IMG/VR virus record: IMGVR_UViG_3300031519_004866
Reading direction: 5' to 3' (one strand)
Length of the DNA: 64,000 bases
DNA from: a virus
The position numbers and the translations under genes were made by a program. The notes under the pieces are model-generated. The model was given only the letters and a program-made list of their open reading frames with translations. It did no database searches and had not been told where the DNA came from. Below are positions 1 through 64,000 of the stretch, piece by piece (the stretch's first letter is position 1; each line of letters opens with the position of its first letter).

Positions 1-188
1 ATCTTTGTGTCCGTTGTGTTCAACCCCTCAGTGGATTCGTGTACCATGCGTCGATCACAACAGACAAGATGTTCAACCGTCATATCTCTATGTACAGCGT
101 TACATCCTACTAATGTGTATTTTGGAAATAGTTGTGGTAAATCTAAGCCTTTTCGACTCTCTCCATTACCTAATACTAACGTTGGCAC
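1..188 (-). CDS. Partial hypothetical protein running off the window edge; LVLGNGESR...GCNA family (possible MptE/glycosyltransferase-like nucleotide-binding fold)
   Basis: Manual translation from GTG at 188: VPTLVLGNGESRKGLDLPQLFPKYTLVGCNAVHRDMTVEHLVCCDRRM..., open to position 1. Not in the ORF track. Confidence 0.6.
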   Translation of the reverse strand, partial: MPTLVLGNGESRKGLDLPQLFPKYTLVGCNAVHRDMTVEHLVCCDRRMVHESTEGLNTTDTK

Positions 189-191
189 AAG

Positions 192-1001
192 CTATCGAAT
201 TTCTCCAAATGGTGCCCATATACCTGGGTTACCTGCTTGGATACATACCCAACCAATGTATGATTTTTGTCTTGCTTTAGTGTTCCAACAAATATCACCT
301 TGATTGTAATTTCCACCTTGCGGTGCTTCTGTGCCGTTAATGTGTAATGCGTTGTTAAATTTAATTGGACCTCTAACATGTAGGTCAACCTGTGCATCAG
401 GATTTGAAACACCTACTGCTAACTTACCAGCAATTTTTGCATCGTTTGTAATTTTAACATTGCCACCTGCTTCTACAACAATTCTATCTTGATTATCAGT
501 TTTGATGTGTAAAGCATGACTACCGTATGTACCAAGATATGCTTTTGATGCATCTTCTGCACCTAATACAATTTCAATACCATCTTCAGCAATACTAACT
601 TGGCCATTTGGTTGATCAGTACCAATACCTAATCTATCAGATCCAGCATCGTAGTAAACATACTGGTTAATAGACATCGAACCGTCTACAATCAACCCAC
701 GTAATCTACCTAATGTTTTAAGGTTACTTTCAGTAACACTGCTACCTAGTGCGCTTTGTGTTAATACGTCAAGTCCACCTACTTTGAATCCTTTGTTTTT
801 AGCAACGTCTACATTCTCAGTTGAAAAGATATTATCCTCCATCAACACAAGTTGTTTAGTGTAGTCGCTGCCAGCCCAAAATATGCCTTTGCCGTTAACA
901 TCGGTTTTAAACATTACTGACTGATTTGTAGCCCAGCCACCATCGTTTGTGAGTGCTGATTCTAAGTCTAAGAGTGCTTGATTAAGTTTTGTCTGATCCA
1001 T
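192..1001 (-). CDS. Putative virion structural protein (beta-rich, tail/baseplate-associated)
   Basis: 269 aa, Gly/Asp/Asn-rich beta-strand pattern, C-terminal GDICWN...YIGWVC...GIWAPFG motif of tail-fibre type; TAAATA 5 nt upstream of ATG. Confidence 0.55.
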   Translation of the reverse strand: MDQTKLNQALLDLESALTNDGGWATNQSVMFKTDVNGKGIFWAGSDYTKQLVLMEDNIFSTENVDVAKNKGFKVGGLDVLTQSALGSSVTESNLKTLGRLRGLIVDGSMSINQYVYYDAGSDRLGIGTDQPNGQVSIAEDGIEIVLGAEDASKAYLGTYGSHALHIKTDNQDRIVVEAGGNVKITNDAKIAGKLAVGVSNPDAQVDLHVRGPIKFNNALHINGTEAPQGGNYNQGDICWNTKARQKSYIGWVCIQAGNPGIWAPFGEIR

Positions 1002-1039
1002 ACTACTATTTATTCCTTTACGCAGAAAAGCTGTTTTCG

Positions 1040-2341
1040 CTATTGTACTTTCAATAATATTATATCATTATTTATGCGTCCGTTTAGCTTAATATCAACC
1101 GCTTTAATATCATCTAAGAACGTTCGCAGTTTAACTTTACCGGATGTCTTAAACTCTTTAAGTTGTTCTTCAGGTTTACGTAAGGTCTTCTGAATACTTT
1201 CAGTTTCTTTAAACCCAGTAATAGTTGTACCTTTTACACTAAGTCCACTACCTTCTCGACCTGCACCTAGCGGATCGATGATATCAGCAACATACTTGCC
1301 AATTTTACGTGTTTTAGTATTAAACACCCAAAGCTCGTTAGCTTTGATAATATCTTCTGGATTGATACTAGCTAATTGATACTTGTCATCAGTCTTAGCA
1401 TATTTCATCTTAGCAACAAGTTTATCTGCACTGTACACTTTACGCTTACGAGGCTTACGTGTTGCTTTACTAGATTCAATAATAACATCACATGCGCCTA
1501 CTAGTCGATCTAATGCTGCAATAAACTTCTTAGCATCAGCTTTGTTAACATGTGCATATGCTTCTTGCAATTGTGCTGCATGATCGTGATCCATTTCAGT
1601 TGCCTTCTTAGACAACTTAGTCGGTGAAACATATTCTTTCATTTCATCAAGTTCGGGCTGATACATCGATGCTATCATCCTTGCATGAGCTTGAGTAATT
1701 TTCATTACTGCAAAATGTCTTGCAAAGTCAAACTTCTTTGGATCAAACTTCTTTGGATCGTCACAAAAGTCGTCCAACCACAGGTCAAACTTTTCACACG
1801 CTGCAACAGACTGCTCTCGAATACGTTCTTGAATAGTAAGAACACGCACATTGCTTTTTGCTTTTTCTTCAGCTACCTTTTCTTCAATTTTGTCTTTGCC
1901 TTGTTCAATAGCATTATAGATTCTTTTTTCTAAAAATTCAATTGATGATTTTAAATGCCCACTTGTACCAGCTAATGATAACCAATGTTCTGCTTCTACA
2001 GTACAATCCCTAGGTGCGCCAAGCATGTCCATCCTAGCAACAATAGCAGCCGTAACACTTAATGCTGATTTAGGAGCATTTTTTGCCCACTTAATCTGTT
2101 CTTCAGTATACGTACCTTGAGTTTTCATCCATTCGTAAACATACCCATACAAATCGTCAGGTTTGAAGTTTTCGTAGTACCAAGTTGAAGTGTGTCTACG
2201 AAACTTATGAACTTCTTCACCAGTCCATTCTTCGTATCCTTCCCAACTAGGTTCCTTTAGCTTTGCTCCACGCATAATGCGAGGTGCCGAACGAACGGTT
2301 TTCTTTTTAGGTTTAGCTGCTGCTTTGTTAGCCCTGGCCAT
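1040..2341 (-). CDS. Conserved large-phage hypothetical protein
   Basis: 433 aa ORF with SD (GGAG) and consensus sigma70 promoter; basic N-terminus; C-terminal LNGRINNDIILLKV. Confidence 0.6.
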   Translation of the reverse strand: MARANKAAAKPKKKTVRSAPRIMRGAKLKEPSWEGYEEWTGEEVHKFRRHTSTWYYENFKPDDLYGYVYEWMKTQGTYTEEQIKWAKNAPKSALSVTAAIVARMDMLGAPRDCTVEAEHWLSLAGTSGHLKSSIEFLEKRIYNAIEQGKDKIEEKVAEEKAKSNVRVLTIQERIREQSVAACEKFDLWLDDFCDDPKKFDPKKFDFARHFAVMKITQAHARMIASMYQPELDEMKEYVSPTKLSKKATEMDHDHAAQLQEAYAHVNKADAKKFIAALDRLVGACDVIIESSKATRKPRKRKVYSADKLVAKMKYAKTDDKYQLASINPEDIIKANELWVFNTKTRKIGKYVADIIDPLGAGREGSGLSVKGTTITGFKETESIQKTLRKPEEQLKEFKTSGKVKLRTFLDDIKAVDIKLNGRINNDIILLKVQ

Positions 2342-2373
2342 TTTCTGCTCCTGTATATCCTGTAGAAAAATTA

Positions 2374-2402
2374 ACTATACGCTGATATATATCATTTGTC
2401 AA
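2374..2402 (-). promoter_or_regulatory. sigma70-type early promoter
   Basis: TTGACA (2402-2397), 17 nt spacer, TATAGT (2379-2374). Confidence 0.75.
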
Positions 2403-2416
2403 GAGATTTTTTCTCT

Positions 2417-3103
2417 TTACGATTTAATTGTGTCCATCAACGGAAAGATTTCTGCGATTACTTTAGCACAAGCATGGGCAATTTCCATGTGTTCTTTTTG
2501 AGTGCCATTGGCTCCACGTAGGTCAATATAATGTACCCAACTACGAATACTACCTTGCATATACAAACGTGACTTAGTTAAGCCTTCTGGCAAAACTTTA
2601 CGAGCTTGTTCTTTAGCAATACCATTTTCAATTGCCCAGTCATATGCATCTTTTGCGGCATCAATTACTCTTTGTTGTTTATTTTTCCAAGTGCCTTGGA
2701 GAATAGCATGTCCATCACTTTCAGGATCTAAGTCAACAGAGTTCTGCCTGTTCTTAGGATCTTGCAAACGTGCTTCACTTATTACAAACTGATCACCCAT
2801 ACTTGCTGGATCAGCATACCGTTGACTAAATTCTTGAAACGCAAAACTACGATGTCGAACAACCTGGTGTGCAATATCTCGAGTGGTATCAATTTCCAAT
2901 GTGGCGTTAACCATTTCGAGTGGTGACCAATGTTGGTGTTTAATCAAATACTTAATTAAGCGTTCGCTAGTTTCCATATTGATTTGTGCTGTAGGATTTG
3001 AAACCTTTGCACAAAATGCAATAAGTTCCTGTAGATCTGTTAAACCTTCTGCTTCAAAATCATCCGTTGCTTTTGAATAGCATACTAGACGTACTGCTGT
3101 CAT
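2417..3103 (-). CDS. thyX: FAD-dependent thymidylate synthase
   Basis: HWSPLE and RHRSFAFQEFSQRY ThyX signature; EQARKVLP; R...TQKEH. Confidence 0.95.
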   Translation of the reverse strand: MTAVRLVCYSKATDDFEAEGLTDLQELIAFCAKVSNPTAQINMETSERLIKYLIKHQHWSPLEMVNATLEIDTTRDIAHQVVRHRSFAFQEFSQRYADPASMGDQFVISEARLQDPKNRQNSVDLDPESDGHAILQGTWKNKQQRVIDAAKDAYDWAIENGIAKEQARKVLPEGLTKSRLYMQGSIRSWVHYIDLRGANGTQKEHMEIAHACAKVIAEIFPLMDTIKS

Positions 3104-3130
3104 TTACTTTTCCTTTATGTGTAGATAAAA

Positions 3131-3152
3131 TGTAGGGCGCAAAGGCCCTACA
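3131..3152 (-). terminator. Intrinsic terminator after the histone-like gene
   Basis: TGTAGGGC-6 nt loop-GCCCTACA inverted repeat followed by a T run on the minus strand. Confidence 0.6.
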
Positions 3153-3165
3153 CGTTTATGGGTGG

Positions 3166-3360
3166 TTACTGTCCTAATGCTGTATCTTTCCGTGCATTTT
3201 TTGTGTCAGTAATTTCTTTTCTAATTTCTTTAGCTGCCTTAGTGATTTCTTGTAGTGCCTTGCGAGCTCTTGTACCAGCTGCGCCGTTGCCTGCTTCAAA
3301 TTTTACGTTCTCTTCCAAAAACGCCTCAAAGTTTGTTTTGAGGTTTTCTAAATTACTCAT
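3166..3360 (-). CDS. Histone H1-like (Hc1-type) small basic nucleoid protein
   Basis: Start reassigned to ATG 3360 (MSNLENLK...); GNGAAGTRARKALQEITKAAKEIRKEI matches the Hc1/bacterial H1 family core. Confidence 0.75.
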   Translation of the reverse strand: MSNLENLKTNFEAFLEENVKFEAGNGAAGTRARKALQEITKAAKEIRKEITDTKNARKDTALGQ

Positions 3361-3405
3361 ACTATTTTTCCTTTTAAAATGCGGCATTCGTTTGCTGCAT
3401 GTTCT

Positions 3406-3434
3406 ATTATATAAGCCTAGACTGTGTTTGTCAA
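3406..3434 (-). promoter_or_regulatory. sigma70-type early promoter for the Hc1-like gene
   Basis: TTGACA (3434-3429), 17 nt, TATAAT (3411-3406): perfect consensus. Confidence 0.8.
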
Positions 3435-3461
3435 GCATTAAAGTGGTTAAATACGTATATA

Positions 3462-4442
3462 ATGAATGATTTTACTTTAATACCGTTTCACAATATTGTT
3501 AAGTTTGGGCAAAAGACCATGCTTGACCAGCCATTGTTTAATGTTAGCTGGATATTAGGCCGCTTTTGTAATTACAGTTGTAGCTACTGTTGGCCGTATG
3601 CAAACACAAATGTACCGGATCATCAGGAGTTTGAAATATATACTAATGCGCTTGATGAGATAAAACGTCAGGCTAGAGATAATGGCTTTACAGAATTCCA
3701 CTTTAGCTTTAGTGGTGGTGAGCCTACTGCGTATAAGAAGTTTGGTGATTTAATAGAACACTATGCCAACGATGATGATGCTAAGTATCTAAGTTTGCAT
3801 CTAACAACGAATTTAAGTCCAGGTAGTAAATGGTGGAACAGATTTATTGATGCTACACAGCATTTACACCGTCGAAGTATTACTGCAAGTTATCATGCAG
3901 AGTTTGCTAATGAACAAGAGTTTGGAGATAAATGTCTTCAGCTTATGAAAGGAGGAGTTTATGTTACGATCAATCAAGTTATGGTTCCTGAAATGTTTGA
4001 GGAACTTTACGAACGCCTGGAACGATTTGCCACCAGAGGTATCAATGTCACTCTCAAACCCCAATCTGACCCCACCGCATCTTTCGTTGTACATGGATAC
4101 ACTGAAGAACAAATCACAAGAATGCAAAGAGGATTCCCACAGCACTGGAAAGAAAAAGAAGTAATGCAAATGTACATGGAAGATGCCAAAGGCAACGACT
4201 ATGGGTTGGACCAAGCTGAACGCATGAACGCTTTTGGATTTAATAAATTTAAAGATTGGACATGTAACGCAGGATATCAAAGCTGCATTATAAGCGGTGA
4301 TACTGTCAAGAGAGCATATAGTTGTAGCGATAAACCATTAGGTACGCTACAGGGCGGTTTTACGCTGTTTAAGACACCAACTAAATGTATTACCGATACA
4401 TGTGTAAGTAGTGCAGACAGTAAGATACCAAAGGTAAAGTAA
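3462..4442 (+). CDS. Radical SAM enzyme with C-terminal Cys-rich (twitch/SPASM-like) extension
   Basis: CNYSCSYC (CxxxCxxC), SGGEP, C-terminal CNAG...C..CITDTCVSSAD; start set at ATG 3462, 8 nt after TAAATA. Confidence 0.9.
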   Translation: MNDFTLIPFHNIVKFGQKTMLDQPLFNVSWILGRFCNYSCSYCWPYANTNVPDHQEFEIYTNALDEIKRQARDNGFTEFHFSFSGGEPTAYKKFGDLIEHYANDDDAKYLSLHLTTNLSPGSKWWNRFIDATQHLHRRSITASYHAEFANEQEFGDKCLQLMKGGVYVTINQVMVPEMFEELYERLERFATRGINVTLKPQSDPTASFVVHGYTEEQITRMQRGFPQHWKEKEVMQMYMEDAKGNDYGLDQAERMNAFGFNKFKDWTCNAGYQSCIISGDTVKRAYSCSDKPLGTLQGGFTLFKTPTKCITDTCVSSADSKIPKVK

Positions 4443-5044
4443 TGAAGATTGATATTCAAGATATAAAGTTTTGGATGGACGCTATTCGCAACAGCGAAGA
4501 TAGAGACCGTACACTTGAAAGTTTTTGGGGAGGCCAGTTAAAATCAAAAACTTGGTTAATTGAAACTTTAGAAAAGTCTAATCATGTTGCCAATGCTGAA
4601 GTAGTTATATTTGGTGGATGGAATGGAGTGTTAGCTAACATGCTGTTTAATAGTAGCATAGGGTTTAAACATATTACAAGTGTAGACATTGATCCTGTAT
4701 GCGAAACCGTTGCATTGACAATTAACAAACGTCAAGAAATGGAAGGACGTTTTATAGCAGTAACATCAGATATGTGTGATTACGAATATACAAATAAACC
4801 TTATTTTGTTATTAATACAAGTTGCGAACATATTAGTCAACAACAATATAATAAATGGTTAAGTAATGTTCCAGAAGGCTCGAAGATAATATTACAATCA
4901 AATAACTATTTTGACCTTGAAGAACATGTTAACTGTAGTGCATCATTAGAAGAATTTGCAAGAAAGTCTAAGTTAAAAGTATTACACTCAGCTGAATTAG
5001 AATTACCTAAGTACAAAAGATTTATGATTATAGGAAACCTTTAA
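4442..5044 (+). CDS. Class I SAM-dependent methyltransferase-like protein
   Basis: VVIFGGWNG motif I, ITSVDID, INTSCEH; stop/start overlap with both neighbours. Confidence 0.75.
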   Translation: MKIDIQDIKFWMDAIRNSEDRDRTLESFWGGQLKSKTWLIETLEKSNHVANAEVVIFGGWNGVLANMLFNSSIGFKHITSVDIDPVCETVALTINKRQEMEGRFIAVTSDMCDYEYTNKPYFVINTSCEHISQQQYNKWLSNVPEGSKIILQSNNYFDLEEHVNCSASLEEFARKSKLKVLHSAELELPKYKRFMIIGNL

Positions 5045-6126
5045 TGTTTGACTTTAATGATCTAAAAACTATTCACATTGAGCTAACAACAAACTGTCAA
5101 GCAAAATGTCCAATGTGTTCAAGAAACATACACAGCGGAGTAGAAAATCCGCTATTACGAATAGTACAATGGACATTGGACGATTTTAAAACTATTATTA
5201 ACAAAGAAGTACTAGACACAATTAACCGTGCGTACTTCTGTGGTAACTTTGGCGATCCATTACTAAATGACAGTCTTATTGATATGTGCAGATATGTAAA
5301 GGACACCAGTCCTAAGACAGCAATAGGTATACATACAAACGGTAGTTTAAGGAATGCAAAATGGTGGTCAGATCTAGCAAAAGCATTACCAGAAGACCAT
5401 TGCGTTTACTTTGCTCTTGACGGACTAGAAGACACTCATAAATTATATAGAGTTGGCACAGATTGGAATCGTATTATTGAAAATGCAAAAACATTTATTG
5501 CAGCCGGAGGCCGTGCTAACTGGACATATATCAAATTCAAACACAACGAGCACCAAGTTGATAAATGTAGACAAATTGCAAAAGATTTAGGCTTCCAAGA
5601 TTTCACAGTTAAAAACACATCAAGATTTTTAGTTGAGCCTAAGTATGATGTATGGGATAAAAATAAAATTCCACTGTATAGTTTAGAAGCACCATCTGAT
5701 ACCGAAACACACTTTTTACCTAAAGAAGTTATTGACAATTATAAATCAGTTTTAGACGAAGCAGAAATAGATTGTCATGTACAACAAATAAAAGAAATAT
5801 ACATTGATGGTTCTAAAACAGTATTACCATGTTGTTGGTTAGCACAAACTCCAATGACTCATTATGATCCTGCACATGTTTGCGAAGATGTTATAGATAT
5901 GTTAAGAGGACAATATAGTAAAATGATAAGTGACTTTGGCGGTATAAGCAATCTTGATGCAACTAAAGGAATAAAAAATATTATTGACTCTGACGTTTGG
6001 CAAAACATATGGAAAAAGAAATGGAATGAAGATAAAATGCTAATGTGTGCAAGAACATGTGGTAAGTTTAAAACATTTAATATCTCACAACCACAAGATC
6101 AATTTATTGAAAGAGAAATGTTATGA
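5044..6126 (+). CDS. Radical SAM enzyme with SPASM-like C-terminus
   Basis: CQAKCPMC, GNFGDP, HTNGS, PCCW...CARTCG. Confidence 0.9.
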   Translation: MFDFNDLKTIHIELTTNCQAKCPMCSRNIHSGVENPLLRIVQWTLDDFKTIINKEVLDTINRAYFCGNFGDPLLNDSLIDMCRYVKDTSPKTAIGIHTNGSLRNAKWWSDLAKALPEDHCVYFALDGLEDTHKLYRVGTDWNRIIENAKTFIAAGGRANWTYIKFKHNEHQVDKCRQIAKDLGFQDFTVKNTSRFLVEPKYDVWDKNKIPLYSLEAPSDTETHFLPKEVIDNYKSVLDEAEIDCHVQQIKEIYIDGSKTVLPCCWLAQTPMTHYDPAHVCEDVIDMLRGQYSKMISDFGGISNLDATKGIKNIIDSDVWQNIWKKKWNEDKMLMCARTCGKFKTFNISQPQDQFIEREML

Positions 6127-7529
6127 CAGATTGGCACTACGATAAAGAAGATACTAGATTAGGCAAGTTTCAAAGAGAGCTTGAATCTGTTTCTAGTAGT
6201 ACGTTTTGTGTACTTCCGTGGATACACATGGCAACTAGGCCTAACGGTGATATGCGCTTATGTTGTACTGCTAATGCTAGTGGAGCTGGAGACGATCACG
6301 AAGTTGGTCTTGTAAAAATGGAAGATGGCAAACCTGCAAACTTTGGCAAACATACTCCAATGGAAGCATGGAATAACGATTACATGAAAAGTGTACGTAC
6401 AACTATGCTTAAAGGAGAGATCCCTGCAAGTTGTAAAGGATGTTTCAAAGAAGAGTCACAAGGCATTGTTAGCAAACGTATATGGGAAAGTGCAACATGG
6501 AAAAATGATGAAGGTATTGATATACCAGAACTTATTGCACAAACACAAGAAGACGGAACCGTGCCTGAACAATTAAAATATCTGGATCTAAGATTAGGAC
6601 ATACATGCAATATTAAGTGTGTAATGTGTAGCCCGCATGATTCAAGTAAGTGGGTTGCGGACCATAAAAAACTTATTCCTGTACTACAAGACCCAGAAGT
6701 TAAAAGACAAATGCAATGGGATAAGAAACTTTTTAACAACAAATGGCACGAAAAAGATGCTTTTTGGCAAGAACTCAATGCGCAAATACCTTACCTTAAA
6801 CAAGTATATTTTGCTGGAGGAGAGCCGTTAATGATCAAAGAGCATAAACGCTTTCTTAAAGAAATTATTACACAGGGCTATGCTGACAAAATTTTAGTAA
6901 GGTACAACTCCAATGGTTTGCTAGTTGACAACGAGTTAATTGATATATGGAGTAAGTTTAAGAAAGTTAAATTTGCAGTAAGTATCGACTCGTATAAAGA
7001 GCGTGACGAATACATTAGATTTCCAACTAACTTTAAACAAGTTGAAAGCACATTACATTTACTAGATAACACTCCCGACAACATTCATGTTAGCATTGCA
7101 ACAGCAGTACAAATATTCAATATAAAAACTATACCCGAATTTATTAAATGGAAAGTTAATAGTAATTTTAAAAAGATGAATGTTGGTTTGATTGATGGAC
7201 ATATTATGGGAGGCGGCCTTTTAAATGCACACTTAGTACACATACCAACATTTTTAAATATTACAATACTGCCTGAAAAAGACAAGCAAGAAGTACGTGA
7301 AAAGTTCGCTGAACTAAAACAATGGTTATGGAATAACTTTACACAAGACGATGAGTTTTGGAAACACAATCCTAAAGGTTGGCGCCAATGGGAAGGGTTA
7401 CTAAAGCACATGGATAGTTGTGATAACAGTCATATGTTACCTGGCTTTAAAGAGTATGTAAATAAATTAGATGCAATCCGTGGCTTGAATGCCGCATCAG
7501 TATTTCCGGAGTTATCACATTTACTATGA
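6123..7529 (+). CDS. Radical SAM enzyme with N-terminal SPASM/twitch-like domain
   Basis: N-terminal FCVLPW...RLCC...CKGC, then CNIKCVMC and AGGEP. Confidence 0.9.
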   Translation: MTDWHYDKEDTRLGKFQRELESVSSSTFCVLPWIHMATRPNGDMRLCCTANASGAGDDHEVGLVKMEDGKPANFGKHTPMEAWNNDYMKSVRTTMLKGEIPASCKGCFKEESQGIVSKRIWESATWKNDEGIDIPELIAQTQEDGTVPEQLKYLDLRLGHTCNIKCVMCSPHDSSKWVADHKKLIPVLQDPEVKRQMQWDKKLFNNKWHEKDAFWQELNAQIPYLKQVYFAGGEPLMIKEHKRFLKEIITQGYADKILVRYNSNGLLVDNELIDIWSKFKKVKFAVSIDSYKERDEYIRFPTNFKQVESTLHLLDNTPDNIHVSIATAVQIFNIKTIPEFIKWKVNSNFKKMNVGLIDGHIMGGGLLNAHLVHIPTFLNITILPEKDKQEVREKFAELKQWLWNNFTQDDEFWKHNPKGWRQWEGLLKHMDSCDNSHMLPGFKEYVNKLDAIRGLNAASVFPELSHLL

Positions 7530-8536
7530 CAGATATTATTAAGATTGTTAATACTAGAGAAGAAGATTATATAGCAATTACATACTTCCCTACAGATATT
7601 TGTAATTTTGATTGCACGTATTGTTTTCCAGGAAGTCACCCATCTAAATATAGATACAGAAAAGACACAGACTTTGTCATTGACAACTTTAAAAAATTAT
7701 TTGCTTTTTATAAATTAAAATTTAATAAATCTAAAATATATTTTGAAATTGCCGGTGGCGGCGAACCAACACTATGGCCGGATTTATTAAAATTTTGCAA
7801 AGAAATTAAAAAAGTTCCAGACTTATCTATAGCACTAGTATGCAACGGATCAAGAACACTTCGTTGGTGGGACACTATTATTCCCTATATTGACGAAGTT
7901 ATGTTAAGTTACCATAACGAATTTACAAAAACAGATCATTACATCAATGTAGCAGATTTGATTTGGGAGAATGGTAAGAAAGTAAATGCTATGGTATTAA
8001 TGGATTATCCTAATTGGGATAAGTGTATCGATGCAATTGAACAAATGAAACAAAGTAAATACAACTGGTTTATAAATGCAAAAGAAGTAGTAACTGCTCC
8101 AGGGCACGATGTAGAATCATATACTTTAGAACAAAAAGAATATTTAAAACAACCTATTAAGCGGTTGCCTGATTCAAGTTATATACTAAACAATCTACAA
8201 GATTATAGAATGGTCGAAAGTGTTGCAATACTTAATAACGACAAAGTAGTTACAGCAGGTCCTAATTATTACTTAATAAACTCTATTAATAATTTTAAAG
8301 GATGGGCATGTAACGTAATATCTGAAAAAATAACTATTTTTCCTTCTGGCAAAATAACAGGATCGTGTAATATAGACTTTGATTATGATTTAAATTTATA
8401 CTCGACCACGTTAGAAAAAGACTTAAAACAAGTTACATTACCTTATGTAACATGTACTATGAATTGTTGTGCTTGTCTAAGTGATAATCACATTACAAAA
8501 TCAAAGCCAGCTATTATTCCTGCAGTACCTTTGTAA
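7526..8536 (+). CDS. Radical SAM enzyme
   Basis: CNFDCTYC, GGGEP, C-terminal WACN...SC...CTMNCCAC. Confidence 0.9.
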   Translation: MTDIIKIVNTREEDYIAITYFPTDICNFDCTYCFPGSHPSKYRYRKDTDFVIDNFKKLFAFYKLKFNKSKIYFEIAGGGEPTLWPDLLKFCKEIKKVPDLSIALVCNGSRTLRWWDTIIPYIDEVMLSYHNEFTKTDHYINVADLIWENGKKVNAMVLMDYPNWDKCIDAIEQMKQSKYNWFINAKEVVTAPGHDVESYTLEQKEYLKQPIKRLPDSSYILNNLQDYRMVESVAILNNDKVVTAGPNYYLINSINNFKGWACNVISEKITIFPSGKITGSCNIDFDYDLNLYSTTLEKDLKQVTLPYVTCTMNCCACLSDNHITKSKPAIIPAVPL

Positions 8537-9428
8537 GAGGTATATCAGCAGCACACGTACACCATTTACGAGTACAAGTTATCCATTCTTCAGGCTGCTC
8601 AAAACTGCCATCATAGATGTTACCTATACTTCCACCTACTCTACAAGTAGCACGATGTACATCGCCATCCCAATTAATCATTAGGCTTTCAATTCCTGCA
8701 CTGCATTTCCAACCTTTAAATTGATTTAGGTGTTGTTTAATAACATCGTTGGCATGCATCTTAGTTGTGTCGTCAATAATTACATTAGGATTTACGGTAG
8801 ACGTTCTGTCTAATATCCATTCTAAATCTTTACCTTCATATTTCAAATCATCAAACACATCATGGTCACCTTCTGTCCATCGTATTCGTCTTACAACATA
8901 AGGAATACAGTGTCCATCAAACATTGTAGCACACTCTTTTACTCTATCCATAAATTGATGATGTGCCATTAAGTTAACTTGAAATGGCTTTTGTGTATAC
9001 GCACCTTCATTTAATTGAGAAAACAATAATACTGTTTCTGCGCATCGTCTCCAATTTTCAGTATCTTCTACGTGCAAACTAAACACAATGTGACTTACAT
9101 TAAGATCGTTGTAGTACTCGGCTGTGCGGGTTCCGTTGGTAGTTACGTTAACCCACTCAAGCTGTTGACCTTGCATTGCATGATCAACTAGTTCTACAAA
9201 CTGTGGATGAACACACGGCTCACCGCCTGTGAAACTTACACGTATTGGCTTGCCAATTTCCCCTAGTGCATCAACTGCATCTAACAATACTTTAATATTT
9301 GTGTGTGGGCTAGTGTTGTCATGAATTGCTGCTGGGCAATAACTACAATCTAAGTTACAGCGTTTACCTAAATTCCATTCAACATGAACGCTATCTTGTC
9401 GATCATAACTAGAAGCTATTTTAAACAT
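8514..9428 (-). CDS. Radical SAM enzyme
   Basis: CNLDCSYC, TGGEP, TTNG, C-terminal CSAG...TC...CTRKWCTC; start may be 9428 or 9437. Confidence 0.9.
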   Translation of the reverse strand: MFKIASSYDRQDSVHVEWNLGKRCNLDCSYCPAAIHDNTSPHTNIKVLLDAVDALGEIGKPIRVSFTGGEPCVHPQFVELVDHAMQGQQLEWVNVTTNGTRTAEYYNDLNVSHIVFSLHVEDTENWRRCAETVLLFSQLNEGAYTQKPFQVNLMAHHQFMDRVKECATMFDGHCIPYVVRRIRWTEGDHDVFDDLKYEGKDLEWILDRTSTVNPNVIIDDTTKMHANDVIKQHLNQFKGWKCSAGIESLMINWDGDVHRATCRVGGSIGNIYDGSFEQPEEWITCTRKWCTCAADIPLTKVLQE

Positions 9429-10692
9429 ACGGCGCAAACTCTGGATTTATAACTTCAAACGGTCCTTGCTTACGACTTTTGTCTAAGTTACGATTAAAGT
9501 TAATACAGTCTTGCCATAACTCGTCGTGTAAATCGTCTGCTTGTAAGAAGTTAATATTATCCTGAATCTGCGTTAATGTAAAATCTTTAATTCTGCTATC
9601 ACTTTTTACAAGTTTGTAATCTAAAACTTTTTCTTTCATTGCTTCTAGTTTATCAATTACTTGTAGTTTTAGTTCATTAGGAATAACCTGTGCTGATAAC
9701 GCCTTAGGATATTGTACTCTATGACTGTAGAATATAATTTCCATGTTCTCCATAAAGTACTCAATTACTTTATCAATTTGCATTATATTGTTTGACTGTA
9801 CAGTAAATGCTCCAACAATTCTACTAACTGTAGGAATTGTTTTCATAATTTTAATATTTTCTTCAATCTCAATAAACTTGCCATTGCCTCTAATGTATTC
9901 ATAGATATCGTGTATACCGTCTATGCTTACATTAACAGCAACACTTTTAAACTTAGGCCAATATTCGTGTACAGTTCGACCGCCCTTAATACCAAGTGTA
10001 GTTCCGTTAGTAGCATACTTTAATTCAATGTTCTCTCCATACGGTGCTAACATATCTAAAATTTTATAATGTTGAGGATCCATTAATGGTTCGCCGCCTG
10101 CAAACTCTACTCGTCTAAAGTAGGGCAATAGTTTCTTAAAACTACTCCACCAATTATCTGTATCTTCAAATGCATCAATATATTGACCTGGCTTTTTAAC
10201 CAGTGCATTAACTGTTGGAATGAGAAAGTTATTTTCTTTTTTGTAAAATTCTGTAACTTGATCCCAGTCTTTCCATTGTGTGCTATCTAACGGGTTACAC
10301 ATACGACATTTAAGATTACATAAGTTGTTTAACTTTACTTCCATTGTAGGTATTTCAAATGGCATTGAATAATCATCTTCTAAGGCGTCTAATGCATTAG
10401 GATATAAATTAATCCTAGCTTCTGGTATAACACCTTCTATATGTCGCTGACGTAAACTTTGAACTCCTTGGTCTTCTAACCTAAAACAAGGTGCGCATAC
10501 TTCAGGTCGTTCGTCATTCATTACCTGCCGGCGTACCTCTTTAATCTTGTCTCCGTTCCAAATTTCTTCTAGTGTGTTATCTTTGATATCGCCAATAGGA
10601 GCACTGCGGCAACAAATCTTAATTGCGCCATCTTCTCTAGTTGCTAATCCTGTAAAAGGATGCATACAAAAAGTTTTACTGTTGCATGGCAT
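9421..10692 (-). CDS. Radical SAM enzyme with N-terminal SPASM/twitch-like domain
   Basis: FCMHPF...ICC...CAPC, then CNLKCRMC and AGGEP; start moved to ATG 10692, which has a GGGGAG SD. Confidence 0.9.
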   Translation of the reverse strand: MPCNSKTFCMHPFTGLATREDGAIKICCRSAPIGDIKDNTLEEIWNGDKIKEVRRQVMNDERPEVCAPCFRLEDQGVQSLRQRHIEGVIPEARINLYPNALDALEDDYSMPFEIPTMEVKLNNLCNLKCRMCNPLDSTQWKDWDQVTEFYKKENNFLIPTVNALVKKPGQYIDAFEDTDNWWSSFKKLLPYFRRVEFAGGEPLMDPQHYKILDMLAPYGENIELKYATNGTTLGIKGGRTVHEYWPKFKSVAVNVSIDGIHDIYEYIRGNGKFIEIEENIKIMKTIPTVSRIVGAFTVQSNNIMQIDKVIEYFMENMEIIFYSHRVQYPKALSAQVIPNELKLQVIDKLEAMKEKVLDYKLVKSDSRIKDFTLTQIQDNINFLQADDLHDELWQDCINFNRNLDKSRKQGPFEVINPEFAPYV

Positions 10693-11416
10693 TGGTAACT
10701 CCCCATTGTCTTTCTTGGCACCAAAAACATTTTTTACATGTTGGAACATATTGTCCTGGCTTGTATGTTGCGTAGTCTAATCCTTTAAACACTTCCGGAT
10801 ATTGCTCATTATCACCTTCGCAACTTCTTGTTATATTGAGTAACTCGGCAATATCATATTTTATAAATTGCCCAATAATCCAATCTTTTCTAGTTTCTAT
10901 AAATGGGTGACAAACTGTAACTCCCATATGTAACATTATAGCATCTATTGATGGTGTTTGTCTATCATTTAATGCACCTTCTAACTCTACATCGGGGTTT
11001 AATGTTACTCCTGCAAACCATGCATCTAACTTTTCCTTGTGTGCTAGATACTCATTAAACGATCGTAAAATAATTCTGTTTCCAGATTTCATTTTACCAT
11101 TTTCGTCTTTGATCATAGTTGTGTGTGGTTCTTCTAGATCGGGTGGTATAAAGTTTGTGTGTCTTATAAATTCAAGTTCTGGAAATTTAGCAATAAACCA
11201 ATCAAACACTTCAGCTGAAATGTGTTCTTGCCATGGCCTTGTTTTCCAACAGCGTATCTGTGTACTAATATGTACCCTGCAATTTACAGGTAAATTTTTA
11301 CATACCAAATATGTTAATAATGCACTGTCTGCGCCACCGCTAAGGCTTATGCCAATATTTCTCCATTTTGGATCAATGGGGAAATCTACATGATCTATTT
11401 TAATCCACTTACGCAT
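10676..11416 (-). CDS. QueC-like PP-loop ATPase (adenine nucleotide alpha-hydrolase superfamily)
   Basis: ISLSGGADS PP-loop; C-terminal TRSCE...TCKKCFWCQER Zn-type motif; start at ATG 11416, 5 nt after TAAATA. Confidence 0.75.
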   Translation of the reverse strand: MRKWIKIDHVDFPIDPKWRNIGISLSGGADSALLTYLVCKNLPVNCRVHISTQIRCWKTRPWQEHISAEVFDWFIAKFPELEFIRHTNFIPPDLEEPHTTMIKDENGKMKSGNRIILRSFNEYLAHKEKLDAWFAGVTLNPDVELEGALNDRQTPSIDAIMLHMGVTVCHPFIETRKDWIIGQFIKYDIAELLNITRSCEGDNEQYPEVFKGLDYATYKPGQYVPTCKKCFWCQERQWGVTNAMQQ

Positions 11417-11470
11417 GATAATATTTACCAAGTTCTGTACGCAGTTAATACAGTTCCGGTAAATATTAGT

Positions 11471-12133
11471 ATGCTAGAAAAAACAACATACACAGTCCCC
11501 TTGGAAATGCTTAGTTTGGTTGATGTTAACGAGCTTAACGGCAAAACTTCAATTAACAAGCCAACTGGAAATTTCTTTTACGATCCGTGGATTATATCTG
11601 CTGATTATAGAGACACTGTATGGCATAAAATTTTACAAACACTAGATTGCTCTAATATTGGTGAAGCACGAGTTATAGTTTTAAATTCTCCAAGCTGCTA
11701 TACCAAACATGCAGACATTGACGATCGCTGGCATTTAAATATATTTGGCGATCAAGGATATCTAATTGATCTTGACACTGAAATAATGCACAAAACAGAA
11801 CAAGATGGCATTTGGTACAAAATGGATGCTGGTGTTATGCATACTGCTATAAGTGTTGGCGAGCATAAAAGAGTCCAACTAATTGTAAGAGAACTTTTAG
11901 AACGTAACAAATTAGTTGACCCAGTAAAAGTATGGATATCATTAGTAGGTAACAATCCAAGATACGTGTTTGATAACACACTAAGTCCTTGGCTTAACAA
12001 AATACATAAACAAAAACTAATGTCAAATTTTGAAGCAGGCAGCACTATGGTTAAATTTGATATTGAAAAAGAATTACTTGCAGAACTTAACAAAGTGAAG
12101 CCAGTGCAATTTACAATAGGAATATATGAATGA
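11471..12133 (+). CDS. Asp/Asn beta-hydroxylase-like Fe(II)/2OG cupin oxygenase
   Basis: HADIDDRWHL...MHTA HxD...H triad; start at ATG 11471, 5 nt after TAAATA. Confidence 0.7.
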   Translation: MLEKTTYTVPLEMLSLVDVNELNGKTSINKPTGNFFYDPWIISADYRDTVWHKILQTLDCSNIGEARVIVLNSPSCYTKHADIDDRWHLNIFGDQGYLIDLDTEIMHKTEQDGIWYKMDAGVMHTAISVGEHKRVQLIVRELLERNKLVDPVKVWISLVGNNPRYVFDNTLSPWLNKIHKQKLMSNFEAGSTMVKFDIEKELLAELNKVKPVQFTIGIYE

Positions 12134-13044
12134 AAATACTAATGACAGGAAGTTCCGGTTTTATCGGACAACACTTAACTGCTAGATTAAAAGATCACAA
12201 CGTACATCACATGGTAAGTGACCTTCGAGATCATAAAGCAGTCACTGACGAAGTAATAGCTGTTAAGCCTGACATCATTGTACATCTAGCAGCACGTACA
12301 GAAGTTGAACAAAGTTTTTATGAACAGATTACTTTCAGTGAGATTAATTACGTTGGTACTGTTAATTTAATTGAAGCAGCAGCAAAAGTTAAAAATTTAA
12401 AAAACTTTGTATTTGCTAGTACTATGGAAGTTTATGGGTGGCAACCTATTAGTGACGAAGTTGAAAAACATACTATACCAGATAACTTTGTAGCCTTTGA
12501 TGAAAATACACAACCTAATCCAAATGCTCCATATGCAGTTGCTAAGTACGGATGTGAAAAATATTTAGAATACGCACATCGTTGTTTGGATCTTCCGTTT
12601 ACTGCATTTAGACAAACTAACTGCTATGGTAGAAAAGACAACGACTATTTTGTAACGGAACAAATTATTAGCCAGATGCTAGTTAGTGATGAATGTAACT
12701 TAGGGTACGCAGAGCCATATCGTAATTTTATACATGTAACTGATATGCTAGATGCATGGCAAACTGTAATAGAAAACCCGGACAAATGCAATGACGGAAT
12801 GATATTTACAATTGGTCCTGACAACCCTATCAAGATCAAAGACTACGCAGAACTAATTGCAAAGAAGATTGGGTTTACAGGTAAGATTAACTGGAACACA
12901 AAACTTTTCCGTGCAGGAGAAATTTATTGGTTAAACAGTAACAACACCTTAATTACTGAACGATTAGGATGGGAACCTAAAGTTAGCCTAGACGAAGGTC
13001 TAGATAAAACAATTGACTATTGGAGAAGTAAACTTGAAGGATAA
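12130..13044 (+). CDS. NAD-dependent nucleotide-sugar epimerase/dehydratase (extended SDR)
   Basis: TGSSGFIG, IVHLAA, NYVGT, FASTMEVYG, YAVAK (YxxxK). Confidence 0.9.
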   Translation: MKILMTGSSGFIGQHLTARLKDHNVHHMVSDLRDHKAVTDEVIAVKPDIIVHLAARTEVEQSFYEQITFSEINYVGTVNLIEAAAKVKNLKNFVFASTMEVYGWQPISDEVEKHTIPDNFVAFDENTQPNPNAPYAVAKYGCEKYLEYAHRCLDLPFTAFRQTNCYGRKDNDYFVTEQIISQMLVSDECNLGYAEPYRNFIHVTDMLDAWQTVIENPDKCNDGMIFTIGPDNPIKIKDYAELIAKKIGFTGKINWNTKLFRAGEIYWLNSNNTLITERLGWEPKVSLDEGLDKTIDYWRSKLEG

Positions 13045-13726
13045 TTGGAAACCATATCTTAAGTTTGATCCAGTTGGGTGGCCGTGTATGGCTCAACAAA
13101 CTTATGAACCACTTGTAAGCGAAGACGGCACAACGTTTTGTAAAAACTATGATGTTGATAGCGAATATCAAAAGATGGAAGGTAAAGACCGTCCTCTATA
13201 CACCAAAGAAGTTGTTGATTGGTTTTTTCAAAACGAACTAACATATCTTGAACTTTTTAAAGACAAACCGTATGCTCCGGAAGTTAAAGACATTGATTAC
13301 AAAAATCAAAAGATTTATCTCAAATGGTACGGTAAAAGTTGTAATCAAGTAATATACGATAAACAAAGCGAAGGCTGGCCAGAGTATATGTGGCGCCAAC
13401 AAATTAGAGATATTATAGTTGATCAGTATGATGAAGGTATCTATAAACTAACAATGTATCCACATTGTCATTACATAGACAATCACAGACAGATGAGAGC
13501 TATCGACTGGTATGGGTGTGTTCCTATTGACGACCCATATATTGAATTAAAATACATGGATGGTATTATACATGATACAGCACAATTTAGATTAGATGAA
13601 ACAGGTGCACCTATTGACGATAAAGTAAATTTAGAAATTATGTTTAAGCGTAGTTTGAGTACACATGTGTTATGGGGAGATGAAAACATGAGTTACATAC
13701 ACAAGGAAATATTTGGAGATGGCTAA
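13034..13726 (+). CDS. Protein-kinase-like fold protein with degenerate catalytic loop
   Basis: FQNELTYL...YAPEV...IYLKW and YKLTMYP...IDWYG resemble kinase subdomains; TTG start with GGAG SD; paralog of 17993-18688. Confidence 0.45.
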   Translation: MKDNWKPYLKFDPVGWPCMAQQTYEPLVSEDGTTFCKNYDVDSEYQKMEGKDRPLYTKEVVDWFFQNELTYLELFKDKPYAPEVKDIDYKNQKIYLKWYGKSCNQVIYDKQSEGWPEYMWRQQIRDIIVDQYDEGIYKLTMYPHCHYIDNHRQMRAIDWYGCVPIDDPYIELKYMDGIIHDTAQFRLDETGAPIDDKVNLEIMFKRSLSTHVLWGDENMSYIHKEIFGDG

Positions 13727-14297
13727 ACTAGTTGGACTTACAGAAAATATAATCGACTGGGATCCTATTGTTGATCTTTGTGCCAACTGCACAACAGGCG
13801 ATTACAATTCTGTTAAAACAGTTGTTGATCGTTCAGAAGGCAACTGGAGAGAAAATCCTGAATTACTAGGATCGTATCATGACGTTATCGATACTTGGGA
13901 TAACGCAGGTTACAATTTAGATGAAATCGAATGGTGGGATTATTATCCAGGAGACCATTTTGATATTGATATACAAAACAAGTTTGCAAAAATTATAGAT
14001 GCAGAACCGTTAAGAGTGTTTGTTAGCGATGTTAGACCAGGCACAAATGTTCCATATCATTGGGATGTAGAAGATAAAGAAGAAGAATGGTTAGCACTTG
14101 GCGAACTTAAACGTTGGGTATGTTTTATGGATAAGCCACGATGGGGTAATGTGTTAATACTAGAAGACCAAGCATTTCATAATGTAGCTCAAGGCGAGAT
14201 ATGGGAATGGGATAGTTATCGTAGTCATCATGCTGGAACAAGCTGTGGTATACATCACCAATACTTGTTTCATTTTTTAGGAAGGCCAAACAAATGA
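13719..14297 (+). CDS. Fe(II)/2OG cupin oxygenase
   Basis: PGTNVPYHWD...HHAG (HxD...H). Confidence 0.65.
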   Translation: MAKLVGLTENIIDWDPIVDLCANCTTGDYNSVKTVVDRSEGNWRENPELLGSYHDVIDTWDNAGYNLDEIEWWDYYPGDHFDIDIQNKFAKIIDAEPLRVFVSDVRPGTNVPYHWDVEDKEEEWLALGELKRWVCFMDKPRWGNVLILEDQAFHNVAQGEIWEWDSYRSHHAGTSCGIHHQYLFHFLGRPNK

Positions 14298-14821
14298 AAA
14301 ACTTAGGCGTATGTGATACAATAGATTGGAACAACGTTATTGCACAATGTGCTAGTGTTGATCCTGAGTTTGTAGGTCCAAGCCACAAACGTGGAGATAC
14401 AATACCTGGACTAGATCCTATACTAGATATGTGGGAACAAGCAGGATATAAAACTGTACACGAAGGTGGCACAGCAGGATGGGATATGTTTATGCCCGGC
14501 AAGCAATTTGATCAAAGTGTAGCAGATGCATGGAATGAATTTTATGGATTAAAGTGTGAAAACATTTGGATAAGCAGAGTATGGCCCGGACGGTTTGCTC
14601 CTATACATTGGGACGTACACGATGACGAAGTTAACTTGCCCGACTGCCCAAGATATCATAGCCATATAGGAGAACCGCAATGGGGCCACATTTTTATTGC
14701 AGATGAAGAAATATTTTATAACCAGCCACAAGGTACAACTTGGGAATGGACTGATAGAAAGATATGGCACGCCGGAACTAATTGCGGGTTAGTGCCTAAG
14801 TATATATGGAACGCATGGTAA
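14294..14821 (+). CDS. Fe(II)/2OG cupin oxygenase, tandem paralog of the preceding gene
   Basis: PGRFAPIHWD...WHAGTNCG; ATGA overlap. Confidence 0.65.
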   Translation: MKNLGVCDTIDWNNVIAQCASVDPEFVGPSHKRGDTIPGLDPILDMWEQAGYKTVHEGGTAGWDMFMPGKQFDQSVADAWNEFYGLKCENIWISRVWPGRFAPIHWDVHDDEVNLPDCPRYHSHIGEPQWGHIFIADEEIFYNQPQGTTWEWTDRKIWHAGTNCGLVPKYIWNAW

Positions 14822-15420
14822 TGGAAAATATTTTATATTTAGATCATCCATGGATCATGGTTTACAAAGATGTGTTAGACGATGAAACTTGTGATAAGTT
14901 TGTTAAAAAGTATGACGAGTTAGGAATGAATCCAAACGCAGGATTAGAATCTAGAGAACAAACATACGGACAGATTACAGAAGAAGTAGAACAGCGCAGT
15001 ATTAGTTGGGACACTTCACCTGAAGATAGACAGTTTTTTAGAGATAAAATTTGCGAAGTATTAAAGATACCTGACAGCCATATTGAAGCTGGTGACATTT
15101 ATAGATATGATACTGGGCAGTACTTTGGCCTACATCATGACTTTCCGTACACACCTGAAGATATTGCGTACTATGCCAAAGGCGGCGATAGAAAAGCAAC
15201 TGCAATCTTTTGGTTGAATGACGGATACGATGGTGGAGAATGCAAGTTTCCTGAATTAGCCGTTAGTGTTGTACCTATGAAAGGCGGCATGATGTATTTT
15301 GAATACGACTACGATGATGAAATAATCAATAAAATGACAATACACGAAGGCATGCCAATTACCAAAGGCGCAAAATGGATAGCAGCTTTCTTTATTGCCA
15401 ACGGTCCGAGGGTAGAATGA
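14821..15420 (+). CDS. Prolyl-4-hydroxylase-like Fe(II)/2OG oxygenase
   Basis: YDTGQYFGLHHD, RKATAIFWLND, GGECKFP, HEGMPITKGAKW: canonical P4H alpha-subunit motifs. Confidence 0.85.
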   Translation: MENILYLDHPWIMVYKDVLDDETCDKFVKKYDELGMNPNAGLESREQTYGQITEEVEQRSISWDTSPEDRQFFRDKICEVLKIPDSHIEAGDIYRYDTGQYFGLHHDFPYTPEDIAYYAKGGDRKATAIFWLNDGYDGGECKFPELAVSVVPMKGGMMYFEYDYDDEIINKMTIHEGMPITKGAKWIAAFFIANGPRVE

Positions 15421-15875
15421 AAGTTGTAGTATTAGGCGGATCAAAAGGTTTAGGGCAACTCCTTTCAGCATATTTCAAACTTAAAAATTCTGATGTAAAA
15501 GAGTTTAGTAAAAACAGTTCGTTTGATGAAGTAATTGCAGTTGCTAAAACTTGTGATGTTTTTGTTTGTAACGCTTACGCAGACGGCATGCAAATAAACT
15601 ATATAGAAACACTAAAAGACTATAACATCAAAATTATAGTAAGTGGTAGTATTGCAGCAGACTCTCCTGATCCTAATATGCCTGTGTATAGTCTAGACAA
15701 AAAGAACCTGCGTGAAAGAGTAATTGAATTATCACAATCTCGTAATACATGTAAAGCAAGTATACTGTTATTAACACTAACAGGAACAGCAGTAAAAGAA
15801 TATCAAACAATACACAATACATTAGACTATTGGCTGGAAAATGACACAATTAACGAAATTAGGTTTACAATATAA
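15417..15875 (+). CDS. Small short-chain dehydrogenase/reductase-like protein
   Basis: MKVVVLGGSKGLG Rossmann motif, FVCNA, YSLDK (YxxxK). Confidence 0.65.
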   Translation: MKVVVLGGSKGLGQLLSAYFKLKNSDVKEFSKNSSFDEVIAVAKTCDVFVCNAYADGMQINYIETLKDYNIKIIVSGSIAADSPDPNMPVYSLDKKNLRERVIELSQSRNTCKASILLLTLTGTAVKEYQTIHNTLDYWLENDTINEIRFTI

Positions 15876-16478
15876 ATGACTAAAAAAATAGTAATCACAG
15901 GACACACTAGCGGTATTGGTAAAGCAATTTTTGATAAGTTTAGCGAACGCTACAGAAGCCATGAGATTATAGGTATGAGTCGTAGCAACGGATACGACAT
16001 TGAAAAAGATTTTGATAAAGTTGTAGATGAATCCGTCGGTGCAGAAATTTTTATTAACAATGCTTATAGAGATCAGCAGCAACTAAAATTATTTAATGCA
16101 CTCAAAGACAAAGTAGATATGATGGTTGTTATGGGCAGTGTAAGTAGACTTTACCCTGAACTTATTCCCACAGACTATGTACAAGATAAACAAGCTCTTG
16201 CAGAAGCATGCCGCTTAGAAAGTATTAATCCTAATGGTATTCCTGTGTTGCATTTAGACTTAGGCTTTCTCGAAGGAACTACAGTAAGTGGAGATGATCC
16301 TGCAGAATTTTTAAGTGACTCTACTACTCCTTTAGAAGATGTAGTAGATACTATTATCTTTTGGGCAGGCAAGCCTACTATTAGACAAGTTGAATTTCGT
16401 TGGAAGCTGACAGATCATCTACGTGCAGAACTAGAGCGTATTAATCCTAACTTAGACCCATCTCGGATACAGTTCTAA
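15876..16478 (+). CDS. Short-chain dehydrogenase/reductase-like protein
   Basis: ITGHTSGIG, FINNA, YVQDK. Confidence 0.75.
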   Translation: MTKKIVITGHTSGIGKAIFDKFSERYRSHEIIGMSRSNGYDIEKDFDKVVDESVGAEIFINNAYRDQQQLKLFNALKDKVDMMVVMGSVSRLYPELIPTDYVQDKQALAEACRLESINPNGIPVLHLDLGFLEGTTVSGDDPAEFLSDSTTPLEDVVDTIIFWAGKPTIRQVEFRWKLTDHLRAELERINPNLDPSRIQF

Positions 16479-17009
16479 ATTTTCATAAAACTTTTCAGGA
16501 TGTATTTCCCACACAGTTTGATCAGTGTGTCTGTAATGCACTTCTTTTACTTTACTAACAATACCTATCTTTGCTAGTGTAGGAAAGTAATAACTGTGAA
16601 CAAGTCGTTGACTTGCTTCTTTACTAGCATTTGAAGTAGCAAACACTCTACCTTTATCCCCAACCCATTTTAAACATTGCGGAAGTAAAAATTGATCAGT
16701 TAAGTTTTGATGTTGTGCTACAAGACGTTTGGGTGTAATAAGGCCTTTGTCTTTACGTGCTTCTGCAAAGGTGCATACACGAGTTAGTATACGATAGCCT
16801 CCTGGAACAACATCGTCAAATGAATGTGCAGCAACACTACCTATAGCTTGTCCATCTTTATATAATATCCATGCTTCCCACTCACGCTCACTGCGAAAGC
16901 AGTCAATCATTGCTGCCTGACTACTGTTATTTTTAAATCCTCTACGCTCTGCTTCTGCATAAAAGTTAGATAAGTCTAACAGGTCGTTCCACTTAGATAG
17001 CTTGTACAT
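16452..17009 (-). CDS. GNAT-like acyltransferase (putative)
   Basis: WILYKDGQAIGSVA...RILTRVC beta-strand pattern typical of GNAT motif A. Confidence 0.45.
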   Translation of the reverse strand: MYKLSKWNDLLDLSNFYAEAERRGFKNNSSQAAMIDCFRSEREWEAWILYKDGQAIGSVAAHSFDDVVPGGYRILTRVCTFAEARKDKGLITPKRLVAQHQNLTDQFLLPQCLKWVGDKGRVFATSNASKEASQRLVHSYYFPTLAKIGIVSKVKEVHYRHTDQTVWEIHPEKFYENLELYPRWV

Positions 17010-18003
17010 TTATTTTTCTTTTGTTAGGCAACACCATCTCCGGTGTTTTAGTAAAGTCGTCGCCGTTCTTAGGACACATTTGACATTGTTTAACAGATCT
17101 ATATTTGTCTAAGTTAAACTGTGCTACTTCCTCGTCTGTACAAGTTTCTAAATCCAACGGCTTGTACTCTAAATACATTTGCCAATCAGGGTCATCTAAA
17201 CTATTATGATGTGATAAGAATCTATGTAGTGTTCCTAGTGAGCCACACTTCCATAGCTTCTTGTCGTGCATATATGTACACCATGGACTACAACACCCTC
17301 TTTTATACGATGAAGTGGGATCACCTTCGTTATATGGTTTAGGCTTTCCAAACTCATCAATATAATGATGTTTTTGAAATGTGCCGTATTGTTTGTAGTA
17401 TAGACCGTGCTGTTCTTTTAAGAAAAACAAATCATGTTCTAACCCACCGTTTATATCTTCGTGTGTAACACTTAACAGGTCCAGCCAACCTTGAAACAAA
17501 GGATCTTGCTTTTCATTCTTAAAGTCAAATATTTTGTAAAACCAATCTACAGGATCTAACTGAGGATATTGAATTCTTTCTTGAACTTCAATTGCTGCCT
17601 GCCTAACTTTATTTGATAATTTTTTATCTTCAAACTGTGCAAAGTGATCACTAACAATTAGTAATACCTTGTATTTTTCAATTAACTCTACGCACCATTC
17701 TCTATTCTTTGATAATAATGCTCCATTAGTAGGACACATAATAACTGTATCAGGTGCAATAGACCTAATGTATTTTGCTAGTTCAATAATCCTGTCCATG
17801 TATAAAAGAGGCTCGCCACCTAGCAGTGTATAGTTTTCAATTTCAAACTTTTCACTTGCAAGTCTTATGCCTTCTTTGATATTTTCTAAATCTTTGTCAT
17901 ACTCGCCCTTTCTAAATATATCGCTACGTACATCACATTGTGAACAGGTAAGGTTACACATGTTTCCATAGAACACATCAAGTATTTTTAATTTAGGCTG
18001 CAT
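16993..18003 (-). CDS. Radical SAM enzyme
   Basis: CNLTCSQC, LGGEP, PTNG, C-terminal CC..C...KLWKC...CQMC. Confidence 0.9.
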   Translation of the reverse strand: MQPKLKILDVFYGNMCNLTCSQCDVRSDIFRKGEYDKDLENIKEGIRLASEKFEIENYTLLGGEPLLYMDRIIELAKYIRSIAPDTVIMCPTNGALLSKNREWCVELIEKYKVLLIVSDHFAQFEDKKLSNKVRQAAIEVQERIQYPQLDPVDWFYKIFDFKNEKQDPLFQGWLDLLSVTHEDINGGLEHDLFFLKEQHGLYYKQYGTFQKHHYIDEFGKPKPYNEGDPTSSYKRGCCSPWCTYMHDKKLWKCGSLGTLHRFLSHHNSLDDPDWQMYLEYKPLDLETCTDEEVAQFNLDKYRSVKQCQMCPKNGDDFTKTPEMVLPNKRKINVQAI

Positions 18004-18688
18004 ATATTTGTTTTGCCTTTTCCATTACATCGTCACGAAAGTTAGTTTTAAAACTTTCAAACGCCAGCTGTTGTATAGCATTATGATTAGTAGGTGCATC
18101 GACATCAATGCCCATTGTTTCCATTTTAGGAAATAAGTCTGCTTGTCTATCTTCACTGATATGACTCATTACACTACGTAAGCTAATATTAACATCATTA
18201 TTATCATATGTAAAGAAGTAATTCATACTTTTTAGTTTACCGTCTACAATAAAATAACTGCTAGGGTGCATACTGTATTTGTATAATCCTAAGTCTTTGT
18301 GTGCTTGAATAATTTCTAACATTTGTATGTCCCAGTCTGGTAGTACAGATGTATAATCATTTGTATTACAGCCCGCTAATTCCCACATGTCTGGTCCGTC
18401 AATTTCTAAATATATTTTACGCCATTCGTAATCTACAGTATATGCAGGTATGTGCTGAGGATACTCTTTACGCATTATACTAAGGAATTTTATTTCACGT
18501 TCAAACTTTTCATCCATTAAATTAGGATCAACTACTTGATTGTGTCCTTTGTGATAGTCAGTATCATTGTAGTACCATTGACAAAACTGTTTCTTGTTAT
18601 TGTCAACAAGACTGGTGTATATTAAGTTATTGCGGCAAAGGCCTTTTCCGGGAACGTTGTTGTAGTAATATTCAAAGTTAGTGTTCAT
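17993..18688 (-). CDS. Protein-kinase-like fold protein with degenerate catalytic loop
   Basis: FEREIKFL...HIP...IYLE and YKYSMHPSSYFIVDGKLKSMNYF; paralog of 13034-13726. Confidence 0.45.
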   Translation of the reverse strand: MNTNFEYYYNNVPGKGLCRNNLIYTSLVDNNKKQFCQWYYNDTDYHKGHNQVVDPNLMDEKFEREIKFLSIMRKEYPQHIPAYTVDYEWRKIYLEIDGPDMWELAGCNTNDYTSVLPDWDIQMLEIIQAHKDLGLYKYSMHPSSYFIVDGKLKSMNYFFTYDNNDVNISLRSVMSHISEDRQADLFPKMETMGIDVDAPTNHNAIQQLAFESFKTNFRDDVMEKAKQIYAA

Positions 18689-18714
18689 GCTGTTATTTAA
18701 CGATAAGTATTACT

Positions 18715-19530
18715 ATGATTAGAGGAATTGGCGGCAAGCCTTATATTAACTTAGACCCATACTTAGACATCACAGGTTTCAAAAATTTGCATCCGGAGAT
18801 TGCTAAAGGATTTGCATTAGCAAGAGATTATGCTAAAGAAGGCACCTGGATGGCCCCTGGTTTTGATTGGAAAGATTCTAGTTACATACTAGATTGGAAA
18901 CCAATTTATAAAGCCATGGAAGAATACGAAGCATTGCCTGATGACGATCCTATTAAAGTACAAGGACAACTAATACTTCCTAAAGATTTTGGCGACTACA
19001 AACAGCGTAATATTTTTACTCGCTATCTTAAAGCTACTATGGGAGCAAATGATCCTTACATTTATTACTTTTTATGGAACGAAGGAGATTGGAATGAGCG
19101 TAATGCAGAAAGACAATTAACTGAAGAGTCAAAGTATTTTCCGGGTGTAGTTAACTGGGTGCAAAGTATGCAAAATGAAGGTATTATTGATCGTATTGGT
19201 AGAGTTATATTTTTCCATTGCGACCATAATGGCAAAGCATTTGAACACAGAGACTTGGACGCTAATAATGGAGTACACGATGATAAGCAATACAGTCCGC
19301 ACAATAATGAATTCATACATATACGCTATCGCACAAAGAGAGGATTTTATATTTGGGATCCCGAGAGTGAAAACAAACAGTACCTCAACTGCAACGCAGC
19401 ATTTTGGAACGACCAAGATTGGCATGGCGGTGAAAGTTCTAAAGAAGTAGAATACGGCTTACGTATTGATTGCAAATTTTCAAATGCATTTCGCAAACAG
19501 CTAGGTATTGACACACTGGATCATTATTAA
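18715..19530 (+). CDS. Cupin/2OG-oxygenase-like protein
   Basis: FEHRDLD...NDQDWHGG...LRID; TAAGTA 5 nt before ATG. Confidence 0.55.
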   Translation: MIRGIGGKPYINLDPYLDITGFKNLHPEIAKGFALARDYAKEGTWMAPGFDWKDSSYILDWKPIYKAMEEYEALPDDDPIKVQGQLILPKDFGDYKQRNIFTRYLKATMGANDPYIYYFLWNEGDWNERNAERQLTEESKYFPGVVNWVQSMQNEGIIDRIGRVIFFHCDHNGKAFEHRDLDANNGVHDDKQYSPHNNEFIHIRYRTKRGFYIWDPESENKQYLNCNAAFWNDQDWHGGESSKEVEYGLRIDCKFSNAFRKQLGIDTLDHY

Positions 19531-19532
19531 AT

Positions 19533-20033
19533 ATGGATTGGGTAGGTAACTTTAATAACACACTAGCTCCTGAAATAAATGATCTTGTAATGATCTCAAC
19601 TGGTCAAGCTCGACCTGGTGATTGGGAACCTATTAATGCTGTTGAAGAAGATCTTTGGAAACAAGGCCAAGAAACATTTAACTTTGATAAAGTAATGTGG
19701 TATGTATATGAACAGCAAGACTTACAAATTGATCTAAAGTTTCCTTGGACAACTGGAAACTGTCATTGGTGGATCACTAAACTACTACCTGGGCAAATGA
19801 TGCCTATGCATACAGATCCACACACTCACGATGATGGCACATGCAAACGATATTGGGTACCTTTACAAGATTATATTCCTGGGCATGTTTTTATATACAA
19901 TGATGTAATGGTATCAGATTACAAAAGAGGTGATGTGTTTCAATACTCACATTCGCAAGACGAACACGGTGCAGCAAATCTTTCTTTTGTACCAAGGATA
20001 GTGCTACAAGTTACTGAGTACACCAATCATTAA
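19533..20033 (+). CDS. Fe(II)/2OG cupin oxygenase
   Basis: PGQMMPMHTD...HGAANL...RIVLQ. Confidence 0.65.
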   Translation: MDWVGNFNNTLAPEINDLVMISTGQARPGDWEPINAVEEDLWKQGQETFNFDKVMWYVYEQQDLQIDLKFPWTTGNCHWWITKLLPGQMMPMHTDPHTHDDGTCKRYWVPLQDYIPGHVFIYNDVMVSDYKRGDVFQYSHSQDEHGAANLSFVPRIVLQVTEYTNH

Positions 20034-21249
20034 TATGCCAAGTAGGGCATTTAAATTCATCAATATTATATACAAGAATATCTTTTGCAGTCCCATATAA
20101 GTTATAAGGTGTAAACGCTTCTGAAGTTCTTGAGCTAAAGTTTATTTGTGCGTCTGGCATTTCTTGCTTTAAATAATTGATTAAATGGTTCTCTTTTTGC
20201 AGTTTATACTTAATGTTGTATAGTGTATTAGTGCCTTCATAGCAAAAAATGTTGCTTATGTTGTACAATGTATACTTTATGTAACGTTTTTCCAGGTAAT
20301 CACATATATTAACATGCTCTCCTAGTAAATCCCATTTAACAAATTTGTATGTTACGTTAGGCAAACGTTCAACATTTTCTTTCCAGTAAGCTAAACTGCT
20401 TTCATTGTAATCATAAAGTACAACAGTTACAGGCTTAGTTTTGTGTATCCATGATTTATACATTTCACCACTTGCTGGAGCAACTACTTGTCTTAGATTT
20501 TCGTAAATCCTATTATGATGTTCAGTGTGATCTGTATGTATATGCTCGGTCCTGCAAAAATTATCTTTGTAATATACATACTCCAACTGCTTGTAAAAGT
20601 CAGTAGGACTTTCAGGATAAAGATGTTTTTTATTGTTTCTAATATCTTCAGGAAATGCTTTAACATGAAACCCTTTTTTTAATGCAACACTAATAATATT
20701 CCATCCGTGACATTTATGATTGTATTTGGTGTTTCCAGACGGCGTATCTAGTTTAATCCAATGAGGAGTATAGCTGTCATGAAAGTTATTAGTTGAACGT
20801 TGTACTGCTAGTTGTGTGTGCTGCTCACCAAGTTGCTGTTGTCCAATTTTTGGACACCCTAGGTCTTTATAGTTTGTTAGGTTAACCAAAAAACACTGTT
20901 GGTGCAGTTCGTAATATGCATCGCCTCTATCCAAAATATGCCCTTTAACTAGATAGTCAGGTTGGCATTCTTTGAGCAGCGCATCTATTGCTGTTGTGCC
21001 ATTAGTAAATTCAGTACCCGTAGACAGCATACAAGCGTGTTTAAAGCGTTTCATTGCTTCCTGTAGTAGTAAGTCCCCACTTGTGCCTTGCAGCACTGTA
21101 TAGCCCTTAGAGAAGAGGTTCTGTAGTGTAAAGTCAGCTTGGTTCTTAGTAAGCTCTTTGATCCACGGATCAGTTATTTTGGTAGTTGTATCCAAAATAC
21201 AAAATACTAGTTCGTTGTCGCCATTAGGATTATATTCAACTATGTTCAT
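20011..21249 (-). CDS. Hypothetical protein (412 aa)
   Basis: Long ORF coupled to the upstream oxygenase; no confident motif. Confidence 0.6.
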   Translation of the reverse strand: MNIVEYNPNGDNELVFCILDTTTKITDPWIKELTKNQADFTLQNLFSKGYTVLQGTSGDLLLQEAMKRFKHACMLSTGTEFTNGTTAIDALLKECQPDYLVKGHILDRGDAYYELHQQCFLVNLTNYKDLGCPKIGQQQLGEQHTQLAVQRSTNNFHDSYTPHWIKLDTPSGNTKYNHKCHGWNIISVALKKGFHVKAFPEDIRNNKKHLYPESPTDFYKQLEYVYYKDNFCRTEHIHTDHTEHHNRIYENLRQVVAPASGEMYKSWIHKTKPVTVVLYDYNESSLAYWKENVERLPNVTYKFVKWDLLGEHVNICDYLEKRYIKYTLYNISNIFCYEGTNTLYNIKYKLQKENHLINYLKQEMPDAQINFSSRTSEAFTPYNLYGTAKDILVYNIDEFKCPTWHINDWCTQ

Positions 21250-21967
21250 GCTGTTTTCGATAACTCCTTGCTACAAGCTCTGCAAAATCTTTTTTACTCT
21301 TTCCTGGAATGCCATGCGATATTAAATGTATCCTTGATTGATTAGATGGATTAATAACACTATGATAATTTCTAATGTTTATAATAAATGCTTTGCCTTC
21401 TTCAAAGGGAACACAGCCATATCCTTCGAGAGTCATTACACAATCCTTAGGGTGTATAATTGCTATGTTAATAGGAACCCCAAACTCTAATATATCTAAG
21501 TTATCTTCTCCAGGTAATTTACCAGGTGCGTCACTATGTGGGCTAATATAACCTTTTGGCTCTATCTGCATAAGTCGTATTCTTCGATAAGTTTCATATG
21601 GAAACTGTTGCCAAAAACTTTTTATACTTGGGGTGGATTCACTTAGCGTAGTCCATTTGTAAGGAACATCTTCTTCACGCTCATACCCATAATTTGTCCA
21701 TGCACCTGTCTTGTCAACATCGATGCCATGAATGCAGGCACTATTCCAGCCTGGGTGATCATTTCCTCTATGGTTATAGAATCTAGCATGTTGCACATCT
21801 AACTTCCATGAGTCTATAGGAATATCAATGTCTAATTCTAGCCAACCAAAGGCGGCCTCGTTTAACAACCAATGTGCTAGTTCTACATCATTGCTGCAAT
21901 TGGCAGGTGCCGCAGGCATTTTCCATGTACAATTTTTATTCTTTTCGTAGAAATTTACAGCATTCAT
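21236..21967 (-). CDS. Asp/Asn beta-hydroxylase-like oxygenase
   Basis: RIRLMQIEPKGYISPHSD...NYHSVINPSNQSRIHL. Confidence 0.8.
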   Translation of the reverse strand: MNAVNFYEKNKNCTWKMPAAPANCSNDVELAHWLLNEAAFGWLELDIDIPIDSWKLDVQHARFYNHRGNDHPGWNSACIHGIDVDKTGAWTNYGYEREEDVPYKWTTLSESTPSIKSFWQQFPYETYRRIRLMQIEPKGYISPHSDAPGKLPGEDNLDILEFGVPINIAIIHPKDCVMTLEGYGCVPFEEGKAFIINIRNYHSVINPSNQSRIHLISHGIPGKSKKDFAELVARSYRKQHEHS

Positions 21968-22006
21968 ATAGTTACTTATGTGCGTAGTTAACTTATAAAT
22001 AGTAAT

Positions 22007-22975
22007 ATGGATAATAGATTAAGCCTGCCTGATAATGAATTCGGCCAAGCAGCAGTATGCATTATCATAAACAATACTTGTAATCTTACATGTAATGAAT
22101 GTGGTACATTGCAAAATTATAACTTTGCAGGAGTAATGTCTTGGAAGGAAGAAAAGCATCTTTATGAAGAATGGGCTAAGAAAGCAAACTTCCCAGATAT
22201 TGACATACTAGGAGGAGAGCCATATCTTAATCCTGAACTACTAGATTGGGCGTTAGGTATTAAAACCCTATGGCCAGAGAGCCGAGTGAGTGTTGTAACT
22301 AACGGAACACTATTAGGATTGAAAAAGAATGTCGAAGCAACTCGTACATTTTTAGAAGCAGGTGTGTGTTTAAATTTATCAGGCCATGCTCAAAAAGATG
22401 TTCCTAAATTTAAAATGTTCATTGATAAAATTCTAGAACCATTCGGCGACAGAGCTCAAAGGATAAATCCAGATTATGATGATCCACACGGAATTGAACA
22501 TCTAGATATGTGGCAGATTGATGGACAGTATGCTATTGGACACACTCTTGTAGATAAGATGTTTCCTAATTATATAAAAGAAGTAAAAGATAACACAATA
22601 ATTTTAGATGATGGCGATAGAGAAAAGAGCCACGATGCGTGTATATACGGACAACACTGTCATACGCTACAACGAGGCAAACTATTTAAATGTCCTCTAG
22701 TGTTAAACTATGACGAATTAAAAACACAAACATACTACGAAGAAAGAGCATATCCATTATTAGAAGATTATAAAGCGTTAACAGTGGATCAAGACAAAGA
22801 AACAATGCAAGACTTTTTTAACAATATAGGAAAGTCAATTCCAGCATGTTCTTTGTGTGCTATGCATAAAAAACCAGATCCAAAAAAACTTTCAGTTGAT
22901 GTAAAATTTGATAAAAACAGAAAGAAAGCATTCAAAGGAGTAGATCTTGTCAAAGTTAAAAATCTCACATCTTGA
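22007..22975 (+). CDS. Radical SAM enzyme
   Basis: CNLTCNEC, LGGEP, VTNG, KLFKCP...CSLC; TATAAATA 5 nt upstream. Confidence 0.9.
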   Translation: MDNRLSLPDNEFGQAAVCIIINNTCNLTCNECGTLQNYNFAGVMSWKEEKHLYEEWAKKANFPDIDILGGEPYLNPELLDWALGIKTLWPESRVSVVTNGTLLGLKKNVEATRTFLEAGVCLNLSGHAQKDVPKFKMFIDKILEPFGDRAQRINPDYDDPHGIEHLDMWQIDGQYAIGHTLVDKMFPNYIKEVKDNTIILDDGDREKSHDACIYGQHCHTLQRGKLFKCPLVLNYDELKTQTYYEERAYPLLEDYKALTVDQDKETMQDFFNNIGKSIPACSLCAMHKKPDPKKLSVDVKFDKNRKKAFKGVDLVKVKNLTS

Positions 22976-23783
22976 GTGGCACGTAGCTCACTCATGTAAT
23001 CTTACATGTGTAGGGTGTGGGCATTTTAGTAATCATAGACATACAGGTATAGTAAAATATGACGAATTAGAATCTTGGTACAAGAGTTGGGCTCATAGAC
23101 TTGATCCGAAAACAATTGACATACTAGGAGGAGAGCCTCTACTAAACAAAGACATTTATAACATTCTTTTCTTAACAAGAAAGTATTGGCCAGACTGTGA
23201 AAATTTAAATTTACAAACTAATGGCTTTTTGCTTTACAAGTATCCTGACTTACCTAAAGTGCTAGAAGAAACTAATATATCTATTAGCCTTAGTAAGCAC
23301 AGTACTAAAGAAGCATATATGAAAAAGTTTACGCCTGCAGAAGAATTACTATTACAATGGAAAAAAGATTATAATATTAAAGCAGAAGTTTCCCCATGCC
23401 ATACATATTGGTTTGAAATATATAAAGGGTATGGAAACAACATGATGCCCTATGAAGATAATGATGCACAGAAAAGTTGGGATAATTGTATTACCGGACA
23501 AGATTGTTTCCAACTACTAGATAACGAAATATACAAATGTTCGCCACTAGCATATCTTCCGTTTCAAAAGAAATTATACAACTTATCTCCTAAGTGGGAT
23601 CCCTATTTAAAGTATAAGCCAATAACAGCAGATTGCACAGATCAAGATCTAGCAGAGTTTTTTGCTAGAGGATGTGAAAGTTTTTGCTCAATGTGTCCTA
23701 CTAATCCAAAGCGTATGGATCAACAAGGTGATCCAACAACACCAAGATCACACTACGAAAACATAAAAATTCAACAGGTATAA
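22947..23783 (+). CDS. Radical SAM enzyme (paralog of 22007-22975)
   Basis: CNLTCVGC, LGGEP, QTNG, IYKCSP...CSMC. Confidence 0.9.
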   Translation: MSKLKISHLEWHVAHSCNLTCVGCGHFSNHRHTGIVKYDELESWYKSWAHRLDPKTIDILGGEPLLNKDIYNILFLTRKYWPDCENLNLQTNGFLLYKYPDLPKVLEETNISISLSKHSTKEAYMKKFTPAEELLLQWKKDYNIKAEVSPCHTYWFEIYKGYGNNMMPYEDNDAQKSWDNCITGQDCFQLLDNEIYKCSPLAYLPFQKKLYNLSPKWDPYLKYKPITADCTDQDLAEFFARGCESFCSMCPTNPKRMDQQGDPTTPRSHYENIKIQQV

Positions 23784-23784
23784 T

Positions 23785-24720
23785 ATGCAAAAGTTTCCAT
23801 ACGATAAAAAACATTTACCATTTGGACATTCAGGAGCAGTCCTCGATCAAGAAGTAATGAACTTTTTGAACATGATACCTCTTAGATTCACAGAACACAT
23901 GTATGATGTAAATGTAACTGAAGAATATTTAGAAAGATATCATGCTTGGATTAGAATGTCAGCTCTAAATTTAATAGCAGGGCTAGATGATTTTCCTTAC
24001 AAATGTTACTCTCATGGTACTACTGAATCATTTGATAAGTTTTACATGAAGCACAAAGATAGAAGATTTAGATGCTTTAGAGGTGAATATCTATATCATC
24101 AGTTAGCATGGCGTGATAAATTTAATTGGTTGTATGCCGATGATGATTGCTTAGATGCTAATGACGCACTAGTTATTAGTTTACCTTTTAGTAATACAGG
24201 AAACAAACACAAGTTACACGAAGCAGCATTAAATGAATGCGATAGACTAGGTATACCTGTTTTACTTGACTGTTGTTACTTTGGTATATCGTCTGCTATA
24301 GAATTTAATTTTAAGCATGAATGTATAACTGATATTGTTTTTAGTTTATCAAAAACATTTCCAGTAGCACATGCAAGAATAGGTATGCGTTTAAGCAAAT
24401 ACGATGACGATGATACTTTGTTTGTTTATAACAAAAACAGTTACGTGAATAGACTAGGTGCTTATATAGGTTTACAGTTAATGGAAAATTACAGTCCTGA
24501 CTTTATCTACAAAAAGTATAAATCACAACAATTAGAATTTTGTAAACATCTGGATGTTGAGCCTAGCAGTACTGTGTTGTTTGGTATTGCGCCTCAAGAT
24601 AAGTATGTTGAATACAATAGAGGCAGCGGCAGTCCTGATGCTGAACTAAACAGGCTTAGTTTTCATAAATTTTTATCTATGTCAGTTGAGGAGTTTGCAC
24701 AGTGCATAAAGCAAGAGTAG
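23785..24720 (+). CDS. PLP-dependent fold-type I aminotransferase-like enzyme
   Basis: PVLLDCCY (PLP Asp), SLSKTFPVAHARIG (Schiff-base Lys motif). Confidence 0.75.
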   Translation: MQKFPYDKKHLPFGHSGAVLDQEVMNFLNMIPLRFTEHMYDVNVTEEYLERYHAWIRMSALNLIAGLDDFPYKCYSHGTTESFDKFYMKHKDRRFRCFRGEYLYHQLAWRDKFNWLYADDDCLDANDALVISLPFSNTGNKHKLHEAALNECDRLGIPVLLDCCYFGISSAIEFNFKHECITDIVFSLSKTFPVAHARIGMRLSKYDDDDTLFVYNKNSYVNRLGAYIGLQLMENYSPDFIYKKYKSQQLEFCKHLDVEPSSTVLFGIAPQDKYVEYNRGSGSPDAELNRLSFHKFLSMSVEEFAQCIKQE

Positions 24721-25889
24721 TTAATATTGAATGGACTGCTGATAATAACAGATGGAATCTTGATAAAACGGTATTCAGCGAATTAAAACTAAAGTGGATA
24801 TTCAAAGAATTTAAACAAGCAGCCAAAGACGGATGTAATACTGTTATTGCAGTAATGATGATCGATGGTGTTCTAAACCCAGAGCCAGATATTTGGCCAG
24901 GTGAAGTTGCTAGAATGAAAGAACGTTGTACAAAACTAGGAATAGAAAAACTAGTGTTTGTTTCGGGTCATGGCGGTTACGAATATATAGTACCTTTAGC
25001 ATTTGATAAAATATATGCTATTGATTACACACTCCAATTTACTTATAAGTCTTACGAAGATAGAATTACCAAAAACAAACTAACTGAATATAATCCACAT
25101 GCAGATAAATTTCTATTTCTTGGCGGCGTGCCATCGAGGATGAATCGTATAGGATTGCTTTACAAGTATTATAAACTTGGAATGTTAGACTACAATGCTA
25201 TTTGGACATTCTTTGTTCCATGGACAGAAAGTGAACGCAAAGTGTGCAAGGATTTAATGCACATGTTAACAGACGAAGATCTAACCAAGTTTTACAATTT
25301 TGCCAAAAGAAGAATAGGCGATGAGTACGAACATGCTAAACAGTTTTTTGCAGATAACACAAGTGACTGGCATGATGTTGGAGAAACTGATTGGGCTAGA
25401 GCACCTGCACTGATTAACAGTAGTATATTTCCAGAAACGTGTTTAAGCATTATTAGTGAAGGTCCTAACTATTGGGATCACAATGCAAACAATTCTTTTG
25501 TAACAGAAAAGTTTTGGAGAGCAGCATTTCACAAACATCCGTTCTTGTTTGCGGGCGACTTAGATCAATTTAAATATATGGAAACTCTTGGGTTCCGAAC
25601 CTTTGCAGAATATATGACTATACCAGAGTATGCATACCTTGAAACAGAGGAGCAACGTCTTGATGCAATTGTAACCAATACAGCAGACTTTTTAAAACTT
25701 CAGAAGCCACAAAAATTAATTGATGATATAGAACACAACTATCAATTAGCAAAGCGTTATGTTGATAAGCAACATTTACTTCTTGATCATCTAGTTGATC
25801 ATTATGGGGCACCAAGAAATGAAGTAAATTATTATCTTAATCAAACAGGATATACTAATCTAGTACAGAGGCCGCCATCGTATGAGTAA
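24702..25889 (+). CDS. Glycosyltransferase-like protein (GT10/fucosyltransferase-like C-terminal motif)
   Basis: LSIISEG...FVTEKFWRA...HPFLFAG...LGFRTF resembles the GT10 Y(V/I)TEK motif; GTG start with GAGGAG SD. Confidence 0.5.
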   Translation: MHKARVVNIEWTADNNRWNLDKTVFSELKLKWIFKEFKQAAKDGCNTVIAVMMIDGVLNPEPDIWPGEVARMKERCTKLGIEKLVFVSGHGGYEYIVPLAFDKIYAIDYTLQFTYKSYEDRITKNKLTEYNPHADKFLFLGGVPSRMNRIGLLYKYYKLGMLDYNAIWTFFVPWTESERKVCKDLMHMLTDEDLTKFYNFAKRRIGDEYEHAKQFFADNTSDWHDVGETDWARAPALINSSIFPETCLSIISEGPNYWDHNANNSFVTEKFWRAAFHKHPFLFAGDLDQFKYMETLGFRTFAEYMTIPEYAYLETEEQRLDAIVTNTADFLKLQKPQKLIDDIEHNYQLAKRYVDKQHLLLDHLVDHYGAPRNEVNYYLNQTGYTNLVQRPPSYE

Positions 25890-26796
25890 ATGTGCAGCAT
25901 TTTATAAGCATACTAATGTGCGTAGCGGAAATAGAATATTTCCTTGTTGTCGCTATAAAGAACCTATAGCTGTGTTCGACGGTAATTTAAACAGGGTACT
26001 TGACTTACCAGAGATGCAAAAGTTAAGAGAAACACCTGTTGAAGATAACCCTAATTGTGCAAAATGTGTACACGAAGAGTCGTTAGGAAAAAACAGTTTG
26101 CGTGAACGCTTTAATGCTGAGTATAACACACAAGAAGTAAAATTAGAATATTTAGAAATAGGGTTTGATAATATTTGTAATGCAGCCTGTGATGGGTGTT
26201 ATCCAGAGTTTAGCAGCGAGTGGGGTAAGATACTAGACCCAAACAAAAAGAATCATATTGTAAGCAGTGACGAAATAACTTCTATTCCAGATACTGTAAC
26301 AAAGATATTATTCTTAGGAGGCGAACCATTAATGACTAACAGACACAGACGCCTATTAGAAATGGTAACCGACCTAAGTAACATGACAGTAATATACAAC
26401 ACCAATGGTACATTTATGTTAGACAAAGAAACTATAATACAACTTGAAAAATGTAAAAGTGTTGAATTTATTCTAAGTCTTGATGGCTATGGTGAGCTAA
26501 ATGAGCGTGTAAGAAAAAACTGTAAATGGAGTAAGATAGAACGCTTTATTGATCAAGTAAAGATATGTGGTTATAAATTAAGTGTAAACACTGTACTCCA
26601 CAAAAATAACTATCACGGACTTGTTGATTTAGAAAACTATATTAACAGTTTAAAAGATGTTGAATGGTCAGTAAACATACTTACATTCCCTCAAACATTA
26701 GATGTTAATACGGTTGAAAATAAACAAGCAGTAATAGATAGTATAGTGAAAACAAATATAGCAAACAAGGAAGCACTTATTAAACATGTTACATGA
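25882..26796 (+). CDS. Radical SAM enzyme with N-terminal SPASM/twitch-like domain
   Basis: KCAAFY...PCC...CAKC, then CNAACDGC and LGGEP. Confidence 0.88.
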   Translation: MSKCAAFYKHTNVRSGNRIFPCCRYKEPIAVFDGNLNRVLDLPEMQKLRETPVEDNPNCAKCVHEESLGKNSLRERFNAEYNTQEVKLEYLEIGFDNICNAACDGCYPEFSSEWGKILDPNKKNHIVSSDEITSIPDTVTKILFLGGEPLMTNRHRRLLEMVTDLSNMTVIYNTNGTFMLDKETIIQLEKCKSVEFILSLDGYGELNERVRKNCKWSKIERFIDQVKICGYKLSVNTVLHKNNYHGLVDLENYINSLKDVEWSVNILTFPQTLDVNTVENKQAVIDSIVKTNIANKEALIKHVT

Positions 26797-27337
26797 TATT
26801 AGATTATACGCTGACTATGACAAGTTTTTACAAGTAGTAGAAGCAGCAAAGACTGCTATACCAAATAAGTTTTGTATTGTAGAACATCTAGTTAATGTAA
26901 CAGAATATGATGACAGCCCTGACTTGACAGATATACACCCAAAAGATAGAAATAACGTAGACTTCCGTGTCTGTATATTTTATCCAGACAAAGATAATAC
27001 AATACCAAGACTAAAACCTGTGTGCGATATACTTGAAAATATGCAAGGAGTTGAACGTGCTGCAATTATCAACATAGGTCCTAAGTCTATTATGCCAAAG
27101 CACATTGATGATATGGAAAGACCTTTATACGAAGAAACTCCATTCTATAATGTGTTTACAGGTTTTCAAATTCCACAAGGAGATTTAGGTGTTAAAGTTG
27201 GAGAAGATTTAGCAGACGTTAGCAACCCGATAGTTTTTAATGCACAAATACCACACGAAGCATGGAATCAAACTTCGCAAGACTGGTTATCTTTACTGAT
27301 ATATATTAATAACGATACATTTAAAAAGGAACAATAA
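26786..27337 (+). CDS. Asp/Asn beta-hydroxylase-like oxygenase
   Basis: IGPKSIMPKHID...IPHEAWN. Confidence 0.7.
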   Translation: MLHDIRLYADYDKFLQVVEAAKTAIPNKFCIVEHLVNVTEYDDSPDLTDIHPKDRNNVDFRVCIFYPDKDNTIPRLKPVCDILENMQGVERAAIINIGPKSIMPKHIDDMERPLYEETPFYNVFTGFQIPQGDLGVKVGEDLADVSNPIVFNAQIPHEAWNQTSQDWLSLLIYINNDTFKKEQ

Positions 27338-28389
27338 TGAAAGTATCTACTCACAACCATTGGGATCCCTTAGAAGAGATAGTAGTTGGAATAGCTGACC
27401 ATGCTAGAGTACCAACTGTAGATCGTAGCACTATGAGCATGAGCTACACTAATCATCCTATGGATTTGATTAAACCTTTAGAGGGTGAATATCCTAAATG
27501 GCTTATTGATGAAGCAAATGAAGATCTACAAGGGTTAAGTGATGTACTATCTAAAGCAGGTATAAAAGTACACAGACCTATTCCAATTGATCACAGCAAA
27601 GAATTTAGTACTCCTGAATGGAAAACTACAGGATGGTATACATGGTGTCCTAGAGATTTACTATTGCCTATGGATAACTTAGTTATTGAAACTCCTAGTG
27701 CTTGTCGTGCAAGACAGTACGAAACTAGAGCATACAGAGATATTATGTTAGAAGCAATTGCCGACGGTGTTGAATGGATTGCTGCGCCTAAACCAACCCT
27801 ACCGGATGAAGGCTATCAGTTTGATGACATTGAGGGTAAACCCAGTTTGTTAAATCTAGAGCCTATCTTTGATGCACCTAACTGTGTACGTCTGGGCAAA
27901 GACATATTGTTTCAAATTAGCAACACAGGAAACCATTGGGGATTAAAATGGTTGCAAAATGTACTAGAGCACAGAGGGTATCGTATACACCCTGCAGAAC
28001 ACATTTATAGTTACGGACACTTTGACAGCACAATAGTACCTCTACGTCCTGGATTAGTATTATTAAACAGTTCAAGAGTAACCGCAGAAAACTGTCCTAA
28101 AGTATTTGAGAAATGGGATAAAATTTGGTTTGATGATTGTGTTGCCCAAGGCAGCAAAATTCCAGGAGGAGTTGCACCATGCAGTCCTTACATTGGTATG
28201 AACATTTTAAGTATTGATCATAATACAGTTGTTGTAGACGATACGCAAGAACCTCTAATGCGTGAGTTAGACAAGCACGGTATTACTAGTGTACCTGTAC
28301 GCTTTAGACATGCTATGACTTTAAGTGGTGGGTTGCATTGTGCAACACTTGATTTAAAACGTAAAGGCGTATTGGAGGATTATACATAA
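27337..28389 (+). CDS. Amidinotransferase (glycine / scyllo-inosamine-4-phosphate amidinotransferase StrB1 family)
   Basis: HNHWDPLEEIVVG, CPRD, GHFDST, C-terminal GGLHCATLD with catalytic Cys. Confidence 0.9.
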   Translation: MKVSTHNHWDPLEEIVVGIADHARVPTVDRSTMSMSYTNHPMDLIKPLEGEYPKWLIDEANEDLQGLSDVLSKAGIKVHRPIPIDHSKEFSTPEWKTTGWYTWCPRDLLLPMDNLVIETPSACRARQYETRAYRDIMLEAIADGVEWIAAPKPTLPDEGYQFDDIEGKPSLLNLEPIFDAPNCVRLGKDILFQISNTGNHWGLKWLQNVLEHRGYRIHPAEHIYSYGHFDSTIVPLRPGLVLLNSSRVTAENCPKVFEKWDKIWFDDCVAQGSKIPGGVAPCSPYIGMNILSIDHNTVVVDDTQEPLMRELDKHGITSVPVRFRHAMTLSGGLHCATLDLKRKGVLEDYT

Positions 28390-28883
28390 TGTTAAAGTAT
28401 TGGGGCAATGTAACTGACTTCTGGAAAGAAGATTTACAGAATTACACATGGCCTGAGTCTGTAAGTACAGGACAGAACGAAAATTTTCATGATGCTTACT
28501 TTGATGAATCTAATAATTTAATGCAAGGGTTTGATGGGCAATTGCCAACCTGCTGTGATAGATTCTTTAAAGAACTATACATTGAAAAAAAAGAAATTAG
28601 CAGCATAAGTTGGACACAAATTAAACCGTCAGGGACTATTCCTGTACATGCAGATAAATTTTTTAAACTTAGAACAAAACATAATTTAGATATTGATGAT
28701 TGTGTAAGATATCTTATATTTTTAGAAGATTGGACGTTAGGTCATATGGTTGAGTTTGAGCAACAACCAGTTACTAAATGGAAAAAAGGTGATGTATGGA
28801 CATTTACACACGACGATTTACACTGTGCTGGAAATGCCAGTAACCATAACTTTAACACATGCCAAGTAAACACGAGGAAATAA
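28389..28883 (+). CDS. Fe(II)/2OG cupin oxygenase
   Basis: PSGTIPVHAD...RYLIFLEDW..GH...LHCAGN; same subfamily as 14294 and 19533. Confidence 0.65.
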   Translation: MLKYWGNVTDFWKEDLQNYTWPESVSTGQNENFHDAYFDESNNLMQGFDGQLPTCCDRFFKELYIEKKEISSISWTQIKPSGTIPVHADKFFKLRTKHNLDIDDCVRYLIFLEDWTLGHMVEFEQQPVTKWKKGDVWTFTHDDLHCAGNASNHNFNTCQVNTRK

Positions 28884-30010
28884 TGGAACTAACTTCTCTA
28901 CAAAAAGAATGGAATAACTGTACACTTGAGTACGATCTAGAAAGATTTAATTGGCCTGCATGGGCTTTAAGTGTTGTACAAGAAGTAGCGCCAACTGTTA
29001 CTAAATTAGAAACACTACACGAAGTGCTATCTCCTAAAGAGATTGTAACAGTTAGTAAGCATGTACAGAATGCGTGTAGCCGTAAAGACTTTATGGAACG
29101 CTTTGATGCGTTTGTTGCTGAATACATTCCGCAGCGTATTGACGGTAAACGATTTATGATACAGCGCCAAGGAACATTGCGTGTTGTTATTCCAAATCAA
29201 GCAAAAGTAGGCAGACGTTTGCAGTTTCATCAGGGCATTTTTGTAGGCAACGGTAGAGGTTGTAGAACTATATGGACACCGTTCACTGAAGCTCGTGGCA
29301 CTAATACAATGTGGATGGTTGACCTAGAAAACAGCCGCCGTATTACTAAAGACTTTGTTACAGAAAAATGGAGTCTCGAACGTATGGAAGATGAATGTTT
29401 AAAGGTTGCGTTTCCTGTTACTCTTAAACCAGGACAAAGTCATTTATTTTTCCAAGAAATGTTACACGGCAATGTCAACAACGAAGAAGGATATACTCGT
29501 GTTAGCATGGATATGCGTATCTTAATTGAAGGTGAAGAATACGGACGCAGACATCCAGGAGGCTTTATGCGATTGCCTGGCGATCATGAAGTAGCAGAAC
29601 TAGGAGACTATTCCGGCAAGAGTGCAATTACATATGCAGGATGGGCTAGTGATTTTTCTAGGAATGTTACACTACCTATGCAAAGAGCAATTATTGATCA
29701 GTACTGCGAAAGAACAAATATACAATACACTAGTTATGAATTTGAGAATGATCATTGTGATTGGCAGCCAAGTTTAGAATATTTTATTAAACAACAACCT
29801 GATGTGATTGTTCTTAACAGTATGTACAGCCTTACTGATGATGCAGAGCGCAGAACAGAATTATTAAATTTAGCATTAAGATTAGGTGTAGAGTTGCATT
29901 TTGCAAACGAATTGACAGTTCTTAAAACACAAGATGATTTAGATAAAATTGAAACCTATCTCAATTTTGCAGTAGAAAAATTAGAACCTTATGTTTGGGA
30001 ATTAGTGTAA
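28883..30010 (+). CDS. StrG-like 2OG oxygenase fused to a 'sporadic carbohydrate cluster' (LIC12192-like) domain
   Basis: N-part QRQGTLRVVIP...FHQG...LHGNVNN...TRVSMDMR; C-part TLPMQRAIIDQYC...QPDVIVLNSMYSL; recognised by motif only. Confidence 0.55.
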   Translation: MELTSLQKEWNNCTLEYDLERFNWPAWALSVVQEVAPTVTKLETLHEVLSPKEIVTVSKHVQNACSRKDFMERFDAFVAEYIPQRIDGKRFMIQRQGTLRVVIPNQAKVGRRLQFHQGIFVGNGRGCRTIWTPFTEARGTNTMWMVDLENSRRITKDFVTEKWSLERMEDECLKVAFPVTLKPGQSHLFFQEMLHGNVNNEEGYTRVSMDMRILIEGEEYGRRHPGGFMRLPGDHEVAELGDYSGKSAITYAGWASDFSRNVTLPMQRAIIDQYCERTNIQYTSYEFENDHCDWQPSLEYFIKQQPDVIVLNSMYSLTDDAERRTELLNLALRLGVELHFANELTVLKTQDDLDKIETYLNFAVEKLEPYVWELV

Positions 30011-31480
30011 GTTAACCCAAGTGCTACCAGCATACGCCTGTATCTTACTATCAGTAGTATTATAAATCATTTGACCGTTTACTGCTGTAAGAGCATTACG
30101 TTCTGTAGTGGACAAAGATTTAAGCTGTGCTGGTCCACCAAATACTGTTTCTTGTTTTGAGTTAAATGTAACTGCTGTTTGTAGGGCACCTGCTGCATCT
30201 GCTGTTTGTACTTTATATCTACCTGGAACTTGGTTAGCTGCAATAGCACCATCTGCTTCAGCGTCGACAACCACTGCTACACCAATTGATGATTCAGCTC
30301 CTGTGCCGTAGCCCATATAAGCAATTCTAAAGATACCGTCGCCATTTTGAATAGCTGCTGGACTTGCTTTTGTACCACGTGTTTTAACAACCTGTTGTGC
30401 CGGTGCATCTGCGCCAGTGTTGTAGGCTTTGAATGTGAATAGATCGTAATTATCTTCACCGTCACCTTCTGTTTCAAGGAATAAACCGCCAGCTGCAAGA
30501 TCACTGTTAATAATAATATTAGAAGTAGTTACACTGTCGTTAACAACATTACCTTGTACTGTACCGCTTGTTGAATCAATAATAGCAGAGCTATCATCAC
30601 CAAAAACACTACCTCTTAAATCACCGTAGATATTAGCTGCAACAATTTTTCTGTCAATGGCATCAACCATAACTGAACTATCATCACCATACAAACTACC
30701 TCTGAAATCACCAACAACTTGGTTTGCAGTTACCGTATTAAAGATACCACTGTTAGTAGATGTATTAATAATAAGACTTGAATCGTCACCAATAATATTT
30801 GCATTAACGTTTGCACCTGGCTCAGCAACACCACCTAGTGTTAAACCGCCTACAGTTGATCCTGCAGGTAATTCAATTGCTCCGCCATTGTTTGCCATCT
30901 TTGCGCCACCAATCCATACACCGTCACCGGCATATACATTGGCAAATGTTGTTCCTGGTGCACCAACGTTACGTGTATTAGTAGCATCTGGAATTACGTT
31001 ATCTTTAATAGTGCCGTTTAAGTTAATTGCACTGTCTACTGCATTAATAAGAATAGAAGAATCGTCACCAAATACTGAACCTGTATAGTCTGCTACAATT
31101 TTACCTGTAACAGTTAAGTTGCCACCAATTGTGCTGTTTCCAGCAATATCCAATCCACCACTGCCAGTAATGTTATATGAATTTAAATCTAAATTTTGTA
31201 GTAATTGAGGTGGGCTAACTGTTGCGCTGATAGTGTTTGCGCCATCGTTGTAAGCAAATGTAATTCCTGTATTGGGGCCTGCTACTAGCATGTTCCCAAC
31301 TGCATCTTGTGCATCTTCTGCATTAAAACCTGTTACTGGCTCTAGCGCATTTAATAATGTTGTACCGTCTCCGACGTACAATTTGGCCTGATCTGTAATC
31401 CAAATAAGCTCTCCTGCCTGTGGTGCAGTGGCTAGCGTTTGGCGTTCAGCGTCGGTCCCTCTTCGAATTTGTAGTGGCAT
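30002..31480 (-). CDS. Virion structural / tail-fibre-like protein
   Basis: N-terminal MPLQIRRGT...GELIW.TD..KLYVGDG tail-fibre head motif; four GDDSS repeats; C-terminal GQMIYNTTDSKIQAY. Confidence 0.75.
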   Translation of the reverse strand: MPLQIRRGTDAERQTLATAPQAGELIWITDQAKLYVGDGTTLLNALEPVTGFNAEDAQDAVGNMLVAGPNTGITFAYNDGANTISATVSPPQLLQNLDLNSYNITGSGGLDIAGNSTIGGNLTVTGKIVADYTGSVFGDDSSILINAVDSAINLNGTIKDNVIPDATNTRNVGAPGTTFANVYAGDGVWIGGAKMANNGGAIELPAGSTVGGLTLGGVAEPGANVNANIIGDDSSLIINTSTNSGIFNTVTANQVVGDFRGSLYGDDSSVMVDAIDRKIVAANIYGDLRGSVFGDDSSAIIDSTSGTVQGNVVNDSVTTSNIIINSDLAAGGLFLETEGDGEDNYDLFTFKAYNTGADAPAQQVVKTRGTKASPAAIQNGDGIFRIAYMGYGTGAESSIGVAVVVDAEADGAIAANQVPGRYKVQTADAAGALQTAVTFNSKQETVFGGPAQLKSLSTTERNALTAVNGQMIYNTTDSKIQAYAGSTWVNLH

Positions 31481-31555
31481 ATTTTTTTAAACTCCTGGCA
31501 GTATTCGTTTCTTATACGTAGTATTTATGCCTAGTCACACTTTGTAGCATATTTC

Positions 31556-32128
31556 CTAAGATAATATTTCAACGTCTGCAGCTATTATATATCTATATTT
31601 ATCACTTTGCGGCATTGCTGGTCTATGCCAGTAATGGCTTGGGTATACTAACCAACTGTAATCAGCTGGTTTTACAAAGAATTTACCTTCCTTTTCAGGC
31701 CCGTTAGGTGCAAATTCAGTTCCGCAGTAATCTTTGTTTTCAACGTTATCAGGAATTTCTAAATACATAATGCCGCTCATACTTTGTGGCTGCGGTTTGT
31801 GTTGATGATGGTGCCATAGCTTTTCTCTATCTTCTGCACCTGCTGTATTAGTTTTAAAACTCCATGCCTGCATATTACCTACTTTAACTTCTTTATCAAA
31901 GTACATGAAAATACTAAACAAGAAGCTCATACGGTACTTTAACCATAAAGGTTCTGGCCTAGCAAATATGTTTTCTTTAGTTTGAAATTTAGGAGAGTTT
32001 TCCCAATAGTTGCCGCTGTCAATGATGCTGTTAACAATTTGAATAGCGTTTTGATTATCTTCTGCTGTTATAGTAGAACTAAAATCAAACTTTTTAAACG
32101 TTGAATTAGAATCAATTAAATTATCCAT
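31556..32128 (-). CDS. Putative 2OG-Fe(II) oxygenase
   Basis: WHHHQH...SGIMYL...GTEF...WLVYPSHYWHRP...RYIIAAD. Confidence 0.65.
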   Translation of the reverse strand: MDNLIDSNSTFKKFDFSSTITAEDNQNAIQIVNSIIDSGNYWENSPKFQTKENIFARPEPLWLKYRMSFLFSIFMYFDKEVKVGNMQAWSFKTNTAGAEDREKLWHHHQHKPQPQSMSGIMYLEIPDNVENKDYCGTEFAPNGPEKEGKFFVKPADYSWLVYPSHYWHRPAMPQSDKYRYIIAADVEILS

Positions 32129-32837
32129 CTACAAGATTCTCTTTAATTTGTTTTAAAACAAGTTGTTTCATCCGTGTTTCTTTAAACCTTGCATACCTAT
32201 TTGCCAAAGGTACCCACGAGTCCCAAGATGTTGATGTACTACATGCAACCGAATAACGCTTTAGCTCGTCATTCATTTTAAATCTAATAAACTCAATAGG
32301 TTTCTCTGTACCAAATCCAAAGTAGCATAACGGTTCATCTTCTTTAATTGTAAACTTTTTAAGACCTGGATCTAGCATGAACTCTACATTAACTGCCCTA
32401 AACCACTTGCCAATATCGTACCTAGCAGGTACCATAGTTGCAGTCTTCTGCCATAGACTGTTATTAAACCACGGAGCAGTAAGAGTACAGTCTAAGCTAT
32501 CAGCATCAGTAAAGAACACATAACGCAACCCATATTCTAATAGGATTTGATCATGCAAGTTAGGTTGTCGAACAACATTTGCAAACACACCTTGACGTGT
32601 AGTTGGCGGTATCATCTGTCCATTGTTATCAAACTCGAACGTTGATGTAAGAGGGTTCTTAAATTCTAGTGTATTTTTTGCTAAATGTTTAAAGGCAGGG
32701 CAATAGAACATACTGTCATACTTGTTGACATCTGTTTTTTGTTTATATGATTTATCAAAAACACTGATTGGATCTGCATACAACATGTTCCAATCAATAC
32801 TAGTGTGTTCGTAATCGGGTGCCCAATAAACCTTCAT
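32121..32837 (-). CDS. Hypothetical protein
   Basis: 238 aa ORF coupled to neighbours by overlaps. Confidence 0.6.
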   Translation of the reverse strand: MKVYWAPDYEHTSIDWNMLYADPISVFDKSYKQKTDVNKYDSMFYCPAFKHLAKNTLEFKNPLTSTFEFDNNGQMIPPTTRQGVFANVVRQPNLHDQILLEYGLRYVFFTDADSLDCTLTAPWFNNSLWQKTATMVPARYDIGKWFRAVNVEFMLDPGLKKFTIKEDEPLCYFGFGTEKPIEFIRFKMNDELKRYSVACSTSTSWDSWVPLANRYARFKETRMKQLVLKQIKENLVDG

Positions 32838-33289
32838 GCTAATTCTTCTTTATCGTTACCTATCCAGTTAGCTACATCATCACCGTAATTACGAATAAAG
32901 TTTCCGTTCTTAACTTTCATTGCAACTGCGCCGCCACCCGATCTAATATACTGCCGGCCTCCGTCAATCATTTTATCGCCTACAACTTTGTAGTCGTGGT
33001 GTGACTGACTGTAATAGTATTTACCGTCAACTTCAATCATACCAAACTCAAGTTCTTCTATTTTATCAGCATTAGTGATCATCATACAGTCACGTATCGA
33101 ATCCCAATATAAACCAAAATACCTATTACCAAAGTCAGGGTGAGGCTCGGCCCTGTAAAAAATGTCACAAGGAACGTCACTAGCATTGAGATCGCTAGTG
33201 CATACATATCGTATTTCACATCCGTCTTTTCGTCCATAGAGTTCTTCTACCTTTGCTGTATCAAATAATGGCTCGTGTTTGATGTTCAC
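32834..33289 (-). CDS. Hypothetical phage protein
   Basis: 151 aa; C-terminal YSQSHHDY...MIDGGRQYIR motif typical of myovirus hypotheticals. Confidence 0.6.
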   Translation of the reverse strand: MNIKHEPLFDTAKVEELYGRKDGCEIRYVCTSDLNASDVPCDIFYRAEPHPDFGNRYFGLYWDSIRDCMMITNADKIEELEFGMIEVDGKYYYSQSHHDYKVVGDKMIDGGRQYIRSGGGAVAMKVKNGNFIRNYGDDVANWIGNDKEELA

Positions 33290-33820
33290 TTACATTAATC
33301 CTTCTTGTCCTAATAGTTCAACATTTTCATCTGTTAGCGGAATTTCAGTCTTGACCATTAATTCAAAGATCTCTTCTTCAAGTGCTTGTCGACTCATTGT
33401 AAGACTGCCAACTTCTGCTTTAGCTTGTTTAATTTGTTCTAATGATACAACACCTGTACTTACGCTTCCATCTACTTCGTCTAAATAGCCTTTGAGCGCA
33501 TCAGGGTCTGTTAGCGGAATTGCATCTGCAATCTGTTTTACCTGTGCAATCCTATTATCAACAAACCCAATCTTAGCTTGTGCAGTAGTAATACCACTAC
33601 CTGCCATAGCTTGTGAAACTAGTGCTGCAATATTGTAATAGGTTTGAAGTAGACGTTGTCTACGCTCGTCAGTTTTAAAAAGTGTTTCGTTAGCACTTTC
33701 AAGTGTTTTAATAATATCATCGTCTTTCTTAACTTCGTGTGAAAAGTTAAGGTGTACAGAATCAATATGTCGCTTAATACTATTCTGTAAATGTGTTGCT
33801 TTGCGAATGCTCAGTTCCAT
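33290..33820 (-). CDS. Hypothetical coiled-coil protein
   Basis: ATG 33820 with GAGGA SD; helical heptad pattern. Confidence 0.55.
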   Translation of the reverse strand: MELSIRKATHLQNSIKRHIDSVHLNFSHEVKKDDDIIKTLESANETLFKTDERRQRLLQTYYNIAALVSQAMAGSGITTAQAKIGFVDNRIAQVKQIADAIPLTDPDALKGYLDEVDGSVSTGVVSLEQIKQAKAEVGSLTMSRQALEEEIFELMVKTEIPLTDENVELLGQEGLM

Positions 33821-34103
33821 AATTATCCTCCTCGTTAATTGCTGCAATTAGTTCTTCTTCAGCATTGTTTACAAGACCATTATAATGATCTTCGGTATAC
33901 ATACCAAGTGCAATTTCTTTTATTGCAATTGTTGTAACTTTTTGGCCAGGATGAATTTCTACCCTAGGTGCAGATCCTTGCTGAAGTTCTCGAGCTCTTT
34001 TTGATGCCATCAAGCACAACAAATGTTGATTATCTACAGCATCGTGTGCTGCCTGATGTAGTGTATATGCTTCACGTTGTTTTTGGTCTGCTACAGTAGC
34101 CAT
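33780..34103 (-). CDS. rpoZ: RNA polymerase omega subunit-like protein
   Basis: DNQHLLCLMASKRARELQQGSAPRV...KVTTIAIKEIALG aligns with the omega core N(R/K)(F/Y)xLV.xAAxRARQL..G..P...K.T.IALxEI..G. Confidence 0.75.
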   Translation of the reverse strand: MATVADQKQREAYTLHQAAHDAVDNQHLLCLMASKRARELQQGSAPRVEIHPGQKVTTIAIKEIALGMYTEDHYNGLVNNAEEELIAAINEEDNYGTEHSQSNTFTE

Positions 34104-34134
34104 AATTTAATTCCTTTATATTTGTTACAATATC

Positions 34135-34163
34135 ATTGTAGCACGTTTTAAACAGTATGTCAA
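34135..34163 (-). promoter_or_regulatory. sigma70-type promoter for the rpoZ-like gene
   Basis: TTGACA (34163-34158), 17 nt, TACAAT (34140-34135). Confidence 0.7.
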
Positions 34164-34167
34164 CATA

Positions 34168-34779
34168 TCATTTAGCAATAAGTTTAGCATCCCATGCCAA
34201 AATAGTTCTACAACCTTGACCGCTCCATGGATACACTGTGTGCGGTATGTAACTTGGAAAAATAATCATTTTTAATGGCTGCGGTTTAAATCGCCATTGA
34301 TCAGTAAACACAAAATGTGCTGGATTTCTAATTACTGGTAATCTAAATTCAATATTTGCATCGCTTGGCCTAGCGTTTTCTTCTAGTAACGGTATGTCAA
34401 TATAAATGTTACCACTAATGTGTGCTTCATGACTGTGAAGTGCTTGGTAGTCCCCGCTTTCTTGTTTAATAGTCCATGCTGAAATTAATACAGGATCATA
34501 TCCATATAAGTCACCAACGCCACTAGTTTTAATAATGTTAGCAATATACTCTTTACAGCGATTCTCAACAAAGTCTTTTAGGTGTGTAGTATTCAACCCA
34601 AGTTCGTTTGGTAACAACTGTATTTGTTGCCCACCTCTAATGCTAATCTCAGGATTGCCTTCATCGTTCTTTTCGCTGTGTTCGTGAGCAGCATCTGTTA
34701 GTGCTTTTAGTTGTGAATAATCTCCTGACGGAACATCGTCAACTGCCATCACTGTTGGATTAAAATATGCAAACTTCAT
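34168..34779 (-). CDS. Putative 2OG-Fe(II) oxygenase (TIGR02466-like)
   Basis: AWTIKQESGDYQALHSH...ISGNIY...IIFPSYIPHTVYP. Confidence 0.8.
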   Translation of the reverse strand: MKFAYFNPTVMAVDDVPSGDYSQLKALTDAAHEHSEKNDEGNPEISIRGGQQIQLLPNELGLNTTHLKDFVENRCKEYIANIIKTSGVGDLYGYDPVLISAWTIKQESGDYQALHSHEAHISGNIYIDIPLLEENARPSDANIEFRLPVIRNPAHFVFTDQWRFKPQPLKMIIFPSYIPHTVYPWSGQGCRTILAWDAKLIAK

Positions 34780-35378
34780 TATACATTTAACCTTGTTAGA
34801 GTTTGACCGTTAATTTGACCTTTGACAAACGTGTTAAAACTTAGTGTAATTCTAGGTGTTGTTCCTGTGTACGACTGTACCAAGTGTTCCATGCTAGAAG
34901 GAAAAATTAGCATTGTACCAACTGTCGGTTCAACTGACCAACTTTTACTGTTCCACAAGTTTGGTTCTGTGATTTCAAACTCTAGTGTGTCGTATGCACC
35001 TGTAATGAAGCTAGTATGTCCGCCTTGCTCTGCGTCACCACTAAGGAATACAATTGCAGAAAGTACTGAGTTAGGATGCCAATGTCTATGATGTGTTTGA
35101 TTAGTTTCTGTTTTATTAAACCAAGACTCTGTAATGTAAATTTCTGTTACAGGGTCAACATGCATAACGTCATAAAAGTAATCGTGTATACCTTTCATAC
35201 ATTCTTCTTTAAGTTTCTTAAAGTTATCATCATCTAGCACTGTTTGACTAGTACTAATGTTGTTATGATAGTTAGGCACCCATTCAATTTTGCTTATGTC
35301 TGTACCTTCTAAATCTACTGTGGTACGTATAACTGTTTTAGCAAACAGTGGATATACTTCTAAGTTTTCGTTGTTCAT
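34779..35378 (-). CDS. Putative 2OG-Fe(II) oxygenase (TIGR02466-like)
   Basis: SWFN...HHRHWHPNSVLS...LIFPSSMEHLV...RITLSFN. Confidence 0.8.
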   Translation of the reverse strand: MNNENLEVYPLFAKTVIRTTVDLEGTDISKIEWVPNYHNNISTSQTVLDDDNFKKLKEECMKGIHDYFYDVMHVDPVTEIYITESWFNKTETNQTHHRHWHPNSVLSAIVFLSGDAEQGGHTSFITGAYDTLEFEITEPNLWNSKSWSVEPTVGTMLIFPSSMEHLVQSYTGTTPRITLSFNTFVKGQINGQTLTRLNV

Positions 35379-36019
35379 GTTCTTTCCTTTGGTATCATTA
35401 TCCTGTCTATGTTTCTTTCGCAGATATCTACAACTACATAATCTAATTTGTTTTCTAGATAGTCGATAGCATAATGTTGTTGCTGAAAGCGAAGTGCTTC
35501 GTCAGGCGCAGCTTCGCAAATAATTAGTGGTCTGTATTTCTCAATAGTTTTTAACGCTCCTTGGATGATATCATATTCAAAGCCATCAGTGTCTATTTTA
35601 ATGTAGTCAATATTAGGAAGATTAAAACTATCTAACGTATAAGTTTTAAGTTCGCTTTGGCCAAATGTTGTATCTAATCTTGGGTACTTGTTTTTAGTAT
35701 TTCCTAGACAACATGTAAAGTGCGTAACTTTTTCTTGACTTACATTTCTAGGAAATAGTTTACGCTTACGAGGATCAAAACAAAATACATGTTCAAAGTC
35801 TTCTTGTAGATAACGAGTAAATTCACCATCTCTACAACCAATGTCAACTGCATTGCGTCTTGAGTGTATGTGTGGAACACTCTTAACCCAAGTTAATTTA
35901 CAATGATGATTAGGAAACTCTTGAATGCCATCCGTGCTATGAAAGAAATCTTTATCATACCATGACGGATCATAGATGTACTGTTCTGGTAAAAATTCTG
36001 TTATAGATACTGGGTACAT
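35375..36019 (-). CDS. FkbM-family methyltransferase
   Basis: AVDIGCRDG, VFCFDP, YIKIDTDGFEYDIIQGA...RPLI. Confidence 0.8.
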   Translation of the reverse strand: MYPVSITEFLPEQYIYDPSWYDKDFFHSTDGIQEFPNHHCKLTWVKSVPHIHSRRNAVDIGCRDGEFTRYLQEDFEHVFCFDPRKRKLFPRNVSQEKVTHFTCCLGNTKNKYPRLDTTFGQSELKTYTLDSFNLPNIDYIKIDTDGFEYDIIQGALKTIEKYRPLIICEAAPDEALRFQQQHYAIDYLENKLDYVVVDICERNIDRIMIPKERT

Positions 36020-36037
36020 TATAATCCTTTTATTATA

Positions 36038-36113
36038 TGGTGCCGGCAGCAAGATTCGAACTCGCGACCTATGGTTTACAAAACCATTGCTCTACCAACT
36101 GAGCTATGCCGGC
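36038..36113 (-). tRNA. trnT: tRNA-Thr(UGU)
   Basis: GCCGGCA acceptor stem, D-arm AGCTCAGTTGGTAGAGC, anticodon arm ATGGT-TTTGTAA-ACCAT, GTTCGAATC, encoded CCA; 76 nt. Confidence 0.95.
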
Positions 36114-36793
36114 GTCTTGTTATTTAACTCCCATGCTGTTACATCAGCAGGAGAATTGATTTCTATTCCGTTAAAGTCCACACAACTGCAACCTATATCC
36201 CAGCCTGCTTTAAGCCAACGTAACTGTTCTAGTTTTTCAACCTGTTCTTCTTGTGTAACTTCCATGCCTTTATAGAATAATAACGGATTGCGTTTGTATC
36301 CGTAAATACCTAAATGCCAATGTCCGTATCCAGTTAGTCCTCTACCAAACCACAGAGCTTTGTCACCAGCACGTACCATCTTAACTGAGTTAGGATCGTC
36401 TTGCATTGCTTTAGGCATTTCTGCGTATACTGTGCTTATTTGATAATACTTGAGCCATTCTACACAACGTTCAATCATTTGTAGTGTTACATCAGGCATA
36501 TCGCCTTGTACATTAATAAATTGATCGTACTCATTAAAGAAGTCGTTTTGTACTGCGCCTGCAACACGTTCTGTGCCGTTGTCGTAATCTTTTTCATCAA
36601 TCCAGCAGTTATCCGGGCCAAACAAATTAAAGATACGCATGTCATCTGTTAGTACATATGTTGGTATCTTAGACGCAACACAAGCGTCATACACACGTTT
36701 AATCATAGGAACTCCATCTAACATAGCAAGAGGCTTTCCAGGGAAACGTGTGCTACCGTAACGTGCAGGTATTAGAATAGCAGTGTTAGGCAT
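36104..36793 (-). CDS. kdsB: 3-deoxy-manno-octulosonate cytidylyltransferase (CMP-Kdo synthetase)
   Basis: IPARYGSTRFPGKPL, NGTER, INVQGD, HLGIYGY, EKLEQLRWL. Confidence 0.92.
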   Translation of the reverse strand: MPNTAILIPARYGSTRFPGKPLAMLDGVPMIKRVYDACVASKIPTYVLTDDMRIFNLFGPDNCWIDEKDYDNGTERVAGAVQNDFFNEYDQFINVQGDMPDVTLQMIERCVEWLKYYQISTVYAEMPKAMQDDPNSVKMVRAGDKALWFGRGLTGYGHWHLGIYGYKRNPLLFYKGMEVTQEEQVEKLEQLRWLKAGWDIGCSCVDFNGIEINSPADVTAWELNNKTPA

Positions 36794-37064
36794 TAACTTC
36801 ACCTACTGTAACTACATTATCCCAACGAAAGCTGCGCCAGCCTTTTGCATTGATATCCCAAACAATTTGTACTTCTGGATTAATAGCTCTTATTTTCTTT
36901 AGTGATGCTGGGTCTTGCTTAGTTGCAGCAGGAACAACACCTTCTTTAAGTGTACAAGTCATTACTCGTTTGTCACCATTAATCTTAGTAAATGTTACTA
37001 CAACTTCTTCTTTTAAAAGTTTAGGAACTGTTTGTTCTTTTAGTTCTTTAGCTTGGTCTTTCAT
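36786..37064 (-). CDS. SH3-like beta-barrel (WYL_2/DUF2693-like) phage protein
   Basis: VVTFTKINGDKRVMTCTL...WDINAKGWRSFRWD. Confidence 0.75.
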   Translation of the reverse strand: MKDQAKELKEQTVPKLLKEEVVVTFTKINGDKRVMTCTLKEGVVPAATKQDPASLKKIRAINPEVQIVWDINAKGWRSFRWDNVVTVGEVNA

Positions 37065-37074
37065 AAGTTCTCCT

Positions 37075-37242
37075 CTACCATAACCCTATAGTTTTTCCGT
37101 TTCCAATAATAATGAAAAAGCAGGTTACGATGTGTATGATCCACCAAAAGGTTCGTACCACCGCAACCATGTCAGCTTGACTATCAGTCTCGCCTACTTT
37201 TTCACCCAGACTTTTAGCCCAGATTCTCCACACCTTCTTCAT
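37075..37242 (-). CDS. Small membrane protein (55 aa)
   Basis: Manual translation MKKVWRIWAKSLGEKVGETDSQADMVAVVRTFWWIIHIVTCFFIIIGNG...; ATGA overlap with the HD gene stop; GGAG SD. Confidence 0.7.
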   Translation of the reverse strand: MKKVWRIWAKSLGEKVGETDSQADMVAVVRTFWWIIHIVTCFFIIIGNGKTIGLW

Positions 37243-37763
37243 ACATCTCCTGTGATGTACTTGTTAACAATATCAAATGCTTTTGCTCTGAGACTTGCAT
37301 CTCCTTTGTCCATAACATCTAACAATAATTTCTTTTCTTGCATAAACACTTTGGCAAAGCTAGGATCATGTTTGATGATACTAGATGAGTTAGCAATTAA
37401 ATCGGCGTACTTGATAGTCTGCGCATCAGCAGAAGCAGCAGCAGAGTGATCTCTATCTTTTGCTTTTCTTACAGCTCTATTACCGTCTTCTGGTGTAGAG
37501 ATATCTGTAAGATCTGATACAAGTGCAGCAACCTTTTCGCCAAATGCTTCTGTAATAAGCTCGATGCTTGTAGGAGTATCCTCAACTACATCGTGCAATA
37601 CAGCAGCCATTAACATTTCAGTCGAGTGGGGAACAGTCCGTACAATACCCATAACTTCTAATGGGTGACCGATGTACGGAGCACCAGTGTACTTGCGCTT
37701 TTGCCCTGTGTGAGCAACAGTAGCAAGATGAATAGCTCTGTCTAATGGGCGCATAATGCTCAT
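37239..37763 (-). CDS. Stand-alone HD-domain hydrolase (small alarmone hydrolase / Mesh1-like)
   Basis: AHTGQKRK..GAPYIGHP, AAVLHDVVEDT, IKYADLIAN: RelA/SpoT hydrolase-domain motifs with no synthetase domain. Confidence 0.85.
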   Translation of the reverse strand: MSIMRPLDRAIHLATVAHTGQKRKYTGAPYIGHPLEVMGIVRTVPHSTEMLMAAVLHDVVEDTPTSIELITEAFGEKVAALVSDLTDISTPEDGNRAVRKAKDRDHSAAASADAQTIKYADLIANSSSIIKHDPSFAKVFMQEKKLLLDVMDKGDASLRAKAFDIVNKYITGDV

Positions 37764-37795
37764 ATCATACTCCTGTTCTGTTTGTTTATACTATG

Positions 37796-37824
37796 ATTAT
37801 ACAATCTATCAACTAGAATGTCAA
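37796..37824 (-). promoter_or_regulatory. sigma70-type promoter for the HD hydrolase
   Basis: TTGACA (37824-37819), 17 nt, TATAAT (37801-37796). Confidence 0.8.
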
Positions 37825-38057
37825 GCAAATTTTAATAAAAAAATCATCTTTTCTTGGTCTGTTGAGAACTCAGCTGTGAGTTTGTATATATGGCCGTACG
37901 AGTAATCGTCAGCATTTCTTGTCCACTTTATTCTAGCGTTGTCCATGCAATATTTGCCAGCGGGTGTTTGCTGCCATTCGAATATTGCTGATTGAGCATA
38001 AAGATCTGGATCTTCAACATCGCCCATTTTGAATTCATGTACAAGTGTGCCAGCCAT
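37821..38057 (-). CDS. Hypothetical protein
   Basis: 78 aa; VHEFKMGDVEDPDLYA motif; coupled to upstream ORF. Confidence 0.6.
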   Translation of the reverse strand: MAGTLVHEFKMGDVEDPDLYAQSAIFEWQQTPAGKYCMDNARIKWTRNADDYSYGHIYKLTAEFSTDQEKMIFLLKFA

Positions 38058-38344
38058 TAATCACCAGTAAAGTCGAAGTCTTCTCCTTCGGGTCCATATT
38101 GATTCATTAAGATGTGTTTACCAATTTCAAACAACCCAACGCCGCCGGCAATATCACCAACGCTGGTCCAAATAACAGCATTACCTGATTGATCTAAACT
38201 TGCGCCAACAAATTCGATAATTTCACCGTCTTTAACTCGTTTGCGTAGTGAGTCAACTATCTCCAATCGACTTTTAATATCGTCACTAAGCTCTTCTTGA
38301 CTGTTGTTGAAACTAACAACTTTCATATCTACTTCCTTATCCAT
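38057..38344 (-). CDS. Hypothetical protein
   Basis: 95 aa acidic ORF with AGGA SD. Confidence 0.55.
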   Translation of the reverse strand: MDKEVDMKVVSFNNSQEELSDDIKSRLEIVDSLRKRVKDGEIIEFVGASLDQSGNAVIWTSVGDIAGGVGLFEIGKHILMNQYGPEGEDFDFTGD

Positions 38345-38359
38345 GTAGCAAATTCCTTC

Positions 38360-38917
38360 TTATAGGATATGATCCGCAATTTTAAGTTTGATCAGATCTT
38401 TTGCGGTGTAATACTGATCACTTGGGCTATCAAAATATTCTTTAACTTTTGCTAAACTATATCCTGTAGCGTCTCTTAGAATGTGTAAACTACGATACTC
38501 GCAGTTATTATTTTCAATCATAGCTGACTTCATGTCGTGCAACTTTGATTCTATATGATCTGAGTGTTGATGATTCATAATACCTGTGTTCTTACCAATG
38601 TATCTATGTCCTTGTTCACCACTTGCAAATATTAAAAACCCTGCACTCATAACAGCACCAACACCGTATGTTGCAATGTTATGCCTACTTTGTTTCATAA
38701 TATCAATAAGTGCAAATGCTTCATATACTTCGCCACCATAGGTGTTAATATACAGTTTTAGAGTACGTTTTGGTTTAATCTTTAAGTTTGCACTTAGTAT
38801 CCATTTGATTGCTGGTGCTACTGTTTCAGCACTAATGTCTCCGTTGAGATAGAAAATATCGTTGTCTACTAGACTTTTGTCTATAGCGTCTGATGCTGTC
38901 CAGTTGTCATATTGCAT
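38360..38917 (-). CDS. ClpP-like protease subunit
   Basis: IFYLNGDI, LYINTYGGEV, VMSAG (nucleophile Ser), IMNHQ (His), YYTAKD. Confidence 0.85.
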   Translation of the reverse strand: MQYDNWTASDAIDKSLVDNDIFYLNGDISAETVAPAIKWILSANLKIKPKRTLKLYINTYGGEVYEAFALIDIMKQSRHNIATYGVGAVMSAGFLIFASGEQGHRYIGKNTGIMNHQHSDHIESKLHDMKSAMIENNNCEYRSLHILRDATGYSLAKVKEYFDSPSDQYYTAKDLIKLKIADHIL

Positions 38918-38954
38918 AAAGTGTTACCTTTAAATTAATGTACGCATATTTAGT

Positions 38955-39158
38955 TTAGATTTTAATACCAGCTTGTTCATTATGATCACTGCCATATTTT
39001 AGTCCAAAAAGTGTTGCATCTCTTGAGTTTTTAAAATACCATGTACCGCTTCTATTATAAAACTTAGACTCACAGTTTTCTAAGCACCAACACAGCTTTT
39101 CATTAGTGTCAGTTGATTTTACTATACTCCAGTCTTTTATTATAGTATGTAGGTCCAT
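38955..39158 (-). CDS. Hypothetical protein
   Basis: 67 aa; WYF...DATLFGLKY motif; sigma70 promoter upstream. Confidence 0.55.
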   Translation of the reverse strand: MDLHTIIKDWSIVKSTDTNEKLCWCLENCESKFYNRSGTWYFKNSRDATLFGLKYGSDHNEQAGIKI

Positions 39159-39164
39159 TGTTTT

Positions 39165-39193
39165 ATTGTAGCATAGTTGCTAATTGATGTCAA
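39165..39193 (-). promoter_or_regulatory. sigma70-type promoter
   Basis: TTGACA (39193-39188), 17 nt, TACAAT (39170-39165). Confidence 0.7.
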
Positions 39194-39241
39194 GTTATAT
39201 TATGCTATAAAAATGCTAAATACGTATGGAGCGTAGAAATT

Positions 39242-39520
39242 ATGGACTTTTTAACAATTGTTAGTGAAGTAGGTTTTCCAATTGCAGGTGCCCTTGCAGC
39301 CGGATTCTTTGTGTTTTTAACACTGAAATTTATATTGGCGGGCGTAACTGATAGTGTAAAAACACTAAAAGGTATTATTGGATCACTTGACAATCGTGTT
39401 CAAACTATGAACAATGATTTGGTTAAAATAGATGCTCTATTAAGTTATGCACTAGGCGTGAAACCAAACATAGATCGAATAGCAGCAAACGAAGGTAAGG
39501 AGGATGCTCGACGTGATTAA
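39242..39520 (+). CDS. YvrJ-like single-pass membrane protein
   Basis: EVGFPIAG + TM helix + coiled coil; paralog of 40065-40391. Confidence 0.65.
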   Translation: MDFLTIVSEVGFPIAGALAAGFFVFLTLKFILAGVTDSVKTLKGIIGSLDNRVQTMNNDLVKIDALLSYALGVKPNIDRIAANEGKEDARRD

Positions 39521-39707
39521 GATAACGCTGAACGGTAAAGAATTTGAAGTTGAAGCAAATAGTGTTTCACAAGGAATAAAACTTATTCGTGAACAACAAG
39601 AATCTAATAAACTAGGATTCAGTAATGTACAAGAAATGAAATGGGCAAAAGCAAATGGATTTGCTGATAAAGCTGCATGGTGGGCAGCAGAACAACTAAA
39701 AGGATAA
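39513..39707 (+). CDS. Hypothetical protein
   Basis: GTG start with GGAGG SD overlapping the previous stop. Confidence 0.5.
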   Translation: MIKITLNGKEFEVEANSVSQGIKLIREQQESNKLGFSNVQEMKWAKANGFADKAAWWAAEQLKG

Positions 39708-39713
39708 TACACT

Positions 39714-39929
39714 ATGATGTGGGTTGATTACACTATTAATAGCATACCCGGCGGCAACGGCTTTAAGGTAGAAGGTGACACGCCAACTGAAGTAATGGAC
39801 AAAGGCTTGTACAAACCAGGTGACGTGTTCGTTGTAAACGAAAATGGCTGGCTAGTTAAGTCAGATGAACTAGCTGTAATGATAATGAAACACAAGGCGA
39901 AAACAGATGAAGAAAAACTTTCCCAATAA
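39714..39929 (+). CDS. Hypothetical protein
   Basis: 71 aa ORF in a co-directional run. Confidence 0.55.
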   Translation: MMWVDYTINSIPGGNGFKVEGDTPTEVMDKGLYKPGDVFVVNENGWLVKSDELAVMIMKHKAKTDEEKLSQ

Positions 39930-40068
39930 TACAGATTTCTATAAAAGTCAAAATGCATCAACACAAGCATATTTAGATAGAACACCAATTTGGCATGATA
40001 GAGATGTGTTACTTGTAGCAATTGGAAGTGCATTAATAGGCTTCATTGCAGGCATAATAATTTTATGA
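39907..40068 (+). CDS. Small membrane protein (53 aa)
   Basis: Manual translation MKKNFPNNTDFYKSQNASTQAYLDRTPIWHDRDVLLVAIGSALIGFIAGIIIL; TGA overlaps the next ATG (ATGA). Confidence 0.6.
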   Translation: MKKNFPNNTDFYKSQNASTQAYLDRTPIWHDRDVLLVAIGSALIGFIAGIIIL

Positions 40069-40391
40069 ATCTAGACTTAGTAACAGCTATTAAGGACTTT
40101 GGTTTTCCTATCATAGCCGCAATGGGTATGGGATATTTTATCTATTTTATATGGAAATGGGTAACTGAAACTATCGATCCTGTTATTGGTGAAACTATGG
40201 GTACACTAATACGACTTGTTGATCGTGTGCGTATGTTAGATAACGACATGATACGCCTAAACAGTAAATTAAGTATGGTATTAGAACATCGTGCTAAATT
40301 AGATCCAGTTGCTCAAGAAGAGCTTGATGATCTAGTGTCTAAGTATCAAAGCCTTAGCGAGCAATTTGATAGCACCGGAAAGGAAAAGTAG
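40065..40391 (+). CDS. YvrJ-like single-pass membrane protein
   Basis: DFGFPIIAA + TM + DRVRMLDNDMIRL, matching NRVQTMNNDLVKI of 39242. Confidence 0.65.
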   Translation: MNLDLVTAIKDFGFPIIAAMGMGYFIYFIWKWVTETIDPVIGETMGTLIRLVDRVRMLDNDMIRLNSKLSMVLEHRAKLDPVAQEELDDLVSKYQSLSEQFDSTGKEK

Positions 40392-40769
40392 TTGGAACTT
40401 GTTCTACTTTCATTACTATTAATAAAGCACACTATAGTTGACCTTGCACTACAGTATTACCTAAAGGGTCAACAAAAACTACAGTGGTTAAATCCTAAAG
40501 CACATATTCACTATGCACAACACGGTATAGGCACACTAATTGTTACAGTTCCTCTTACTGGGGATTTGTTGGTTTCTGCATTAGTTTCGCTTTTAGACTA
40601 TCTAATTCATTGGCACGTTGATTGGGCAAAGCATCATTGGATTGCTCGACACGGTTGGAGCTCTGCTGATAGTGGTTATTGGTGGGCTGCTGCGATTGAT
40701 CAGGCTCTGCATTACTTAACTTACTGCGCAATCGTATTGTTACTTGCAAGTCATGTATACGTCTTCTAA
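40392..40769 (+). CDS. DUF3307-like membrane protein
   Basis: KHTIVD..LQ, HYAQHG, HWHVDWAK, DQALHY His-rich TM pattern; TTG start. Confidence 0.7.
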   Translation: MELVLLSLLLIKHTIVDLALQYYLKGQQKLQWLNPKAHIHYAQHGIGTLIVTVPLTGDLLVSALVSLLDYLIHWHVDWAKHHWIARHGWSSADSGYWWAAAIDQALHYLTYCAIVLLLASHVYVF

Positions 40770-40807
40770 TATTAATAACTTTATCATCTAAACTTAACTG
40801 CTTAAAA

Positions 40808-42859
40808 TTACTTGGTCGTTGCAATGAAAACTCCATTCCAATCTTCAGGTAAGTCTTGTGTCTTTTGGAATTCACAACGTTCTATCCACATTGTATAATA
40901 GCCTTCTAATTGACCACTAAAGTGTCTTTTTAGTTTTTCACAAATCCAAATTGCTTCATCAAACTTTTGAGCTCTATATGCTTCATACATACGCTGGTGC
41001 ATGTTTTGGCTTTTATATTCAGCTTTTGTGCCTTTAACGTCTAGCACTGTCCATATCCCAATGCCTACAGTTTTTCCTTTAACTGCTAGGTCGTCTATCT
41101 TTAAGTAGAAGAAGTCGTCTTTAGTAGTTTGGTATGTCGCATCTCCAACAAGTAATACACATCCGTACTCTTTACATTTGCTTTCAATACGAGCGGCTGT
41201 ACTAACTGCATCTCCGAGGACATCATAACTGTGTCGGGCTGTTGAACCCATCTCGCCAAGATAGCCAAGACCAGTATTAATGCCAGCCCCCATACCCACT
41301 GGGGGTCTTCCTTCTTTGGTAATCTTATCATTAAATATCTCCACTGCTTTTAACATATCCAATCCACATTGTACCGCCGTTCTAGGATGATGTGGATCTT
41401 CAATTGGTGCATTGTGTATGTGCATACTTGCGTCACCAATATACTTAATAACCATACCGTCTGCATCTAGTATGGGCTGTGTAATAGCGTCCATGTAGCC
41501 ATTCATAATTTTAGTTAGGCCTTTTACATCATCACCAAATGATTCACCTAGTGGAGTAAAGCCTCTTAGGTCTGAGAAACAAATTGAAACTTCTTTCTTC
41601 ATACCGTCTTTGATTAGTTCAGGATTTTCTTGTAGTAGTCTTACTACTGTTGGTGATGCATATCCAGCGAACTGTTTCTTAATTGCTTGTTTTTGGAAAT
41701 ACTCGTTTACAAATCGGTTAAACACTGCATGAAAGCCAACAAATGTACTTACTAGTAGTACCCAACTAACGTCCCATAGCTGTAACTGCCCTTTAAACAG
41801 CGTGTAAGCACCGTACAAGCACGTTGCATATATCACAAGTAGCAATGCTCCAACTACATAATACGGTGCAAAAACAGCAGCAATTATAAGAATAACACCA
41901 ATTGCAATAGATGCAATGTACTCTACAAATGTAGCATAATCAAAACGTACAATGTTATCTCCACTAATAATAGTTTGGAGAGCTGTTGCTCCTGCAACAT
42001 GACTATACATTTCTCCTTTTGGAGTACCAATCACACCTCCTAGTCCTTCTGCTGTTATACCAATAATAACAGTTTTTCCTGCTAGACTAGAGTAGTCTTC
42101 ATTTGCAGCACTAAGTGTGCTAAACTCTTTATTCCAACGCAACCAAATTCTAGCATTTGGGTCTGTTTTAATAGTTGCATACGCAGGAACTCGTAACGCA
42201 ATAATTCCGCCTGGTCCTGTTTTAACTTGATAACTAGGATCTCCAACAGCAACTCTAATAGTTTCTAATGCAATTGCAGGATATACTTCTTCTCCTACTC
42301 TCATCAACAATGGCATACGTCTTACAACACCATCGATCTCTGGAGCAGTATTAATAACACCAACACCAGCAGCAACATCGCCTAACTCAGGTATAGGTCC
42401 AAGCATGCCTGGCCACTCAAATAACCAAGGAAACGGATCTCCTATTTTAGCAACACCTCTTGGCACTGCATTTTTGTTTGTTTGAGTTGTTCCTACTTGT
42501 GCAATAACAACACCGTTGTCTTTAAGTGCAAAAACTAAATCGTTGTCGCCTTGCAATCTATCTGACTCAGAAAACAGTATTGGCATTACAATAATACCAG
42601 CGCCTGCTTCTCGCAATTTGTAAATAATATCTGCTAGTACATCACGCTTCCAAGGCCACTGTCCGTATTGCTGTATAGACGCTTCGTCTATTTCTAGTAT
42701 TGCAACATCTTGAGATTGTTCTGGAGTGTCGTACTGTTGTATAAGATCAAATGACTTCAGTCGCATTGTTTCTTTAACAAAAGGATCATTAAATCCTAAA
42801 ATGCTAATAACAGCCAATGTAATTACTGCTGTGAACCAATGTGTAATATATTTGCCCAT
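40808..42859 (-). CDS. CHASE2-domain class III adenylate/guanylate cyclase
   Basis: N-terminal TM; IDEASIQQYGQWPWKR and DGVVRR (CHASE2); three TMs; FSDLRGFT, KYIGDA, GAGINTG, YDVLGDAVSTAARIE. Confidence 0.93.
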   Translation of the reverse strand: MGKYITHWFTAVITLAVISILGFNDPFVKETMRLKSFDLIQQYDTPEQSQDVAILEIDEASIQQYGQWPWKRDVLADIIYKLREAGAGIIVMPILFSESDRLQGDNDLVFALKDNGVVIAQVGTTQTNKNAVPRGVAKIGDPFPWLFEWPGMLGPIPELGDVAAGVGVINTAPEIDGVVRRMPLLMRVGEEVYPAIALETIRVAVGDPSYQVKTGPGGIIALRVPAYATIKTDPNARIWLRWNKEFSTLSAANEDYSSLAGKTVIIGITAEGLGGVIGTPKGEMYSHVAGATALQTIISGDNIVRFDYATFVEYIASIAIGVILIIAAVFAPYYVVGALLLVIYATCLYGAYTLFKGQLQLWDVSWVLLVSTFVGFHAVFNRFVNEYFQKQAIKKQFAGYASPTVVRLLQENPELIKDGMKKEVSICFSDLRGFTPLGESFGDDVKGLTKIMNGYMDAITQPILDADGMVIKYIGDASMHIHNAPIEDPHHPRTAVQCGLDMLKAVEIFNDKITKEGRPPVGMGAGINTGLGYLGEMGSTARHSYDVLGDAVSTAARIESKCKEYGCVLLVGDATYQTTKDDFFYLKIDDLAVKGKTVGIGIWTVLDVKGTKAEYKSQNMHQRMYEAYRAQKFDEAIWICEKLKRHFSGQLEGYYTMWIERCEFQKTQDLPEDWNGVFIATTK

Positions 42860-42869
42860 ACTGTATTTA

Positions 42870-43088
42870 TTAATGATCGTACACGTTAGGACCGTCTTGT
42901 ACTTTTACAGGCTTACAATATGCTGTAAGTCTATGTTCTTCTGGTACTAGATAACTGTGGTCATAGTTTCCGTACTGTCTTGGTATACGTACAGCATAAT
43001 ATTGGCAAACATCAATGCTTCTAAAGTACATAGGACTAGGTTGTTGCTTGCCTGCTATTAATACTACTAACATAAATGCATGTATCAA
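42870..43088 (-). CDS. Hypothetical small protein (possibly exported)
   Basis: Hydrophobic N-terminus, two Cys (DVCQ...AYCKP). Confidence 0.55.
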   Translation of the reverse strand: MIHAFMLVVLIAGKQQPSPMYFRSIDVCQYYAVRIPRQYGNYDHSYLVPEEHRLTAYCKPVKVQDGPNVYDH

Positions 43089-43571
43089 TTATATCATTCC
43101 TTTTGCTTTTGCTATAAAATACACAATGCCAAACAGTATTGCACAACCTGCTAACATTAGTGCAATAATTGCTACTCCGTTTACAAATGCTTGTCTAGCT
43201 TCTGCTGCTGCATATACTTGTTTCTGTCGGTCAGCACGTATCTTACGTTGCATCTCTTTTAGTTCGTCCCAGGTGCCAAAGCCAAAACGCATGTTTAGCA
43301 TTTGCTGTAGTTCTAGTTGCATCTCCAGAACTTTCTTTTCATGGATTAATAGATTCAGTGCTTCTTCTTCGACTGACCCTGCAGCCAAAAGTTTTCTGAA
43401 TATAGGAGGGTTCTTTTGCATCTCCTTTCCTTTACGGAAGTCAGATACTGCACTGTACCATTTGCCCATTTGCCCCATGCAGTTTTCAAAATCTTGACCT
43501 GCGTGTACAAATTTCTTAATCGTATTAAATGCCGTGGTGGCTGCTGCTACTGCTGTAAACGGATCTATCAT
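43089..43571 (-). CDS. Hypothetical membrane protein
   Basis: MIDPFTAVAAAT... and a C-terminal TM helix; GGAG SD. Confidence 0.65.
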   Translation of the reverse strand: MIDPFTAVAAATTAFNTIKKFVHAGQDFENCMGQMGKWYSAVSDFRKGKEMQKNPPIFRKLLAAGSVEEEALNLLIHEKKVLEMQLELQQMLNMRFGFGTWDELKEMQRKIRADRQKQVYAAAEARQAFVNGVAIIALMLAGCAILFGIVYFIAKAKGMI

Positions 43572-43600
43572 TGTCGCTCCTTCCGTCTGTTCAGCTGTAT

Positions 43601-43735
43601 TTATGTGTTTCTTTTAGGTTTGGGGGATCTCTTCTTGCTACGTTTTTTAATTATCTGTAGTGTTGATAAATGTTTATCTTCTTCGTGCTGACGCAATAAC
43701 TTTTCTATATGTTTTTGAAATTCTTTGTCAGTCAT
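43601..43735 (-). CDS. Small basic hypothetical protein (44 aa)
   Basis: Manual translation MTDKEFQKHIEKLLRQHEEDKHLSTLQIIKKRSKKRSPKPKRNT; ATG directly follows the curlin stop. Confidence 0.35.
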   Translation of the reverse strand: MTDKEFQKHIEKLLRQHEEDKHLSTLQIIKKRSKKRSPKPKRNT

Positions 43736-44599
43736 TTAGTATTGAGTAACAGTAACCGCACATCCACCTAATGTAACACAACTTCCAGTTAGACTGTAAG
43801 TTTGTGCATTTGCTGAATTTTGTGTAGTTGATATATTGTATCCGCCACCGTTGTTAGTAAGGTCTAGTGTAAGACTGTGTGCGCCGTACATACCGCCACG
43901 TTGTACACCTGTCACTGTATGATCATCTCCAGTTAATACTATGTCTGCAAAGTGTGTTGCTGTATTTCTTTGTTCAAGAGTAACACTATTGTCATTGCCG
44001 TCTATCTCAACAAACCCCATCTTCTTACCATCAGCATATTGTAAATGGCTTAAGAAGTTTCTATCGCCGTCTATGATATGTGCCATGTGATGATCTGAAC
44101 TTGTTCCATTACTGTTTACTTGAGATGTAATAACATTATTATCATCGCCTAGTACGGTTATGTACTGTTCAAATTCGCCACTGTCATTACCATCAATTGA
44201 CCCATCTATCTTCTTGCCTTGTCGTGCGTCTATTGTATTGTTATTACCAACTATAGTGCCTCTCATAAAACTGTTGTCAGCACTACCACCTTGGTATGTA
44301 GTTATAGTATTAGAATTTCCGTAAACGTATCCTTGAACAACCATATCATCGCCCTGTTGGGTAAATGTCATAGTATTATTATTTCCAGTAAGAGGTACTG
44401 TACTATTAGGCACTCCTCCAATATAATTGTTTTCACCTGACTGTGTAACATCTAACTCAAAGTTGTTGCCAACTTGATCCATGTATATGTCATTAGCCAT
44501 ACAGGTTTGTGCTGAAAAGTACAGTAACATAACTAGTATACCTAGGTGTGTTCCGGTTATTTTATTTTTGAATGATATCAATTTCGTTGCTCCCGTCAC
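43736..44599 (-). CDS. Curlin-repeat (CsgA/CsgB-like) secreted protein
   Basis: Signal-like segment, then NDIYMDQVG and repeated G(N/D)xNxxxxxQxG beta-arch units; true start uncertain (e.g. 44530). Confidence 0.75.
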   Translation of the reverse strand: MTGATKLISFKNKITGTHLGILVMLLYFSAQTCMANDIYMDQVGNNFELDVTQSGENNYIGGVPNSTVPLTGNNNTMTFTQQGDDMVVQGYVYGNSNTITTYQGGSADNSFMRGTIVGNNNTIDARQGKKIDGSIDGNDSGEFEQYITVLGDDNNVITSQVNSNGTSSDHHMAHIIDGDRNFLSHLQYADGKKMGFVEIDGNDNSVTLEQRNTATHFADIVLTGDDHTVTGVQRGGMYGAHSLTLDLTNNGGGYNISTTQNSANAQTYSLTGSCVTLGGCAVTVTQY

Positions 44600-45674
44600 C
44601 TAGTTGAAATTCTCTAAATTCAAAATCTGATTGTTGTAGATTAATGTTATAACCATTTTGTTGATCTAATAATAGTTCAACTGTCATGCCTGTGCCACTG
44701 TCTCTTTTAAATAACCAACTTGGTGCTTGGTTGTAAATTTCAATTCCTGTTACTGGATCTTTTCCGTAAGTAAGTTTTCCAGACTTTTGATTCAATGCTC
44801 CACTTAACACCATTGCTAACATTTCGTTAAGTTGATCAAGTACGTTTGCTAAAAAGTTTTGATCTAAATAGTTCATGTCTAAGCCTGTTTGCCAAATGTC
44901 TGTAGTTTGTTCATCTAGATAGTTAATATCCAATCCGTCAAATTCTAAATAATCAAATCCTAAAAAGTCTGCTAAGTCTTTGGCTCTTTCTATTTCTAGT
45001 TCTAGTTTAAGTGCTTTGGGCTTACGTATGATTAACAAGTTATCTATCAATCGTTCATTAATGTCAATAATAATCGGCTTCAAAGGGTTACTCTTAGGTG
45101 TGTCTACAACAGTTGCTTGGAACGCTTGATTAAGTATTACCGTGCCAATGTCTGATGTTACTTCAATTTCGCCTACCACGCATATACGCTTTACTCCAAT
45201 TGCAGAACAACTTGGAAGTAAGACAATAGTTGAAGAACCAGTTTCGTCTACTGTCATAGTAAAGTCTGTTCCACGAACACCAATACTAGCTGTTGGTGTT
45301 GAAATCTTTATGTCTTGCCTGCTGTTTTTAGCAATTTGTCCTGAGGCGTAACGTATAGTTCCGAATGATGCTTTTAATGCTAGTTTACCTGTTGAAGTAG
45401 CTGGGTCATACACAAACTCATCAATTATTAGTTTACTGTTTTGTGTTACATCAACTCGAGTTTCATCTAGAAACTGAATAGCAGTCTTACCTTGGCCTGT
45501 CTTAATAGTGTCATAACTTACTACATCACTACCTTTTTGTGCTTTCAGTGATTCACCAGCTTTTCTCTCAATAACAGTGTTACCAACTTGTTGAGTCACT
45601 GCACCAATACTATCAGATGCGGCCCTCGCTGGAGAGATCATAATTATACATAAGAAAAGCCAACGGAAAAACAT
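44562..45674 (-). CDS. FecR-domain periplasmic protein
   Basis: Signal peptide; DTIKTG.GKTAIQFLDET, IKISTPTASIGVRGTDF...VD..G. Confidence 0.88.
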   Translation of the reverse strand: MFFRWLFLCIIMISPARAASDSIGAVTQQVGNTVIERKAGESLKAQKGSDVVSYDTIKTGQGKTAIQFLDETRVDVTQNSKLIIDEFVYDPATSTGKLALKASFGTIRYASGQIAKNSRQDIKISTPTASIGVRGTDFTMTVDETGSSTIVLLPSCSAIGVKRICVVGEIEVTSDIGTVILNQAFQATVVDTPKSNPLKPIIIDINERLIDNLLIIRKPKALKLELEIERAKDLADFLGFDYLEFDGLDINYLDEQTTDIWQTGLDMNYLDQNFLANVLDQLNEMLAMVLSGALNQKSGKLTYGKDPVTGIEIYNQAPSWLFKRDSGTGMTVELLLDQQNGYNINLQQSDFEFREFQLGDGSNEIDIIQK

Positions 45675-46444
45675 CAGTCAGTCTGCGTAATGTCTACAGT
45701 TGCATCGTTGCCAACAGTTGTTAAGTTAATAGTTTTATCTTCAACACCTGATTGCGTAATGTTTACTATGCTACCGCCACCCTTCTGATTAAAAATTAAA
45801 CTATGTCCGTTAATATCGCCAGCGCCTGACTGTGTAACGTTTACAGTATTAGCAACTCCACTTTCTACTGAAGATGCAGTGCTTGTAGTACCACCTATTC
45901 CTACTCCAGTAAGTGCAGTTGAACCATCGTTGCTTAAATCGTAATCCATGTCGCCGTTTGCAGCTTCAAGGATAAAGATAAAAGTATCTTGGTTACTTGC
46001 GTTCGCAATATCAATAGTACCTACAAAGTTAGCAGCATCGCTATTATCACCAATGGTTGCTGTTAGGTCAACTGAACTACCAGTTACATCAATACTTAAA
46101 CTTACAGTTTCACAGTTGGTTCCACCAGTGCTATCACAGTCCAAATCAACTGTGTTGCTGTTACCAACTAGATTAATGTTACCCGTATATGTATTACCAT
46201 TGATCTGAGTTTTGATTATATTAGTATCTCCTTGTTGTACCACGGAGAAGGTCATGTTGTTTCCTGTAAGGATCACTCCTTGTGTAGTTGTACCAAGTAT
46301 GTTATTAGTACCATCTTGTGTTACGTCTAGATCTAGATCGTTACCTGACTGTTGAATGTATATGTCATTCGCGAACACCGGCAGAGTTCCTAATCCAAAA
46401 CCAAACATTAAAAGACTACTTGCTACTAGGGTCTTTATTTTCAT
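45674..46444 (-). CDS. Curlin-repeat (CsgA/CsgB-like) secreted protein
   Basis: Signal peptide ending VFA; NDIYIQQSGNDLDLDVTQDGTNN and further NxxxxxQxG repeats. Confidence 0.75.
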   Translation of the reverse strand: MKIKTLVASSLLMFGFGLGTLPVFANDIYIQQSGNDLDLDVTQDGTNNILGTTTQGVILTGNNMTFSVVQQGDTNIIKTQINGNTYTGNINLVGNSNTVDLDCDSTGGTNCETVSLSIDVTGSSVDLTATIGDNSDAANFVGTIDIANASNQDTFIFILEAANGDMDYDLSNDGSTALTGVGIGGTTSTASSVESGVANTVNVTQSGAGDINGHSLIFNQKGGGSIVNITQSGVEDKTINLTTVGNDATVDITQTD

Positions 46445-47444
46445 TTTCGCTCCCTTGTCCAATCATAGTGGACAATTGTTTAATTTTCGGGTCATCATGC
46501 CAACACATGTCATCTTTATTACAATAGTAATCTGTTACGCCTGGAAATGCTAGTTTAAATTCCGGTTCTGGTAATTTAATTATTGCATCACTGCGTTGAT
46601 CTACTGTAGGTTTTGATGTCGGTATTGTCATCTCTACTTCTACGTTCTCTTTCACGAAGTCCCAAAGTTTTTGTTTTCTTCCTTTGTTAATCAATTCGAC
46701 TATTGCAGCTTCTATCGCTGTTCTAACTGCATAATTAGTCGGTTCATTTACTGCTGCGCCTACTTCTACTTCTATTGCCTTAGTGCCCATGTCTAAGAAA
46801 CGAAATACATCGCCTCCACTACTATAACTTGCGATCTTTTTCTCAGTTGCAACAGTTAAAAGTATCTCTCCTGTTTGCGTACTAATAAGTCGCATTGCTA
46901 CCGTGACTTGGTCTGTTCTATAACTAGTTTGCCCGCCTATGCCAAAGTATCTAGCACCTGCGCCACCGCTTTCAATATTAGAATCATACCCAACTACTGC
47001 ACCTTCTAATAACAAACCTGCAAACGTCATCGGCTTAAGATCTGTAGGATTTGTTTCATAAACTTCTCTAGTACTTCTTATCAATTGTCTTTCTTTTACT
47101 AGATTATCTAACCCTACACGCTCTACTACCGTAAACCAAGTTCCTCCGCCTACTTCTTTCAAAGCATTAATAACCCAAACTTCTGATCCCTGTGTAACCG
47201 CACTGCTAAGTTGGCTAAAAGAATCGTTTGCTTTACGTTGCCCTGTTTTATCTATAAAACTATAAACGGCTATAGTGATCTTCGGCCCATTAATTGGTGG
47301 AACCGTGTCAAGAACACTTTGGTACGGGCTAACTGCTGCAACGGGTGCAGACCAGTCTTGTTTAGTATAGGTTGCAGCACAACCTTGTAATGCTATGCCA
47401 AACAATAGTACCAATATATTTTTAAACATAACATTCTTGATCAA
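46416..47444 (-). CDS. csgG: Curli secretion channel lipoprotein
   Basis: Lipobox LQGC; AVYSFIDKTGQRK, SSAVTQG, WFTVVERVGLDNLVKERQLIRSTR, GYDSN...GGAGARYFGIG; start possibly 47429. Confidence 0.92.
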   Translation of the reverse strand: MIKNVMFKNILVLLFGIALQGCAATYTKQDWSAPVAAVSPYQSVLDTVPPINGPKITIAVYSFIDKTGQRKANDSFSQLSSAVTQGSEVWVINALKEVGGGTWFTVVERVGLDNLVKERQLIRSTREVYETNPTDLKPMTFAGLLLEGAVVGYDSNIESGGAGARYFGIGGQTSYRTDQVTVAMRLISTQTGEILLTVATEKKIASYSSGGDVFRFLDMGTKAIEVEVGAAVNEPTNYAVRTAIEAAIVELINKGRKQKLWDFVKENVEVEMTIPTSKPTVDQRSDAIIKLPEPEFKLAFPGVTDYYCNKDDMCWHDDPKIKQLSTMIGQGSENENKDPSSK

Positions 47445-47899
47445 AATCCAAATCCTTGTAGTGGTACCGTTATGGTTGTAACACTGCCGTCTTCTTCAGT
47501 AATTGTAATAGAGATAGTATCAGCTGATACATCCTTGAGCCAGTATATAGTGGCCCCTTCTATTTCGGCAGTGCCAGATAATGCACCATTGTCAGCGAAC
47601 ATATTATCAACCATCTGCTTGGATAATTGTGCATATATTCTTGACTCAACGTTGTTAAGAAACTTAGCCAAGTTAGTTGACTCTTCTTCTCTTTTCGCTT
47701 TGGCGGCATCAGCTGCGGCTTTTTCCTTAATATCTTGTTTACGTGTGAACTGTAACTGTTCAATACTAAGTACATGGCTCGAATAACCTAGACCACTAAA
47801 GGAGGGATTCTTAAATGTGAAGACTTCGTCACCGCCATGTGCGGCAGATGATGTCGCTAACACACCTAACAGAAATATTTTAAATATACCTTGTTTCAT
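47441..47899 (-). CDS. csgF: Curli assembly component
   Basis: Signal peptide; VFTFKNPSFSG.G, FLNNVESRIYAQLS, ITITEEDGSVTTITVP. Confidence 0.85.
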   Translation of the reverse strand: MKQGIFKIFLLGVLATSSAAHGGDEVFTFKNPSFSGLGYSSHVLSIEQLQFTRKQDIKEKAAADAAKAKREEESTNLAKFLNNVESRIYAQLSKQMVDNMFADNGALSGTAEIEGATIYWLKDVSADTISITITEEDGSVTTITVPLQGFGF

Positions 47900-48079
47900 A
47901 AATCGCTCCTGCAGTTATTAGGAAATACATCAGTATTTAACCGAAGTATTTCATTTCTTTCTAACTACATACATATTTATCTTTTCTGGTGTAAAAATAT
48001 TTACACCCAGCCCTTATAACTCAACATTTTTTTAAGTTACGTGTCGTAACAAATAAATACTAGTAGCAAAGGAATAAAC

Positions 48080-48322
48080 ATGTCTTATCAGAACGAACAA
48101 GACGCCATTTGGAACATGCTAGAAGAGCATTTCCCCGCAGCAAACGACAATGGCGCACCAAGCACACTAACAGCTGAAATGGAATTATTTGAAACTAGTC
48201 GCTTAATACAAGCTCTTGATTACCATGACTGGAATCAATCTAGAGCAGCTAAAGAATTAGGTATCGGTAGAACTAATTTAATTGCTAAAATAAAAAAATA
48301 TAATTTAGTACGTGTATGTTAG
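48080..48322 (+). CDS. Fis-family helix-turn-helix protein
   Basis: LIQALDYHDWNQSRAAKELGIGRTNLIAKIKKY = Fis/NtrC-type HTH; AAGGA SD; TAAATA upstream. Confidence 0.85.
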   Translation: MSYQNEQDAIWNMLEEHFPAANDNGAPSTLTAEMELFETSRLIQALDYHDWNQSRAAKELGIGRTNLIAKIKKYNLVRVC

Positions 48323-49417
48323 CTATTCTTGAGGACGGCTTGTAGTCTCAATATGTGTTTGAGGATAAATGTTCCTATACTCGCCACTAATTGGATACGC
48401 TGTACTTGAGTGTAATCTTAGCCCGCCTTTATTAAGCGAAGCATTATCAGTAAAGAAGATTAATGTATAAGGATTTTTCGTTAAATCAATCATTAAGATA
48501 CCTACATCTTCTACTTTAACATTAATATAATTTTCTAAGTTTGCTACAGCATAACGCTGTTTTGCTTGACCGGTATTGCCCATCATAATTGCATCAACTA
48601 TTGGGCCTGCTGCATTTGGTAACGCTGGAAAGATTTCTTTCATTACAGGAGTAAGTAGCTGTTTCATCTTTTGCTTAGACTCTGGTGGTATAGCTGAGGC
48701 TAATTTAATTAATCCTGCAATACTAATTCCTGTACCTGATTCAACTTTTTGTTCTTTAATTTCAACATCGAATGTTTTCTTAAAAAAGTTTGCAGCTGGA
48801 ACATAGTTTGATGTAGGTTTAACTTGTTGATCATGGAAACGTCCTGCTCCACCTTCTCTAGTTTTTACTTCAACACTGCCAACGCCTTCAATATTTAAAT
48901 CACCTTTGCCTGCTTTGCCAATCTTCTTACTAAACACTGAAAGTAGGAACTCACCTTTACCTTGCCCTAAGAACGAGATCTGAGCAAGATCGTCTGTCAT
49001 TTCTTTAATAGCAGGGTTAGCGTTATATCCAACAATAATATCTTCAACAGTGTGGGCGCCTGGTGTTACAAGTTTTTTAACATCAACTAACTGATCATTC
49101 TTCCAAGCAGTTAACATTGCTTGTTTATCTTTAGGATCAGCTTCTAAACTCATAAAGTATTTTGCTAAGAGCTTTTGTGCTTTGTTTACTTCAGCATCAG
49201 CAATTGTTGCCAGCGACTGTTTAACCATTTCTACACGACTACCAGCACCAATGCTTTGCAGCAGTTCTTCAATTTCTTGTAAGACTTTTTGTGTTTGTGG
49301 ATCAGTAGGAAGTTCTTTAATCTTACTTGCCAAGCTGGATTTAAGATTTTCAAGATCTGGACTATCTCGCAGATCTTCGCTATCAGTAACTTCAATTAAA
49401 AATTCAAATGCTCTCAT
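48323..49417 (-). CDS. Hypothetical protein with PD-(D/E)xK nuclease-like motif
   Basis: GKGEFLL...GDLNI...VEVK; start at ATG 49417, 5 nt after TAAATA. Confidence 0.5.
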   Translation of the reverse strand: MRAFEFLIEVTDSEDLRDSPDLENLKSSLASKIKELPTDPQTQKVLQEIEELLQSIGAGSRVEMVKQSLATIADAEVNKAQKLLAKYFMSLEADPKDKQAMLTAWKNDQLVDVKKLVTPGAHTVEDIIVGYNANPAIKEMTDDLAQISFLGQGKGEFLLSVFSKKIGKAGKGDLNIEGVGSVEVKTREGGAGRFHDQQVKPTSNYVPAANFFKKTFDVEIKEQKVESGTGISIAGLIKLASAIPPESKQKMKQLLTPVMKEIFPALPNAAGPIVDAIMMGNTGQAKQRYAVANLENYINVKVEDVGILMIDLTKNPYTLIFFTDNASLNKGGLRLHSSTAYPISGEYRNIYPQTHIETTSRPQE

Positions 49418-49425
49418 ACTATTAT

Positions 49426-50121
49426 TTATCCTAGTTTTGGAAATAACATATCTGTGCAAAACTTGTCTACATCAGCTTCGTTAAGACCTAGGCTTTTCAT
49501 AGTACGTGGTGTGTGGGGATTTTGTTGCTGGTTGTGACAATAATAGTTTTGGCATCCTGCTGTAATGGCTGGATCTGCATAGCCTGTAAACTCTTTAATT
49601 TCAGAAAAATATGCACGTAGGTTATCTAATGCTAGATCAACAATTGCAGTTGCTTCTTCTTCACTAGCAACGTTACCAGCAGCGATCATACTGTCAGTAA
49701 AAATATTTGTAGCCCATTCAGGCAATGCACGTTTTTTGCTAGGAATAAATTCTGCTACTGCTTCTTTGTAGCCTTCTATCATAGGATGGTCATCACCGCC
49801 ACTACTAGCACTAAAGTCATGGAATGCACCAGTCATCTTACGCTTACCTGAAATAACATCAAAGCCGTATATAGGACCGTCATTAGTTAGTACAGGAAAC
49901 ACACATACATGCATCATCCACAAGCCTTTAGACTCACGAGCATCTACTACATCAATATGCGCTCTACGCACATGATCGTTTTTCCAAACTCTGTTAACCC
50001 AAGTGTCGTTGTTAAAGTGTGCTAATCCTGGCTCGTCAAACTCTACAGCGTTCTCATTAAATATATTAATAATTTCATTCTTACAATCGATTAAACGATC
50101 CCAAATTACACTTTCACTCAC
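49426..50121 (-). CDS. pcyX: Ferredoxin-dependent bilin reductase (PcyX/PcyA-like)
   Basis: RRAHIDVVD, MMHVCVFP, PIYGFDVI, GAFHDFS, LPEWA..IF, QQQNPHT; directly downstream of the heme oxygenase. Confidence 0.85.
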   Translation of the reverse strand: MSESVIWDRLIDCKNEIINIFNENAVEFDEPGLAHFNNDTWVNRVWKNDHVRRAHIDVVDARESKGLWMMHVCVFPVLTNDGPIYGFDVISGKRKMTGAFHDFSASSGGDDHPMIEGYKEAVAEFIPSKKRALPEWATNIFTDSMIAAGNVASEEEATAIVDLALDNLRAYFSEIKEFTGYADPAITAGCQNYYCHNQQQNPHTPRTMKSLGLNEADVDKFCTDMLFPKLG

Positions 50122-50659
50122 CCTTTTTATGCTCCATCAATTCTTTGAATAGTTCAGTGGCAAAATCAAAACATACCTTAGCTTCGTCTGCCATGTTGTC
50201 GTTACATTTAGCTCTAATCTTTTCTTTATAATCGTTAATGTCACAATCAAATTTATACATGTTGCCTTCACCTGGTACACGTTTAGCAATCATTTGACCG
50301 CCACTCAGGTCGCCCATGTGTCTAACATAGATGTGTGCCATAAGTCTATTTGGATCATTCATGATCTCTTTTAGATACATCACATACTTGTGAGTTGTTT
50401 TAAGTGTTGGAGGACGATCTTCGTGTTTCCAAAGCTCTAAGAAGTCTGCCATAATAGCTTTAGACCTTATTAGTTGTGGTACATCGTCAAACAAACTATG
50501 TTGTTGGCCCATAAGTTCTAATAGCTCGTATGCTGGAAATTGATTCCACAAATACAATGCATAAAACTCAGGTTCAATGTTTCCACCGAACATAACTTTT
50601 ACAAATTCTTGTCGTTCAGCGTTAGTGTGATTTTCTTTTGTTAGTTCTTTTAAGCTCAT
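50114..50659 (-). CDS. hemO: Heme oxygenase
   Basis: LKELTKENHTNAE (proximal His), AHIYVRHMGDLSGGQMI. Confidence 0.92.
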   Translation of the reverse strand: MSLKELTKENHTNAERQEFVKVMFGGNIEPEFYALYLWNQFPAYELLELMGQQHSLFDDVPQLIRSKAIMADFLELWKHEDRPPTLKTTHKYVMYLKEIMNDPNRLMAHIYVRHMGDLSGGQMIAKRVPGEGNMYKFDCDINDYKEKIRAKCNDNMADEAKVCFDFATELFKELMEHKKGE

Positions 50660-50694
50660 TTGGCACCTCAGTATTAATTATAACAGTAGTTATC

Positions 50695-51000
50695 TTATTG
50701 TTCTTCTATAGTAACTCTAAGTGGAGATCCAAATTTTCTAGCAATTTTAGTTGATTGCAATGCTCTTTCTTCTGCAATTTCAAACGGATATGGTCCCATA
50801 GCAGCAGCACCAAAATTGTGTATTTCTAGTGTTTTCTTTTTTGCTTGTTCTTTTTCCATTTTAAATACACTAAGAAGAATATCAATTACTAATTCCATAG
50901 GTGTTACATCATCGTTAAGGAATACTACGGTCCACAATCGAGGCATCTCTACATCAATTTCAACTCGTTCATCAATAATTGCGTCTGTCTTATTACTCAT
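50695..51000 (-). CDS. clpS: N-degron adaptor ClpS
   Basis: VVFLNDDVTPMELV, LEIHNFG.A, EIAEE, PLRVTIE. Confidence 0.9.
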   Translation of the reverse strand: MSNKTDAIIDERVEIDVEMPRLWTVVFLNDDVTPMELVIDILLSVFKMEKEQAKKKTLEIHNFGAAAMGPYPFEIAEERALQSTKIARKFGSPLRVTIEEQ

Positions 51001-51023
51001 TATTTCCCTCTCTTAACACTCTT

Positions 51024-51051
51024 AAAAGCGGGGGAGGTATTTCACTCCCCC
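51024..51051 (-). terminator. Intrinsic terminator after hsp20
   Basis: GGGGGAG-8 nt-CTCCCCC stem followed by GCTTTT. Confidence 0.7.
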
Positions 51052-51062
51052 TAGACACGATG

Positions 51063-51515
51063 TTACTTGCCTTCGATAGTAAGACCATCTTTGATCTTAA
51101 TTGTTTTAGGTTTTAATGCTTCTGGAACTTCACGCTTTAGGTGTACATTAAGCATACCTAGTTCTAGTGTTGCGCCTTCAACATTAACATGGTCAGCAAG
51201 TGTAAACTCTCTGCGGAAGTTACGTCCGCCGATACCCTTGTGTAGGTAGTTTACATCTTCGTCTCCTTTCGGAGCAGTTCCTTCAATCTTTAGTTGATCA
51301 CCATCTTTGGTAATCTCAAGATTGTCCATACTAAAGCCAGCCACAGCGACTGAGATCATATACTCGTCTTCGTTGACTTGTGCGATGTTGTATGGAGGGT
51401 AACCATTTCCATTTGGACTATTTGCAAAGCCTCTTTCGAGTTCATTGAATAGTCTGTCAAAGCCGATTGTAGCTCTGTGGAATTGTGGTAGGTCTAGAGT
51501 TGTTATTCTTGTCAT
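51063..51515 (-). CDS. Small heat-shock protein (Hsp20/IbpA family)
   Basis: IGFDRLF, YPPYNI, AVAGF, YLHKGIGGRNFRREFTLAD, GMLNVHL. Confidence 0.95.
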   Translation of the reverse strand: MTRITTLDLPQFHRATIGFDRLFNELERGFANSPNGNGYPPYNIAQVNEDEYMISVAVAGFSMDNLEITKDGDQLKIEGTAPKGDEDVNYLHKGIGGRNFRREFTLADHVNVEGATLELGMLNVHLKREVPEALKPKTIKIKDGLTIEGK

Positions 51516-51520
51516 AGTTT

Positions 51521-51539
51521 TCTCCTTTATTAAGCAAGA
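51521..51539 (-). promoter_or_regulatory. ROSE-like RNA thermometer hairpin over the hsp20 SD
   Basis: UCUUGCU-UAAUAA-AGGAGA: UUGCU motif pairs with the SD leaving a bulged G; two upstream hairpins; TAAATA at 51607-51602. Confidence 0.7.
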
Positions 51540-51600
51540 TTAAATTTAGGATCCTTTCGGCATCCCGTTAAATGTACTCCGGTTCGTCCTTTGTACACAT

Positions 51601-52761
51601 TTATTTATCATTTGACGCATACACACTATTAAATTGTTGAGTACAACGTACAAATGTTGTGCAACGCATAAGGTGTTTTAACCTTAATGCACCTGCGTAT
51701 GTGCAAGTACTACGCAATCCGCCTAGTAAATCTTGCACTGTACGTGCTACTTCTCCCCTGAAAGGAACAAGTATTTCACGTCCTTCTGATGAACGATAGT
51801 CTTTAAGTCCACCAAAATGCTTTGTGTTTGCTGCATCACTACTCATACCGTAGAACTGCACAAACTGCTTTTCTTCAATTTTTAGTTTAATTTCGCCGAC
51901 ATCTGTATCACCAACCATATATCCTGAGGGCAAAACTTCATTGGTTTGATAGCGTTTGGTAATTACTTCACCACCGCCTTCGTCGTGTCCTGCCAGCATA
52001 CCGCCAAGCATCACAAAGTCTGCTCCGCCTGCAAATGCTTTGGCTACATCACCAGGACAAGTACAACCTCCATCAGCAATAATATGGCCTCCGAGACCGT
52101 GAGCAGCATCAGCACATTCAATAACTGCTGAGAGTTGAGGATACCCAACACCTGTTTGTATACGTGTTGTGCATACACTACCAGGGCCAATGCCCACTTT
52201 AACAATATCTGCTCCAGCAAGAATAAGTTCCTCCGTCATTTCGCCTGTAACTACATTACCTGCTATAATTACAATGTCTGGATATTGTGTTCTAAACTCT
52301 GCAACAACATCTCTAAAGCGACTACTATAACCGTTTGCTACATCAATACAAACATACTTCAATCGATCGTTAACTTGTTCGTATACCATTCTAAATTTTT
52401 TATGATCGTCATCTGTAATACCAATGCTCATAGCAACATATTCTGTCCTTGCAGGATCATGTGATCTGTCATCTTGATCAAAGTAATCTACAAGTTCCTT
52501 GATACTATATGTTTTAACCAAGCAAGTAAAAATCCCGCCTTCTGCAAGTTTGTCTGCCATTTCAAATGTACCAACACCATCCATGTTACTTGCCATAATA
52601 GGTATGCCACGATAATGTCTATGCATTGGACGTGGTCCTTTGTAGTTACGGAAAGTGAACCCACGTTCTAGATCTACATCCTTGCGTGAACCTAGTGTGC
52701 TACGTTTAGGACGTATCAATACATCCTTATAATCTAACTTCATATCTTCTTCGATCCGCAT
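51601..52761 (-). CDS. guaC: GMP reductase
   Basis: [47 protein letters not shown]. Confidence 0.95.
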
Positions 52762-52772
52762 TAATTTACTCC

Positions 52773-53354
52773 TTAATGTTGATTTGCATAAGGCTGTATA
52801 AACTTGCCTTCAATAGTCGAACTTGATCTCAACGTTCGAAGTACATTTTGTACACCAACTGCTTGATTCCATGCATCTTCTAATGCGTGGTGAGCTAACA
52901 CAGGCGGACGGTGTGGATTGATTCCTATGTCAAATAGTGTACGTGTATCACGCACTTGCCAAAAATTCCAAGGACACATCTTTTCTAGTTTTTGAAAAAT
53001 ATGTTCACAAATAACAACATCAAAACTAGCACCGTGACTCCATACACGTTTAGCACCCCAACAAAATTTATAAAGTTGATTCATTGCATCTGCAATAGGA
53101 ATACGGTTGTCTGTACTAAATGCTTCGTCTTGTGCTGCTTTGCTTTGTTGAGCCCACCAATCAATTGTGGACTGCGTTGTAGTTAATCCTAGTGCATCAC
53201 AGCTATCAATATCTACTTTTACATAAAATTTATCTGCTGTCTTTTGCCTTACATCGTCACCAAACGGATCGAACTTAACGGCCCCAATTGTTAGTACCGT
53301 TGCCGTTGGAAGTACATCCAGCGTTTCTAAATCGATCATAATGTCTGTTTTCAT
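52773..53354 (-). CDS. DEDD 3'-5' exonuclease (RNase AS / phage exonuclease-like)
   Basis: [34 protein letters not shown]. Confidence 0.85.
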
Positions 53355-53382
53355 GTGTGTGCCTTTCTAATTTATATAGTTT

Positions 53383-53411
53383 ATTATAACAGGGAGTTAT
53401 AGACATGTCAA
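53383..53411 (-). promoter_or_regulatory. sigma70-type promoter for the exonuclease
   Basis: TTGACA (53411-53406), 17 nt, TATAAT (53388-53383). Confidence 0.75.
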
Positions 53412-53425
53412 CCTTTAAGTTGAAA

Positions 53426-53743
53426 CTATTTGCGTCTTGGTTGCTTTTGTGGTCCTAGATCAAGTTCACGTTCTTTTCTTTTCCAACGTGCCTTTGCCGC
53501 CGCTTTAGCGATCTTACGTTTTTCACTAGGCTTAGTGTAGTGCTGACGTTCACGGATTTCATTAAACAATCCGTCACGTTCAATTTTTTTCTTTAACCTA
53601 CGGAGAGCCTTATTGACATCTTCACCGTCTCTTACAGTTACCGCCAAGCCCTCTGGATCAGGTGTAAACTGTCTCTTAGGTTTTTGAAATCTATCTCTGT
53701 TAGTATTAGTATGATGGTGTTTTGTGGTTCTATTATATGCCAT
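53426..53743 (-). CDS. rpsU: 30S ribosomal protein bS21 with N-terminal extension
   Basis: VTVRDGEDVNKALRRLKKK...EIRERQHYTKPSEKRK. Confidence 0.9.
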   Translation of the reverse strand: MAYNRTTKHHHTNTNRDRFQKPKRQFTPDPEGLAVTVRDGEDVNKALRRLKKKIERDGLFNEIRERQHYTKPSEKRKIAKAAAKARWKRKERELDLGPQKQPRRK

Positions 53744-54116
53744 AAGTGTTTATTGCTATCTCCAGTATGTTGTTAATTTGTTCGATATTCATAATCTCAT
53801 TTTTGTTTGCTAATTGCAAACCAGTTTGTCCAAAATAGTAGCTGTTCTGCTGTGCCAGTAAATATCCAAACATTGTTTGATCTTGTGAATGTGCATTACT
53901 TATAATTATACTACTTTTATGTTTTTTGTCAACCACCCATTCACACTCTTGGCCGCTTTTGGCAACATAAATTATAATGTTTGGAAGAGAGTCGATGTTA
54001 GATAATACATCAGATATTAGTTGGGATTGTTCTGGAGCTAGATCGTATGTAAGTATTCTTAATGCGTCTAACTGTATATCATCCGGTGGCGTAATGATAT
54101 TAATTGTGTTATTCAT
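53733..54116 (-). CDS. Hypothetical protein
   Basis: 127 aa; ITPPD motif; coupled to rpsU. Confidence 0.55.
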   Translation of the reverse strand: MNNTINIITPPDDIQLDALRILTYDLAPEQSQLISDVLSNIDSLPNIIIYVAKSGQECEWVVDKKHKSSIIISNAHSQDQTMFGYLLAQQNSYYFGQTGLQLANKNEIMNIEQINNILEIAINTYGI

Positions 54117-54179
54117 TTGCTACTGCTTTTACTCGTTGCCAAATTGAAGTTTCGGATTGCTCTGCATTCTGTATATATC

Positions 54180-55934
54180 CTAAACTTCTTTCTCTATTGT
54201 TTTCTTGACTTGAGTTGAACCTTCCTTTTCGATCCAACTTAAAGACTTCTTTTTTTTTAATTCTTCTTGTAACTCAGGAATAATTTGGTAATCTGGTTCA
54301 GCTTCTAAATACTTTTTCCACGGTAGTTCTTTTATTCTACCAAGGGTATGATTAATTCTGCTTGTCTTTAATTTGTTCTTTTGTGGATCTTCGGCTTTCC
54401 ACTTTTTCATAGCTTCAGCTTCTTGGCTGTCTACACCTTCAAATACACTATCGTCATCTTCATCATCATCTACTTCTTCTGCAACTGCTGCCTCTGCGGC
54501 ATCAACCATTTTATTCCATTTCTCAAGATCATCTTCTTCAATCATCTCTTTAGATAAAGTTGCAAAGTCAGGTGGAACATTATCAGCAATTAATTGAGCT
54601 CTTGCTTGTTCTTGACGTTTAGTTGTCCACGCTTCATTTTCTTCTAGTGCTTCAGTATGCTTACGTTCTATGTTTTCTTGATGTGCTTCTTCCCATTCTT
54701 CGTCCGTAAAAGGTGGAGTGGGCAAGATTGGATTTGGGTCTGGATCTGACTTTGGGGGCAACGTGCCACCTTTTTGGTCACGTCTCCATTCAAACGTATA
54801 TTGACTTGCAATTAGTAATAGTACAGCAAGTGGATCAAACACAAAGATAATAATAATTATTACCCACTTCACTGCTTCTTCTAACATGGAGTTGTCAGCA
54901 TTTTCACCGTAAACAAATTCAGCAATATATTTAATAGGTCCTACTTCTGCTTCTAGTTTACGATACTCGCCTTCTAGTGCAAACTTCTCGTCTATAAGAT
55001 CATCAATTTCTGCGTTAGCTGTTTTAATACGAACGTTTTGTTCATCTACTTGTGAATCAATATCGTCTGCTTTATCAGTGTTACCAAGCTGACTGCGTAA
55101 TCTCTCAATAAGTTTGTTTGACTGTGCAATCTGTTTGTCAGCGTTATCACGCAACCGTGCTATTTCTGTACGTGCGGCTTGTACTGTTGCTGAGTTAGCA
55201 GATTCTTGTATCTTAACTAACCATTCTGCACGTTCTGCTTGTTTAGCTTTTTTCCAATCACCAATCTTCTCAGCAGTCTTTTTACCAAACACACCATCAG
55301 CACTTGCACCAATCATTTGTTGTGCTTTTTTAATTTCGTTGTTGTCTACATAGCCTTGCAGGATTTGTAATTCCTTGTCAATCTTGTCTAGCTCTGTTTG
55401 AAATAATGCTGTTACGTTAGCAATAATTGTGTTTTGTTCTGCAATAGCAGGTTTAATTCTATCGTATGCTGATTCAATACGTTCTTGTTCTTTATCAATT
55501 TGTGACTGTACATTAGCATCATTACCTGTACCGCTAGTTTGTAACGATGCAATCTTTTGTTCTGCACGTTCAACTACGTCTTGCTGACGTGTAATTTCGC
55601 TTTCTAGACGTTCTACTTGTGCAACACTTTCTTGTCCTGCACTAGTTTGTTCGATGTGTGCTTTAGATAAAAATCCAAAGATTCCCATAGAAGTAATAAA
55701 CATAAGGACCAATACTGCAATAGACAAGTATCCTTTTAACCACCAGCGAGCCTGCTGCCAATACTTGTGCAACCAAACTGCTGTTACTAGTTTACCTACT
55801 TCTAATGCGGTGCCCATGATTATAATAGGTACTGCCGCTGCCGCAAAGATGGCAACTAAACCTGCTACAGAGTAGTAGATTGCAATAGCACTGATAGTCA
55901 GAGCTGTTAAAAGTGTTAAAATTCCTAATATCAT
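54180..55934 (-). CDS. Membrane-anchored coiled-coil protein with a possible peptidoglycan-binding motif
   Basis: Three N-terminal TMs, long coiled coil containing IGASADGVFGKKT (PG-binding-like DG.fG..T), C-proximal TM VIIIIIFVFDPLAVLLL, acidic tail. Confidence 0.7.
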   Translation of the reverse strand: MILGILTLLTALTISAIAIYYSVAGLVAIFAAAAVPIIIMGTALEVGKLVTAVWLHKYWQQARWWLKGYLSIAVLVLMFITSMGIFGFLSKAHIEQTSAGQESVAQVERLESEITRQQDVVERAEQKIASLQTSGTGNDANVQSQIDKEQERIESAYDRIKPAIAEQNTIIANVTALFQTELDKIDKELQILQGYVDNNEIKKAQQMIGASADGVFGKKTAEKIGDWKKAKQAERAEWLVKIQESANSATVQAARTEIARLRDNADKQIAQSNKLIERLRSQLGNTDKADDIDSQVDEQNVRIKTANAEIDDLIDEKFALEGEYRKLEAEVGPIKYIAEFVYGENADNSMLEEAVKWVIIIIIFVFDPLAVLLLIASQYTFEWRRDQKGGTLPPKSDPDPNPILPTPPFTDEEWEEAHQENIERKHTEALEENEAWTTKRQEQARAQLIADNVPPDFATLSKEMIEEDDLEKWNKMVDAAEAAVAEEVDDDEDDDSVFEGVDSQEAEAMKKWKAEDPQKNKLKTSRINHTLGRIKELPWKKYLEAEPDYQIIPELQEELKKKKSLSWIEKEGSTQVKKTIEKEV

Positions 55935-55939
55935 ATATA

Positions 55940-56377
55940 CTATTTACCAGAATACCATGACCAATCTGCGCTACTATTATTATAGCAACCAGTAACTGTC
56001 ATAGTTTGTTGTTTATTGTATGCAATAGCAGTTAAATGCAACCTTCTGCAATACCCAGACCCTGTAGGCCAAGTCATAACTGGAGTTGAGATACCACTTG
56101 CATCAAATACATTCCAACGAACACTGTCGCCAGTTTCTGCATAAAGTAATGCATGTGTTACGCTACTCATATATGCTTCTCGTTGTGTTGGATCTAATTT
56201 TTTAAACCAACCAAAGGACCATTCCAACATCCTTGTGGTTCCTTGATTAGATGAATAATCAAAAAACTTTGGATTAGTAAAATCTGCTGAAACTGCCGGA
56301 CTGCTAATTAAGAGCAGTATTGACAATTTCCCAACTGCCATCAGGCTTTTGACAGCTAACACCTTTTCTTTGAACAT
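55940..56377 (-). CDS. RT0821/Lpp0805 (17-kDa surface antigen)-like exported protein
   Basis: ALLYAETGDSVRW...SG..TP..T...G.YCRRL...C......W; start possibly 56341. Confidence 0.7.
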   Translation of the reverse strand: MFKEKVLAVKSLMAVGKLSILLLISSPAVSADFTNPKFFDYSSNQGTTRMLEWSFGWFKKLDPTQREAYMSSVTHALLYAETGDSVRWNVFDASGISTPVMTWPTGSGYCRRLHLTAIAYNKQQTMTVTGCYNNSSADWSWYSGK

Positions 56378-56630
56378 TATATCCTCCTACGAGCATCCAG
56401 TAATTAAATTCACCACAGTTTGGAGCCATACCAGATTTAACCTGGAACAGCCTTTTTATGTCATCGTCTGTACACTCTACGTGAGTTCGACTGTCAACAG
56501 TCTCTCCGTTCTGTATCATGATGTCCTGTGATGTATGACAATATTGCGGCTTCTCAGCAATAACATGTGGCTTAGATGCACACCCTGTCATTGCAGCCAG
56601 CCCAGCTAACAGCAAAGCTAGTCTAAGCAT
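56304..56630 (-). CDS. Lipoprotein
   Basis: MLRLALLLAGLAAMTGC lipobox; Cys-rich body. Confidence 0.7.
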   Translation of the reverse strand: MLRLALLLAGLAAMTGCASKPHVIAEKPQYCHTSQDIMIQNGETVDSRTHVECTDDDIKRLFQVKSGMAPNCGEFNYWMLVGGYNVQRKGVSCQKPDGSWEIVNTALN

Positions 56631-56631
56631 T

Positions 56632-57123
56632 TTATTGTACCTTTGCTTCAGCAATAAGTCGATCAAATGTTTCTAGTGGCATCTTAATTCGAACATACGT
56701 ATGCACACGACTAGTTGCTGCTAGTTCGTATGAGTATTTCTTAACTTCAAGATGTTCACGGATAGTTGTATCCTTAACCATATGTTCGACATATGTTCTG
56801 TCTTTACGTGTGTCGTTTTGGATATCAACTGTAGTTGAACTGTTTACAGTTCCGTTAATACGTTCTGCAAAACCTTTTACAGCAAATGCATACGCTTGTG
56901 CTTCTGATGCTTGTTCAAATTTGCTTTCGCCCATTCCACATGCATAAGCATACTTGTCTTTCCAGAACAAGAAACCTTCTGAACCAATTTGTTCACAATC
57001 CATATACCAACTTGGATTAGCTTTAGTTTCTCGAATATCAATTGTCTTCATTGAACTACATGCACCTAATCCTAGAATCAGTGTACCTACAGTTAATGCC
57101 TTTAATGTTGCCTTCGTTTTCAT
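56632..57123 (-). CDS. LPP20-like lipoprotein
   Basis: LGLGAC lipobox; P.WY...YAYACG.G...A...A...FAERI. Confidence 0.7.
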   Translation of the reverse strand: MKTKATLKALTVGTLILGLGACSSMKTIDIRETKANPSWYMDCEQIGSEGFLFWKDKYAYACGMGESKFEQASEAQAYAFAVKGFAERINGTVNSSTTVDIQNDTRKDRTYVEHMVKDTTIREHLEVKKYSYELAATSRVHTYVRIKMPLETFDRLIAEAKVQ

Positions 57124-57156
57124 AACATGCCTCTCTGTGTGTGTTAATGTTCTTTT

Positions 57157-57185
57157 AGTATAGTATAGTTTGCGCTAGTTGTCAA
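57157..57185 (-). promoter_or_regulatory. sigma70-type promoter for the lipoprotein operon
   Basis: TTGACA (57185-57180), 17 nt, TATACT (57162-57157). Confidence 0.7.
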
Positions 57186-57469
57186 GTCTTTTTAGGTTGT
57201 TTTGGATACTTTTCTTTCCAAAACTGTAGTATTGCACCATCTCGGGTGTACCATATAAAACGATTAGGAACTATCCTTAGATGCCAAGGGTAAGGACGAC
57301 TCTTCATGTCCGTCCAACTTTCTGTTCTTTGTTGGCACCAAGGCCATATGCTAGATCCAATCCTTGTAAGACCAACACAGGCGGGGTACTTTGAATTTTT
57401 ATGTAATTCATCTAAGATGCTGCTTTGGGTCAATAATTTATCTTTGCACGTAAAATATGTGAAGTCCAA
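57182..57469 (-). CDS. Hypothetical protein
   Basis: 95 aa, TTG start; no motif. Confidence 0.45.
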   Translation of the reverse strand: MDFTYFTCKDKLLTQSSILDELHKNSKYPACVGLTRIGSSIWPWCQQRTESWTDMKSRPYPWHLRIVPNRFIWYTRDGAILQFWKEKYPKQPKKT

Positions 57470-58031
57470 TTCGTCCTACTAGCAACATGTCATCATTCCA
57501 TTTAGGATCAACATAAGTTGCATGATAGTGTGTGGCGCCTTCTGCAATGCCACGTAGGTAGTCGTTTTCTAACATTCGATATGCTATAGTTTGTGCCTTG
57601 TTCCAAGAATCGCCCGATGCAGGTTCGTCAGCTTTGCCATCACAGAACCAACTGAACTGACACTTGTTACGGATTGGAATATACTTCCTTTCAGAATCAT
57701 GTAATTCTGGAAATTGTTTTGTTTTCCAACTCTCTTTCATTTTTGCTTGTTTGATAACATCGCAAACAGTGTTTGGGTAAACTGTACTTTCTACCCTGTT
57801 TAGTACTACGTCTGATACTGCTGCCATTCCAGCCAAGTTATCACTTCTTGATTCATAATATATATTAAGAGCAAGACAGTACGCTTCTGGGTGTTGCTTT
57901 TCTGTAAACAGCTCTTGCTCAATCTCTTTAGAATTAGTGCTATCCATTTGTGTTGATGCAACTAATACAGTGGTTTTAAACATAACAGAAATTGCAATAA
58001 TTCCAGCGATAGTTTTAGTAAGTTTTTTCAT
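57438..58031 (-). CDS. SleB/Hydrolase_2-family cell wall hydrolase
   Basis: CLALNIYYESR, AVSDVVLNRV...PNTVCDVI, CQFSWFCDG, GATHYHA.YV.P.W, IG.HIFY; signal/TM N-terminus. Confidence 0.9.
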   Translation of the reverse strand: MKKLTKTIAGIIAISVMFKTTVLVASTQMDSTNSKEIEQELFTEKQHPEAYCLALNIYYESRSDNLAGMAAVSDVVLNRVESTVYPNTVCDVIKQAKMKESWKTKQFPELHDSERKYIPIRNKCQFSWFCDGKADEPASGDSWNKAQTIAYRMLENDYLRGIAEGATHYHATYVDPKWNDDMLLVGRIGLHIFYVQR

Positions 58032-58073
58032 TTAATTCTCTCCGTGTTCTATTTAGACTATGTTTTGACAATA

Positions 58074-58499
58074 TTATCTACGCATACTGCTAATTTCTTT
58101 AGCTTGGTCAGTTCCACGCATAACAGGAACTGCATTACTCTTATGCATTGTTGCAATGCCAACAATAAGGTTACCGGTATACTTGGGCGTTTCTTTTTTA
58201 AACGCATTGTAGGTGCCAGAATCTAAACTTGGAATATCATTAGTACTTGAATTCGGACGTGAAAACACAGCTGAAGGTTTATATTCTTGTGGTTTCCTTT
58301 GTGTCTTTGGCTTGTACTGTCCGCGAGTGTAAAGAACATAATCGTCAAACGACAGTGTTTCACTACGGATTGATTTTAAGAATTTATTATGCTTACGATG
58401 TGCTACTGTAAGTTTTTCAATTTGTGATTTCGTAAGAGGTTTTTTCTTACGTACTTTTGTGTTTAATGTGGAAAGGCCACGTGCAAGATGCATAGTCAT
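58074..58499 (-). CDS. Conserved myovirus hypothetical protein
   Basis: C-terminal YTG...GIATMHKSNAVPV motif. Confidence 0.65.
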   Translation of the reverse strand: MTMHLARGLSTLNTKVRKKKPLTKSQIEKLTVAHRKHNKFLKSIRSETLSFDDYVLYTRGQYKPKTQRKPQEYKPSAVFSRPNSSTNDIPSLDSGTYNAFKKETPKYTGNLIVGIATMHKSNAVPVMRGTDQAKEISSMRR

Positions 58500-58753
58500 T
58501 ATGCTGCTCCTTCAATAAAGTCATCTGAACAAGCATACTCCCAACGTTCTGCTATTGCTCTAGTATGTTTACACTTACCATGCATTGTCATTCCAATACA
58601 GTTACAAGTGAATCCTTTTGGAGTAAACTCAATAGTGTACTCGTTTGTGCCGCTGCCTTGGACTGCGTACTCTGTTCCTACTGCCCAATGCTTAGACATA
58701 TCAAAGAAGTCTACTTTGAGATATCTTGGTCCGTATTTGCCTTTTTGTGCCAT
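58499..58753 (-). CDS. SWIM zinc-finger protein
   Basis: FTCNCIG...GKCKH (CxC...CxH). Confidence 0.75.
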   Translation of the reverse strand: MAQKGKYGPRYLKVDFFDMSKHWAVGTEYAVQGSGTNEYTIEFTPKGFTCNCIGMTMHGKCKHTRAIAERWEYACSDDFIEGAA

Positions 58754-58817
58754 ATTGTGTGCCTCATTAAGTTATTAACTTAGTATTATAATAGCACTAC
58801 TTGAACAAAAAGTCAAG

Positions 58818-58854
58818 AAAAAAGGTGCCAAAATGTTGGAAATTGGCACCTTTT
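58818..58854 (-). terminator. Intrinsic terminator after the outer-membrane protein gene
   Basis: AAAAGGTGCCAA...TTGGCACCTTTT inverted repeat with T run. Confidence 0.65.
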
Positions 58855-58872
58855 GGAGTAATTTAAGCTAAC

Positions 58873-59487
58873 TTAGAAGTTAACGTTAAACGATACAACT
58901 GCTTCTCTGTCAGTTCTATTAAAGTCTGTGTCCATTTGCTGTAACACTGCTACATTTACTGTAGTAGTAGAAGTTACACCATATGAAAGACCAACTTGTG
59001 CAAATGCATCTGCTTCATCAAAATCCATAAAGTCGCCTTTAGAAGATTTCCAATCATAGCCTACTTCAGCATATGGAGTTACAATACCCATATCAAATGC
59101 TGCGCCAACAACTGGACTAAATCTTAACTCGTCTTTAGTTGTTGAATCACCAGTTGTGTAGTGAAGCTCTGGAGTAGCATAAAACGATACTCTAGATGGT
59201 TCTAACTCGTCTTGTGTAGTAGTAAAAGTTTTACCAACTGTTAAACGATAATCTTCAACAGCATCGTTGTCGATAAATTCAAGACCTACTGTTGCTGTAC
59301 CAAAGTCGTGAGCTACGCCAAAAACGTTTGCTTCGTGACTAAAATCACTGTTTGCACCAGTACCTACTGAAAAGGTTGTGTTGTCTCTAGAAAGGTTAAT
59401 GTTTACCCCTGTCTTGTCAAAATTATCAGCTTGTACTGCGGTTGCCATTAATGCAACTGCTGCTGCTGTTATTAGTATTTTATTCAT
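58873..59487 (-). CDS. Outer-membrane beta-barrel protein
   Basis: Signal peptide (AVQA), alternating amphipathic strands, C-terminal SFNVNF (terminal Phe BAM signal). Confidence 0.75.
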   Translation of the reverse strand: MNKILITAAAVALMATAVQADNFDKTGVNINLSRDNTTFSVGTGANSDFSHEANVFGVAHDFGTATVGLEFIDNDAVEDYRLTVGKTFTTTQDELEPSRVSFYATPELHYTTGDSTTKDELRFSPVVGAAFDMGIVTPYAEVGYDWKSSKGDFMDFDEADAFAQVGLSYGVTSTTTVNVAVLQQMDTDFNRTDREAVVSFNVNF

Positions 59488-59517
59488 GTGTTTACTTTTC
59501 CTTGTTCCTTAAAACTA

Positions 59518-59545
59518 AAAAAACAGTGGACATCATTGTCTACTG
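59518..59545 (-). terminator. Intrinsic terminator after peroxiredoxin
   Basis: CAGTAGACA-ATGA-TGTCCACTG stem followed by TTTTTT. Confidence 0.55.
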
Positions 59546-59605
59546 TACGGTTATTATCCAACATCGATCTATTTAATCGTATACAACTGTAGAGTTATAT
59601 ACTAA

Positions 59606-60184
59606 CTAAACTTTCTCGTTGTTGATGTTCTTAATAAACTCAAACGTCTCTGTATGAGTTTTCAAAAAAGCTAAACAGTTTTCCGGAGCGGTTTCGCCAT
59701 ACGGATCATCGTCTAAGCCTTCGTTGTTAATGCCAGGTTCCTGCCACCACTGTTCTACTACGCCATCGTTAACGATAGCCATGTATCGCCAGCTACGTAA
59801 ACCAAATCCCAAATGGTACTTTCCAATTAACATACCCATAAATCGGGTAAAGTCGCCGGAGCCATCTGGAATAACTTTAACACGTTCGATGCATTGATCT
59901 TTGGCCCATTTGTTCATAACAAATGCGTCATTGACACTCATGCAATAAATGTCGTCAATTCCCATTTCACAAATTTTGTTGTAGTTCTCTTCAAAACCTG
60001 GTAGCTGATACGTTGAGCAAGTAGGTGTAAATGCACCCGGCAAACTGAATAACACTACACGCTTACCTTTAAAGTAATCGTCTGTTGTCATGTCTTGCCA
60101 ACGGTATGGGTTTGGTCCTTCAATTGTTTCGTCACGAACTCTTGTCTTAAAAGTAACGTGTGGAATTTTAAAGCCTGCAATCAT
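59606..60184 (-). CDS. Peroxiredoxin (Prx5/PGdx-type)
   Basis: KRVVLFSLPGAFTPTCS, SVNDAFVM, PDGSGDFT, RSWRY. Confidence 0.93.
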   Translation of the reverse strand: MIAGFKIPHVTFKTRVRDETIEGPNPYRWQDMTTDDYFKGKRVVLFSLPGAFTPTCSTYQLPGFEENYNKICEMGIDDIYCMSVNDAFVMNKWAKDQCIERVKVIPDGSGDFTRFMGMLIGKYHLGFGLRSWRYMAIVNDGVVEQWWQEPGINNEGLDDDPYGETAPENCLAFLKTHTETFEFIKNINNEKV

Positions 60185-60259
60185 TAAGTTCTTCCTTTAT
60201 TGTCGTGCAAATTATTTACCCTGTACTCTAAACACTATAGTTAGATCTGAATACAAGTA

Positions 60260-60406
60260 CTACGTTTCGGACAATTTTTCTTTGTCTTTATTTTCTCTGA
60301 TATGCCATTTTAAACTGCACTCTGGTCCACAGAATATGTGTTGCCTTCCTGCTGTATAATACGGTGAAGTAAAGTATGCTTCGCCACATTCACTGCACTC
60401 ATTCAC
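60260..60406 (-). CDS. Small Zn-binding-like protein (48 aa)
   Basis: Manual translation MNECSECGE...HIFCGPEC...; GTG overlaps the upstream TAG. Confidence 0.5.
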   Translation of the reverse strand: MNECSECGEAYFTSPYYTAGRQHIFCGPECSLKWHIRENKDKEKLSET

Positions 60407-60759
60407 TAGTCTTCATCATCGTCGTCCCACAACCTAGCAATACGCATTTCGTTTGTTAGACGTGCTATTTTAATCATGCTGCCTGGCCCGTCCCATAGCT
60501 CGTTCATCAGCTCATTTATTTCATCAAGTGGAATTGCTTCAATATGATTCTTCTTCCAACTGTTAGCAGTCTTAAAACATTTTTTATGAAAGTGTTCTAA
60601 TAAGAACTCTACAATGCCTTGCGGAATTCGACTGTGTTCACTGAATGCAAATGTACCTTTAAATCCGTTAAGTGTTCCTGGATCGTTTATAGGTTGCTTT
60701 GCCCAATATGCGTTACGGTGTTCAGCTTCTGGAATTAAAAAGTTGTGCAATATATTCAT
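60406..60759 (-). CDS. Hypothetical protein
   Basis: ORF downstream of the msmA-like gene; start taken at internal ATG 60759 (uncertain). Confidence 0.45.
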   Translation of the reverse strand: MNILHNFLIPEAEHRNAYWAKQPINDPGTLNGFKGTFAFSEHSRIPQGIVEFLLEHFHKKCFKTANSWKKNHIEAIPLDEINELMNELWDGPGSMIKIARLTNEMRIARLWDDDDED

Positions 60760-60796
60760 AGTACGTGCCTTAGTTAAGTAATAATTAACTATTATA

Positions 60797-61882
60797 CTAC
60801 AAACTGTTAACGTTGTCAACCATATTGTAAGGATCAATGTCTAAATACTTGCCCCACTCACTGTAGTAATGACGCATACCAACTTCATCATGAATTGTTT
60901 CGTTCTCATGACGTCCGTGTAATACGTTTCTACGTTCAGTGCCTGGAGCCATTGCTACACCCTGTCCACTTACACCTAACAAGTCTTCGTGCAAGTTACG
61001 GCCAAACGGTCCCCATATAGTGTTGTGATGATCTATACGTTGCTTACGTTCTTCAGGTGTGTCTTTTAACAAGCCATATCCTCTAAACTCTATAAGCACA
61101 CTGTTAGGTCCTAGTGGAGTAACACTATCACTACGGAAAGCACTTCCACGTAGGTTAAAGTTAAAGCCTGGAAACAAGTCTACCATGTACCACTGATTGG
61201 GTGGTAGGGTAGGAAAACTTAATGCTTCTCTATCTCCTGCTCCTTCGTATTGACCGTACTGTACTGTGAAACTACTTACGTTTACATGTCCGTTATCAAA
61301 CGCAATGTTCTTACGTGCAAAGTATTCATCATTAAATCCTGTTACACGATTAAAGTAATGCATAAAGTCGTGATAGAATTCACTGTTAGTGTCGTGCCAT
61401 AGTTTGTAGTTTGTTGGAATGATTGCTTTATGATAATGGAACACTTCTAGTTCTTCAGTGTCAATAGCACCAGCAATACAATCAAATGCTCCTGCGGTCC
61501 ATTCTTCTACATTCATGCTTGGATTAGGATCTAGTGTTACCCATACCATGCCTCCGTGTTTTACTTCGCAGTATAGTTCTTCTACATCACTTAGTAATAA
61601 TTCATAAGGGCTTGTATTACCTGCTACACCTTTGATACCTGGATTCATAAAAGCTCTAACTCGATCTCCATGATTTACTATAATTATATTTCGAAATGCA
61701 ATCTGAGATGTTCTGTAATCACCTATTTCTTTTATTTCGCTTTTGTGTATAACAGGTACCCATACTTTAGCAAAGATATTTTTAATCTCTTCTTCGTATA
61801 TTTTTTGACTAGAATATATTTCGCTACTTACTGCTTCTACTGGTGGTACTGACAACCAACTCTTGTGGTTACGTGGTGGCAT
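60797..61882 (-). CDS. msmA: Ring-hydroxylating oxygenase alpha subunit, methanesulfonate monooxygenase MsmA-like, lacking the Rieske motif
   Basis: NYKLWHDTNSEFYHDFMH and GPFGRNLHED mononuclear-Fe ligands plus NQWYMVDLFPG resemble MsmA as recalled; no CxH or CxxH anywhere; start 61882 fits the GGAG SD. Confidence 0.7.
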   Translation of the reverse strand: MPPRNHKSWLSVPPVEAVSSEIYSSQKIYEEEIKNIFAKVWVPVIHKSEIKEIGDYRTSQIAFRNIIIVNHGDRVRAFMNPGIKGVAGNTSPYELLLSDVEELYCEVKHGGMVWVTLDPNPSMNVEEWTAGAFDCIAGAIDTEELEVFHYHKAIIPTNYKLWHDTNSEFYHDFMHYFNRVTGFNDEYFARKNIAFDNGHVNVSSFTVQYGQYEGAGDREALSFPTLPPNQWYMVDLFPGFNFNLRGSAFRSDSVTPLGPNSVLIEFRGYGLLKDTPEERKQRIDHHNTIWGPFGRNLHEDLLGVSGQGVAMAPGTERRNVLHGRHENETIHDEVGMRHYYSEWGKYLDIDPYNMVDNVNSL

Positions 61883-61981
61883 AAACATTTCTCCTTTTAC
61901 AATGTTATTTAATATATAATAACACCAAAAAAGAGAAAAGTCTAATTGTTTGTTCCTATAAGCTAATAGGTACTAGTTAAC

Positions 61982-62056
61982 TGGCATGCGAGCAGGGATT
62001 CGAACCCCGACTAACGGTTTTGGAGACCGCTGTGCTACCATTAACACCACTCACAT
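61982..62056 (-). tRNA. trnW: tRNA-Trp(CCA)
   Basis: ATGTGAG/CTCGCAT acceptor stem, anticodon arm GCGGT-CTCCAAA-ACCGT, GGTTCGAATCC, discriminator G, encoded CCA. Confidence 0.92.
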
Positions 62057-62063
62057 ATAAATT

Positions 62064-62357
62064 TTATTCGTGTTCGCCGCCTTTGCCGCGACCGTACCCG
62101 CCAAAATATTCTGGCTTACGTTTTGCTGTTTCAAATGTTGCTACTGTAATTGCAATGGCTCCTAGTAATACTGTATGCGCAAACATACTAATAACACCTG
62201 CCCACATGCTACCTACAATTATAGCAAATGCAATACACCACATCCATGCTAACACTTGCATAATCATATGCCGTGTACTAAAGTCTGGAATGACACTCAG
62301 AGGATTCTTTTCGTGATCCATTACTACATTCCAACAGTTATATATCCATTCTCTCAT
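62064..62357 (-). CDS. Small membrane protein
   Basis: NPLSVIPD...RHMIMQVLAWMWCIAF...; two TM segments; AGGA SD. Confidence 0.7.
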   Translation of the reverse strand: MREWIYNCWNVVMDHEKNPLSVIPDFSTRHMIMQVLAWMWCIAFAIIVGSMWAGVISMFAHTVLLGAIAITVATFETAKRKPEYFGGYGRGKGGEHE

Positions 62358-62430
62358 CCTGAGGTCCTTTCTAATGTTTATATAAACTAAGTTAACACAG
62401 ATATATTATAGTGTCAACCTTTTTAATATG

Positions 62431-62717
62431 AAGTGCAACTTTTCTGTTGCCAGGTAAGTTGCCAACCCCTACGTGCTTAGTTAGACTAAGCCGCTAATGC
62501 CATTCCTGGCGCTGTATTTGCGTTTGCATTTACAAAGTTTGTTCGCGGTAACGGCGCTTACATCCCGGTAACTCCACTAACTCTATTAAACACCAGTCGA
62601 TCCTGTGTCGCCCCCATCAAAAATACATTCACAGTTTAATAGCAGAATGTATTTTTGGTGGAGGCGTCGGGTACTGCCCCCGAGTCCTGTATGCCGTTTG
62701 AATTGCTTCAACGTTAC
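62431..62717 (-). ncRNA. ssrA: Permuted two-piece tmRNA (alphaproteobacterial type)
   Basis: Acceptor piece ends CGCCTCCACCA at 62656, then a hairpin spacer, then coding piece starting GGGGGCG at 62615; G3.U70 pair; tag ORF 62527-62486 = ANANTAPGMALAA*; outer ends approximate. Confidence 0.9.
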
Positions 62718-62759
62718 GATAGTATTTATAATATAACATCAAGCGAGCAACAAGTCAAG

Positions 62760-62782
62760 AAAAAAGGGCCGAAGCCCTTTTT
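62760..62782. terminator. Bidirectional intrinsic terminator
   Basis: AAAAAAGGGC-CGAA-GCCCTTTTT; UUCG tetraloop on the minus strand, downstream of cspA. Confidence 0.8.
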
Positions 62783-62799
62783 CCCTATTCAAATCTTTA

Positions 62800-63003
62800 T
62801 TAAAGAGATTGAATGTTCGACGCTTGAGGACCTTTCGGACCTTGTTCTAGTTCATACGAAACAGCTTGGTTCTCTGTTAAAGTCTTAAACCCTTCGCTTG
62901 AAATAGCTGAGAAATGTGCGAACACATCTTTTGAGCCATCGTCTGGTGTAATGAAGCCATAACCTTTCTCTGCATTAAACCATTTTACTTTTCCTGTTGT
63001 CAT
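62800..63003 (-). CDS. cspA: Cold-shock protein
   Basis: [15 protein letters not shown] (RNP1), DVFAHFSAI (RNP2), GPKGPQA. Confidence 0.95.
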
Positions 63004-63017
63004 TTTATTTCCTTTTG

Positions 63018-63338
63018 TTATGCGGCTTGTCTATCTACTACTTTGTCTTTTACGACAGACGCAGTTCTATTCTTGCCAGTTTCAGGTCGGATAGGTTCCA
63101 ACCATGTGTCAGCAATGTAGGCTTTCGGTGCATCTCCAAACATGTTACTTAATCCATGTTCTGCGGATATCCACCAGTAATGATCTGTTACAGGAATTAA
63201 ACAGGCTAGTCCTTTGAAATCAAAAGATTCCCCTGCCTTGTACTTTCCGATGTAGTTCTCAACCAAAACAATCTTGCCGATATTCTCTGGTCTAACAGAG
63301 TATATAATTTTAGCTAAATCACCTTGTTCGCATTTCAT
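63018..63338 (-). CDS. Hypothetical protein
   Basis: [11 protein letters not shown]...NIGKIV...DTWLEPIRP. Confidence 0.6.
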
Positions 63339-63339
63339 A

Positions 63340-63759
63340 TTACTTTAACCAAGCTACTCGCTTTCCTTCACGAACACGACGAGCGTGTTCCTCTTCTGAA
63401 CCTGGATATCTCCAAGCCCATATTGCAACGCCTAACATAAACACACCACTCCATACTACTGCTTTAATATTGCCAGTAGCAAGATAAGTTGCAAGTAATG
63501 TTGTTGACATCACAAATACCATTGCATACTTTCCCTTAGTAGGGAAAATACGTTTAGTGTTCCAATTTGTTAAGAACTTACCAAACCAAGGATGATTGTA
63601 TAACCATGCCTCCATTTTAGGTGAACTCTTAGCAAACGCCCATGCAGCAATTACTAAAAATATGCTGAATGGTATTCCAGGAGTTACGATACCGATGTAG
63701 GCTAAACCTACACACAAGAATCCTAATGCCTGGTATAAATACTTTTTGATTTTATTCAT
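63340..63759 (-). CDS. YbaN/DUF454-family inner-membrane protein
   Basis: LGFLCVGLAYIGIVTPGIP...FAKSSP...WL.NHPWFG. Confidence 0.85.
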   Translation of the reverse strand: MNKIKKYLYQALGFLCVGLAYIGIVTPGIPFSIFLVIAAWAFAKSSPKMEAWLYNHPWFGKFLTNWNTKRIFPTKGKYAMVFVMSTTLLATYLATGNIKAVVWSGVFMLGVAIWAWRYPGSEEEHARRVREGKRVAWLK

Positions 63760-63840
63760 AAAGCCATCCTTCTAGCAAAGTTTGTCTTTGCCTTGTAGTA
63801 TTAGTTATTGTATAATCAAACATATAATACTATTCGTGGC

Positions 63841-64000
63841 TTATTTAACAACTGGTCGAAAGATTCCACTAATCCTACCTCTACTCTGGGTCCATCCGCC
63901 TTTCCAGCTATTAGTAATCGTTCCACCCGATGGATTGTTATTAGTGGCACTCGCTTTATCACTTTGGTTACCGCCAACAAAAGAATAAACTCCTGGCGAC
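63841..64000 (-). CDS. Partial C-terminus of a CHAP/NlpC-P60-like protein
   Basis: Manual translation SPGVYSFVGGNQSD...ISGIFRPVVK*; GGNQ motif; open at the window edge. Confidence 0.55.
   Translation of the reverse strand, partial: SPGVYSFVGGNQSDKASATNNNPSGGTITNSWKGGWTQSRGRISGIFRPVVK

Follow-up and report, generated by a model that had tools for sequence, protein, structure and literature searches.

Positions 3462 to 30010 of the window, the 64,000-nt stretch of DNA analysed here, hold a 27-kb island of tailoring genes carried by an uncultured, marine T4-type jumbo phage of the Melnitz/pelagimyophage kind; a 342-kb scaffold bears the same island. As the earlier note proposed, the block is phage-borne; the genome is a jumbo, T4-like one. 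Its packing bears out the description of tightly overlapped, alternating cassettes: coding sequence amounts to 101% of the island, no gap between genes is longer than 54 nt, the strand switches seven times, and the ends of convergent genes overlap. This leaves no room in the island for a precursor peptide gene, and the remark that there is no obvious scaffold gene stands accordingly. For each gene scored (32 of 33, the fibre gene included and 9421 left out), dN/dS lies between 0.03 and 0.26; the island genes are under purifying selection and form a real, maintained pathway. Such cassettes are mentioned in the literature in passing only.

Ten of the genes encode radical SAM enzymes, as had been claimed from their motifs. 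All ten exceed the gathering threshold of Pfam PF04055 and keep CxxxCxxC intact, and nine have GGEP. Radical SAM 1 (3462–4442, plus strand; PF04055 E 4.5e-12; CNYSCSYC and GGEP), its start refined to 3462 and preceded by TAAATA-N8, has a Cys-rich C-terminal auxiliary-cluster tail and a Bdellovibrionota homologue at 50% identity. Two paralogues of it follow: radical SAM 4 (7526–8536, plus; E 1.7e-12), an accessory gene missing from the close relatives L005, L010 and L011, and radical SAM 5 (8514–9437, minus; E 6.5e-13), whose C-terminus matches the STM4011-family tail. Radical SAM 2 (5044–6126, plus; E 3.1e-8) carries the motif CQAKCPMC. Radical SAM 3 (6123–7529, plus) and 6 (9421–10749, minus) are of the N-terminal-twitch type, scoring 398 and 320 bits against NCBIfam N_Twi_rSAM (NF033640; cut-off 170 bits); the former has a SPASM-type domain N-terminal to its radical SAM core and homologues in 278 viral contigs at 74–94% identity, and in the latter SPASM is matched at residues 28–88 (E 2.7e-10). 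The short radical SAM 10 (25882–26796, plus; PF04055) falls just below the same cut-off at 164.8 bits. To our knowledge, no member of N_Twi_rSAM has a known substrate. Radical SAM 7 (16993–18003, minus; E 4.4e-11) has as paralogues radical SAM 8 (22007–22975, plus) and 9 (22947–23783, plus), both matching PF04055.

The second large group is the Fe/2OG oxygenases, for which about ten cupin proteins had been proposed. Seven within the island have the backing of Pfam, or of a fold match combined with an invariant HxD...H triad; three 2OG-FeII_Oxy_5 genes lie just outside it, on the minus strand with small unknown genes in between (31556–32128, 34168–34779 and 34779–35378), whereas 11471 (11471–12133, plus) is a possible cupin/AspH-like oxygenase through weak matches (Pfam Asp_Arg_Hydrox E 0.14; hhalign 65% to the DSBH family). 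That family comprises four small plus-strand paralogues: 13713–14297 and 14294–14821, recognized by triad and fold, 19533–20033 (hhalign 99.9% to 14294), and 28389–28883 (98.5% to 19533). Its invariant H-x-D...H and Arg correspond to H105, D107, H159, and R120, and its AlphaFold model (pLDDT 94.9) draws Foldseek matches to vCPH, AlkB, P4H, and AspH. The remaining oxygenases are of prolyl-4-hydroxylase type (14806–15420, plus; 2OG-FeII_Oxy_3 E 3e-11), of Asp/Asn beta-hydroxylase type (21236–21967, minus; Asp_Arg_Hydrox E 1.5e-6; homologues in nine Bdellovibrionota loci at ≤43% identity), and AspH-like (26786–27337, plus; Asp_Arg_Hydrox E 2.9e-4, at 21.2 bits just below the 22.6-bit cut-off). 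The known members of these best-matching folds (prolyl and Asp/Asn hydroxylases, AlkB) have proteins or nucleic acids as substrates.

Among the other tailoring genes, one earlier assignment is strongly confirmed, that of an L-arginine-dependent amidinotransferase, here of the StrB1/AGAT family (27337–28389, plus). It aligns over its full length (residues 3–349) to the inosamine-phosphate amidinotransferase StrB1 (PDB 1bwd, E 1.4e-95), then to HsvA, SxtG, and AGAT, and has a C-terminal GGLHC motif and a dN/dS of 0.027. The proposed epimerase is likewise upheld: 12130–13044 (plus) is an NAD-dependent nucleotide-sugar 4,6-dehydratase/epimerase of the extended SDR class (Pfam GDP_Man_Dehyd 2e-38, Epimerase 1e-37), with LegB, RmlB, and GalE types as its best NCBIfam matches. 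The two SDRs (15375–15875 and 15876–16478, plus) are short, paralogous Rossmann proteins with a TGxxxGIG motif, but their matches to Pfam adh_short/Epimerase and NCBIfam SDR families are weak (~E 1e-4). The probable PLP enzyme, a short class I/II aminotransferase-like protein (23785–24720, plus), is supported at the level of motifs (invariant D162..Y165, S187-x-S189-K190, R198-x-G200), although a PDB profile search gave no significant match; PF00155 is present in one of its 1163 homologues, and the source annotation calls one an aminotransferase. A candidate, virus-only glycosyltransferase (24702–25889, plus) has a GT10-fucosyltransferase-like FVTEKxW motif, invariant R146, N148, R149, E269, and K270, and an ESM Atlas lead (0.78) pointing to GT10, but neither Pfam GT10 nor a PDB profile search matched it. 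The two kinase-like proteins hold at the level of fold, yet have no invariant catalytic Asp: the atypical 13013–13726 (plus; AlphaFold pLDDT 80.7) matches Hck, WbdD, and Bud32 in Foldseek at E ~1e-5 and the IRAK3 pseudokinase with a VIA Z of 13.3, and 17993–18688 (minus) is its paralogue. The supposed methyltransferase (4442–5044, plus) is a core Rossmann-type protein with a weak resemblance to SAM methyltransferases (Methyltransf_25 E 0.19; no match in a profile search against PDB); it occurs in 80/80 viral loci and, at up to 41–43% identity, in 14 bacterial loci, with GGW.G, D84, and NTSCEH invariant.

Two labels were not confirmed. The putative QueC (10676–11416, minus) is a generic PP-loop ATP pyrophosphatase of the adenylating amidotransferase/thiolase type, with invariant SGGxDS and a C-terminal Cys cluster (invariant C199/C230/C233), whose family profile matches ThiI, AsnB, and NadE rather than QueC (Pfam QueC E 0.067). 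The supposed GNAT (16452–17009, minus; conserved in 15 loci, dN/dS 0.11) has no Pfam, PHROG, or NCBIfam match. It is one of six to seven genes that lack an assignable family, as are a 271-aa protein conserved in 23 loci (18715–19530, plus; dN/dS 0.075) and an accessory 383-aa protein present in L171 and absent from G002 (28859–30010, plus), two putative oxygenases of which neither matched in family searches, and a virus-only 412-aa protein (20011–21249, minus) with virus-only clusters as its ESM Atlas neighbours and no match in Pfam, PHROG, or PDB.

On the right, the block abuts a virion protein gene, as had been noted: a fibre-like gene (30002–31480, minus) whose product begins with an Mtd_N domain (Pfam E 7e-7) and contains GDDSS repeats, and whose 3′ end overlaps that of the last island gene by 9 nt. 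ATAAATA lies 42 nt upstream of it, and its L171 orthologue faintly matches PTL_trimer. Another tail-fibre-like gene occupies 192–1001. Beyond the outer oxygenases lie an FkbM-type methyltransferase (35375–36052, minus; E 1.9e-12) and a CTP_transf_3 cytidylyltransferase of KdsB/NeuA type (36104–36802, minus; E 6.5e-22); three relatives (G002–G004) have a KdsA homologue just left of the window-equivalent, so that, counting these, KdsA, KdsB-like, and FkbM-type genes flank the island on both sides.

Cassette starts are strongly enriched in TAA(A/G)TA-N5-ATG, and the cores reported there are non-random once this spacing is required. Three divergent junctions carry cores at N5-ATG on both strands: 11417–11470 (54 nt; TAAATA-N5-ATG on each, the PP-loop gene starting at 11416 directly after its copy), 18689–18714 (26 nt; TAAATA on the minus strand, where 17993 starts, and TAAGTA on the plus), and 21968–22006 (39 nt; minus strand TAAGTA-N5-ATG, plus strand TATAAATA-N5-ATG). 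Of the 10 TAA[AG]TA-N5-ATG sites in the window, 8 mark the first ORF of a cassette; for comparison, 9% of ATGs overall start an ORF of ≥150 aa. Related loci totalling 1.16 Mb have 163 sites at N5 versus 31–50 at other spacings, and 76% of the N5 sites open long ORFs; bacterial loci have no N5 peak. Five transcription units would start at these sites. With T4-late-type spacing the A of the start codon would be the first transcribed base, which suggests leaderless mRNAs, and the motif would place expression of the island late.

The genes travel together. Linkage is kept, as a mosaic, across ~280 IMG/VR contigs, with synteny retained at 74% to 94% identity amid gain and loss of cassettes. The orthologues are thus not scattered, which supports a coherent conserved pathway over a collection of metabolic genes. 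Bdellovibrionota chromosomes hold the island core in the same order beside glycosyltransferases; in two of them GT2 genes lie inside the radical SAM-array loci, 2/12 and 1/7 of the genome-wide GT2 matches falling within 21 kb.

What such a pathway makes can be proposed from its parts. The reading that we favour, at a probability of roughly 0.45 and so a little short of even odds, is a sugar-type tailoring pathway for surface decoration, in which a modular biosynthetic island would make and edit a small molecule rather than act on peptide or DNA. We infer its substrate class, step order, destination, and timing alike. The NDP-sugar dehydratase/epimerase and the two SDR-like reductases would set up keto and deoxy positions, the aminotransferase-like enzyme would install an amine, and the amidinotransferase, with arginine as donor, would convert an amine to a guanidino group. 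The PP-loop ATPase could then prepare a carboxyl or acetamido group for amidation by adenylating it, hydroxylation would fall to the Fe/2OG oxygenases, at least seven in number, and the ten radical SAM enzymes with their auxiliary clusters would perform C–H chemistry (epimerisation, dehydrogenation, deoxygenation, or C–C/C-methyl steps), before the GT10-like protein transferred the product. That product may be a nucleotide-sugar, ulosonic-acid, or aminocyclitol-like unit, and its most likely destination is the surface, whether on the fibres of the phage itself or on the envelope of the infected cell.

Direct modification of proteins is a possible alternative, as are DNA modification and a free metabolite. 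The best fold matches of the oxygenases act on proteins or nucleic acids, and the kinase-like proteins resemble protein kinases or pseudokinases, both of which count against a sugar substrate, whereas the lack of room for a precursor gene counts for one. Also weighing against the sugar-type reading, the window has a single candidate glycosyltransferase (by motif and the 0.78 Atlas lead), five related phage contigs are essentially devoid of GT2, and the analysis identified neither an inositol or sugar-phosphate cyclase nor a flippase or polymerase. That reading is further weakened by the genes lacking a family, by the N_Twi_rSAM enzymes without a known substrate, and by a timing that rests on a motif of which cultured Melnitz has three sites only in 92 kb. 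The earlier suggestion of virion modification fares best in its glycan form, which the NDP-sugar SDR, the StrB1-type amidinotransferase, and the adjoining KdsB-like and FkbM-type genes support indirectly; its premise of a phage-borne pathway stands.

The glycan option draws further support from the glycosyltransferases around homologous modules in Bdellovibrionota and in two phages. The island-bearing phage is related to Methylophilales phage Melnitz and the pelagimyophages, and its TAA(A/G)TA cores are T4-late-like. The cultured cyanophage S-SCSM2R and Campylobacter phage CP220 have a module in common with the island, and in both it sits among glycosyltransferases. The S-SCSM2R module consists of a radical SAM enzyme (ORF306, 42% identical to radical SAM 9, E 1e-68), a small 2OG oxygenase homologous to 28389 and adjoining the amidinotransferase, that amidinotransferase, itself a homologue of 27337, and a PLP enzyme, surrounded by five annotated glycosyltransferases. 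CP220 has five radical SAM enzymes, three of them homologues of radical SAM 2, together with a homologous amidinotransferase, two nucleotide-diphospho-sugar transferases, and a PAP2 phosphatase (PMC2853527).

The genome that carries the block at 3462-30010 is that of a marine T4-like phage, whose adenylate cyclase shares 69% identity with the enzyme of Methylophilales phage Melnitz (Kyanoviridae) and 48% with that of Pelagibacter phage HTVC008M, and whose curli genes, thyX and tmRNA match Melnitz. The island itself is absent from Melnitz, and DNA-level searches against cultured phages returned no match, as did a tblastn search with the adjoining fibre-like protein. Since the island recurs gene for gene on a 341,834-bp scaffold, and since related contigs of 107-169 kb are rated 31-46% complete, the carrier is a jumbo phage, which is where the earlier note had proposed to look. 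The 32 island genes, named here by their left coordinate and with starts refined to 3462, 11416 and 11471, are packed as tightly as described before: the largest gap is 54 nt, convergent ends overlap, and coding density reaches 101%. Because no non-coding gap exceeds 54 nt, there is no room between the genes for one encoding a precursor peptide, a short overlapping ORF aside, in agreement with the earlier remark that no scaffold gene is evident.

The block also abuts a virion-protein-like gene, as proposed; its right border overlaps a fibre-like gene at 30002-31480 that bears an Mtd_N domain. On its left lie a histone-like gene that matches the chlamydial H1-like protein Hc1 (3166-3438, minus strand, 90 aa, PF07432 E 2.7e-18), thyX and a tail-fibre-like gene (192-1001), the Hc1-like gene standing between thyX and the island; a plus-strand ORF overlapping it (3158-3469) is probably spurious. 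Right of the fibre-like gene, the minus strand encodes an FkbM methyltransferase (35375-36052) and a KdsB/NeuA-type cytidylyltransferase (36104-36802). In three close relatives, KdsA (DAHP_synth_1, E 5e-55; in one of them at 1826-2983 of contig G002:C1) stands with a gene of the PTPS/QueD family beside the fibre-like gene, just left of the equivalent of the window; the copy in another of the three, G004, contains an in-frame TAG. The same minus strand also carries an HD_4 hydrolase (37239-37763), ClpP (38360-38917), an Rv2179c-like 3'-5' exoribonuclease (52773-53354) and a Rieske-type ring-hydroxylating oxygenase alpha-subunit domain (60797-61888), together with a tRNA-Thr (36038-36113), a tRNA-Trp (61982-62056) and the tmRNA (62395-62752, tag ANANTAPGMALAA). 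A small minus-strand gene at 33780-34103 has an equivalent in the related locus L171 (19867-20217) that carries Pfam RNA_pol_Rpb6, an RNA polymerase omega-like domain. An adenylate/guanylate cyclase and a CsgF/CsgG/curlin/FecR curli operon occupy 40808-47899 (minus strand), as in Melnitz and the pelagimyophages. In the window the island borders this curli/cyclase variable region; a placement in the pelagimyophage VrlC-gp14 host-recognition cluster, which was also considered, is no more than a possibility.

Each of the ten ORFs that the earlier note assigned to the radical SAM (rSAM) enzymes scores above the PF04055 gathering threshold (33.9-49.6 bits against a cut-off of 29.5) in the ORF listing and Pfam search, all carry the CxxxCxxC cluster motif, and nine have GGEP. 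Two are clear members of the N-terminal-twitch family N_Twi_rSAM (NF033640), where membership calls for 170 bits or more across the whole protein and a four-Cys twitch domain ahead of the catalytic core: in NCBIfam, 6123 reaches 397.8 bits and 9421 reaches 319.7. At 164.8 bits, slightly below the cut-off, 25882 is a probable short member. In the family alignment C29, C104 and C107 are invariant and C48 nearly so, all of them N-terminal to CxxxCxxC. To our knowledge, no member of this family has a known substrate. Six of the others fall into two paralogous sets, 3462 with 7526 and 8514, and 16993 with 22007 and 22947, while 5044 stands outside both.

The accompanying oxygenases were judged as Fe(II)/2OG enzymes by a DSBH fold, an HxD/E...H facial triad and a basic 2OG-binding residue. 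About ten had been claimed, and six in the block are firm. Pfam supports 14806 as a prolyl-hydroxylase type and 21236 as an Asp/Asn-hydroxylase type; the remaining four, 13713, 14294, 19533 and 28389, have no Pfam match and form one small family (hhalign 95-100%), in which H105, D107 and H159 as well as R120 are invariant. The AlphaFold model of this family (pLDDT 94.9) resembles the viral collagen prolyl hydroxylase of PBCV-1 (vCPH), AlkB, P4H and AspH, at E ~1e-4 and TM 0.42-0.50. Beyond these six the claim thins out: 26786 is a marginal Asp/Asn-hydroxylase type (21.2 bits against a Pfam cut-off of 22.6), and the assignment of 11471 is weak in both Pfam and hhalign. By hhalign, 18715, 28859, 14806, 21236 and 26786 are not linked to the small family. 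Three further 2OG-FeII_Oxy_5 genes lie directly outside the right border drawn by the earlier note.

An anchor for the chemistry is the amidinotransferase. By its match along residues 3-349 to StrB1 (PDB 1bwd, E 1.4e-95, 324 bits), 27337 is a full-length member of the StrB1/AGAT family; it also matches AGAT, SxtG and HsvA (E 1e-57 to 1e-62), and it ends in GGLHC, fitting the C-terminal GGxHC motif that holds the catalytic Cys of these pentein-fold amidinotransferases. The proposed epimerase is likewise sound, with 12130 assigned as a nucleotide-sugar 4,6-dehydratase/epimerase. The "QueC-like" ATPase at 10676-11416 did not survive. Its Pfam PF06508 score is 13.1 bits (E 0.067) against a cut-off of 22, the profile of its family matches ThiI, AsnB and NadE and no QueC, and its invariant SGGxDS satisfies only the generic PP-loop ATPase signature, to which it is reassigned. 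Other assignments stand in part. The kinase-like pair 13013 and 17993 has the fold (Foldseek E ~1e-5, VIA Z 13.3), and no invariant catalytic Asp was seen in an alignment of 18 sequences, whereas the superfamily is recognized by its fold together with a catalytic Lys/Glu pair and an Asp in the catalytic loop; they may be atypical kinases or pseudokinases. The proposed PLP enzyme 23785, whose family numbers over 1100 proteins, has aminotransferase motifs and PF00155 on one homologue, but the profile search of PDB was not significant. For the glycosyltransferase-like 24702, found in viruses only, the standard would be Pfam PF00852 or a structural match plus conserved nucleotide-sugar-binding Arg, Glu and Lys; its alignment has an invariant FVTEK-type motif (E269-K270) and invariant R146, N148 and R149, a set that resembles residues of H. 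pylori FucT, and ESM Atlas gives a GT10 lead of 0.78, but there is no Pfam or PDB match. The Pfam GT10 model is uninformative on this point, as it found nothing in the related contigs and its positive control was equally silent. Support is weak for the two SDRs and for the core gene 4442, which is methyltransferase-like, and the GNAT of the earlier note is no more than putative. Single-sequence PDB searches gave no match for 23785, 24702, 13013, 20011 and 28859, profile searches gave nothing significant for the aminotransferase-like, GT10-like and methyltransferase-like families, and PHROGs offered next to no annotation for the 19 proteins without an assigned family.

A single rSAM gene retrieved 278 IMG/VR contigs at 74-94% identity, and nearly all keep the order 3462, 4442, 5044, 6123, (7526), 8514, 9421, PP-loop, 11471. 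Since this order is so widely retained, the scattering of orthologues that would have spoken against a common pathway is not seen. Farther downstream, cassettes come and go or are found duplicated or inverted, and some relatives have up to nine N_Twi genes. Against the nearest relative, dN/dS is 0.03-0.26 for 32 of the 33 genes compared (the fibre gene counted, 9421 left out). Purifying selection on ten rSAM and at least ten Fe/2OG oxygenase genes in hundreds of marine phage contigs implies that a costly product is important for oceanic infection.

The TAA(A/G)TA cores that the earlier note placed at cassette starts can now be quantified. All three divergent junctions (11417-11470, 18689-18714 and 21968-22006) carry TAA(A/G)TA-N5-ATG on both strands, and eight of the ten such sites in the window open cassette-leading ORFs of at least 220 aa, against a baseline of 9% of all ATGs opening an ORF of at least 150 aa. 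Over 1.16 Mb of related viral loci, 163 sites occur at N5 as opposed to 31-50 at other spacings, and 76% of the 163 open ORFs of at least 150 aa; 1.27 Mb of Bdellovibrionota loci have no N5 peak. This looks like a lineage-specific gene-start signal, one that is informative only at the fixed N5-ATG spacing, as TATAAATA and ATAAATA by themselves are rarer than expected in the window. The T4-type late promoter is TATAAATA at -10, recognized by gp55 and used in late-phase transcription; the full octamer is present at one of the eight cassette sites, the remainder having the TAA(A/G)TA core alone. If the geometry is that of T4 late promoters, transcription would begin at the A of the start codon itself, and the mRNAs would be leaderless. 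Melnitz has three such sites in 92 kb; because the island is missing from it and its structural genes do not carry the N5 signal, "late" timing cannot be transferred from it. The same N5 arrangement precedes the fibre-like gene at 192-1001 and the gene 49417, and the core occurs at N4 and N6 ahead of the adenylate cyclase (42859) and 55934.

What, then, does the island make? The reading we prefer, with a probability of roughly 0.45, is a sugar-type tailoring pathway producing a unit for a surface structure. The unit would have been aminated, amidinated and hydroxylated, and edited further by radical chemistry. Three considerations favor it: the small-molecule enzymes, the presence of homologous modules among glycosyltransferases elsewhere, and the absence of space for a scaffold in the island. 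Judged by their families, all non-radical enzymes with a firm assignment act on small molecules, mostly of sugar type. Against it stand a single candidate glycosyltransferase in the window (24702), predicted oxygenase and kinase-like folds that resemble protein-modifying enzymes, and several island genes without an assignable family. A bolder form of this proposal, which we regard as unlikely but worth stating, is a glycan-editing engine shared by phages and predatory Bdellovibrionota, in which expandable N_Twi arrays, oxygenases and the amidinotransferase would rewrite C-H positions of surface sugars during or after assembly, giving a guanidino-sugar coat from leaderless late transcripts. If true, it would mean a fast-evolving fibre or envelope coat for prey or host recognition or for competitor exclusion, a new class of rSAM chemistry on sugars, and a decoration more complex than any yet known to be made by a phage.

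The earlier note had left open virion proteins themselves as the target. In that case the rSAM enzymes and oxygenases would hydroxylate, epimerise, cross-link or methylate fibre or other structural proteins directly, with the adjoining fibre-like gene as the scaffold. This is improbable, though several features speak for it: the fibre-like gene adjoins the island and a tail-fibre-like gene lies at its other side, the oxygenases match P4H, AspH and the PBCV-1 enzyme, NCBIfam neighbours indicate that SPASM/twitch rSAMs are frequently peptide-acting, and protein kinases and the kinase domains of lanthipeptide synthetases are among the matches of the kinase-like fold. Moreover, the virion proteome of the Synechococcus phage S-SCSM2R contains another amidinotransferase and a prolyl dihydroxylase (PMC12801897). 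On the other hand, the amidinotransferase, NDP-sugar SDR, aminotransferase-like protein, PP-loop protein, cytidylyltransferase and FkbM protein are small-molecule enzymes, Pfam and NCBIfam found no RRE-type domain in any of the ten rSAMs, and in Bdellovibrionota, Campylobacter phage CP220 and S-SCSM2R the core lies beside glycosyltransferases, where comparisons with island genes showed no fibre homologue.

Less probable still is a free secondary metabolite, a diffusible guanidino-aminoglycoside or aminocyclitol-like compound directed against competing phages or microbes or used for host manipulation. Among solved structures, StrB1 of the streptomycin pathway is the best match to the amidinotransferase, the logic of oxidation, transamination, (phosphorylation) and amidination is present, and twitch rSAMs such as BtrN and AprD4 act in aminoglycoside pathways. 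Glycosyltransferases are very few, no flippase or polymerase was identified, and the S-SCSM2R module was itself labelled "antibiotic synthesis genes", its role being unclear to its authors (PMC12801897). Yet there is no recognisable cyclitol synthase, exporter or self-resistance gene, a conserved catalytic Asp is missing from the kinase-like proteins, and surface-sugar genes of Kdo-pathway and FkbM type lie next door. There would also be little time for a lytic phage of small burst size to gain from a diffusible product.

Hypermodification of DNA or nucleotides against restriction, with the PP-loop protein and some rSAMs acting as QueC/QueE analogues or base decorators, is very unlikely. It draws on the weak QueC-like signal of the PP-loop protein (PHROG 4e-6; Pfam E 0.067), the PTPS/QueD-family gene in the three relatives, the adjacency of thyX, the AlkB-type folds among the oxygenase matches, and CP220, which has a related rSAM and amidinotransferase module and 7-amido-7-deazaguanine in place of dG. 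A 7-deazaguanine system calls for a DpdA/TGT transglycosylase plus FolE, QueD, QueE and QueC. In 570 kb of five related contigs neither TGT/DpdA (PF01702) nor a ThyA-type hydroxymethylase was found; this is not decisive, because the five contigs are fragments, and DpdA3/4 are divergent. Also against it are the PP-loop profile, which matches ThiI, AsnB and NadE instead of QueC, the lack of any QueE-specific NCBIfam match among the island rSAMs, and the presence of the same core beside glycosyltransferases in Bdellovibrionota. A RiPP-type peptide matured by the SPASM/twitch rSAMs is scarcely credible: many low-scoring NCBIfam neighbours are RiPP maturases, but the precursor gene expected beside them has no place in an island that is fully coding between genes (gaps of at most 54 nt), no RRE, protease or exporter was seen, and the rest of the island is mostly sugar and small-molecule enzymes.

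Taken together, these results narrow the chemistry to a unit of sugar type that is aminated and amidinated. Should the product be a glycan of the virion or cell surface, it would matter for host range, for superinfection exclusion and for the ecology of phages and predators; a free metabolite would be a phage-encoded natural product. The present analysis contributes the StrB1-type anchor, the fold and triad of the small oxygenases, the PP-loop reassignment, the quantified enrichment of the start signal, selection estimates for almost all island genes, and two cultured carriers of the module. These two phages, S-SCSM2R and CP220, offer cultured entry points, and Bdellovibrionota supply a bacterial counterpart.

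Known systems resemble the island piecewise. The streptidine branch of the streptomycin pathway (StrB1, 1bwd) shares the full-length amidinotransferase and the logic of dehydrogenase, aminotransferase and amidinotransferase; it differs in that no inositol-phosphate or cyclitol synthase was recognised in the island, the kinase-like proteins are atypical, and most of the island, rSAM enzymes and oxygenases included, has no counterpart there. Of the same phage group and habitat are the marine T4-like environmental genomes, with a pelagimyophage host-recognition cluster bearing rSAM cassettes (PMC7029224) and a genome with 12 rSAM genes (PMC5332604); they share the gain and loss of rSAM cassettes near fibre genes and Fe-S-rich gene sets. 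Those papers give counts or a single sentence, without anatomy, partners, promoter signal or bacterial counterpart, and such cassettes receive passing mention and no function in PMC7029224, PMC5332604, PMC2853527 and PMC12801897.

S-SCSM2R, a marine T4-like, cultured Synechococcus phage, shares four enzymes with the window: an rSAM with 42% identity to 22947, an inosamine-type amidinotransferase with 35% identity to that of the island, a small 2OG oxygenase, and a PLP enzyme, albeit one of DegT/AHBA-synthase type where that of the window is of class I/II type. Its module has one rSAM instead of ten and is set among five annotated glycosyltransferases, and the region examined shows no trace of the left-hand core (3462-11416). 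The T4-like Campylobacter phages CP220 and CPt10 carry an interchangeable rSAM module (Timms et al. 2010, PMC2853527) with five rSAM genes and a glycine/inosamine-type amidinotransferase 30% identical to 27337; CP220 also has homologues of the 5044-type and 8514-type enzymes and two nucleotide-sugar transferase genes. That module is half the size of the island and has no PP-loop homologue. In the stretch examined no 2OG oxygenase is annotated, and of the N_Twi types 25882 alone finds a match there, which is weak (E 1.5e-5). CP220 possesses clear GT-A genes and a PAP2 phosphatase that the window lacks, and its host is microaerophilic, in contrast to the oxic marine setting of the window phage.

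The bacterial counterpart emerged from a scan with the N_Twi alignment over one genome per prokaryotic species, which gave 260 matches; the best 80 of the 260 are almost all from Bdellovibrionota, megabase contigs among them. We found no paper on these arrays. They differ from the island in being chromosomal and in lacking the TAA(A/G)TA-N5-ATG signal. In the same order as in the phage, they carry the methyltransferase-like gene and the 6123-type (up to 49% identical), 5044-type and 3399-type (up to 50%) genes, and they share the pair of aminotransferase-like protein and amidinotransferase as well as an AspH-like oxygenase. The chromosomal arrays reach seven or more N_Twi genes, and two complete Bdellovibrionota chromosomes have GT2 genes within the rSAM-array loci.

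Follow-up and report, generated by a model that had tools for sequence, protein, structure and literature searches.

Phages are known to retune the RNA polymerase (RNAP) of their hosts with sigma factors, anti-sigmas, ADP-ribosylation and small binding proteins. The literature searched contained neither a phage-encoded RNAP core subunit nor a description of phage omegas. In E. coli, Ala2 and Arg3 of omega contact the 5'-diphosphate of ppGpp at site 1 (PMC13192712), which bears out the role that the original prediction for this DNA had assigned to the omega N-terminus, and the MAR motif serves as a predictor of ppGpp binding (PMC6416229). Phage enzymes that act on alarmones have been described as well. 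The small alarmone hydrolases (SAHs) of phages SSU5 (PaSpo) and PVP-SE1 neutralised every toxSAS tested (PMC7229694), and HD-alarmone phosphodiesterases have been counted among the counter-defence genes of jumbo phages (Iyer et al. 2021, PMC7824862).

The DNA analysed here (the window; 64,000 nucleotides, IMG/VR record IMGVR_UViG_3300031519_004866) comes from an uncultured marine T4-like myophage of the Melnitz/pelagimyophage type, kin of Methylophilales phage Melnitz and Pelagibacter phage HTVC008M. When the region was compared with 50,697 phage records by megablast, only tRNAs matched. The tmRNA of the window is alpha-type, suggesting that the host is probably an alphaproteobacterium. The phage also encodes ClpS and its own bS21 ribosomal protein (53426-53743). 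On balance, we lean slightly towards the view that this phage carries two independent host-takeover early genes, one for a phage-lineage omega in which ppGpp site 1 would be weakened and one for a PaSpo-type hydrolase.

The Phage Omega Homolog

The product of the gene at 33780-34103 (minus strand) is a true RpoZ homolog of 107 amino acids, which begins MATVADQKQREAYTLHQ and has an acidic C-terminal tail. The protein matches Pfam PF01192 (E = 1.6e-9, 38 bits; cut-off 26) and NCBIfam TIGR00690 rpoZ (28.8 bits; cut-off 23.6), and a phmmer search of the PDB returned RNAP omega chains exclusively (best 7f0r_E, 2.3e-6). The AF2 model has a pLDDT of 76 overall and of 84-93 across residues 11-70, and a Foldseek search of the PDB with this model gave omega chains for each of the 50 best matches, at a probability of 1.00 and a TM by target of 0.6-0.8. 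Furthermore, residues A33, R36, R38, G43, E63 and G67, located in the omega core with its beta-prime-binding helices, are invariant in 30 phage and cellular omegas. Family models, fold and alignment thus all agree with the earlier description of an RpoZ-like protein with an extended N-terminus and no MAR start.

Related omegas are found at 31 IMG/VR loci, and one contig of this phage omega family, L045, encodes a T4 Gp23 capsid protein (327 bits). The window clade is well supported (99/96) and nested within a clade of phage omegas in a tree built without alphaproteobacterial omegas. No close cellular source was found among 400 gammaproteobacterial genomes, where the best match has 44% identity and 39 bits (four of the genomes counted, G298, G143, G310 and G041, are unpublished, and the quoted best matches are not among them). 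In phage records, tblastn with omega matched only two contaminated 'Acinetobacter phage MD-2021a' records that contain bacterial genes, and a scan of genome contigs recovered only L007, a mis-binned phage contig, and one gammaproteobacterial rpoZ-spoT locus.

The omega gene is preceded by a sigma70-type early promoter (34135-34163, minus strand; TTGACA, 17 nt, TG-extended TACAAT), and the hydrolase gene described below by one that matches the consensus at 12 of 12 positions (37796-37824, minus strand; TTGACA, 17 nt, TATAAT). Both near-consensus promoters had been part of the original prediction and are upheld. The pattern TTGACA-N16-18-TAYAAT occurs at seven sites in the window against 0.27 expected, a number reached in none of 100 shuffles. 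A TTGACT-17-TATA[AC]T element approximately 34 nt upstream of omega is kept in L001, L003, L004 and L007. Ribosome binding sites (AAGGA, AGGAG) lie 7-9 nt 5' of the ATG codons of the omega and hydrolase genes.

The gene at 33290-33820 (minus strand) encodes an all-helical protein of 176 amino acids. Its ATG at 33820 and an AGGAG ribosome binding site fall within the last 41 nt of omega, and this arrangement, with the 176-residue gene 3' of omega and overlapping its end, occurs in most of the 31 loci (synteny in about 20). The protein belongs to no Pfam or NCBIfam family; it weakly matches phrog_37361, a PHROG family of unknown function, and its only structural neighbour in the PDB is 3kdq, also of unknown function. 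The phage omega family with its conserved downstream partner is new here.

The Omega N-Terminus and ppGpp Site 1

In HMMER alignments, residues 17-85 of the window omega correspond to residues 7-75 of Vibrio cholerae omega (chain 9gdo_E), and residues 17-71 to residues 7-61 of the E. coli omega chains. The N-terminus is consequently about 10 residues longer, and Ala2 and Arg3 of E. coli omega align with Ala12 and Tyr13. The free N-terminal MAR (Ala2-Arg3) that marks a site-1-competent omega is absent, with Tyr13 at the Arg3 position. Residues 2-31 contain no Met, so that moving the start would not bring MAR back; together with the ribosome binding site at the ATG and purifying selection on the extension, this rules out a wrongly assigned start codon. 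The extension is conserved within the clade (DDKQ.E.YGY.Q), evolves with a dN/dS of 0.15-0.31, indicative of purifying selection, and overlaps a helix that AF2 predicts at residues 4-23.

All sampled cellular omegas begin with MAR. The N-termini of phage omegas vary, and many of them retain MAR, including those of the sister phage clade (L026, L027), which begin MARVFVE in a locus with the same synteny and hydrolase gene as the window. The presence of MAR in these relatives indicates that a "ppGpp-blind" omega would be, at most, a derived state of the window clade, and that blindness to ppGpp cannot be the general reason why phages carry omega.

The Predicted Alarmone Hydrolase

The second gene (37239-37763, minus strand) encodes a predicted PaSpo-type small alarmone hydrolase of 174 amino acids, a stand-alone RelA/SpoT-type HD protein. 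It matches PF13328 HD_4 (63.9 bits) and PF01966 HD (25.6 bits), has no synthetase domain, and contains the motifs GQ.RK..G.PY, HP, LHDVVEDT and ADL..N when aligned to Rel and SAH structures. An Arg-Lys pair occupies the position at which the ppApp-specific Aph1 has Asp-Lys. The protein shares 45% identity over 154 residues with PaSpo of Salmonella phage SSU5 (gp099; E = 3e-41) and 41% over 85 residues with E. coli SpoT. These results confirm the hydrolase-type HD protein, with its RelA/SpoT motifs and no synthetase, that had been noticed some 3 kb from omega; an origin as a piece of SpoT captured together with rpoZ was rejected, as the protein is nearer to phage PaSpo than to SpoT. Residue 4 aligns with residue 1 of SSU5 PaSpo, leaving no room for an N-terminal leader. 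A packaged hydrolase carrying a T4-type capsid targeting sequence was also considered and rejected, given the absence of a leader before the HD domain and the early-type promoter.

The HD protein would degrade 3'-pyrophosphates of the (p)ppGpp/(p)ppApp type, and in doing so would lower the stringent signal, disarm toxSAS-type defences, or both. The enzyme could act mainly on defence toxins instead of the stringent response. It is a serious contender, although short of probable, that its chief function is to counter toxSAS/CapRel-type defence toxins, which make alarmones or pyrophosphorylate tRNA, that it is unrelated to transcription, and that it simply shares an early accessory region with omega. 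As noted above, the SSU5 and PVP-SE1 enzymes neutralise all toxSAS tested and jumbo-phage HD enzymes are classed with counter-defence genes; the SAH family is, in addition, widespread in unrelated phages. The anti-alarmone and anti-defence roles are, however, not mutually exclusive.

Proposed Function of the Phage Omega

We infer that the phage omega, made together with the overlapping 176-residue helical protein, most likely takes the omega site on host beta-prime, which would give the phage a borrowed RNA polymerase with a phage-tuned peripheral part. In the window clade, the N-terminus has been rebuilt into a longer, conserved and probably helical segment without a free Ala2-Arg3 end, and in the absence of that end ppGpp site 1 should weaken or vanish.

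The same N-terminus could equally well be an adaptor surface. In that case omega might have nothing to do with the ppGpp response and serve as an adaptor or spare part: it might stabilise or assemble host RNAP, or bring a phage factor to it by way of its N-terminus and acidic tail. The recruited factor could be the co-translated 176-residue protein, by analogy with the RcGTA regulator GafA, which is reported to work through omega (PMC9638019). Such a role is possible but rather unlikely. It is consistent with the retention of MAR in many phage omegas, with the carriage of bS21 and ClpS by the phage, and with the persistence of the omega/176-residue pair and its overlapping start across clades with very different N-termini. 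The fold of the 176-residue protein, however, is also found in CcrColossus, Vp_R1 and Catovirus, phages and giant viruses without a known omega, and the pairing may consequently be plain synteny. Moreover, MAR is constant in the sampled cellular omegas and variable in those of phages, which points to constraint having changed precisely at the end that meets ppGpp.

Relationship between the Omega and Hydrolase Genes

The original prediction combined the two genes into a dedicated two-part anti-stringent module, in which omega would blind RNAP site 1, the hydrolase would remove the signal and the genes would be selected together. Some features would suit such a pair: both genes are early, the window clade has lost MAR, and rpoZ and spoT lie side by side in bacterial operons (e.g., L008). 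Omega and hydrolase are also found together in L026/L027 as well as in the window clade, and the complete genomes of Melnitz and HTVC008M lack both. Nevertheless, the combination is confined to these two sister clades and may reflect a single event, and L026/L027 pair the same hydrolase gene with a MAR-retaining omega. HD_4 was absent from the 10 other omega-bearing phage contigs (55-262 kb, all incomplete), while 279 phage records are matched by the HD protein and not by omega, whose only matches are the two contaminated records; SAHs are thus common without omega. Within the window, the genes are neither adjacent nor co-transcribed: they form separate transcription units with their own promoters, 3 kb apart, and the interval holds unrelated genes for two 2OG oxygenases, a methyltransferase, a cytidylyltransferase and a WYL_2 protein as well as tRNA-Thr (five protein genes and a tRNA). 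The closer kinship of the hydrolase with phage PaSpo than with SpoT also weighs against the module. The separate units, the omega contigs without HD_4 and the hydrolase-only records leave the module unsupported, and joint selection of the two genes is doubtful. Omega and hydrolase are better regarded as independent early genes, each half of the prediction being plausible alone.

Finally, that omega and hydrolase are freshly captured host genes or assembly/binning contamination without phage function is highly improbable and effectively refuted: omega is normally a cellular gene and its relative L007 was binned into a bacterial MAG, but L007 is collinear phage DNA, the omega gene lies in conserved phage synteny across many viral contigs, behind its own phage-type promoter and under purifying selection, its best cellular match is merely 44% identical, and the window clade falls inside the phage omega clade.

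In its strongest form, the locus would represent a two-layer shut-off of the stringent response acting on both receptor and ligand, in which the N-terminal helix of omega, rebuilt, conserved and acidic in part, blocks or removes site 1 and the early hydrolase removes the signal, and phage omegas generally would be an undescribed class of RNAP-retuning subunits; we consider this an improbable outcome. If the phage omega does enter host RNAP, its natural N-terminal variants (MAR-keeping, Arg-less and extended) would be useful for probing the in vivo roles of ppGpp site 1 and omega, abundant marine bacteria included. With the hydrolase, in turn, a known kind of counter-alarmone enzyme gains a marine representative.

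Comparison with Known Systems

The phage omega shares its domain, predicted fold and invariant core residues with proteobacterial RpoZ proteins of similar size (E. coli omega in the RNAP-ppGpp complex 4jk1; Pseudomonas omega 7f0r_E), and an acidic C-terminal tail is present in some cellular omegas too. It differs from cellular RpoZ in being phage-encoded and preceded by an early promoter, and in possessing 9-10 more N-terminal residues with MAR replaced and Arg3 exchanged for an invariant Tyr. It shares 31-44% identity with the omegas of cellular origin or type that were aligned or searched. Unlike in cellular rpoZ, the 3' end of the gene overlaps a phage gene.

The bacterial gmk-rpoZ-spoT operon likewise brings omega into the neighbourhood of a SpoT-type hydrolase domain; in the phage, however, the two genes are 3 kb apart under separate promoters, and the hydrolase belongs with phage PaSpo instead of being a truncated SpoT. 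Similar to SSU5 PaSpo, PVP-SE1 PbcSpo (Jimmy et al. 2020, PMC7229694) and the jumbo-phage HD enzymes, the predicted window hydrolase is a stand-alone protein of a lytic phage with a single HD_4 domain and intact HD, ED and N motifs; it differs in its setting, a marine T4-like phage. Virus-encoded bS21 (Mizuno et al. 2019, PMC6375957) provides an analogy for omega: in both cases the phage supplies a copy of a small peripheral subunit to a core machine of the host, the machine being the ribosome for bS21 and RNA polymerase for the phage omega.

Identity of the Phage Omega and Its N-terminus

The ORF at 33780-34103 (minus strand) encodes a 107-residue protein that scores above the thresholds of both Pfam RNA_pol_Rpb6 (PF01192; 38 bits, cut-off 26 bits) and the NCBI rpoZ equivalog model TIGR00690 (28.8 vs 23.6 bits). 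All of its PDB sequence matches are RNA polymerase omega chains, led by Pseudomonas 7f0r_E (2.3e-6) and including E. coli omega (1.6e-3). The AF2 model, built from 30 homologs, has a pLDDT of 84-93 over residues 11-70, and a Foldseek search of the PDB with it gives only omega chains among the 50 best matches (probability 1.00, TM by target 0.6-0.8). These results confirm the original prediction of an RpoZ-like protein, as well as that of an extended N-terminus lacking the MAR (Met-Ala-Arg) start of cellular omega. In the HMMER alignments with omega chains from E. coli and Vibrio cholerae, residue 17 pairs with their residue 7, placing Ala12/Tyr13 at the positions of E. coli Ala2/Arg3 with an extension of 10 residues before them; AF2 predicts a single helix spanning residues 4-23. 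In E. coli, Ala2 and Arg3 of omega contact the 5'-diphosphate of ppGpp at site 1 (PMC13192712), and PMC6416229, citing Hauryliuk 2015, has ppGpp binding predicted from the MAR motif. All gammaproteobacterial omegas extracted begin MAR[VI]TVEDC. The window-clade omegas share the N-terminal motif DDKQ.E.YGY.Q, with dN/dS of 0.15-0.31 over residues 2-20 and 0.03-0.27 in the core.

Phage Omega Family and Genome Setting

No published description of a phage-encoded omega came up in a literature search. In IMG/VR, a profile scan picked up 31 omega loci, with N-termini of the window type, MARVFVE, MARISAEE and MARITSQK, MT[SQ]RLTSE, MSRLSSE, MKEAKQVSVEG, or longer extensions. The metagenome proteins that appeared "closest cellular-looking" (P0007, P0010, P0011) are identical to the MARVFVE omegas, which are carried by phage contigs collinear with the window. 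In the maximum-likelihood tree, the window omega clade (99/99) has P0008, starting MSV, as its nearest neighbor and is nested with the MARVFVE omegas in a supported clade (99/96), so that loss of MAR is a derived state that arose within a phage lineage. The contig of a distant omega-bearing locus (L045) encodes a T4 Gp23 capsid protein (327 bits). The 9.3-kb contig NYWG01000195.1 (L007) was assigned to a Verrucomicrobiales MAG but probably represents mis-binned phage DNA: it is collinear with the window phage region, carrying omega, 2OG oxygenases, a cytidylyltransferase, and part of the HD hydrolase gene. The "Acinetobacter phage MD-2021a" records CAKLQF02 and CAKLQH02, with rpoZ, cyaA, tRNA genes, and contigs up to 240 kb, look like bacterial DNA filed under phage.

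The neighboring CHASE2-type cyclase shares 69% identity with that of Methylophilales phage Melnitz and 48% with that of Pelagibacter phage HTVC008M, both Kyanoviridae. A permuted alpha-type tmRNA (62432-62762, minus strand; RF01849, 142 bits; ARAGORN tag ANANTAPGMALAA) suggests an alphaproteobacterial host, and a tRNA-Trp lies at 61982-62056. Genes for a ClpS adaptor, Hsp20, an IMPDH/GMP-reductase-type enzyme, and a ClpP-like protease (50695-52761 and 38360-38917, minus strand) make up, with the tmRNA, a phage-borne proteostasis/nucleotide set. Ribosomal protein bS21 (53426-53743, minus strand; PF01165, 65.7 bits) has two near-perfect sigma70 promoters close by (53383-53411 and 53905-53932). 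In the FkbM-type methyltransferase region (35375-36113, minus strand), the listed TTG start at 36052 overlaps a tRNA-Thr (36038-36113), and translation more likely begins at the ATG of codon 12.

A homolog of the 176-residue protein at 33290-33820 (minus strand) lies directly 3' of omega in about 20 loci. In the window, its start overlaps the omega 3' end, its ATG and AGGAG ribosome-binding site falling within the last 41 nt of omega, which accounts for the low synonymous divergence of the omega tail. The confident AF2 model (pLDDT 93) is all-helical. At TM 0.7-0.9 it resembles uncharacterized proteins encoded by giant viruses (Catovirus and Yasminevirus) and by other large phages (Caulobacter phage CcrColossus, Vibrio phage Vp_R1, and Erwinia phage pEa_SNUABM_47). 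Among solved structures, its one notable match is 3kdq, a protein without a known function.

One Module or Two Genes

Near-consensus sigma70 promoters had been predicted at both omega and the HD hydrolase gene, and this holds. The HD gene is preceded by TTGACA-17-TATAAT (12/12), ending 33 nt ahead of its start, and omega by TTGACA-17-TACAAT with an extended TG, ending 32 nt ahead of its start. Across the 64 kb, the strict pattern is present at 7 sites where 0.27 would be expected, a count that no shuffle reached. The sites are genuine early-type promoters. Four relatives keep a TTGACT-17-TATA[AC]T site about 34 nt upstream of omega.

It had further been proposed that the two genes form a two-pronged anti-stringent-response module, and the co-occurrence survey is divided on this point. 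Both genes are present in the window clade (L001, L003, L004, and L007) and in L026 and L027, and the complete Melnitz and HTVC008M genomes contain neither omega nor HD_4, as a single module would have it. However, the carriers are two sister clades, so that co-occurrence may reflect one event, and in L026 and L027 the HD gene accompanies an omega that keeps MAR. Furthermore, HD_4 is absent from ten other omega contigs (55-262 kb, all incomplete; positive control run), and the HD protein matches 279 phage records whereas omega matches only two, both contaminated. Each gene also has its own promoter, and the genes that lie between the two are unrelated to them. We conclude that omega and the HD gene are two independent early takeover genes, which could act on the same pathway, and not a dedicated module.

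The HD Hydrolase and Known Alarmone Hydrolases

The 174-residue HD protein (37239-37763, minus strand) is, as anticipated, a stand-alone RelA/SpoT-type hydrolase with no synthetase domain. Its sole domain matches HD_4 (63.9 bits) and HD (25.6 bits), it matches phrog_990 "metal-dependent phosphohydrolase" (4.5e-40), and the PDB sequences that it matches best come from Rel/RelA hydrolase domains and from stand-alone small alarmone hydrolases (SAHs), including Lmo0812 and MESH1. Directly downstream, a 55-residue ORF (37075-37242, minus strand) with one hydrophobic segment and no family match has a start that overlaps the HD stop.

Jumbo-phage counter-defense gene lists already include HD-alarmone phosphodiesterases (PMC7824862), and the SAHs of SSU5 (PaSpo subfamily) and PVP-SE1 neutralized all five of the five toxSAS toxins tested (PMC7229694). 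The window protein shares 45% identity with SSU5 gp099 over 154 residues (E 3e-41), in an alignment that begins at residue 4, and lacks an N-terminal leader. In the GQ.RK motif it has Arg-Lys, in contrast to the Asp-Lys of the ppApp-specific Aph1, which would fit a (p)ppGpp-capable HD enzyme.

Follow-up and report, generated by a model that had tools for sequence, protein, structure and literature searches.

The 64-kb window (the whole stretch of viral DNA analysed here, 64,000 nucleotides) carries, in a single minus-strand run, csgF, csgG, a first curlin-like gene (Cur1), a FecR-fold gene, a second curlin-like gene (Cur2), small ORFs and the gene of a CHASE2 class III nucleotide cyclase (Table 1). 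We tentatively read this run as a chimeric curli region with secretion-coupled FecR-CHASE2 cyclase signalling, a reading whose chance of being correct we place somewhat below even. It draws on gene identities, export signals, predicted folds, linkage conserved across viruses, the pairing of FecR and CHASE2 genes in bacteria, and a C-terminal motif common to the FecR-fold protein and both curlins.

Table 1. Features of the curli region and of its upstream flank, with positions in the window
Feature	Position	Strand	Evidence or remark
CHASE2 class III nucleotide cyclase, 683 aa	40808..42859	minus	Pfam CHASE2 E 1.9e-40, Guanylate_cyc E 8.8e-16
o72	42870-43088	minus	hydrophobic N-terminus; 79-90% identical in relatives; called gene in L290
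o160	43089-43571	minus	phrog_32327 E 4.5e-10; C-terminal membrane anchor; conserved phage protein
44-aa basic ORF	43601-43735	minus	doubtful gene
Cur2 (curlin-like 2), 287 aa	43736..44599	minus	Pfam Curlin_rpt 25.1 bits
FecR-fold protein, 370 aa	44562..45674	minus	Pfam FecR E 5.5e-11; signal peptide
Cur1 (curlin-like 1)	45674-46462 (ORF); 45674..46444 (gene)	minus	Pfam Curlin_rpt 19.9 bits
CsgG outer-membrane lipoprotein pore, 342 aa	46416..47444	minus	Pfam CsgG E 8e-49
CsgF, 152 aa	47441..47899	minus	Pfam CsgF E 2.8e-17; N-terminal signal peptide
ATAAATA late-promoter-like core	47974..47980	minus	75 nt upstream of csgF, 9 nt from palindrome
Perfect palindrome GTGTAAA-N4-TTTACAC	47989..48006	.	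csgF/HTH_8 intergenic; candidate operator
ATAAATA, second copy	48053-48059	plus	21 nt upstream of HTH_8
Fis-type HTH_8 DNA-binding protein, 80 aa	48080..48322	plus	Pfam HTH_8 E 1e-14

Gene content and relation to the published viral curli region

All ORFs of the cluster lie on the minus strand and neighbours abut or overlap, as where the csgG start overlaps the csgF stop; the genes of the block are intact and travel together. Pfam searches confirm the gene run given in a preliminary description of this DNA, and the absence of csgE, csgC and csgD that it reported is borne out, since the ORFs scanned at 36-56 kb gave no match to any of these families. Two of its three small ORFs are real. o160 is 43-89% identical in L004-L006, L008, L010, L202, L226, L241 and L244, falls in virus-only hypothetical clusters of the ESM Atlas, and accompanies the cluster at varying positions; o72 adjoins it in every case. 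The 44-aa ORF is doubtful, having neither a family match nor a tblastn relative, and the corresponding gap in L289 is just 44 nt.

The window probably comes from an uncultured marine jumbo phage of ~300 kb, kin of the pelagimyophages (HTVC008M) and of the OM43 phage Melnitz. The region is 72% identical in nucleotides to that of Melnitz and 69% to that of HTVC008M (KC465899), with identical annotated gene order. The block itself is not new: it is the already published "viral T8SS/curli region", of which FecR and the adenylate cyclase are part. Wittmers et al. 2022 (PMC9599517) reported CsgF-CsgG-CsgA/B-FecR-CsgA/B-adenylate cyclase in pelagiphage podo- and myoviruses together with a global survey, and earlier accounts were given by Zaragoza-Solas et al. 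2020 (PMC7029224) and Buchholz et al. 2022 (PMC9004378, Melnitz). The preliminary description rightly suspected that the curli part was known and underestimated how much had been published. FecR and the cyclase are absent from the text of the 2020 and 2022 myophage papers (PMC7029224, PMC9004378), as are HTH and CHASE from that of Wittmers et al. (PMC9599517).

Our region shares its genes, their order and the lack of CsgE, CsgC and CsgD with these pelagiphage regions. It differs in belonging to a lineage with relatives on 302-347 kb contigs, in its divergent Fis-type HTH gene and palindromic site, and in the placement of o160/o72 between the second curlin and the cyclase, none of which is mentioned in PMC9599517, PMC7029224 or PMC9004378. 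What is new here are the linkage counts, the bacterial origin of the sensor pair, the FecR C-terminus, the cyclase Ser, the regulator, the Cur2 swap and the receptor negatives.

Secretion components and curlin-like proteins

CsgF, Cur1, the FecR-fold protein and Cur2 all carry signal peptides, CsgG carries a lipobox and the cyclase has transmembrane segments. CsgG matches E. coli CsgG structures (E 1.5e-48) with the lipobox Cys aligned, has constriction-loop residues unlike those of E. coli CsgG, and ends in a clade-specific extension of ~75 aa. In CsgF, an FxFxNPxF-type segment directly follows the predicted signal cleavage site; phmmer gave no match to solved CsgF chains. Bacterial curli systems (E. 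coli CsgA/B/E/F/G; alphaproteobacterial csgA/B/F/G-type operons) likewise have a CsgG lipoprotein pore, CsgF and secreted curlin-type-repeat proteins with a ...x-V-x-V-x-Q terminal strand. In contrast, the phage block lacks CsgE, CsgC/H and CsgD, its pore constriction residues differ, the FecR-fold gene is inserted between both curlin genes, and its curlins are longer (about 230-260 mature residues), with conserved Cys pairs and a weak match to Pfam Curlin_rpt. With a cut-off of 20.7 bits for this family, Cur1 falls just below and Cur2 above.

In Cur1 a signal peptide is followed by repeats of the Q-x-G-x-x-N type, and the protein ends in ...VDITQTD. Its AF2 model is a beta-solenoid made up entirely of strand-turn-strand units (pLDDT 79, pTM 0.76). 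In VIA it comes closest to Pontibacter CsgA (8C50; Z 14.9, 193 residues aligned, 19% identity, rmsd 9.1), which is barely ahead of generic beta-helices (Z 14); tailspikes are numerous among the fold matches. Cur2 has a signal peptide, repeats and a C-terminal Cys pair, and ends in ...VTVTQY; members of its family range from 242 to 507 aa and have the C-terminal end C-x4-G-C-x-V-x-V-T-Q in common. Against L003, a genome 98.9% identical, all similarity is lost at window position 44481, where the signal peptide gives way to the mature protein. Cur2 thus behaves as a hypervariable cassette whose mature part is swapped between near-identical genomes, and this replacement may be counted in favour of surface exposure.

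The FecR-fold protein

The model of the FecR-fold protein (AF2 pLDDT 78) consists of a FecR/CJM-type beta domain at ~24-217, a low-confidence linker at ~220-300 and a small C-terminal beta domain at 303-369. VIA aligns it with the periplasmic domain of PupR (6OVK; Z 15.0, rmsd 2.6, 134 residues), with 4M0N (Z 14.1) and with an adhesin anchor domain (5IX9, Z 11). The likeness to FecR/PupR-type anti-sigma factors lies in this periplasmic FecR (CJM) fold. Unlike them, the phage protein has neither a cytoplasmic anti-sigma domain nor a membrane anchor and carries a cleavable signal peptide instead; and whereas their STN domain binds a TonB-dependent transducer, the phage protein ends in a different small beta domain, with no sign of an STN-type one. 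The neighbouring genes that were scanned include neither an ECF sigma factor nor a TonB-dependent receptor. From its sequence, the protein is predicted to be exported and periplasmic, without an anti-sigma part.

The protein ends in ...IDIIQK, and the I-x-I-x-Q pattern is at least 90% conserved among 35 homologues. A [IV]x[IV]xQ end is common to Cur1, Cur2 and the FecR-fold protein and occurs in just one other of the 179 ORFs of the window; this strand-Gln ending is conserved in the FecR and curlin families alike. Since hhalign finds no similarity between the FecR and Cur1 family profiles (probability 1.7%), what they have in common is merely a short motif.

The CHASE2 cyclase

The cyclase is laid out as a transmembrane segment, a periplasmic CHASE2 domain, a transmembrane cluster, the cyclase domain and a helical C-terminal tail of ~85 aa. 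Aligned to P. aeruginosa CyaB (3R5G) and Slr1991 (2W01), it retains both metal-binding Asp residues, the Lys, the Asp at the second specificity position and the Arg, and has Ser in place of the catalytic Asn. The Ser variant occurs throughout the Melnitz-like clade; homologues of the HTVC008M type and those from bacteria have retained Asn. The Melnitz-clade enzyme may be active and its product a cyclic nucleotide; the missing Asn counts against this.

Searches of the complete genomes of Melnitz and HTVC008M, and of two partial relatives, found neither cNMP_binding nor GAF domains. A cNMP-binding domain is also lacking in two of three SAR11 genomes, with one borderline match in the third, and none of the three has a class III cyclase. 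Because no receptor was found in Melnitz, HTVC008M or, but for that borderline match, the three SAR11 genomes, the cyclase readout has no identified receiver.

A precedent is found in S. meliloti, home of the best-studied CHASE2 cyclases. Its CyaD1, CyaD2 and CyaK have the same architecture of CHASE2 plus class III domain, with a periplasmic FecR-domain protein (SMc02177) in the same regulon and an outer-membrane protein that acts upstream of the cyclase. There, perception of an extracellular protein by NsrA, a barrel in the outer membrane, leads CHASE2 cyclases to raise cAMP (PMC13001267). The CHASE2 domain is inhibitory, CyaD1 being constitutive when it is missing, and SMc02177 is reported to be dispensable for signal perception (PMC5498481). 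The two systems differ in that the S. meliloti readout is the CRP-type regulator Clr, for which we found no counterpart in the phage system, and in that the outer-membrane partner is NsrA and not a CsgG pore.

Conserved linkage and a probable bacterial source for the sensor pair

A synteny survey, suggested in the preliminary description, finds the cyclase linked in most homologous viral loci. Counting only loci with enough flanking DNA, it is present in 122/127 (60/60 close and 62/67 divergent); with enough upstream DNA, CsgF and CsgG occur together in 69/69 close loci and CsgG in 78/80 divergent ones. Some loci have the cyclase in inverse orientation or at a distance of several kb, and it is missing nearby in 5/67 divergent loci, so the secretion side can work without it. 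Some podoviruses reportedly have FecR and no cyclase (PMC9599517).

The expectation that CHASE2 cyclases often neighbour FecR proteins holds in bacteria of several phyla. FecR-domain genes adjoin full-length CHASE2 cyclases in MAGs labelled Myxococcota, Omnitrophota, Deltaproteobacteria, Spirochaetales, Geobacter, Elusimicrobia and Alphaproteobacteria, and neither CsgF nor CsgG is matched within 10 kb of them. Contigs with the whole cluster that were binned in bacterial MAGs carry phage genes as well. Because the bacterial pairs lack curli genes, we regard the phage block as a chimera in which a curli secretion unit has been joined to a bacterial sensor pair, and argue that the ancestral partner of FecR is CHASE2. 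Other bacterial operons also place an exported FecR-domain protein beside a CHASE2 membrane sensor, namely Burkholderia 'BiofilmReg' (RR/LysM-FecR/CHASE2 kinase; PMC5192318) and, observed in this work, a SAR11 CHASE2-PP2C/DUF2860/FecR operon, in which a predicted outer-membrane protein lies between sensor and FecR. Their outputs, however, are a kinase or a PP2C phosphatase and not a cyclase, and curli genes are absent.

A candidate regulator and promoter-like sites

Divergent from csgF lies the HTH_8 gene, which did not figure in the preliminary description. Homologues occupy the same place in L003, L004, L006, L007, L089, L289 and L290 and in about 15 further viral loci. The palindrome between the two genes is the sole such site in the window, even at 2 mismatches, and is invariant among four divergent relatives whose flanks have diverged. 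Among the first 166 loci it occurs in four only, all with HTH_8, and it is present in 3/3 loci recovered by HTH_8 similarity; an HTH_8 homologue adjoins 15/119 palindrome-bearing viral loci. Regulator gene and palindrome therefore co-occur, and the protein is a candidate dedicated regulator.

The "late-type TAAATA cores" of the preliminary description stand in part. ATAAATA is much rarer than expected in the window (13 sites against 29.6 +/- 5.9), and 3/13, in coding-strand orientation, closely precede csgF, o160 (27 nt) and the cyclase. In front of csgF, all four divergent relatives that were aligned have the same TAAATA. The canonical TATAAATA does not occur within the operon.

Alternative explanations

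The two halves could instead serve independent functions that share only neighbourhood and timing, which we think unlikely. Curli would then coat or aggregate infected cells (superinfection shielding, 'sibling capture'), the FecR-fold protein would be a mere periplasmic curlin chaperone or adaptor replacing the missing CsgE, CsgC and CsgH, and the cyclase a separate host-takeover sensor without secretion input. The podoviruses and divergent loci without a nearby cyclase, its inversion or displacement in several others, the separate ATAAATA cores of cyclase and o160 and the C-terminal motif that FecR has in common with the curlins all fit this; set against it are the bacterial FecR-CHASE2 neighbours without curli genes (also PMC5192318) and the retention of the cyclase in nearly all loci of very divergent phages. 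It is improbable that CsgG/CsgF are a repurposed pore (a gated secretin or pinholin-like) that times lysis or alters envelope permeability without any fibre. This was published for Melnitz, in which csgA/B were considered absent and whose infected cells showed no clumping in culture (PMC9004378), an observation that also counts against the reading we favour; the constriction residues and C-terminal extension of CsgG, in which it departs from the E. coli protein, agree with such a pore. But the operon holds two conserved Sec-exported curlin-repeat proteins, two are annotated in the Melnitz GenBank record as well, CsgG is an outer-membrane channel unable to depolarise the inner membrane, and no lysis gene was found beside the cluster in the window.

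Very improbable, in our view, is an ungated pore for the uptake of nutrients or cofactors, with FecR serving in iron or ferric-citrate regulation, an option in Wittmers et al. 2022 (PMC9599517). The missing periplasmic gate CsgE and the Pfam name 'FecR', which hints at iron signalling, point that way, but the domain make-up of the protein and its scanned neighbours do not, and in bacteria its relatives are partnered by CHASE2 sensors and not by iron transporters. Hardly any credence goes to the curlin-like proteins being virion or tail-fibre parts and not secreted amyloid: beta-solenoids are common in tailspikes, and Cur2 is hypervariable like receptor-binding proteins, but phage particles are assembled in the cytoplasm, both proteins have N-terminal signal peptides, their genes neighbour csgG and that of a periplasmic protein, and the cluster is set apart from the structural genes.

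Proposed coupling of curli export to FecR-CHASE2 sensing

The trans-envelope signalling put forward in the preliminary description is plausible and has comparative support in the bacterial pairs, the S. meliloti precedent, the viral linkage and a periplasmic FecR protein with a curlin motif; the lack of a cNMP or GAF receiver in Melnitz and HTVC008M speaks against it. In the coupling that we favour, the curli half is minimal and alphaproteobacterial in style, made up of CsgF, the lipoprotein pore CsgG and two curlin-repeat proteins of predicted beta-solenoid fold that are exported by Sec, and the sensor half consists of the periplasmic FecR-fold protein and the CHASE2 class III cyclase. The operon would be transcribed from the late-type ATAAATA cores, with the HTH protein on the palindrome tuning transcription of the csgF operon. 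As the products move into the host envelope, Cur1 and Cur2 would be exported via CsgG/CsgF to form surface fibres, with Cur2 as the exposed, fast-swapping part. The FecR-fold protein, staying in the periplasm, may bind curlin subunits or the pore by its curlin-like C-terminal strand, and its FecR domain may touch the CHASE2 domain. Secretion or surface status would thereby alter cytoplasmic cNMP synthesis, which may act on a downstream target to the presumed benefit of the phage.

The cluster and the phage that carries it

The gene cluster at 40808-47899 is an already published system, here with some clade-specific features. Zaragoza-Solas et al. 2020 (PMC7029224) found csgF, csgG and "curli-associated" genes in pelagimyophages, for which they suggested "sibling capture"; Buchholz et al. 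2022 (PMC9004378) described the genes in the cultured OM43 phage Melnitz, saw no clumping of infected cells, and proposed a pore for lysis timing. Wittmers et al. 2022 (PMC9599517) defined the set CsgF, CsgG, CsgA/B, FecR, a second CsgA/B and adenylate cyclase in podoviral and myoviral pelagiphages, detected cluster genes at every one of the 65 GOV2 stations, inferred that they came from Alphaproteobacteria, and pointed out that bacterial curli operons include neither FecR nor the cyclase. The window matches their definition of a viral T8SS, with co-oriented CsgF-CsgG-curlin-FecR-curlin-adenylate cyclase. Its cluster is 72% identical in nucleotides to that of Melnitz and 69% to that of the cultured Pelagibacter phage HTVC008M, and both of these have the same cluster genes annotated in identical order.

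The preliminary description had listed this gene content, and the observation is confirmed: Pfam and the ORF listing agree with it along the minus strand from 47899 down to 40808 (see table). Genes abut or overlap, the csgF stop lying over the csgG start and the Cur1 stop over the FecR start. Among the three small ORFs, those of 160 and 72 aa (o160 and o72) are conserved in relatives; the 44-aa ORF is not. PHROG and ESM Atlas searches with o160 returned uncharacterised viral families only, and an Rfam search of the operon found no RNA family inside. The interpretation of the cluster as a trans-envelope signalling system is partly supported, as discussed below.

Features of the curli cluster and its surroundings, with Pfam evidence where applicable
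Feature	Coordinates	Strand	Evidence or remark
CHASE2 + class III cyclase	40808-42859	-	Pfam E 1.9e-40 (CHASE2), 8.8e-16 (cyclase domain)
o72	42870-43088	-	
o160	43089-43571	-	
44-aa ORF	43601-43735	-	
Cur2 (curlin-like)	43736-44599	-	curlin repeat 25.1 bits, above Pfam cut-off 20.7; signal peptide
FecR-domain protein	44562-45674	-	Pfam E 5.5e-11; signal peptide
Cur1 (curlin-like)	45674-46444	-	curlin repeat 19.9 bits, slightly below Pfam cut-off 20.7; signal peptide
CsgG	46416-47444	-	Pfam E 8e-49; lipobox
CsgF	47441-47899	-	Pfam E 2.8e-17, 128/132 profile positions; signal peptide
Fis-type HTH_8 protein, 80 aa	48080-48322	+	Pfam E 1e-14; divergent from csgF
up378	48323-49459	-	
Heme oxygenase, bilin reductase, ClpS, Hsp20	49426-51515	-	consecutive genes immediately upstream of the cluster
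tRNA-Thr	36038-36113	-	
tRNA-Trp	61982-62056	-	
Permuted two-piece tmRNA	62432-62762	-	alphaproteobacterial type
ATAAATA examples	1007-1013	-	
	21995-22001	+	
	42864-42870	-	
	49423-49429	-	

The phage context of the window is evident from ClpP, heme oxygenase, bilin reductase and a permuted tmRNA, and from its synteny with phage contigs; the flanks further encode ClpS, Hsp20, IMP dehydrogenase and several radical-SAM enzymes. Contigs of 302-347 kb encode FecR proteins 75% identical to that of the window and are syntenic with it over at least 19 kb, and CheckV rates a 39.5-kb record near-identical to the window as 14% complete. The source phage is therefore probably a jumbo relative of pelagimyophages, of about 300 kb. 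Downstream of the cluster are ClpP and an HD-domain hydrolase, and the whole neighbourhood is retained in the 300-kb relatives. Just past the HTH_8 gene is up378, a conserved protein of about 365 aa without a family match, whose position is unchanged in four fetched loci (L003, L004, L006 and L289); having no family and sitting across the divergent HTH gene, it was left out of the cluster. The tag of the tmRNA is ANANTAPGMALAA, and a tmRNA and tRNAs have likewise been reported for Melnitz and pelagimyophages.

The curli pore and the curlin-like proteins

CsgG aligns with E. coli CsgG over residues 11-264 (E 1.5e-48), with the lipobox Cys aligned, and a phmmer search with CsgF against solved CsgF chains gave no match. 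As the preliminary description had claimed for CsgE, CsgC and CsgD, the scanned ORFs of the region gave zero Pfam matches to these proteins, and this extends to CsgH; neither the CsgE gate nor the anti-amyloid periplasmic chaperone CsgC/CsgH was thus detected. According to Wittmers et al. 2022 (PMC9599517), CsgE and CsgC/CsgH are missing from every phage cluster and from alphaproteobacterial operons as well.

Cur1 is predicted to form a regular strand-turn-strand beta-solenoid (pLDDT 79, pTM 0.76). In a VIA search the model came closest to the CsgA structure of Pontibacter korlensis (Z 14.9, 19% identity, rmsd 9.1); SufB/D-type and other generic beta-helices scored almost level with it, and Foldseek returned nothing at E <= 0.001. 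Cur2 varies from 242 to 507 aa in relatives and retains a Cys-x4-Gly-Cys...VTQ end. In L003, a contig that matches the window at 98.9% identity over 8.5 kb, nucleotide similarity vanishes at 44481, inside Cur2, at the exact junction of signal peptide and mature part. This sharp breakpoint marks a cassette replacement, which fits an exposed, fast-evolving surface protein.

The FecR protein

The FecR protein begins with an 18-residue signal peptide, followed by the FecR domain from about residue 24. It was rejected as an anti-sigma factor on account of this start and of the lack of both an N-terminal cytoplasmic sigma-binding domain and a membrane anchor. Neither an ECF sigma factor nor a TonB-dependent transducer was found near it among the ORFs scanned, which are part of those in the window. 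The label "iron regulator" is unsupported for this protein.

The model (pLDDT 78) comprises a beta domain, a low-confidence linker and a six-stranded C-terminal domain. The beta domain is of the periplasmic FecR/CJM type, matching PupR (6OVK; Z 15.0, rmsd 2.6, 134 residues) and a Bacteroidales anti-sigma factor (4M0N; Z 14.1); matches to 6OVK span the CJM part alone (chain residues 111-249). The first half of the domain also resembles a 76-residue cell-surface anchoring domain (5IX9; Z 11). For the C-terminal domain (303-369), no structural match exceeded Z 3.3, and an STN-type domain was not detected at this end.

FecR, Cur1 and Cur2 have in common a C-terminal [IV]x[IV]xQ, which occurs in just one other of the 179 window ORFs of at least 60 aa. 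Across 35 homologues of FecR this end is conserved to at least 90%, and in 27 homologues of Cur1 it does not vary. Homology of the FecR C-terminal domain to curlins was considered and dropped (hhalign probability 1.7%), and the short end motif is all that remains of it. The shared end could possibly be a docking strand, as opposed to a sign of homology.

Origin of the FecR-CHASE2 pair

We scanned prokaryotes using one genome per species. Full-length relatives of the phage FecR were found only on contigs bearing the whole cluster, binned in MAGs of Pelagibacter, Flavobacteriaceae, Pirellulales, Rhodobacteraceae, Legionellales, Polynucleobacter and Luteolibacter (L085-L094). The Luteolibacter-binned contig, L092, encodes a T4-type clamp loader, a phage ligase and an endolysin and supports mis-binning; a second contig checked, L090, gave nothing decisive. 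We found no bacterial locus joining CsgFG, FecR and CHASE2, and the apparent MAG cases are most likely mis-binned phage contigs, which could mislead searches for "bacterial" curli-FecR operons.

Genuine bacterial FecR matches cover the N-terminal FecR domain only, at about 30-38% identity. The FecR gene adjoins a full-length CHASE2 cyclase, with 28-32% identity over the whole phage protein, in at least 13 bacterial loci, two of which were checked with Pfam. The MAGs concerned are labelled Myxococcota, Omnitrophota, Deltaproteobacteria, Spirochaetales, Geobacter, Elusimicrobia and Alphaproteobacteria; a TPR protein is frequent at these loci, and no CsgF or CsgG match lies within 10 kb. A FecR gene adjoining a CHASE2 kinase is known from Burkholderia (PMC5192318), and in S. 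meliloti a FecR-domain protein belongs to a CHASE2 cyclase regulon (PMC5498481). Since FecR and CHASE2 genes adjoin in bacteria without curli genes, the phage block is a bacterial FecR-CHASE2 sensor pair grafted onto a minimal curli unit, and going by these data such a graft exists only in phages.

SAR11 single-cell genomes contain a chromosomal operon (L157:3463-12886) of PBP2, RodA, a CHASE2 protein with a PP2C phosphatase domain, a DUF2860 protein, a 190-aa FecR protein and an unknown gene, alongside a convergent GAF-PP2C gene. This CHASE2-PP2C/FecR operon is a host-side counterpart of the phage pairing. The DUF2860 protein belongs to what we take to be an outer-membrane barrel family; Pfam lists it as a domain of unknown function.

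The cyclase and the search for a receiver of its possible signal

The cyclase has an N-terminal transmembrane segment, CHASE2 (residues 15-323), a transmembrane cluster and a Guanylate_cyc domain (421-597). Aligned to solved cyclases, it has 5 of the 6 catalytic residues (two metal Asp, Lys, Asp, Arg), while the transition-state Asn is replaced by Ser, in the motif GDAVSTAARIES, and the second specificity position is Asp. A whole clade, which includes the window, Melnitz and others (49-82% identity), is marked by this Ser, by the Asp two turns before it and by an extra tail at the C-terminus; at those two positions, HTVC008M-like and bacterial homologues carry Ser/Thr and Asn. Conservation of all the other residues argues against decay of the Ser-variant enzyme.

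Searches of the complete genomes of Melnitz and HTVC008M, and of two partial relatives, gave neither cNMP-binding (PF00027) nor GAF (PF01590) domains. Three SAR11 genomes gave no match to class III cyclases (PF00211) and one borderline match to PF00027 in total. The closest worked example for the phage cluster is in S. meliloti: once an outer-membrane barrel there has perceived an extracellular protein, CHASE2 cyclases raise the cAMP level (PMC13001267).

A candidate regulator and its candidate operator

The 180-nt spacer between csgF and the HTH_8 gene contains a perfect palindrome, GTGTAAA-N4-TTTACAC, which is the sole such site in the window even with 2 mismatches allowed. An ATAAATA core lies 9 nt from it; in four relatives with diverged flanks, neither the palindrome nor the TAAATA varies. 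Within the first 166 loci, only the four with the HTH gene have the palindrome; it is present in all three loci retrieved by HTH_8 similarity; and 15 of 119 viral contigs retrieved by the palindrome alone encode, within about 100 nt, a homologue of HTH_8 (33-55% identity). Homologues beside a palindrome nearly always face csgF. Because the gene is absent from all 80 loci of the divergent set, the candidate HTH_8 regulator is clade-specific.

In two loci (L180:9620-10534 and L287:1999-3198), the HTH_8 gene and palindrome instead face another two-gene operon, encoding proteins of 179-183 aa and 678-689 aa with no Pfam family. Judged from sequence, the regulator and its candidate operator look like a portable cassette.

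Late-type TAAATA cores had been noted at the operon, and support is limited to the shorter ATAAATA/TAAATA core; none of the three copies of the canonical T4 late promoter, TATAAATA, in the window is at the operon. ATAAATA is rare (13 sites against 29.6 +/- 5.9 expected) and lies mostly just upstream of gene starts, including those of csgF, HTH_8, o160 and the cyclase. This distribution lends some support to late-type expression with internal promoters. Several copies end 4-10 nt before an ATG, from which near-leaderless late transcripts would result, and the copy near the start of up378 suggests that this gene may really start at an internal Met, 14 codons in. Scans for sigma-70 promoters and terminators in the operon gave counts no better than shuffled sequence and were discarded.

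Linkage of the cyclase and readings of the cluster

The cyclase is present in all 60 loci with at least 3.5 kb downstream among 80 viral loci fetched with the FecR protein of the window, inverted in 4 of them, and CsgF and CsgG are present in all 69 with enough upstream DNA. A further 80 loci were fetched with ranking on a remote homologue of FecR (37-50% identical to that of the window); of these, 78 had CsgG and 62 the cyclase, which was missing despite ample flanks in 5. The preliminary description had named a cyclase unlinked in most homologous loci as a refutation, and this does not hold for the close or the divergent loci. The linkage of the cyclase to the curli genes is not absolute. 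The best-supported reading is an exported curli machinery together with a FecR-CHASE2 cyclase sensor, possibly coupled through FecR. Its main rival is that the curli half and the cyclase half act independently, the FecR protein being merely a curlin chaperone. Fitting the data less well are CsgG/CsgF as a lysis pore, the pore as an import channel, and the curlin-like proteins as parts of the virion.

Coupling through FecR can be elaborated into a phage-built outside-in sensor, a scheme that we consider unlikely in its full form. A fast-evolving curlin fibre or pore would report the external or secretion state to the CHASE2 cyclase, with FecR docking on curlin by the shared terminal strand; a non-canonical receiver would read the nucleotide and adjust the infection programme, for example by delaying lysis on superinfection or crowding; and in this clade a private Fis-like regulator and operator would control the entire unit.

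Implications

As the block is already published, the value of the window itself is modest. Added here are the FecR-CHASE2 graft, the unsupported iron label, the private regulator and operator, and the swapping of Cur2, which sharpen the hypotheses and leave the picture unchanged. Phages bearing the cluster are globally abundant (65 of 65 GOV2 stations; Wittmers et al. 2022, PMC9599517), and the cluster supplies infected cells with a secretion system and a cyclase absent from the likely hosts. If the fibres are displayed and the signal is made, the cluster would amount to a sense organ that the phage installs in the envelope of some of the most numerous bacteria of the ocean.
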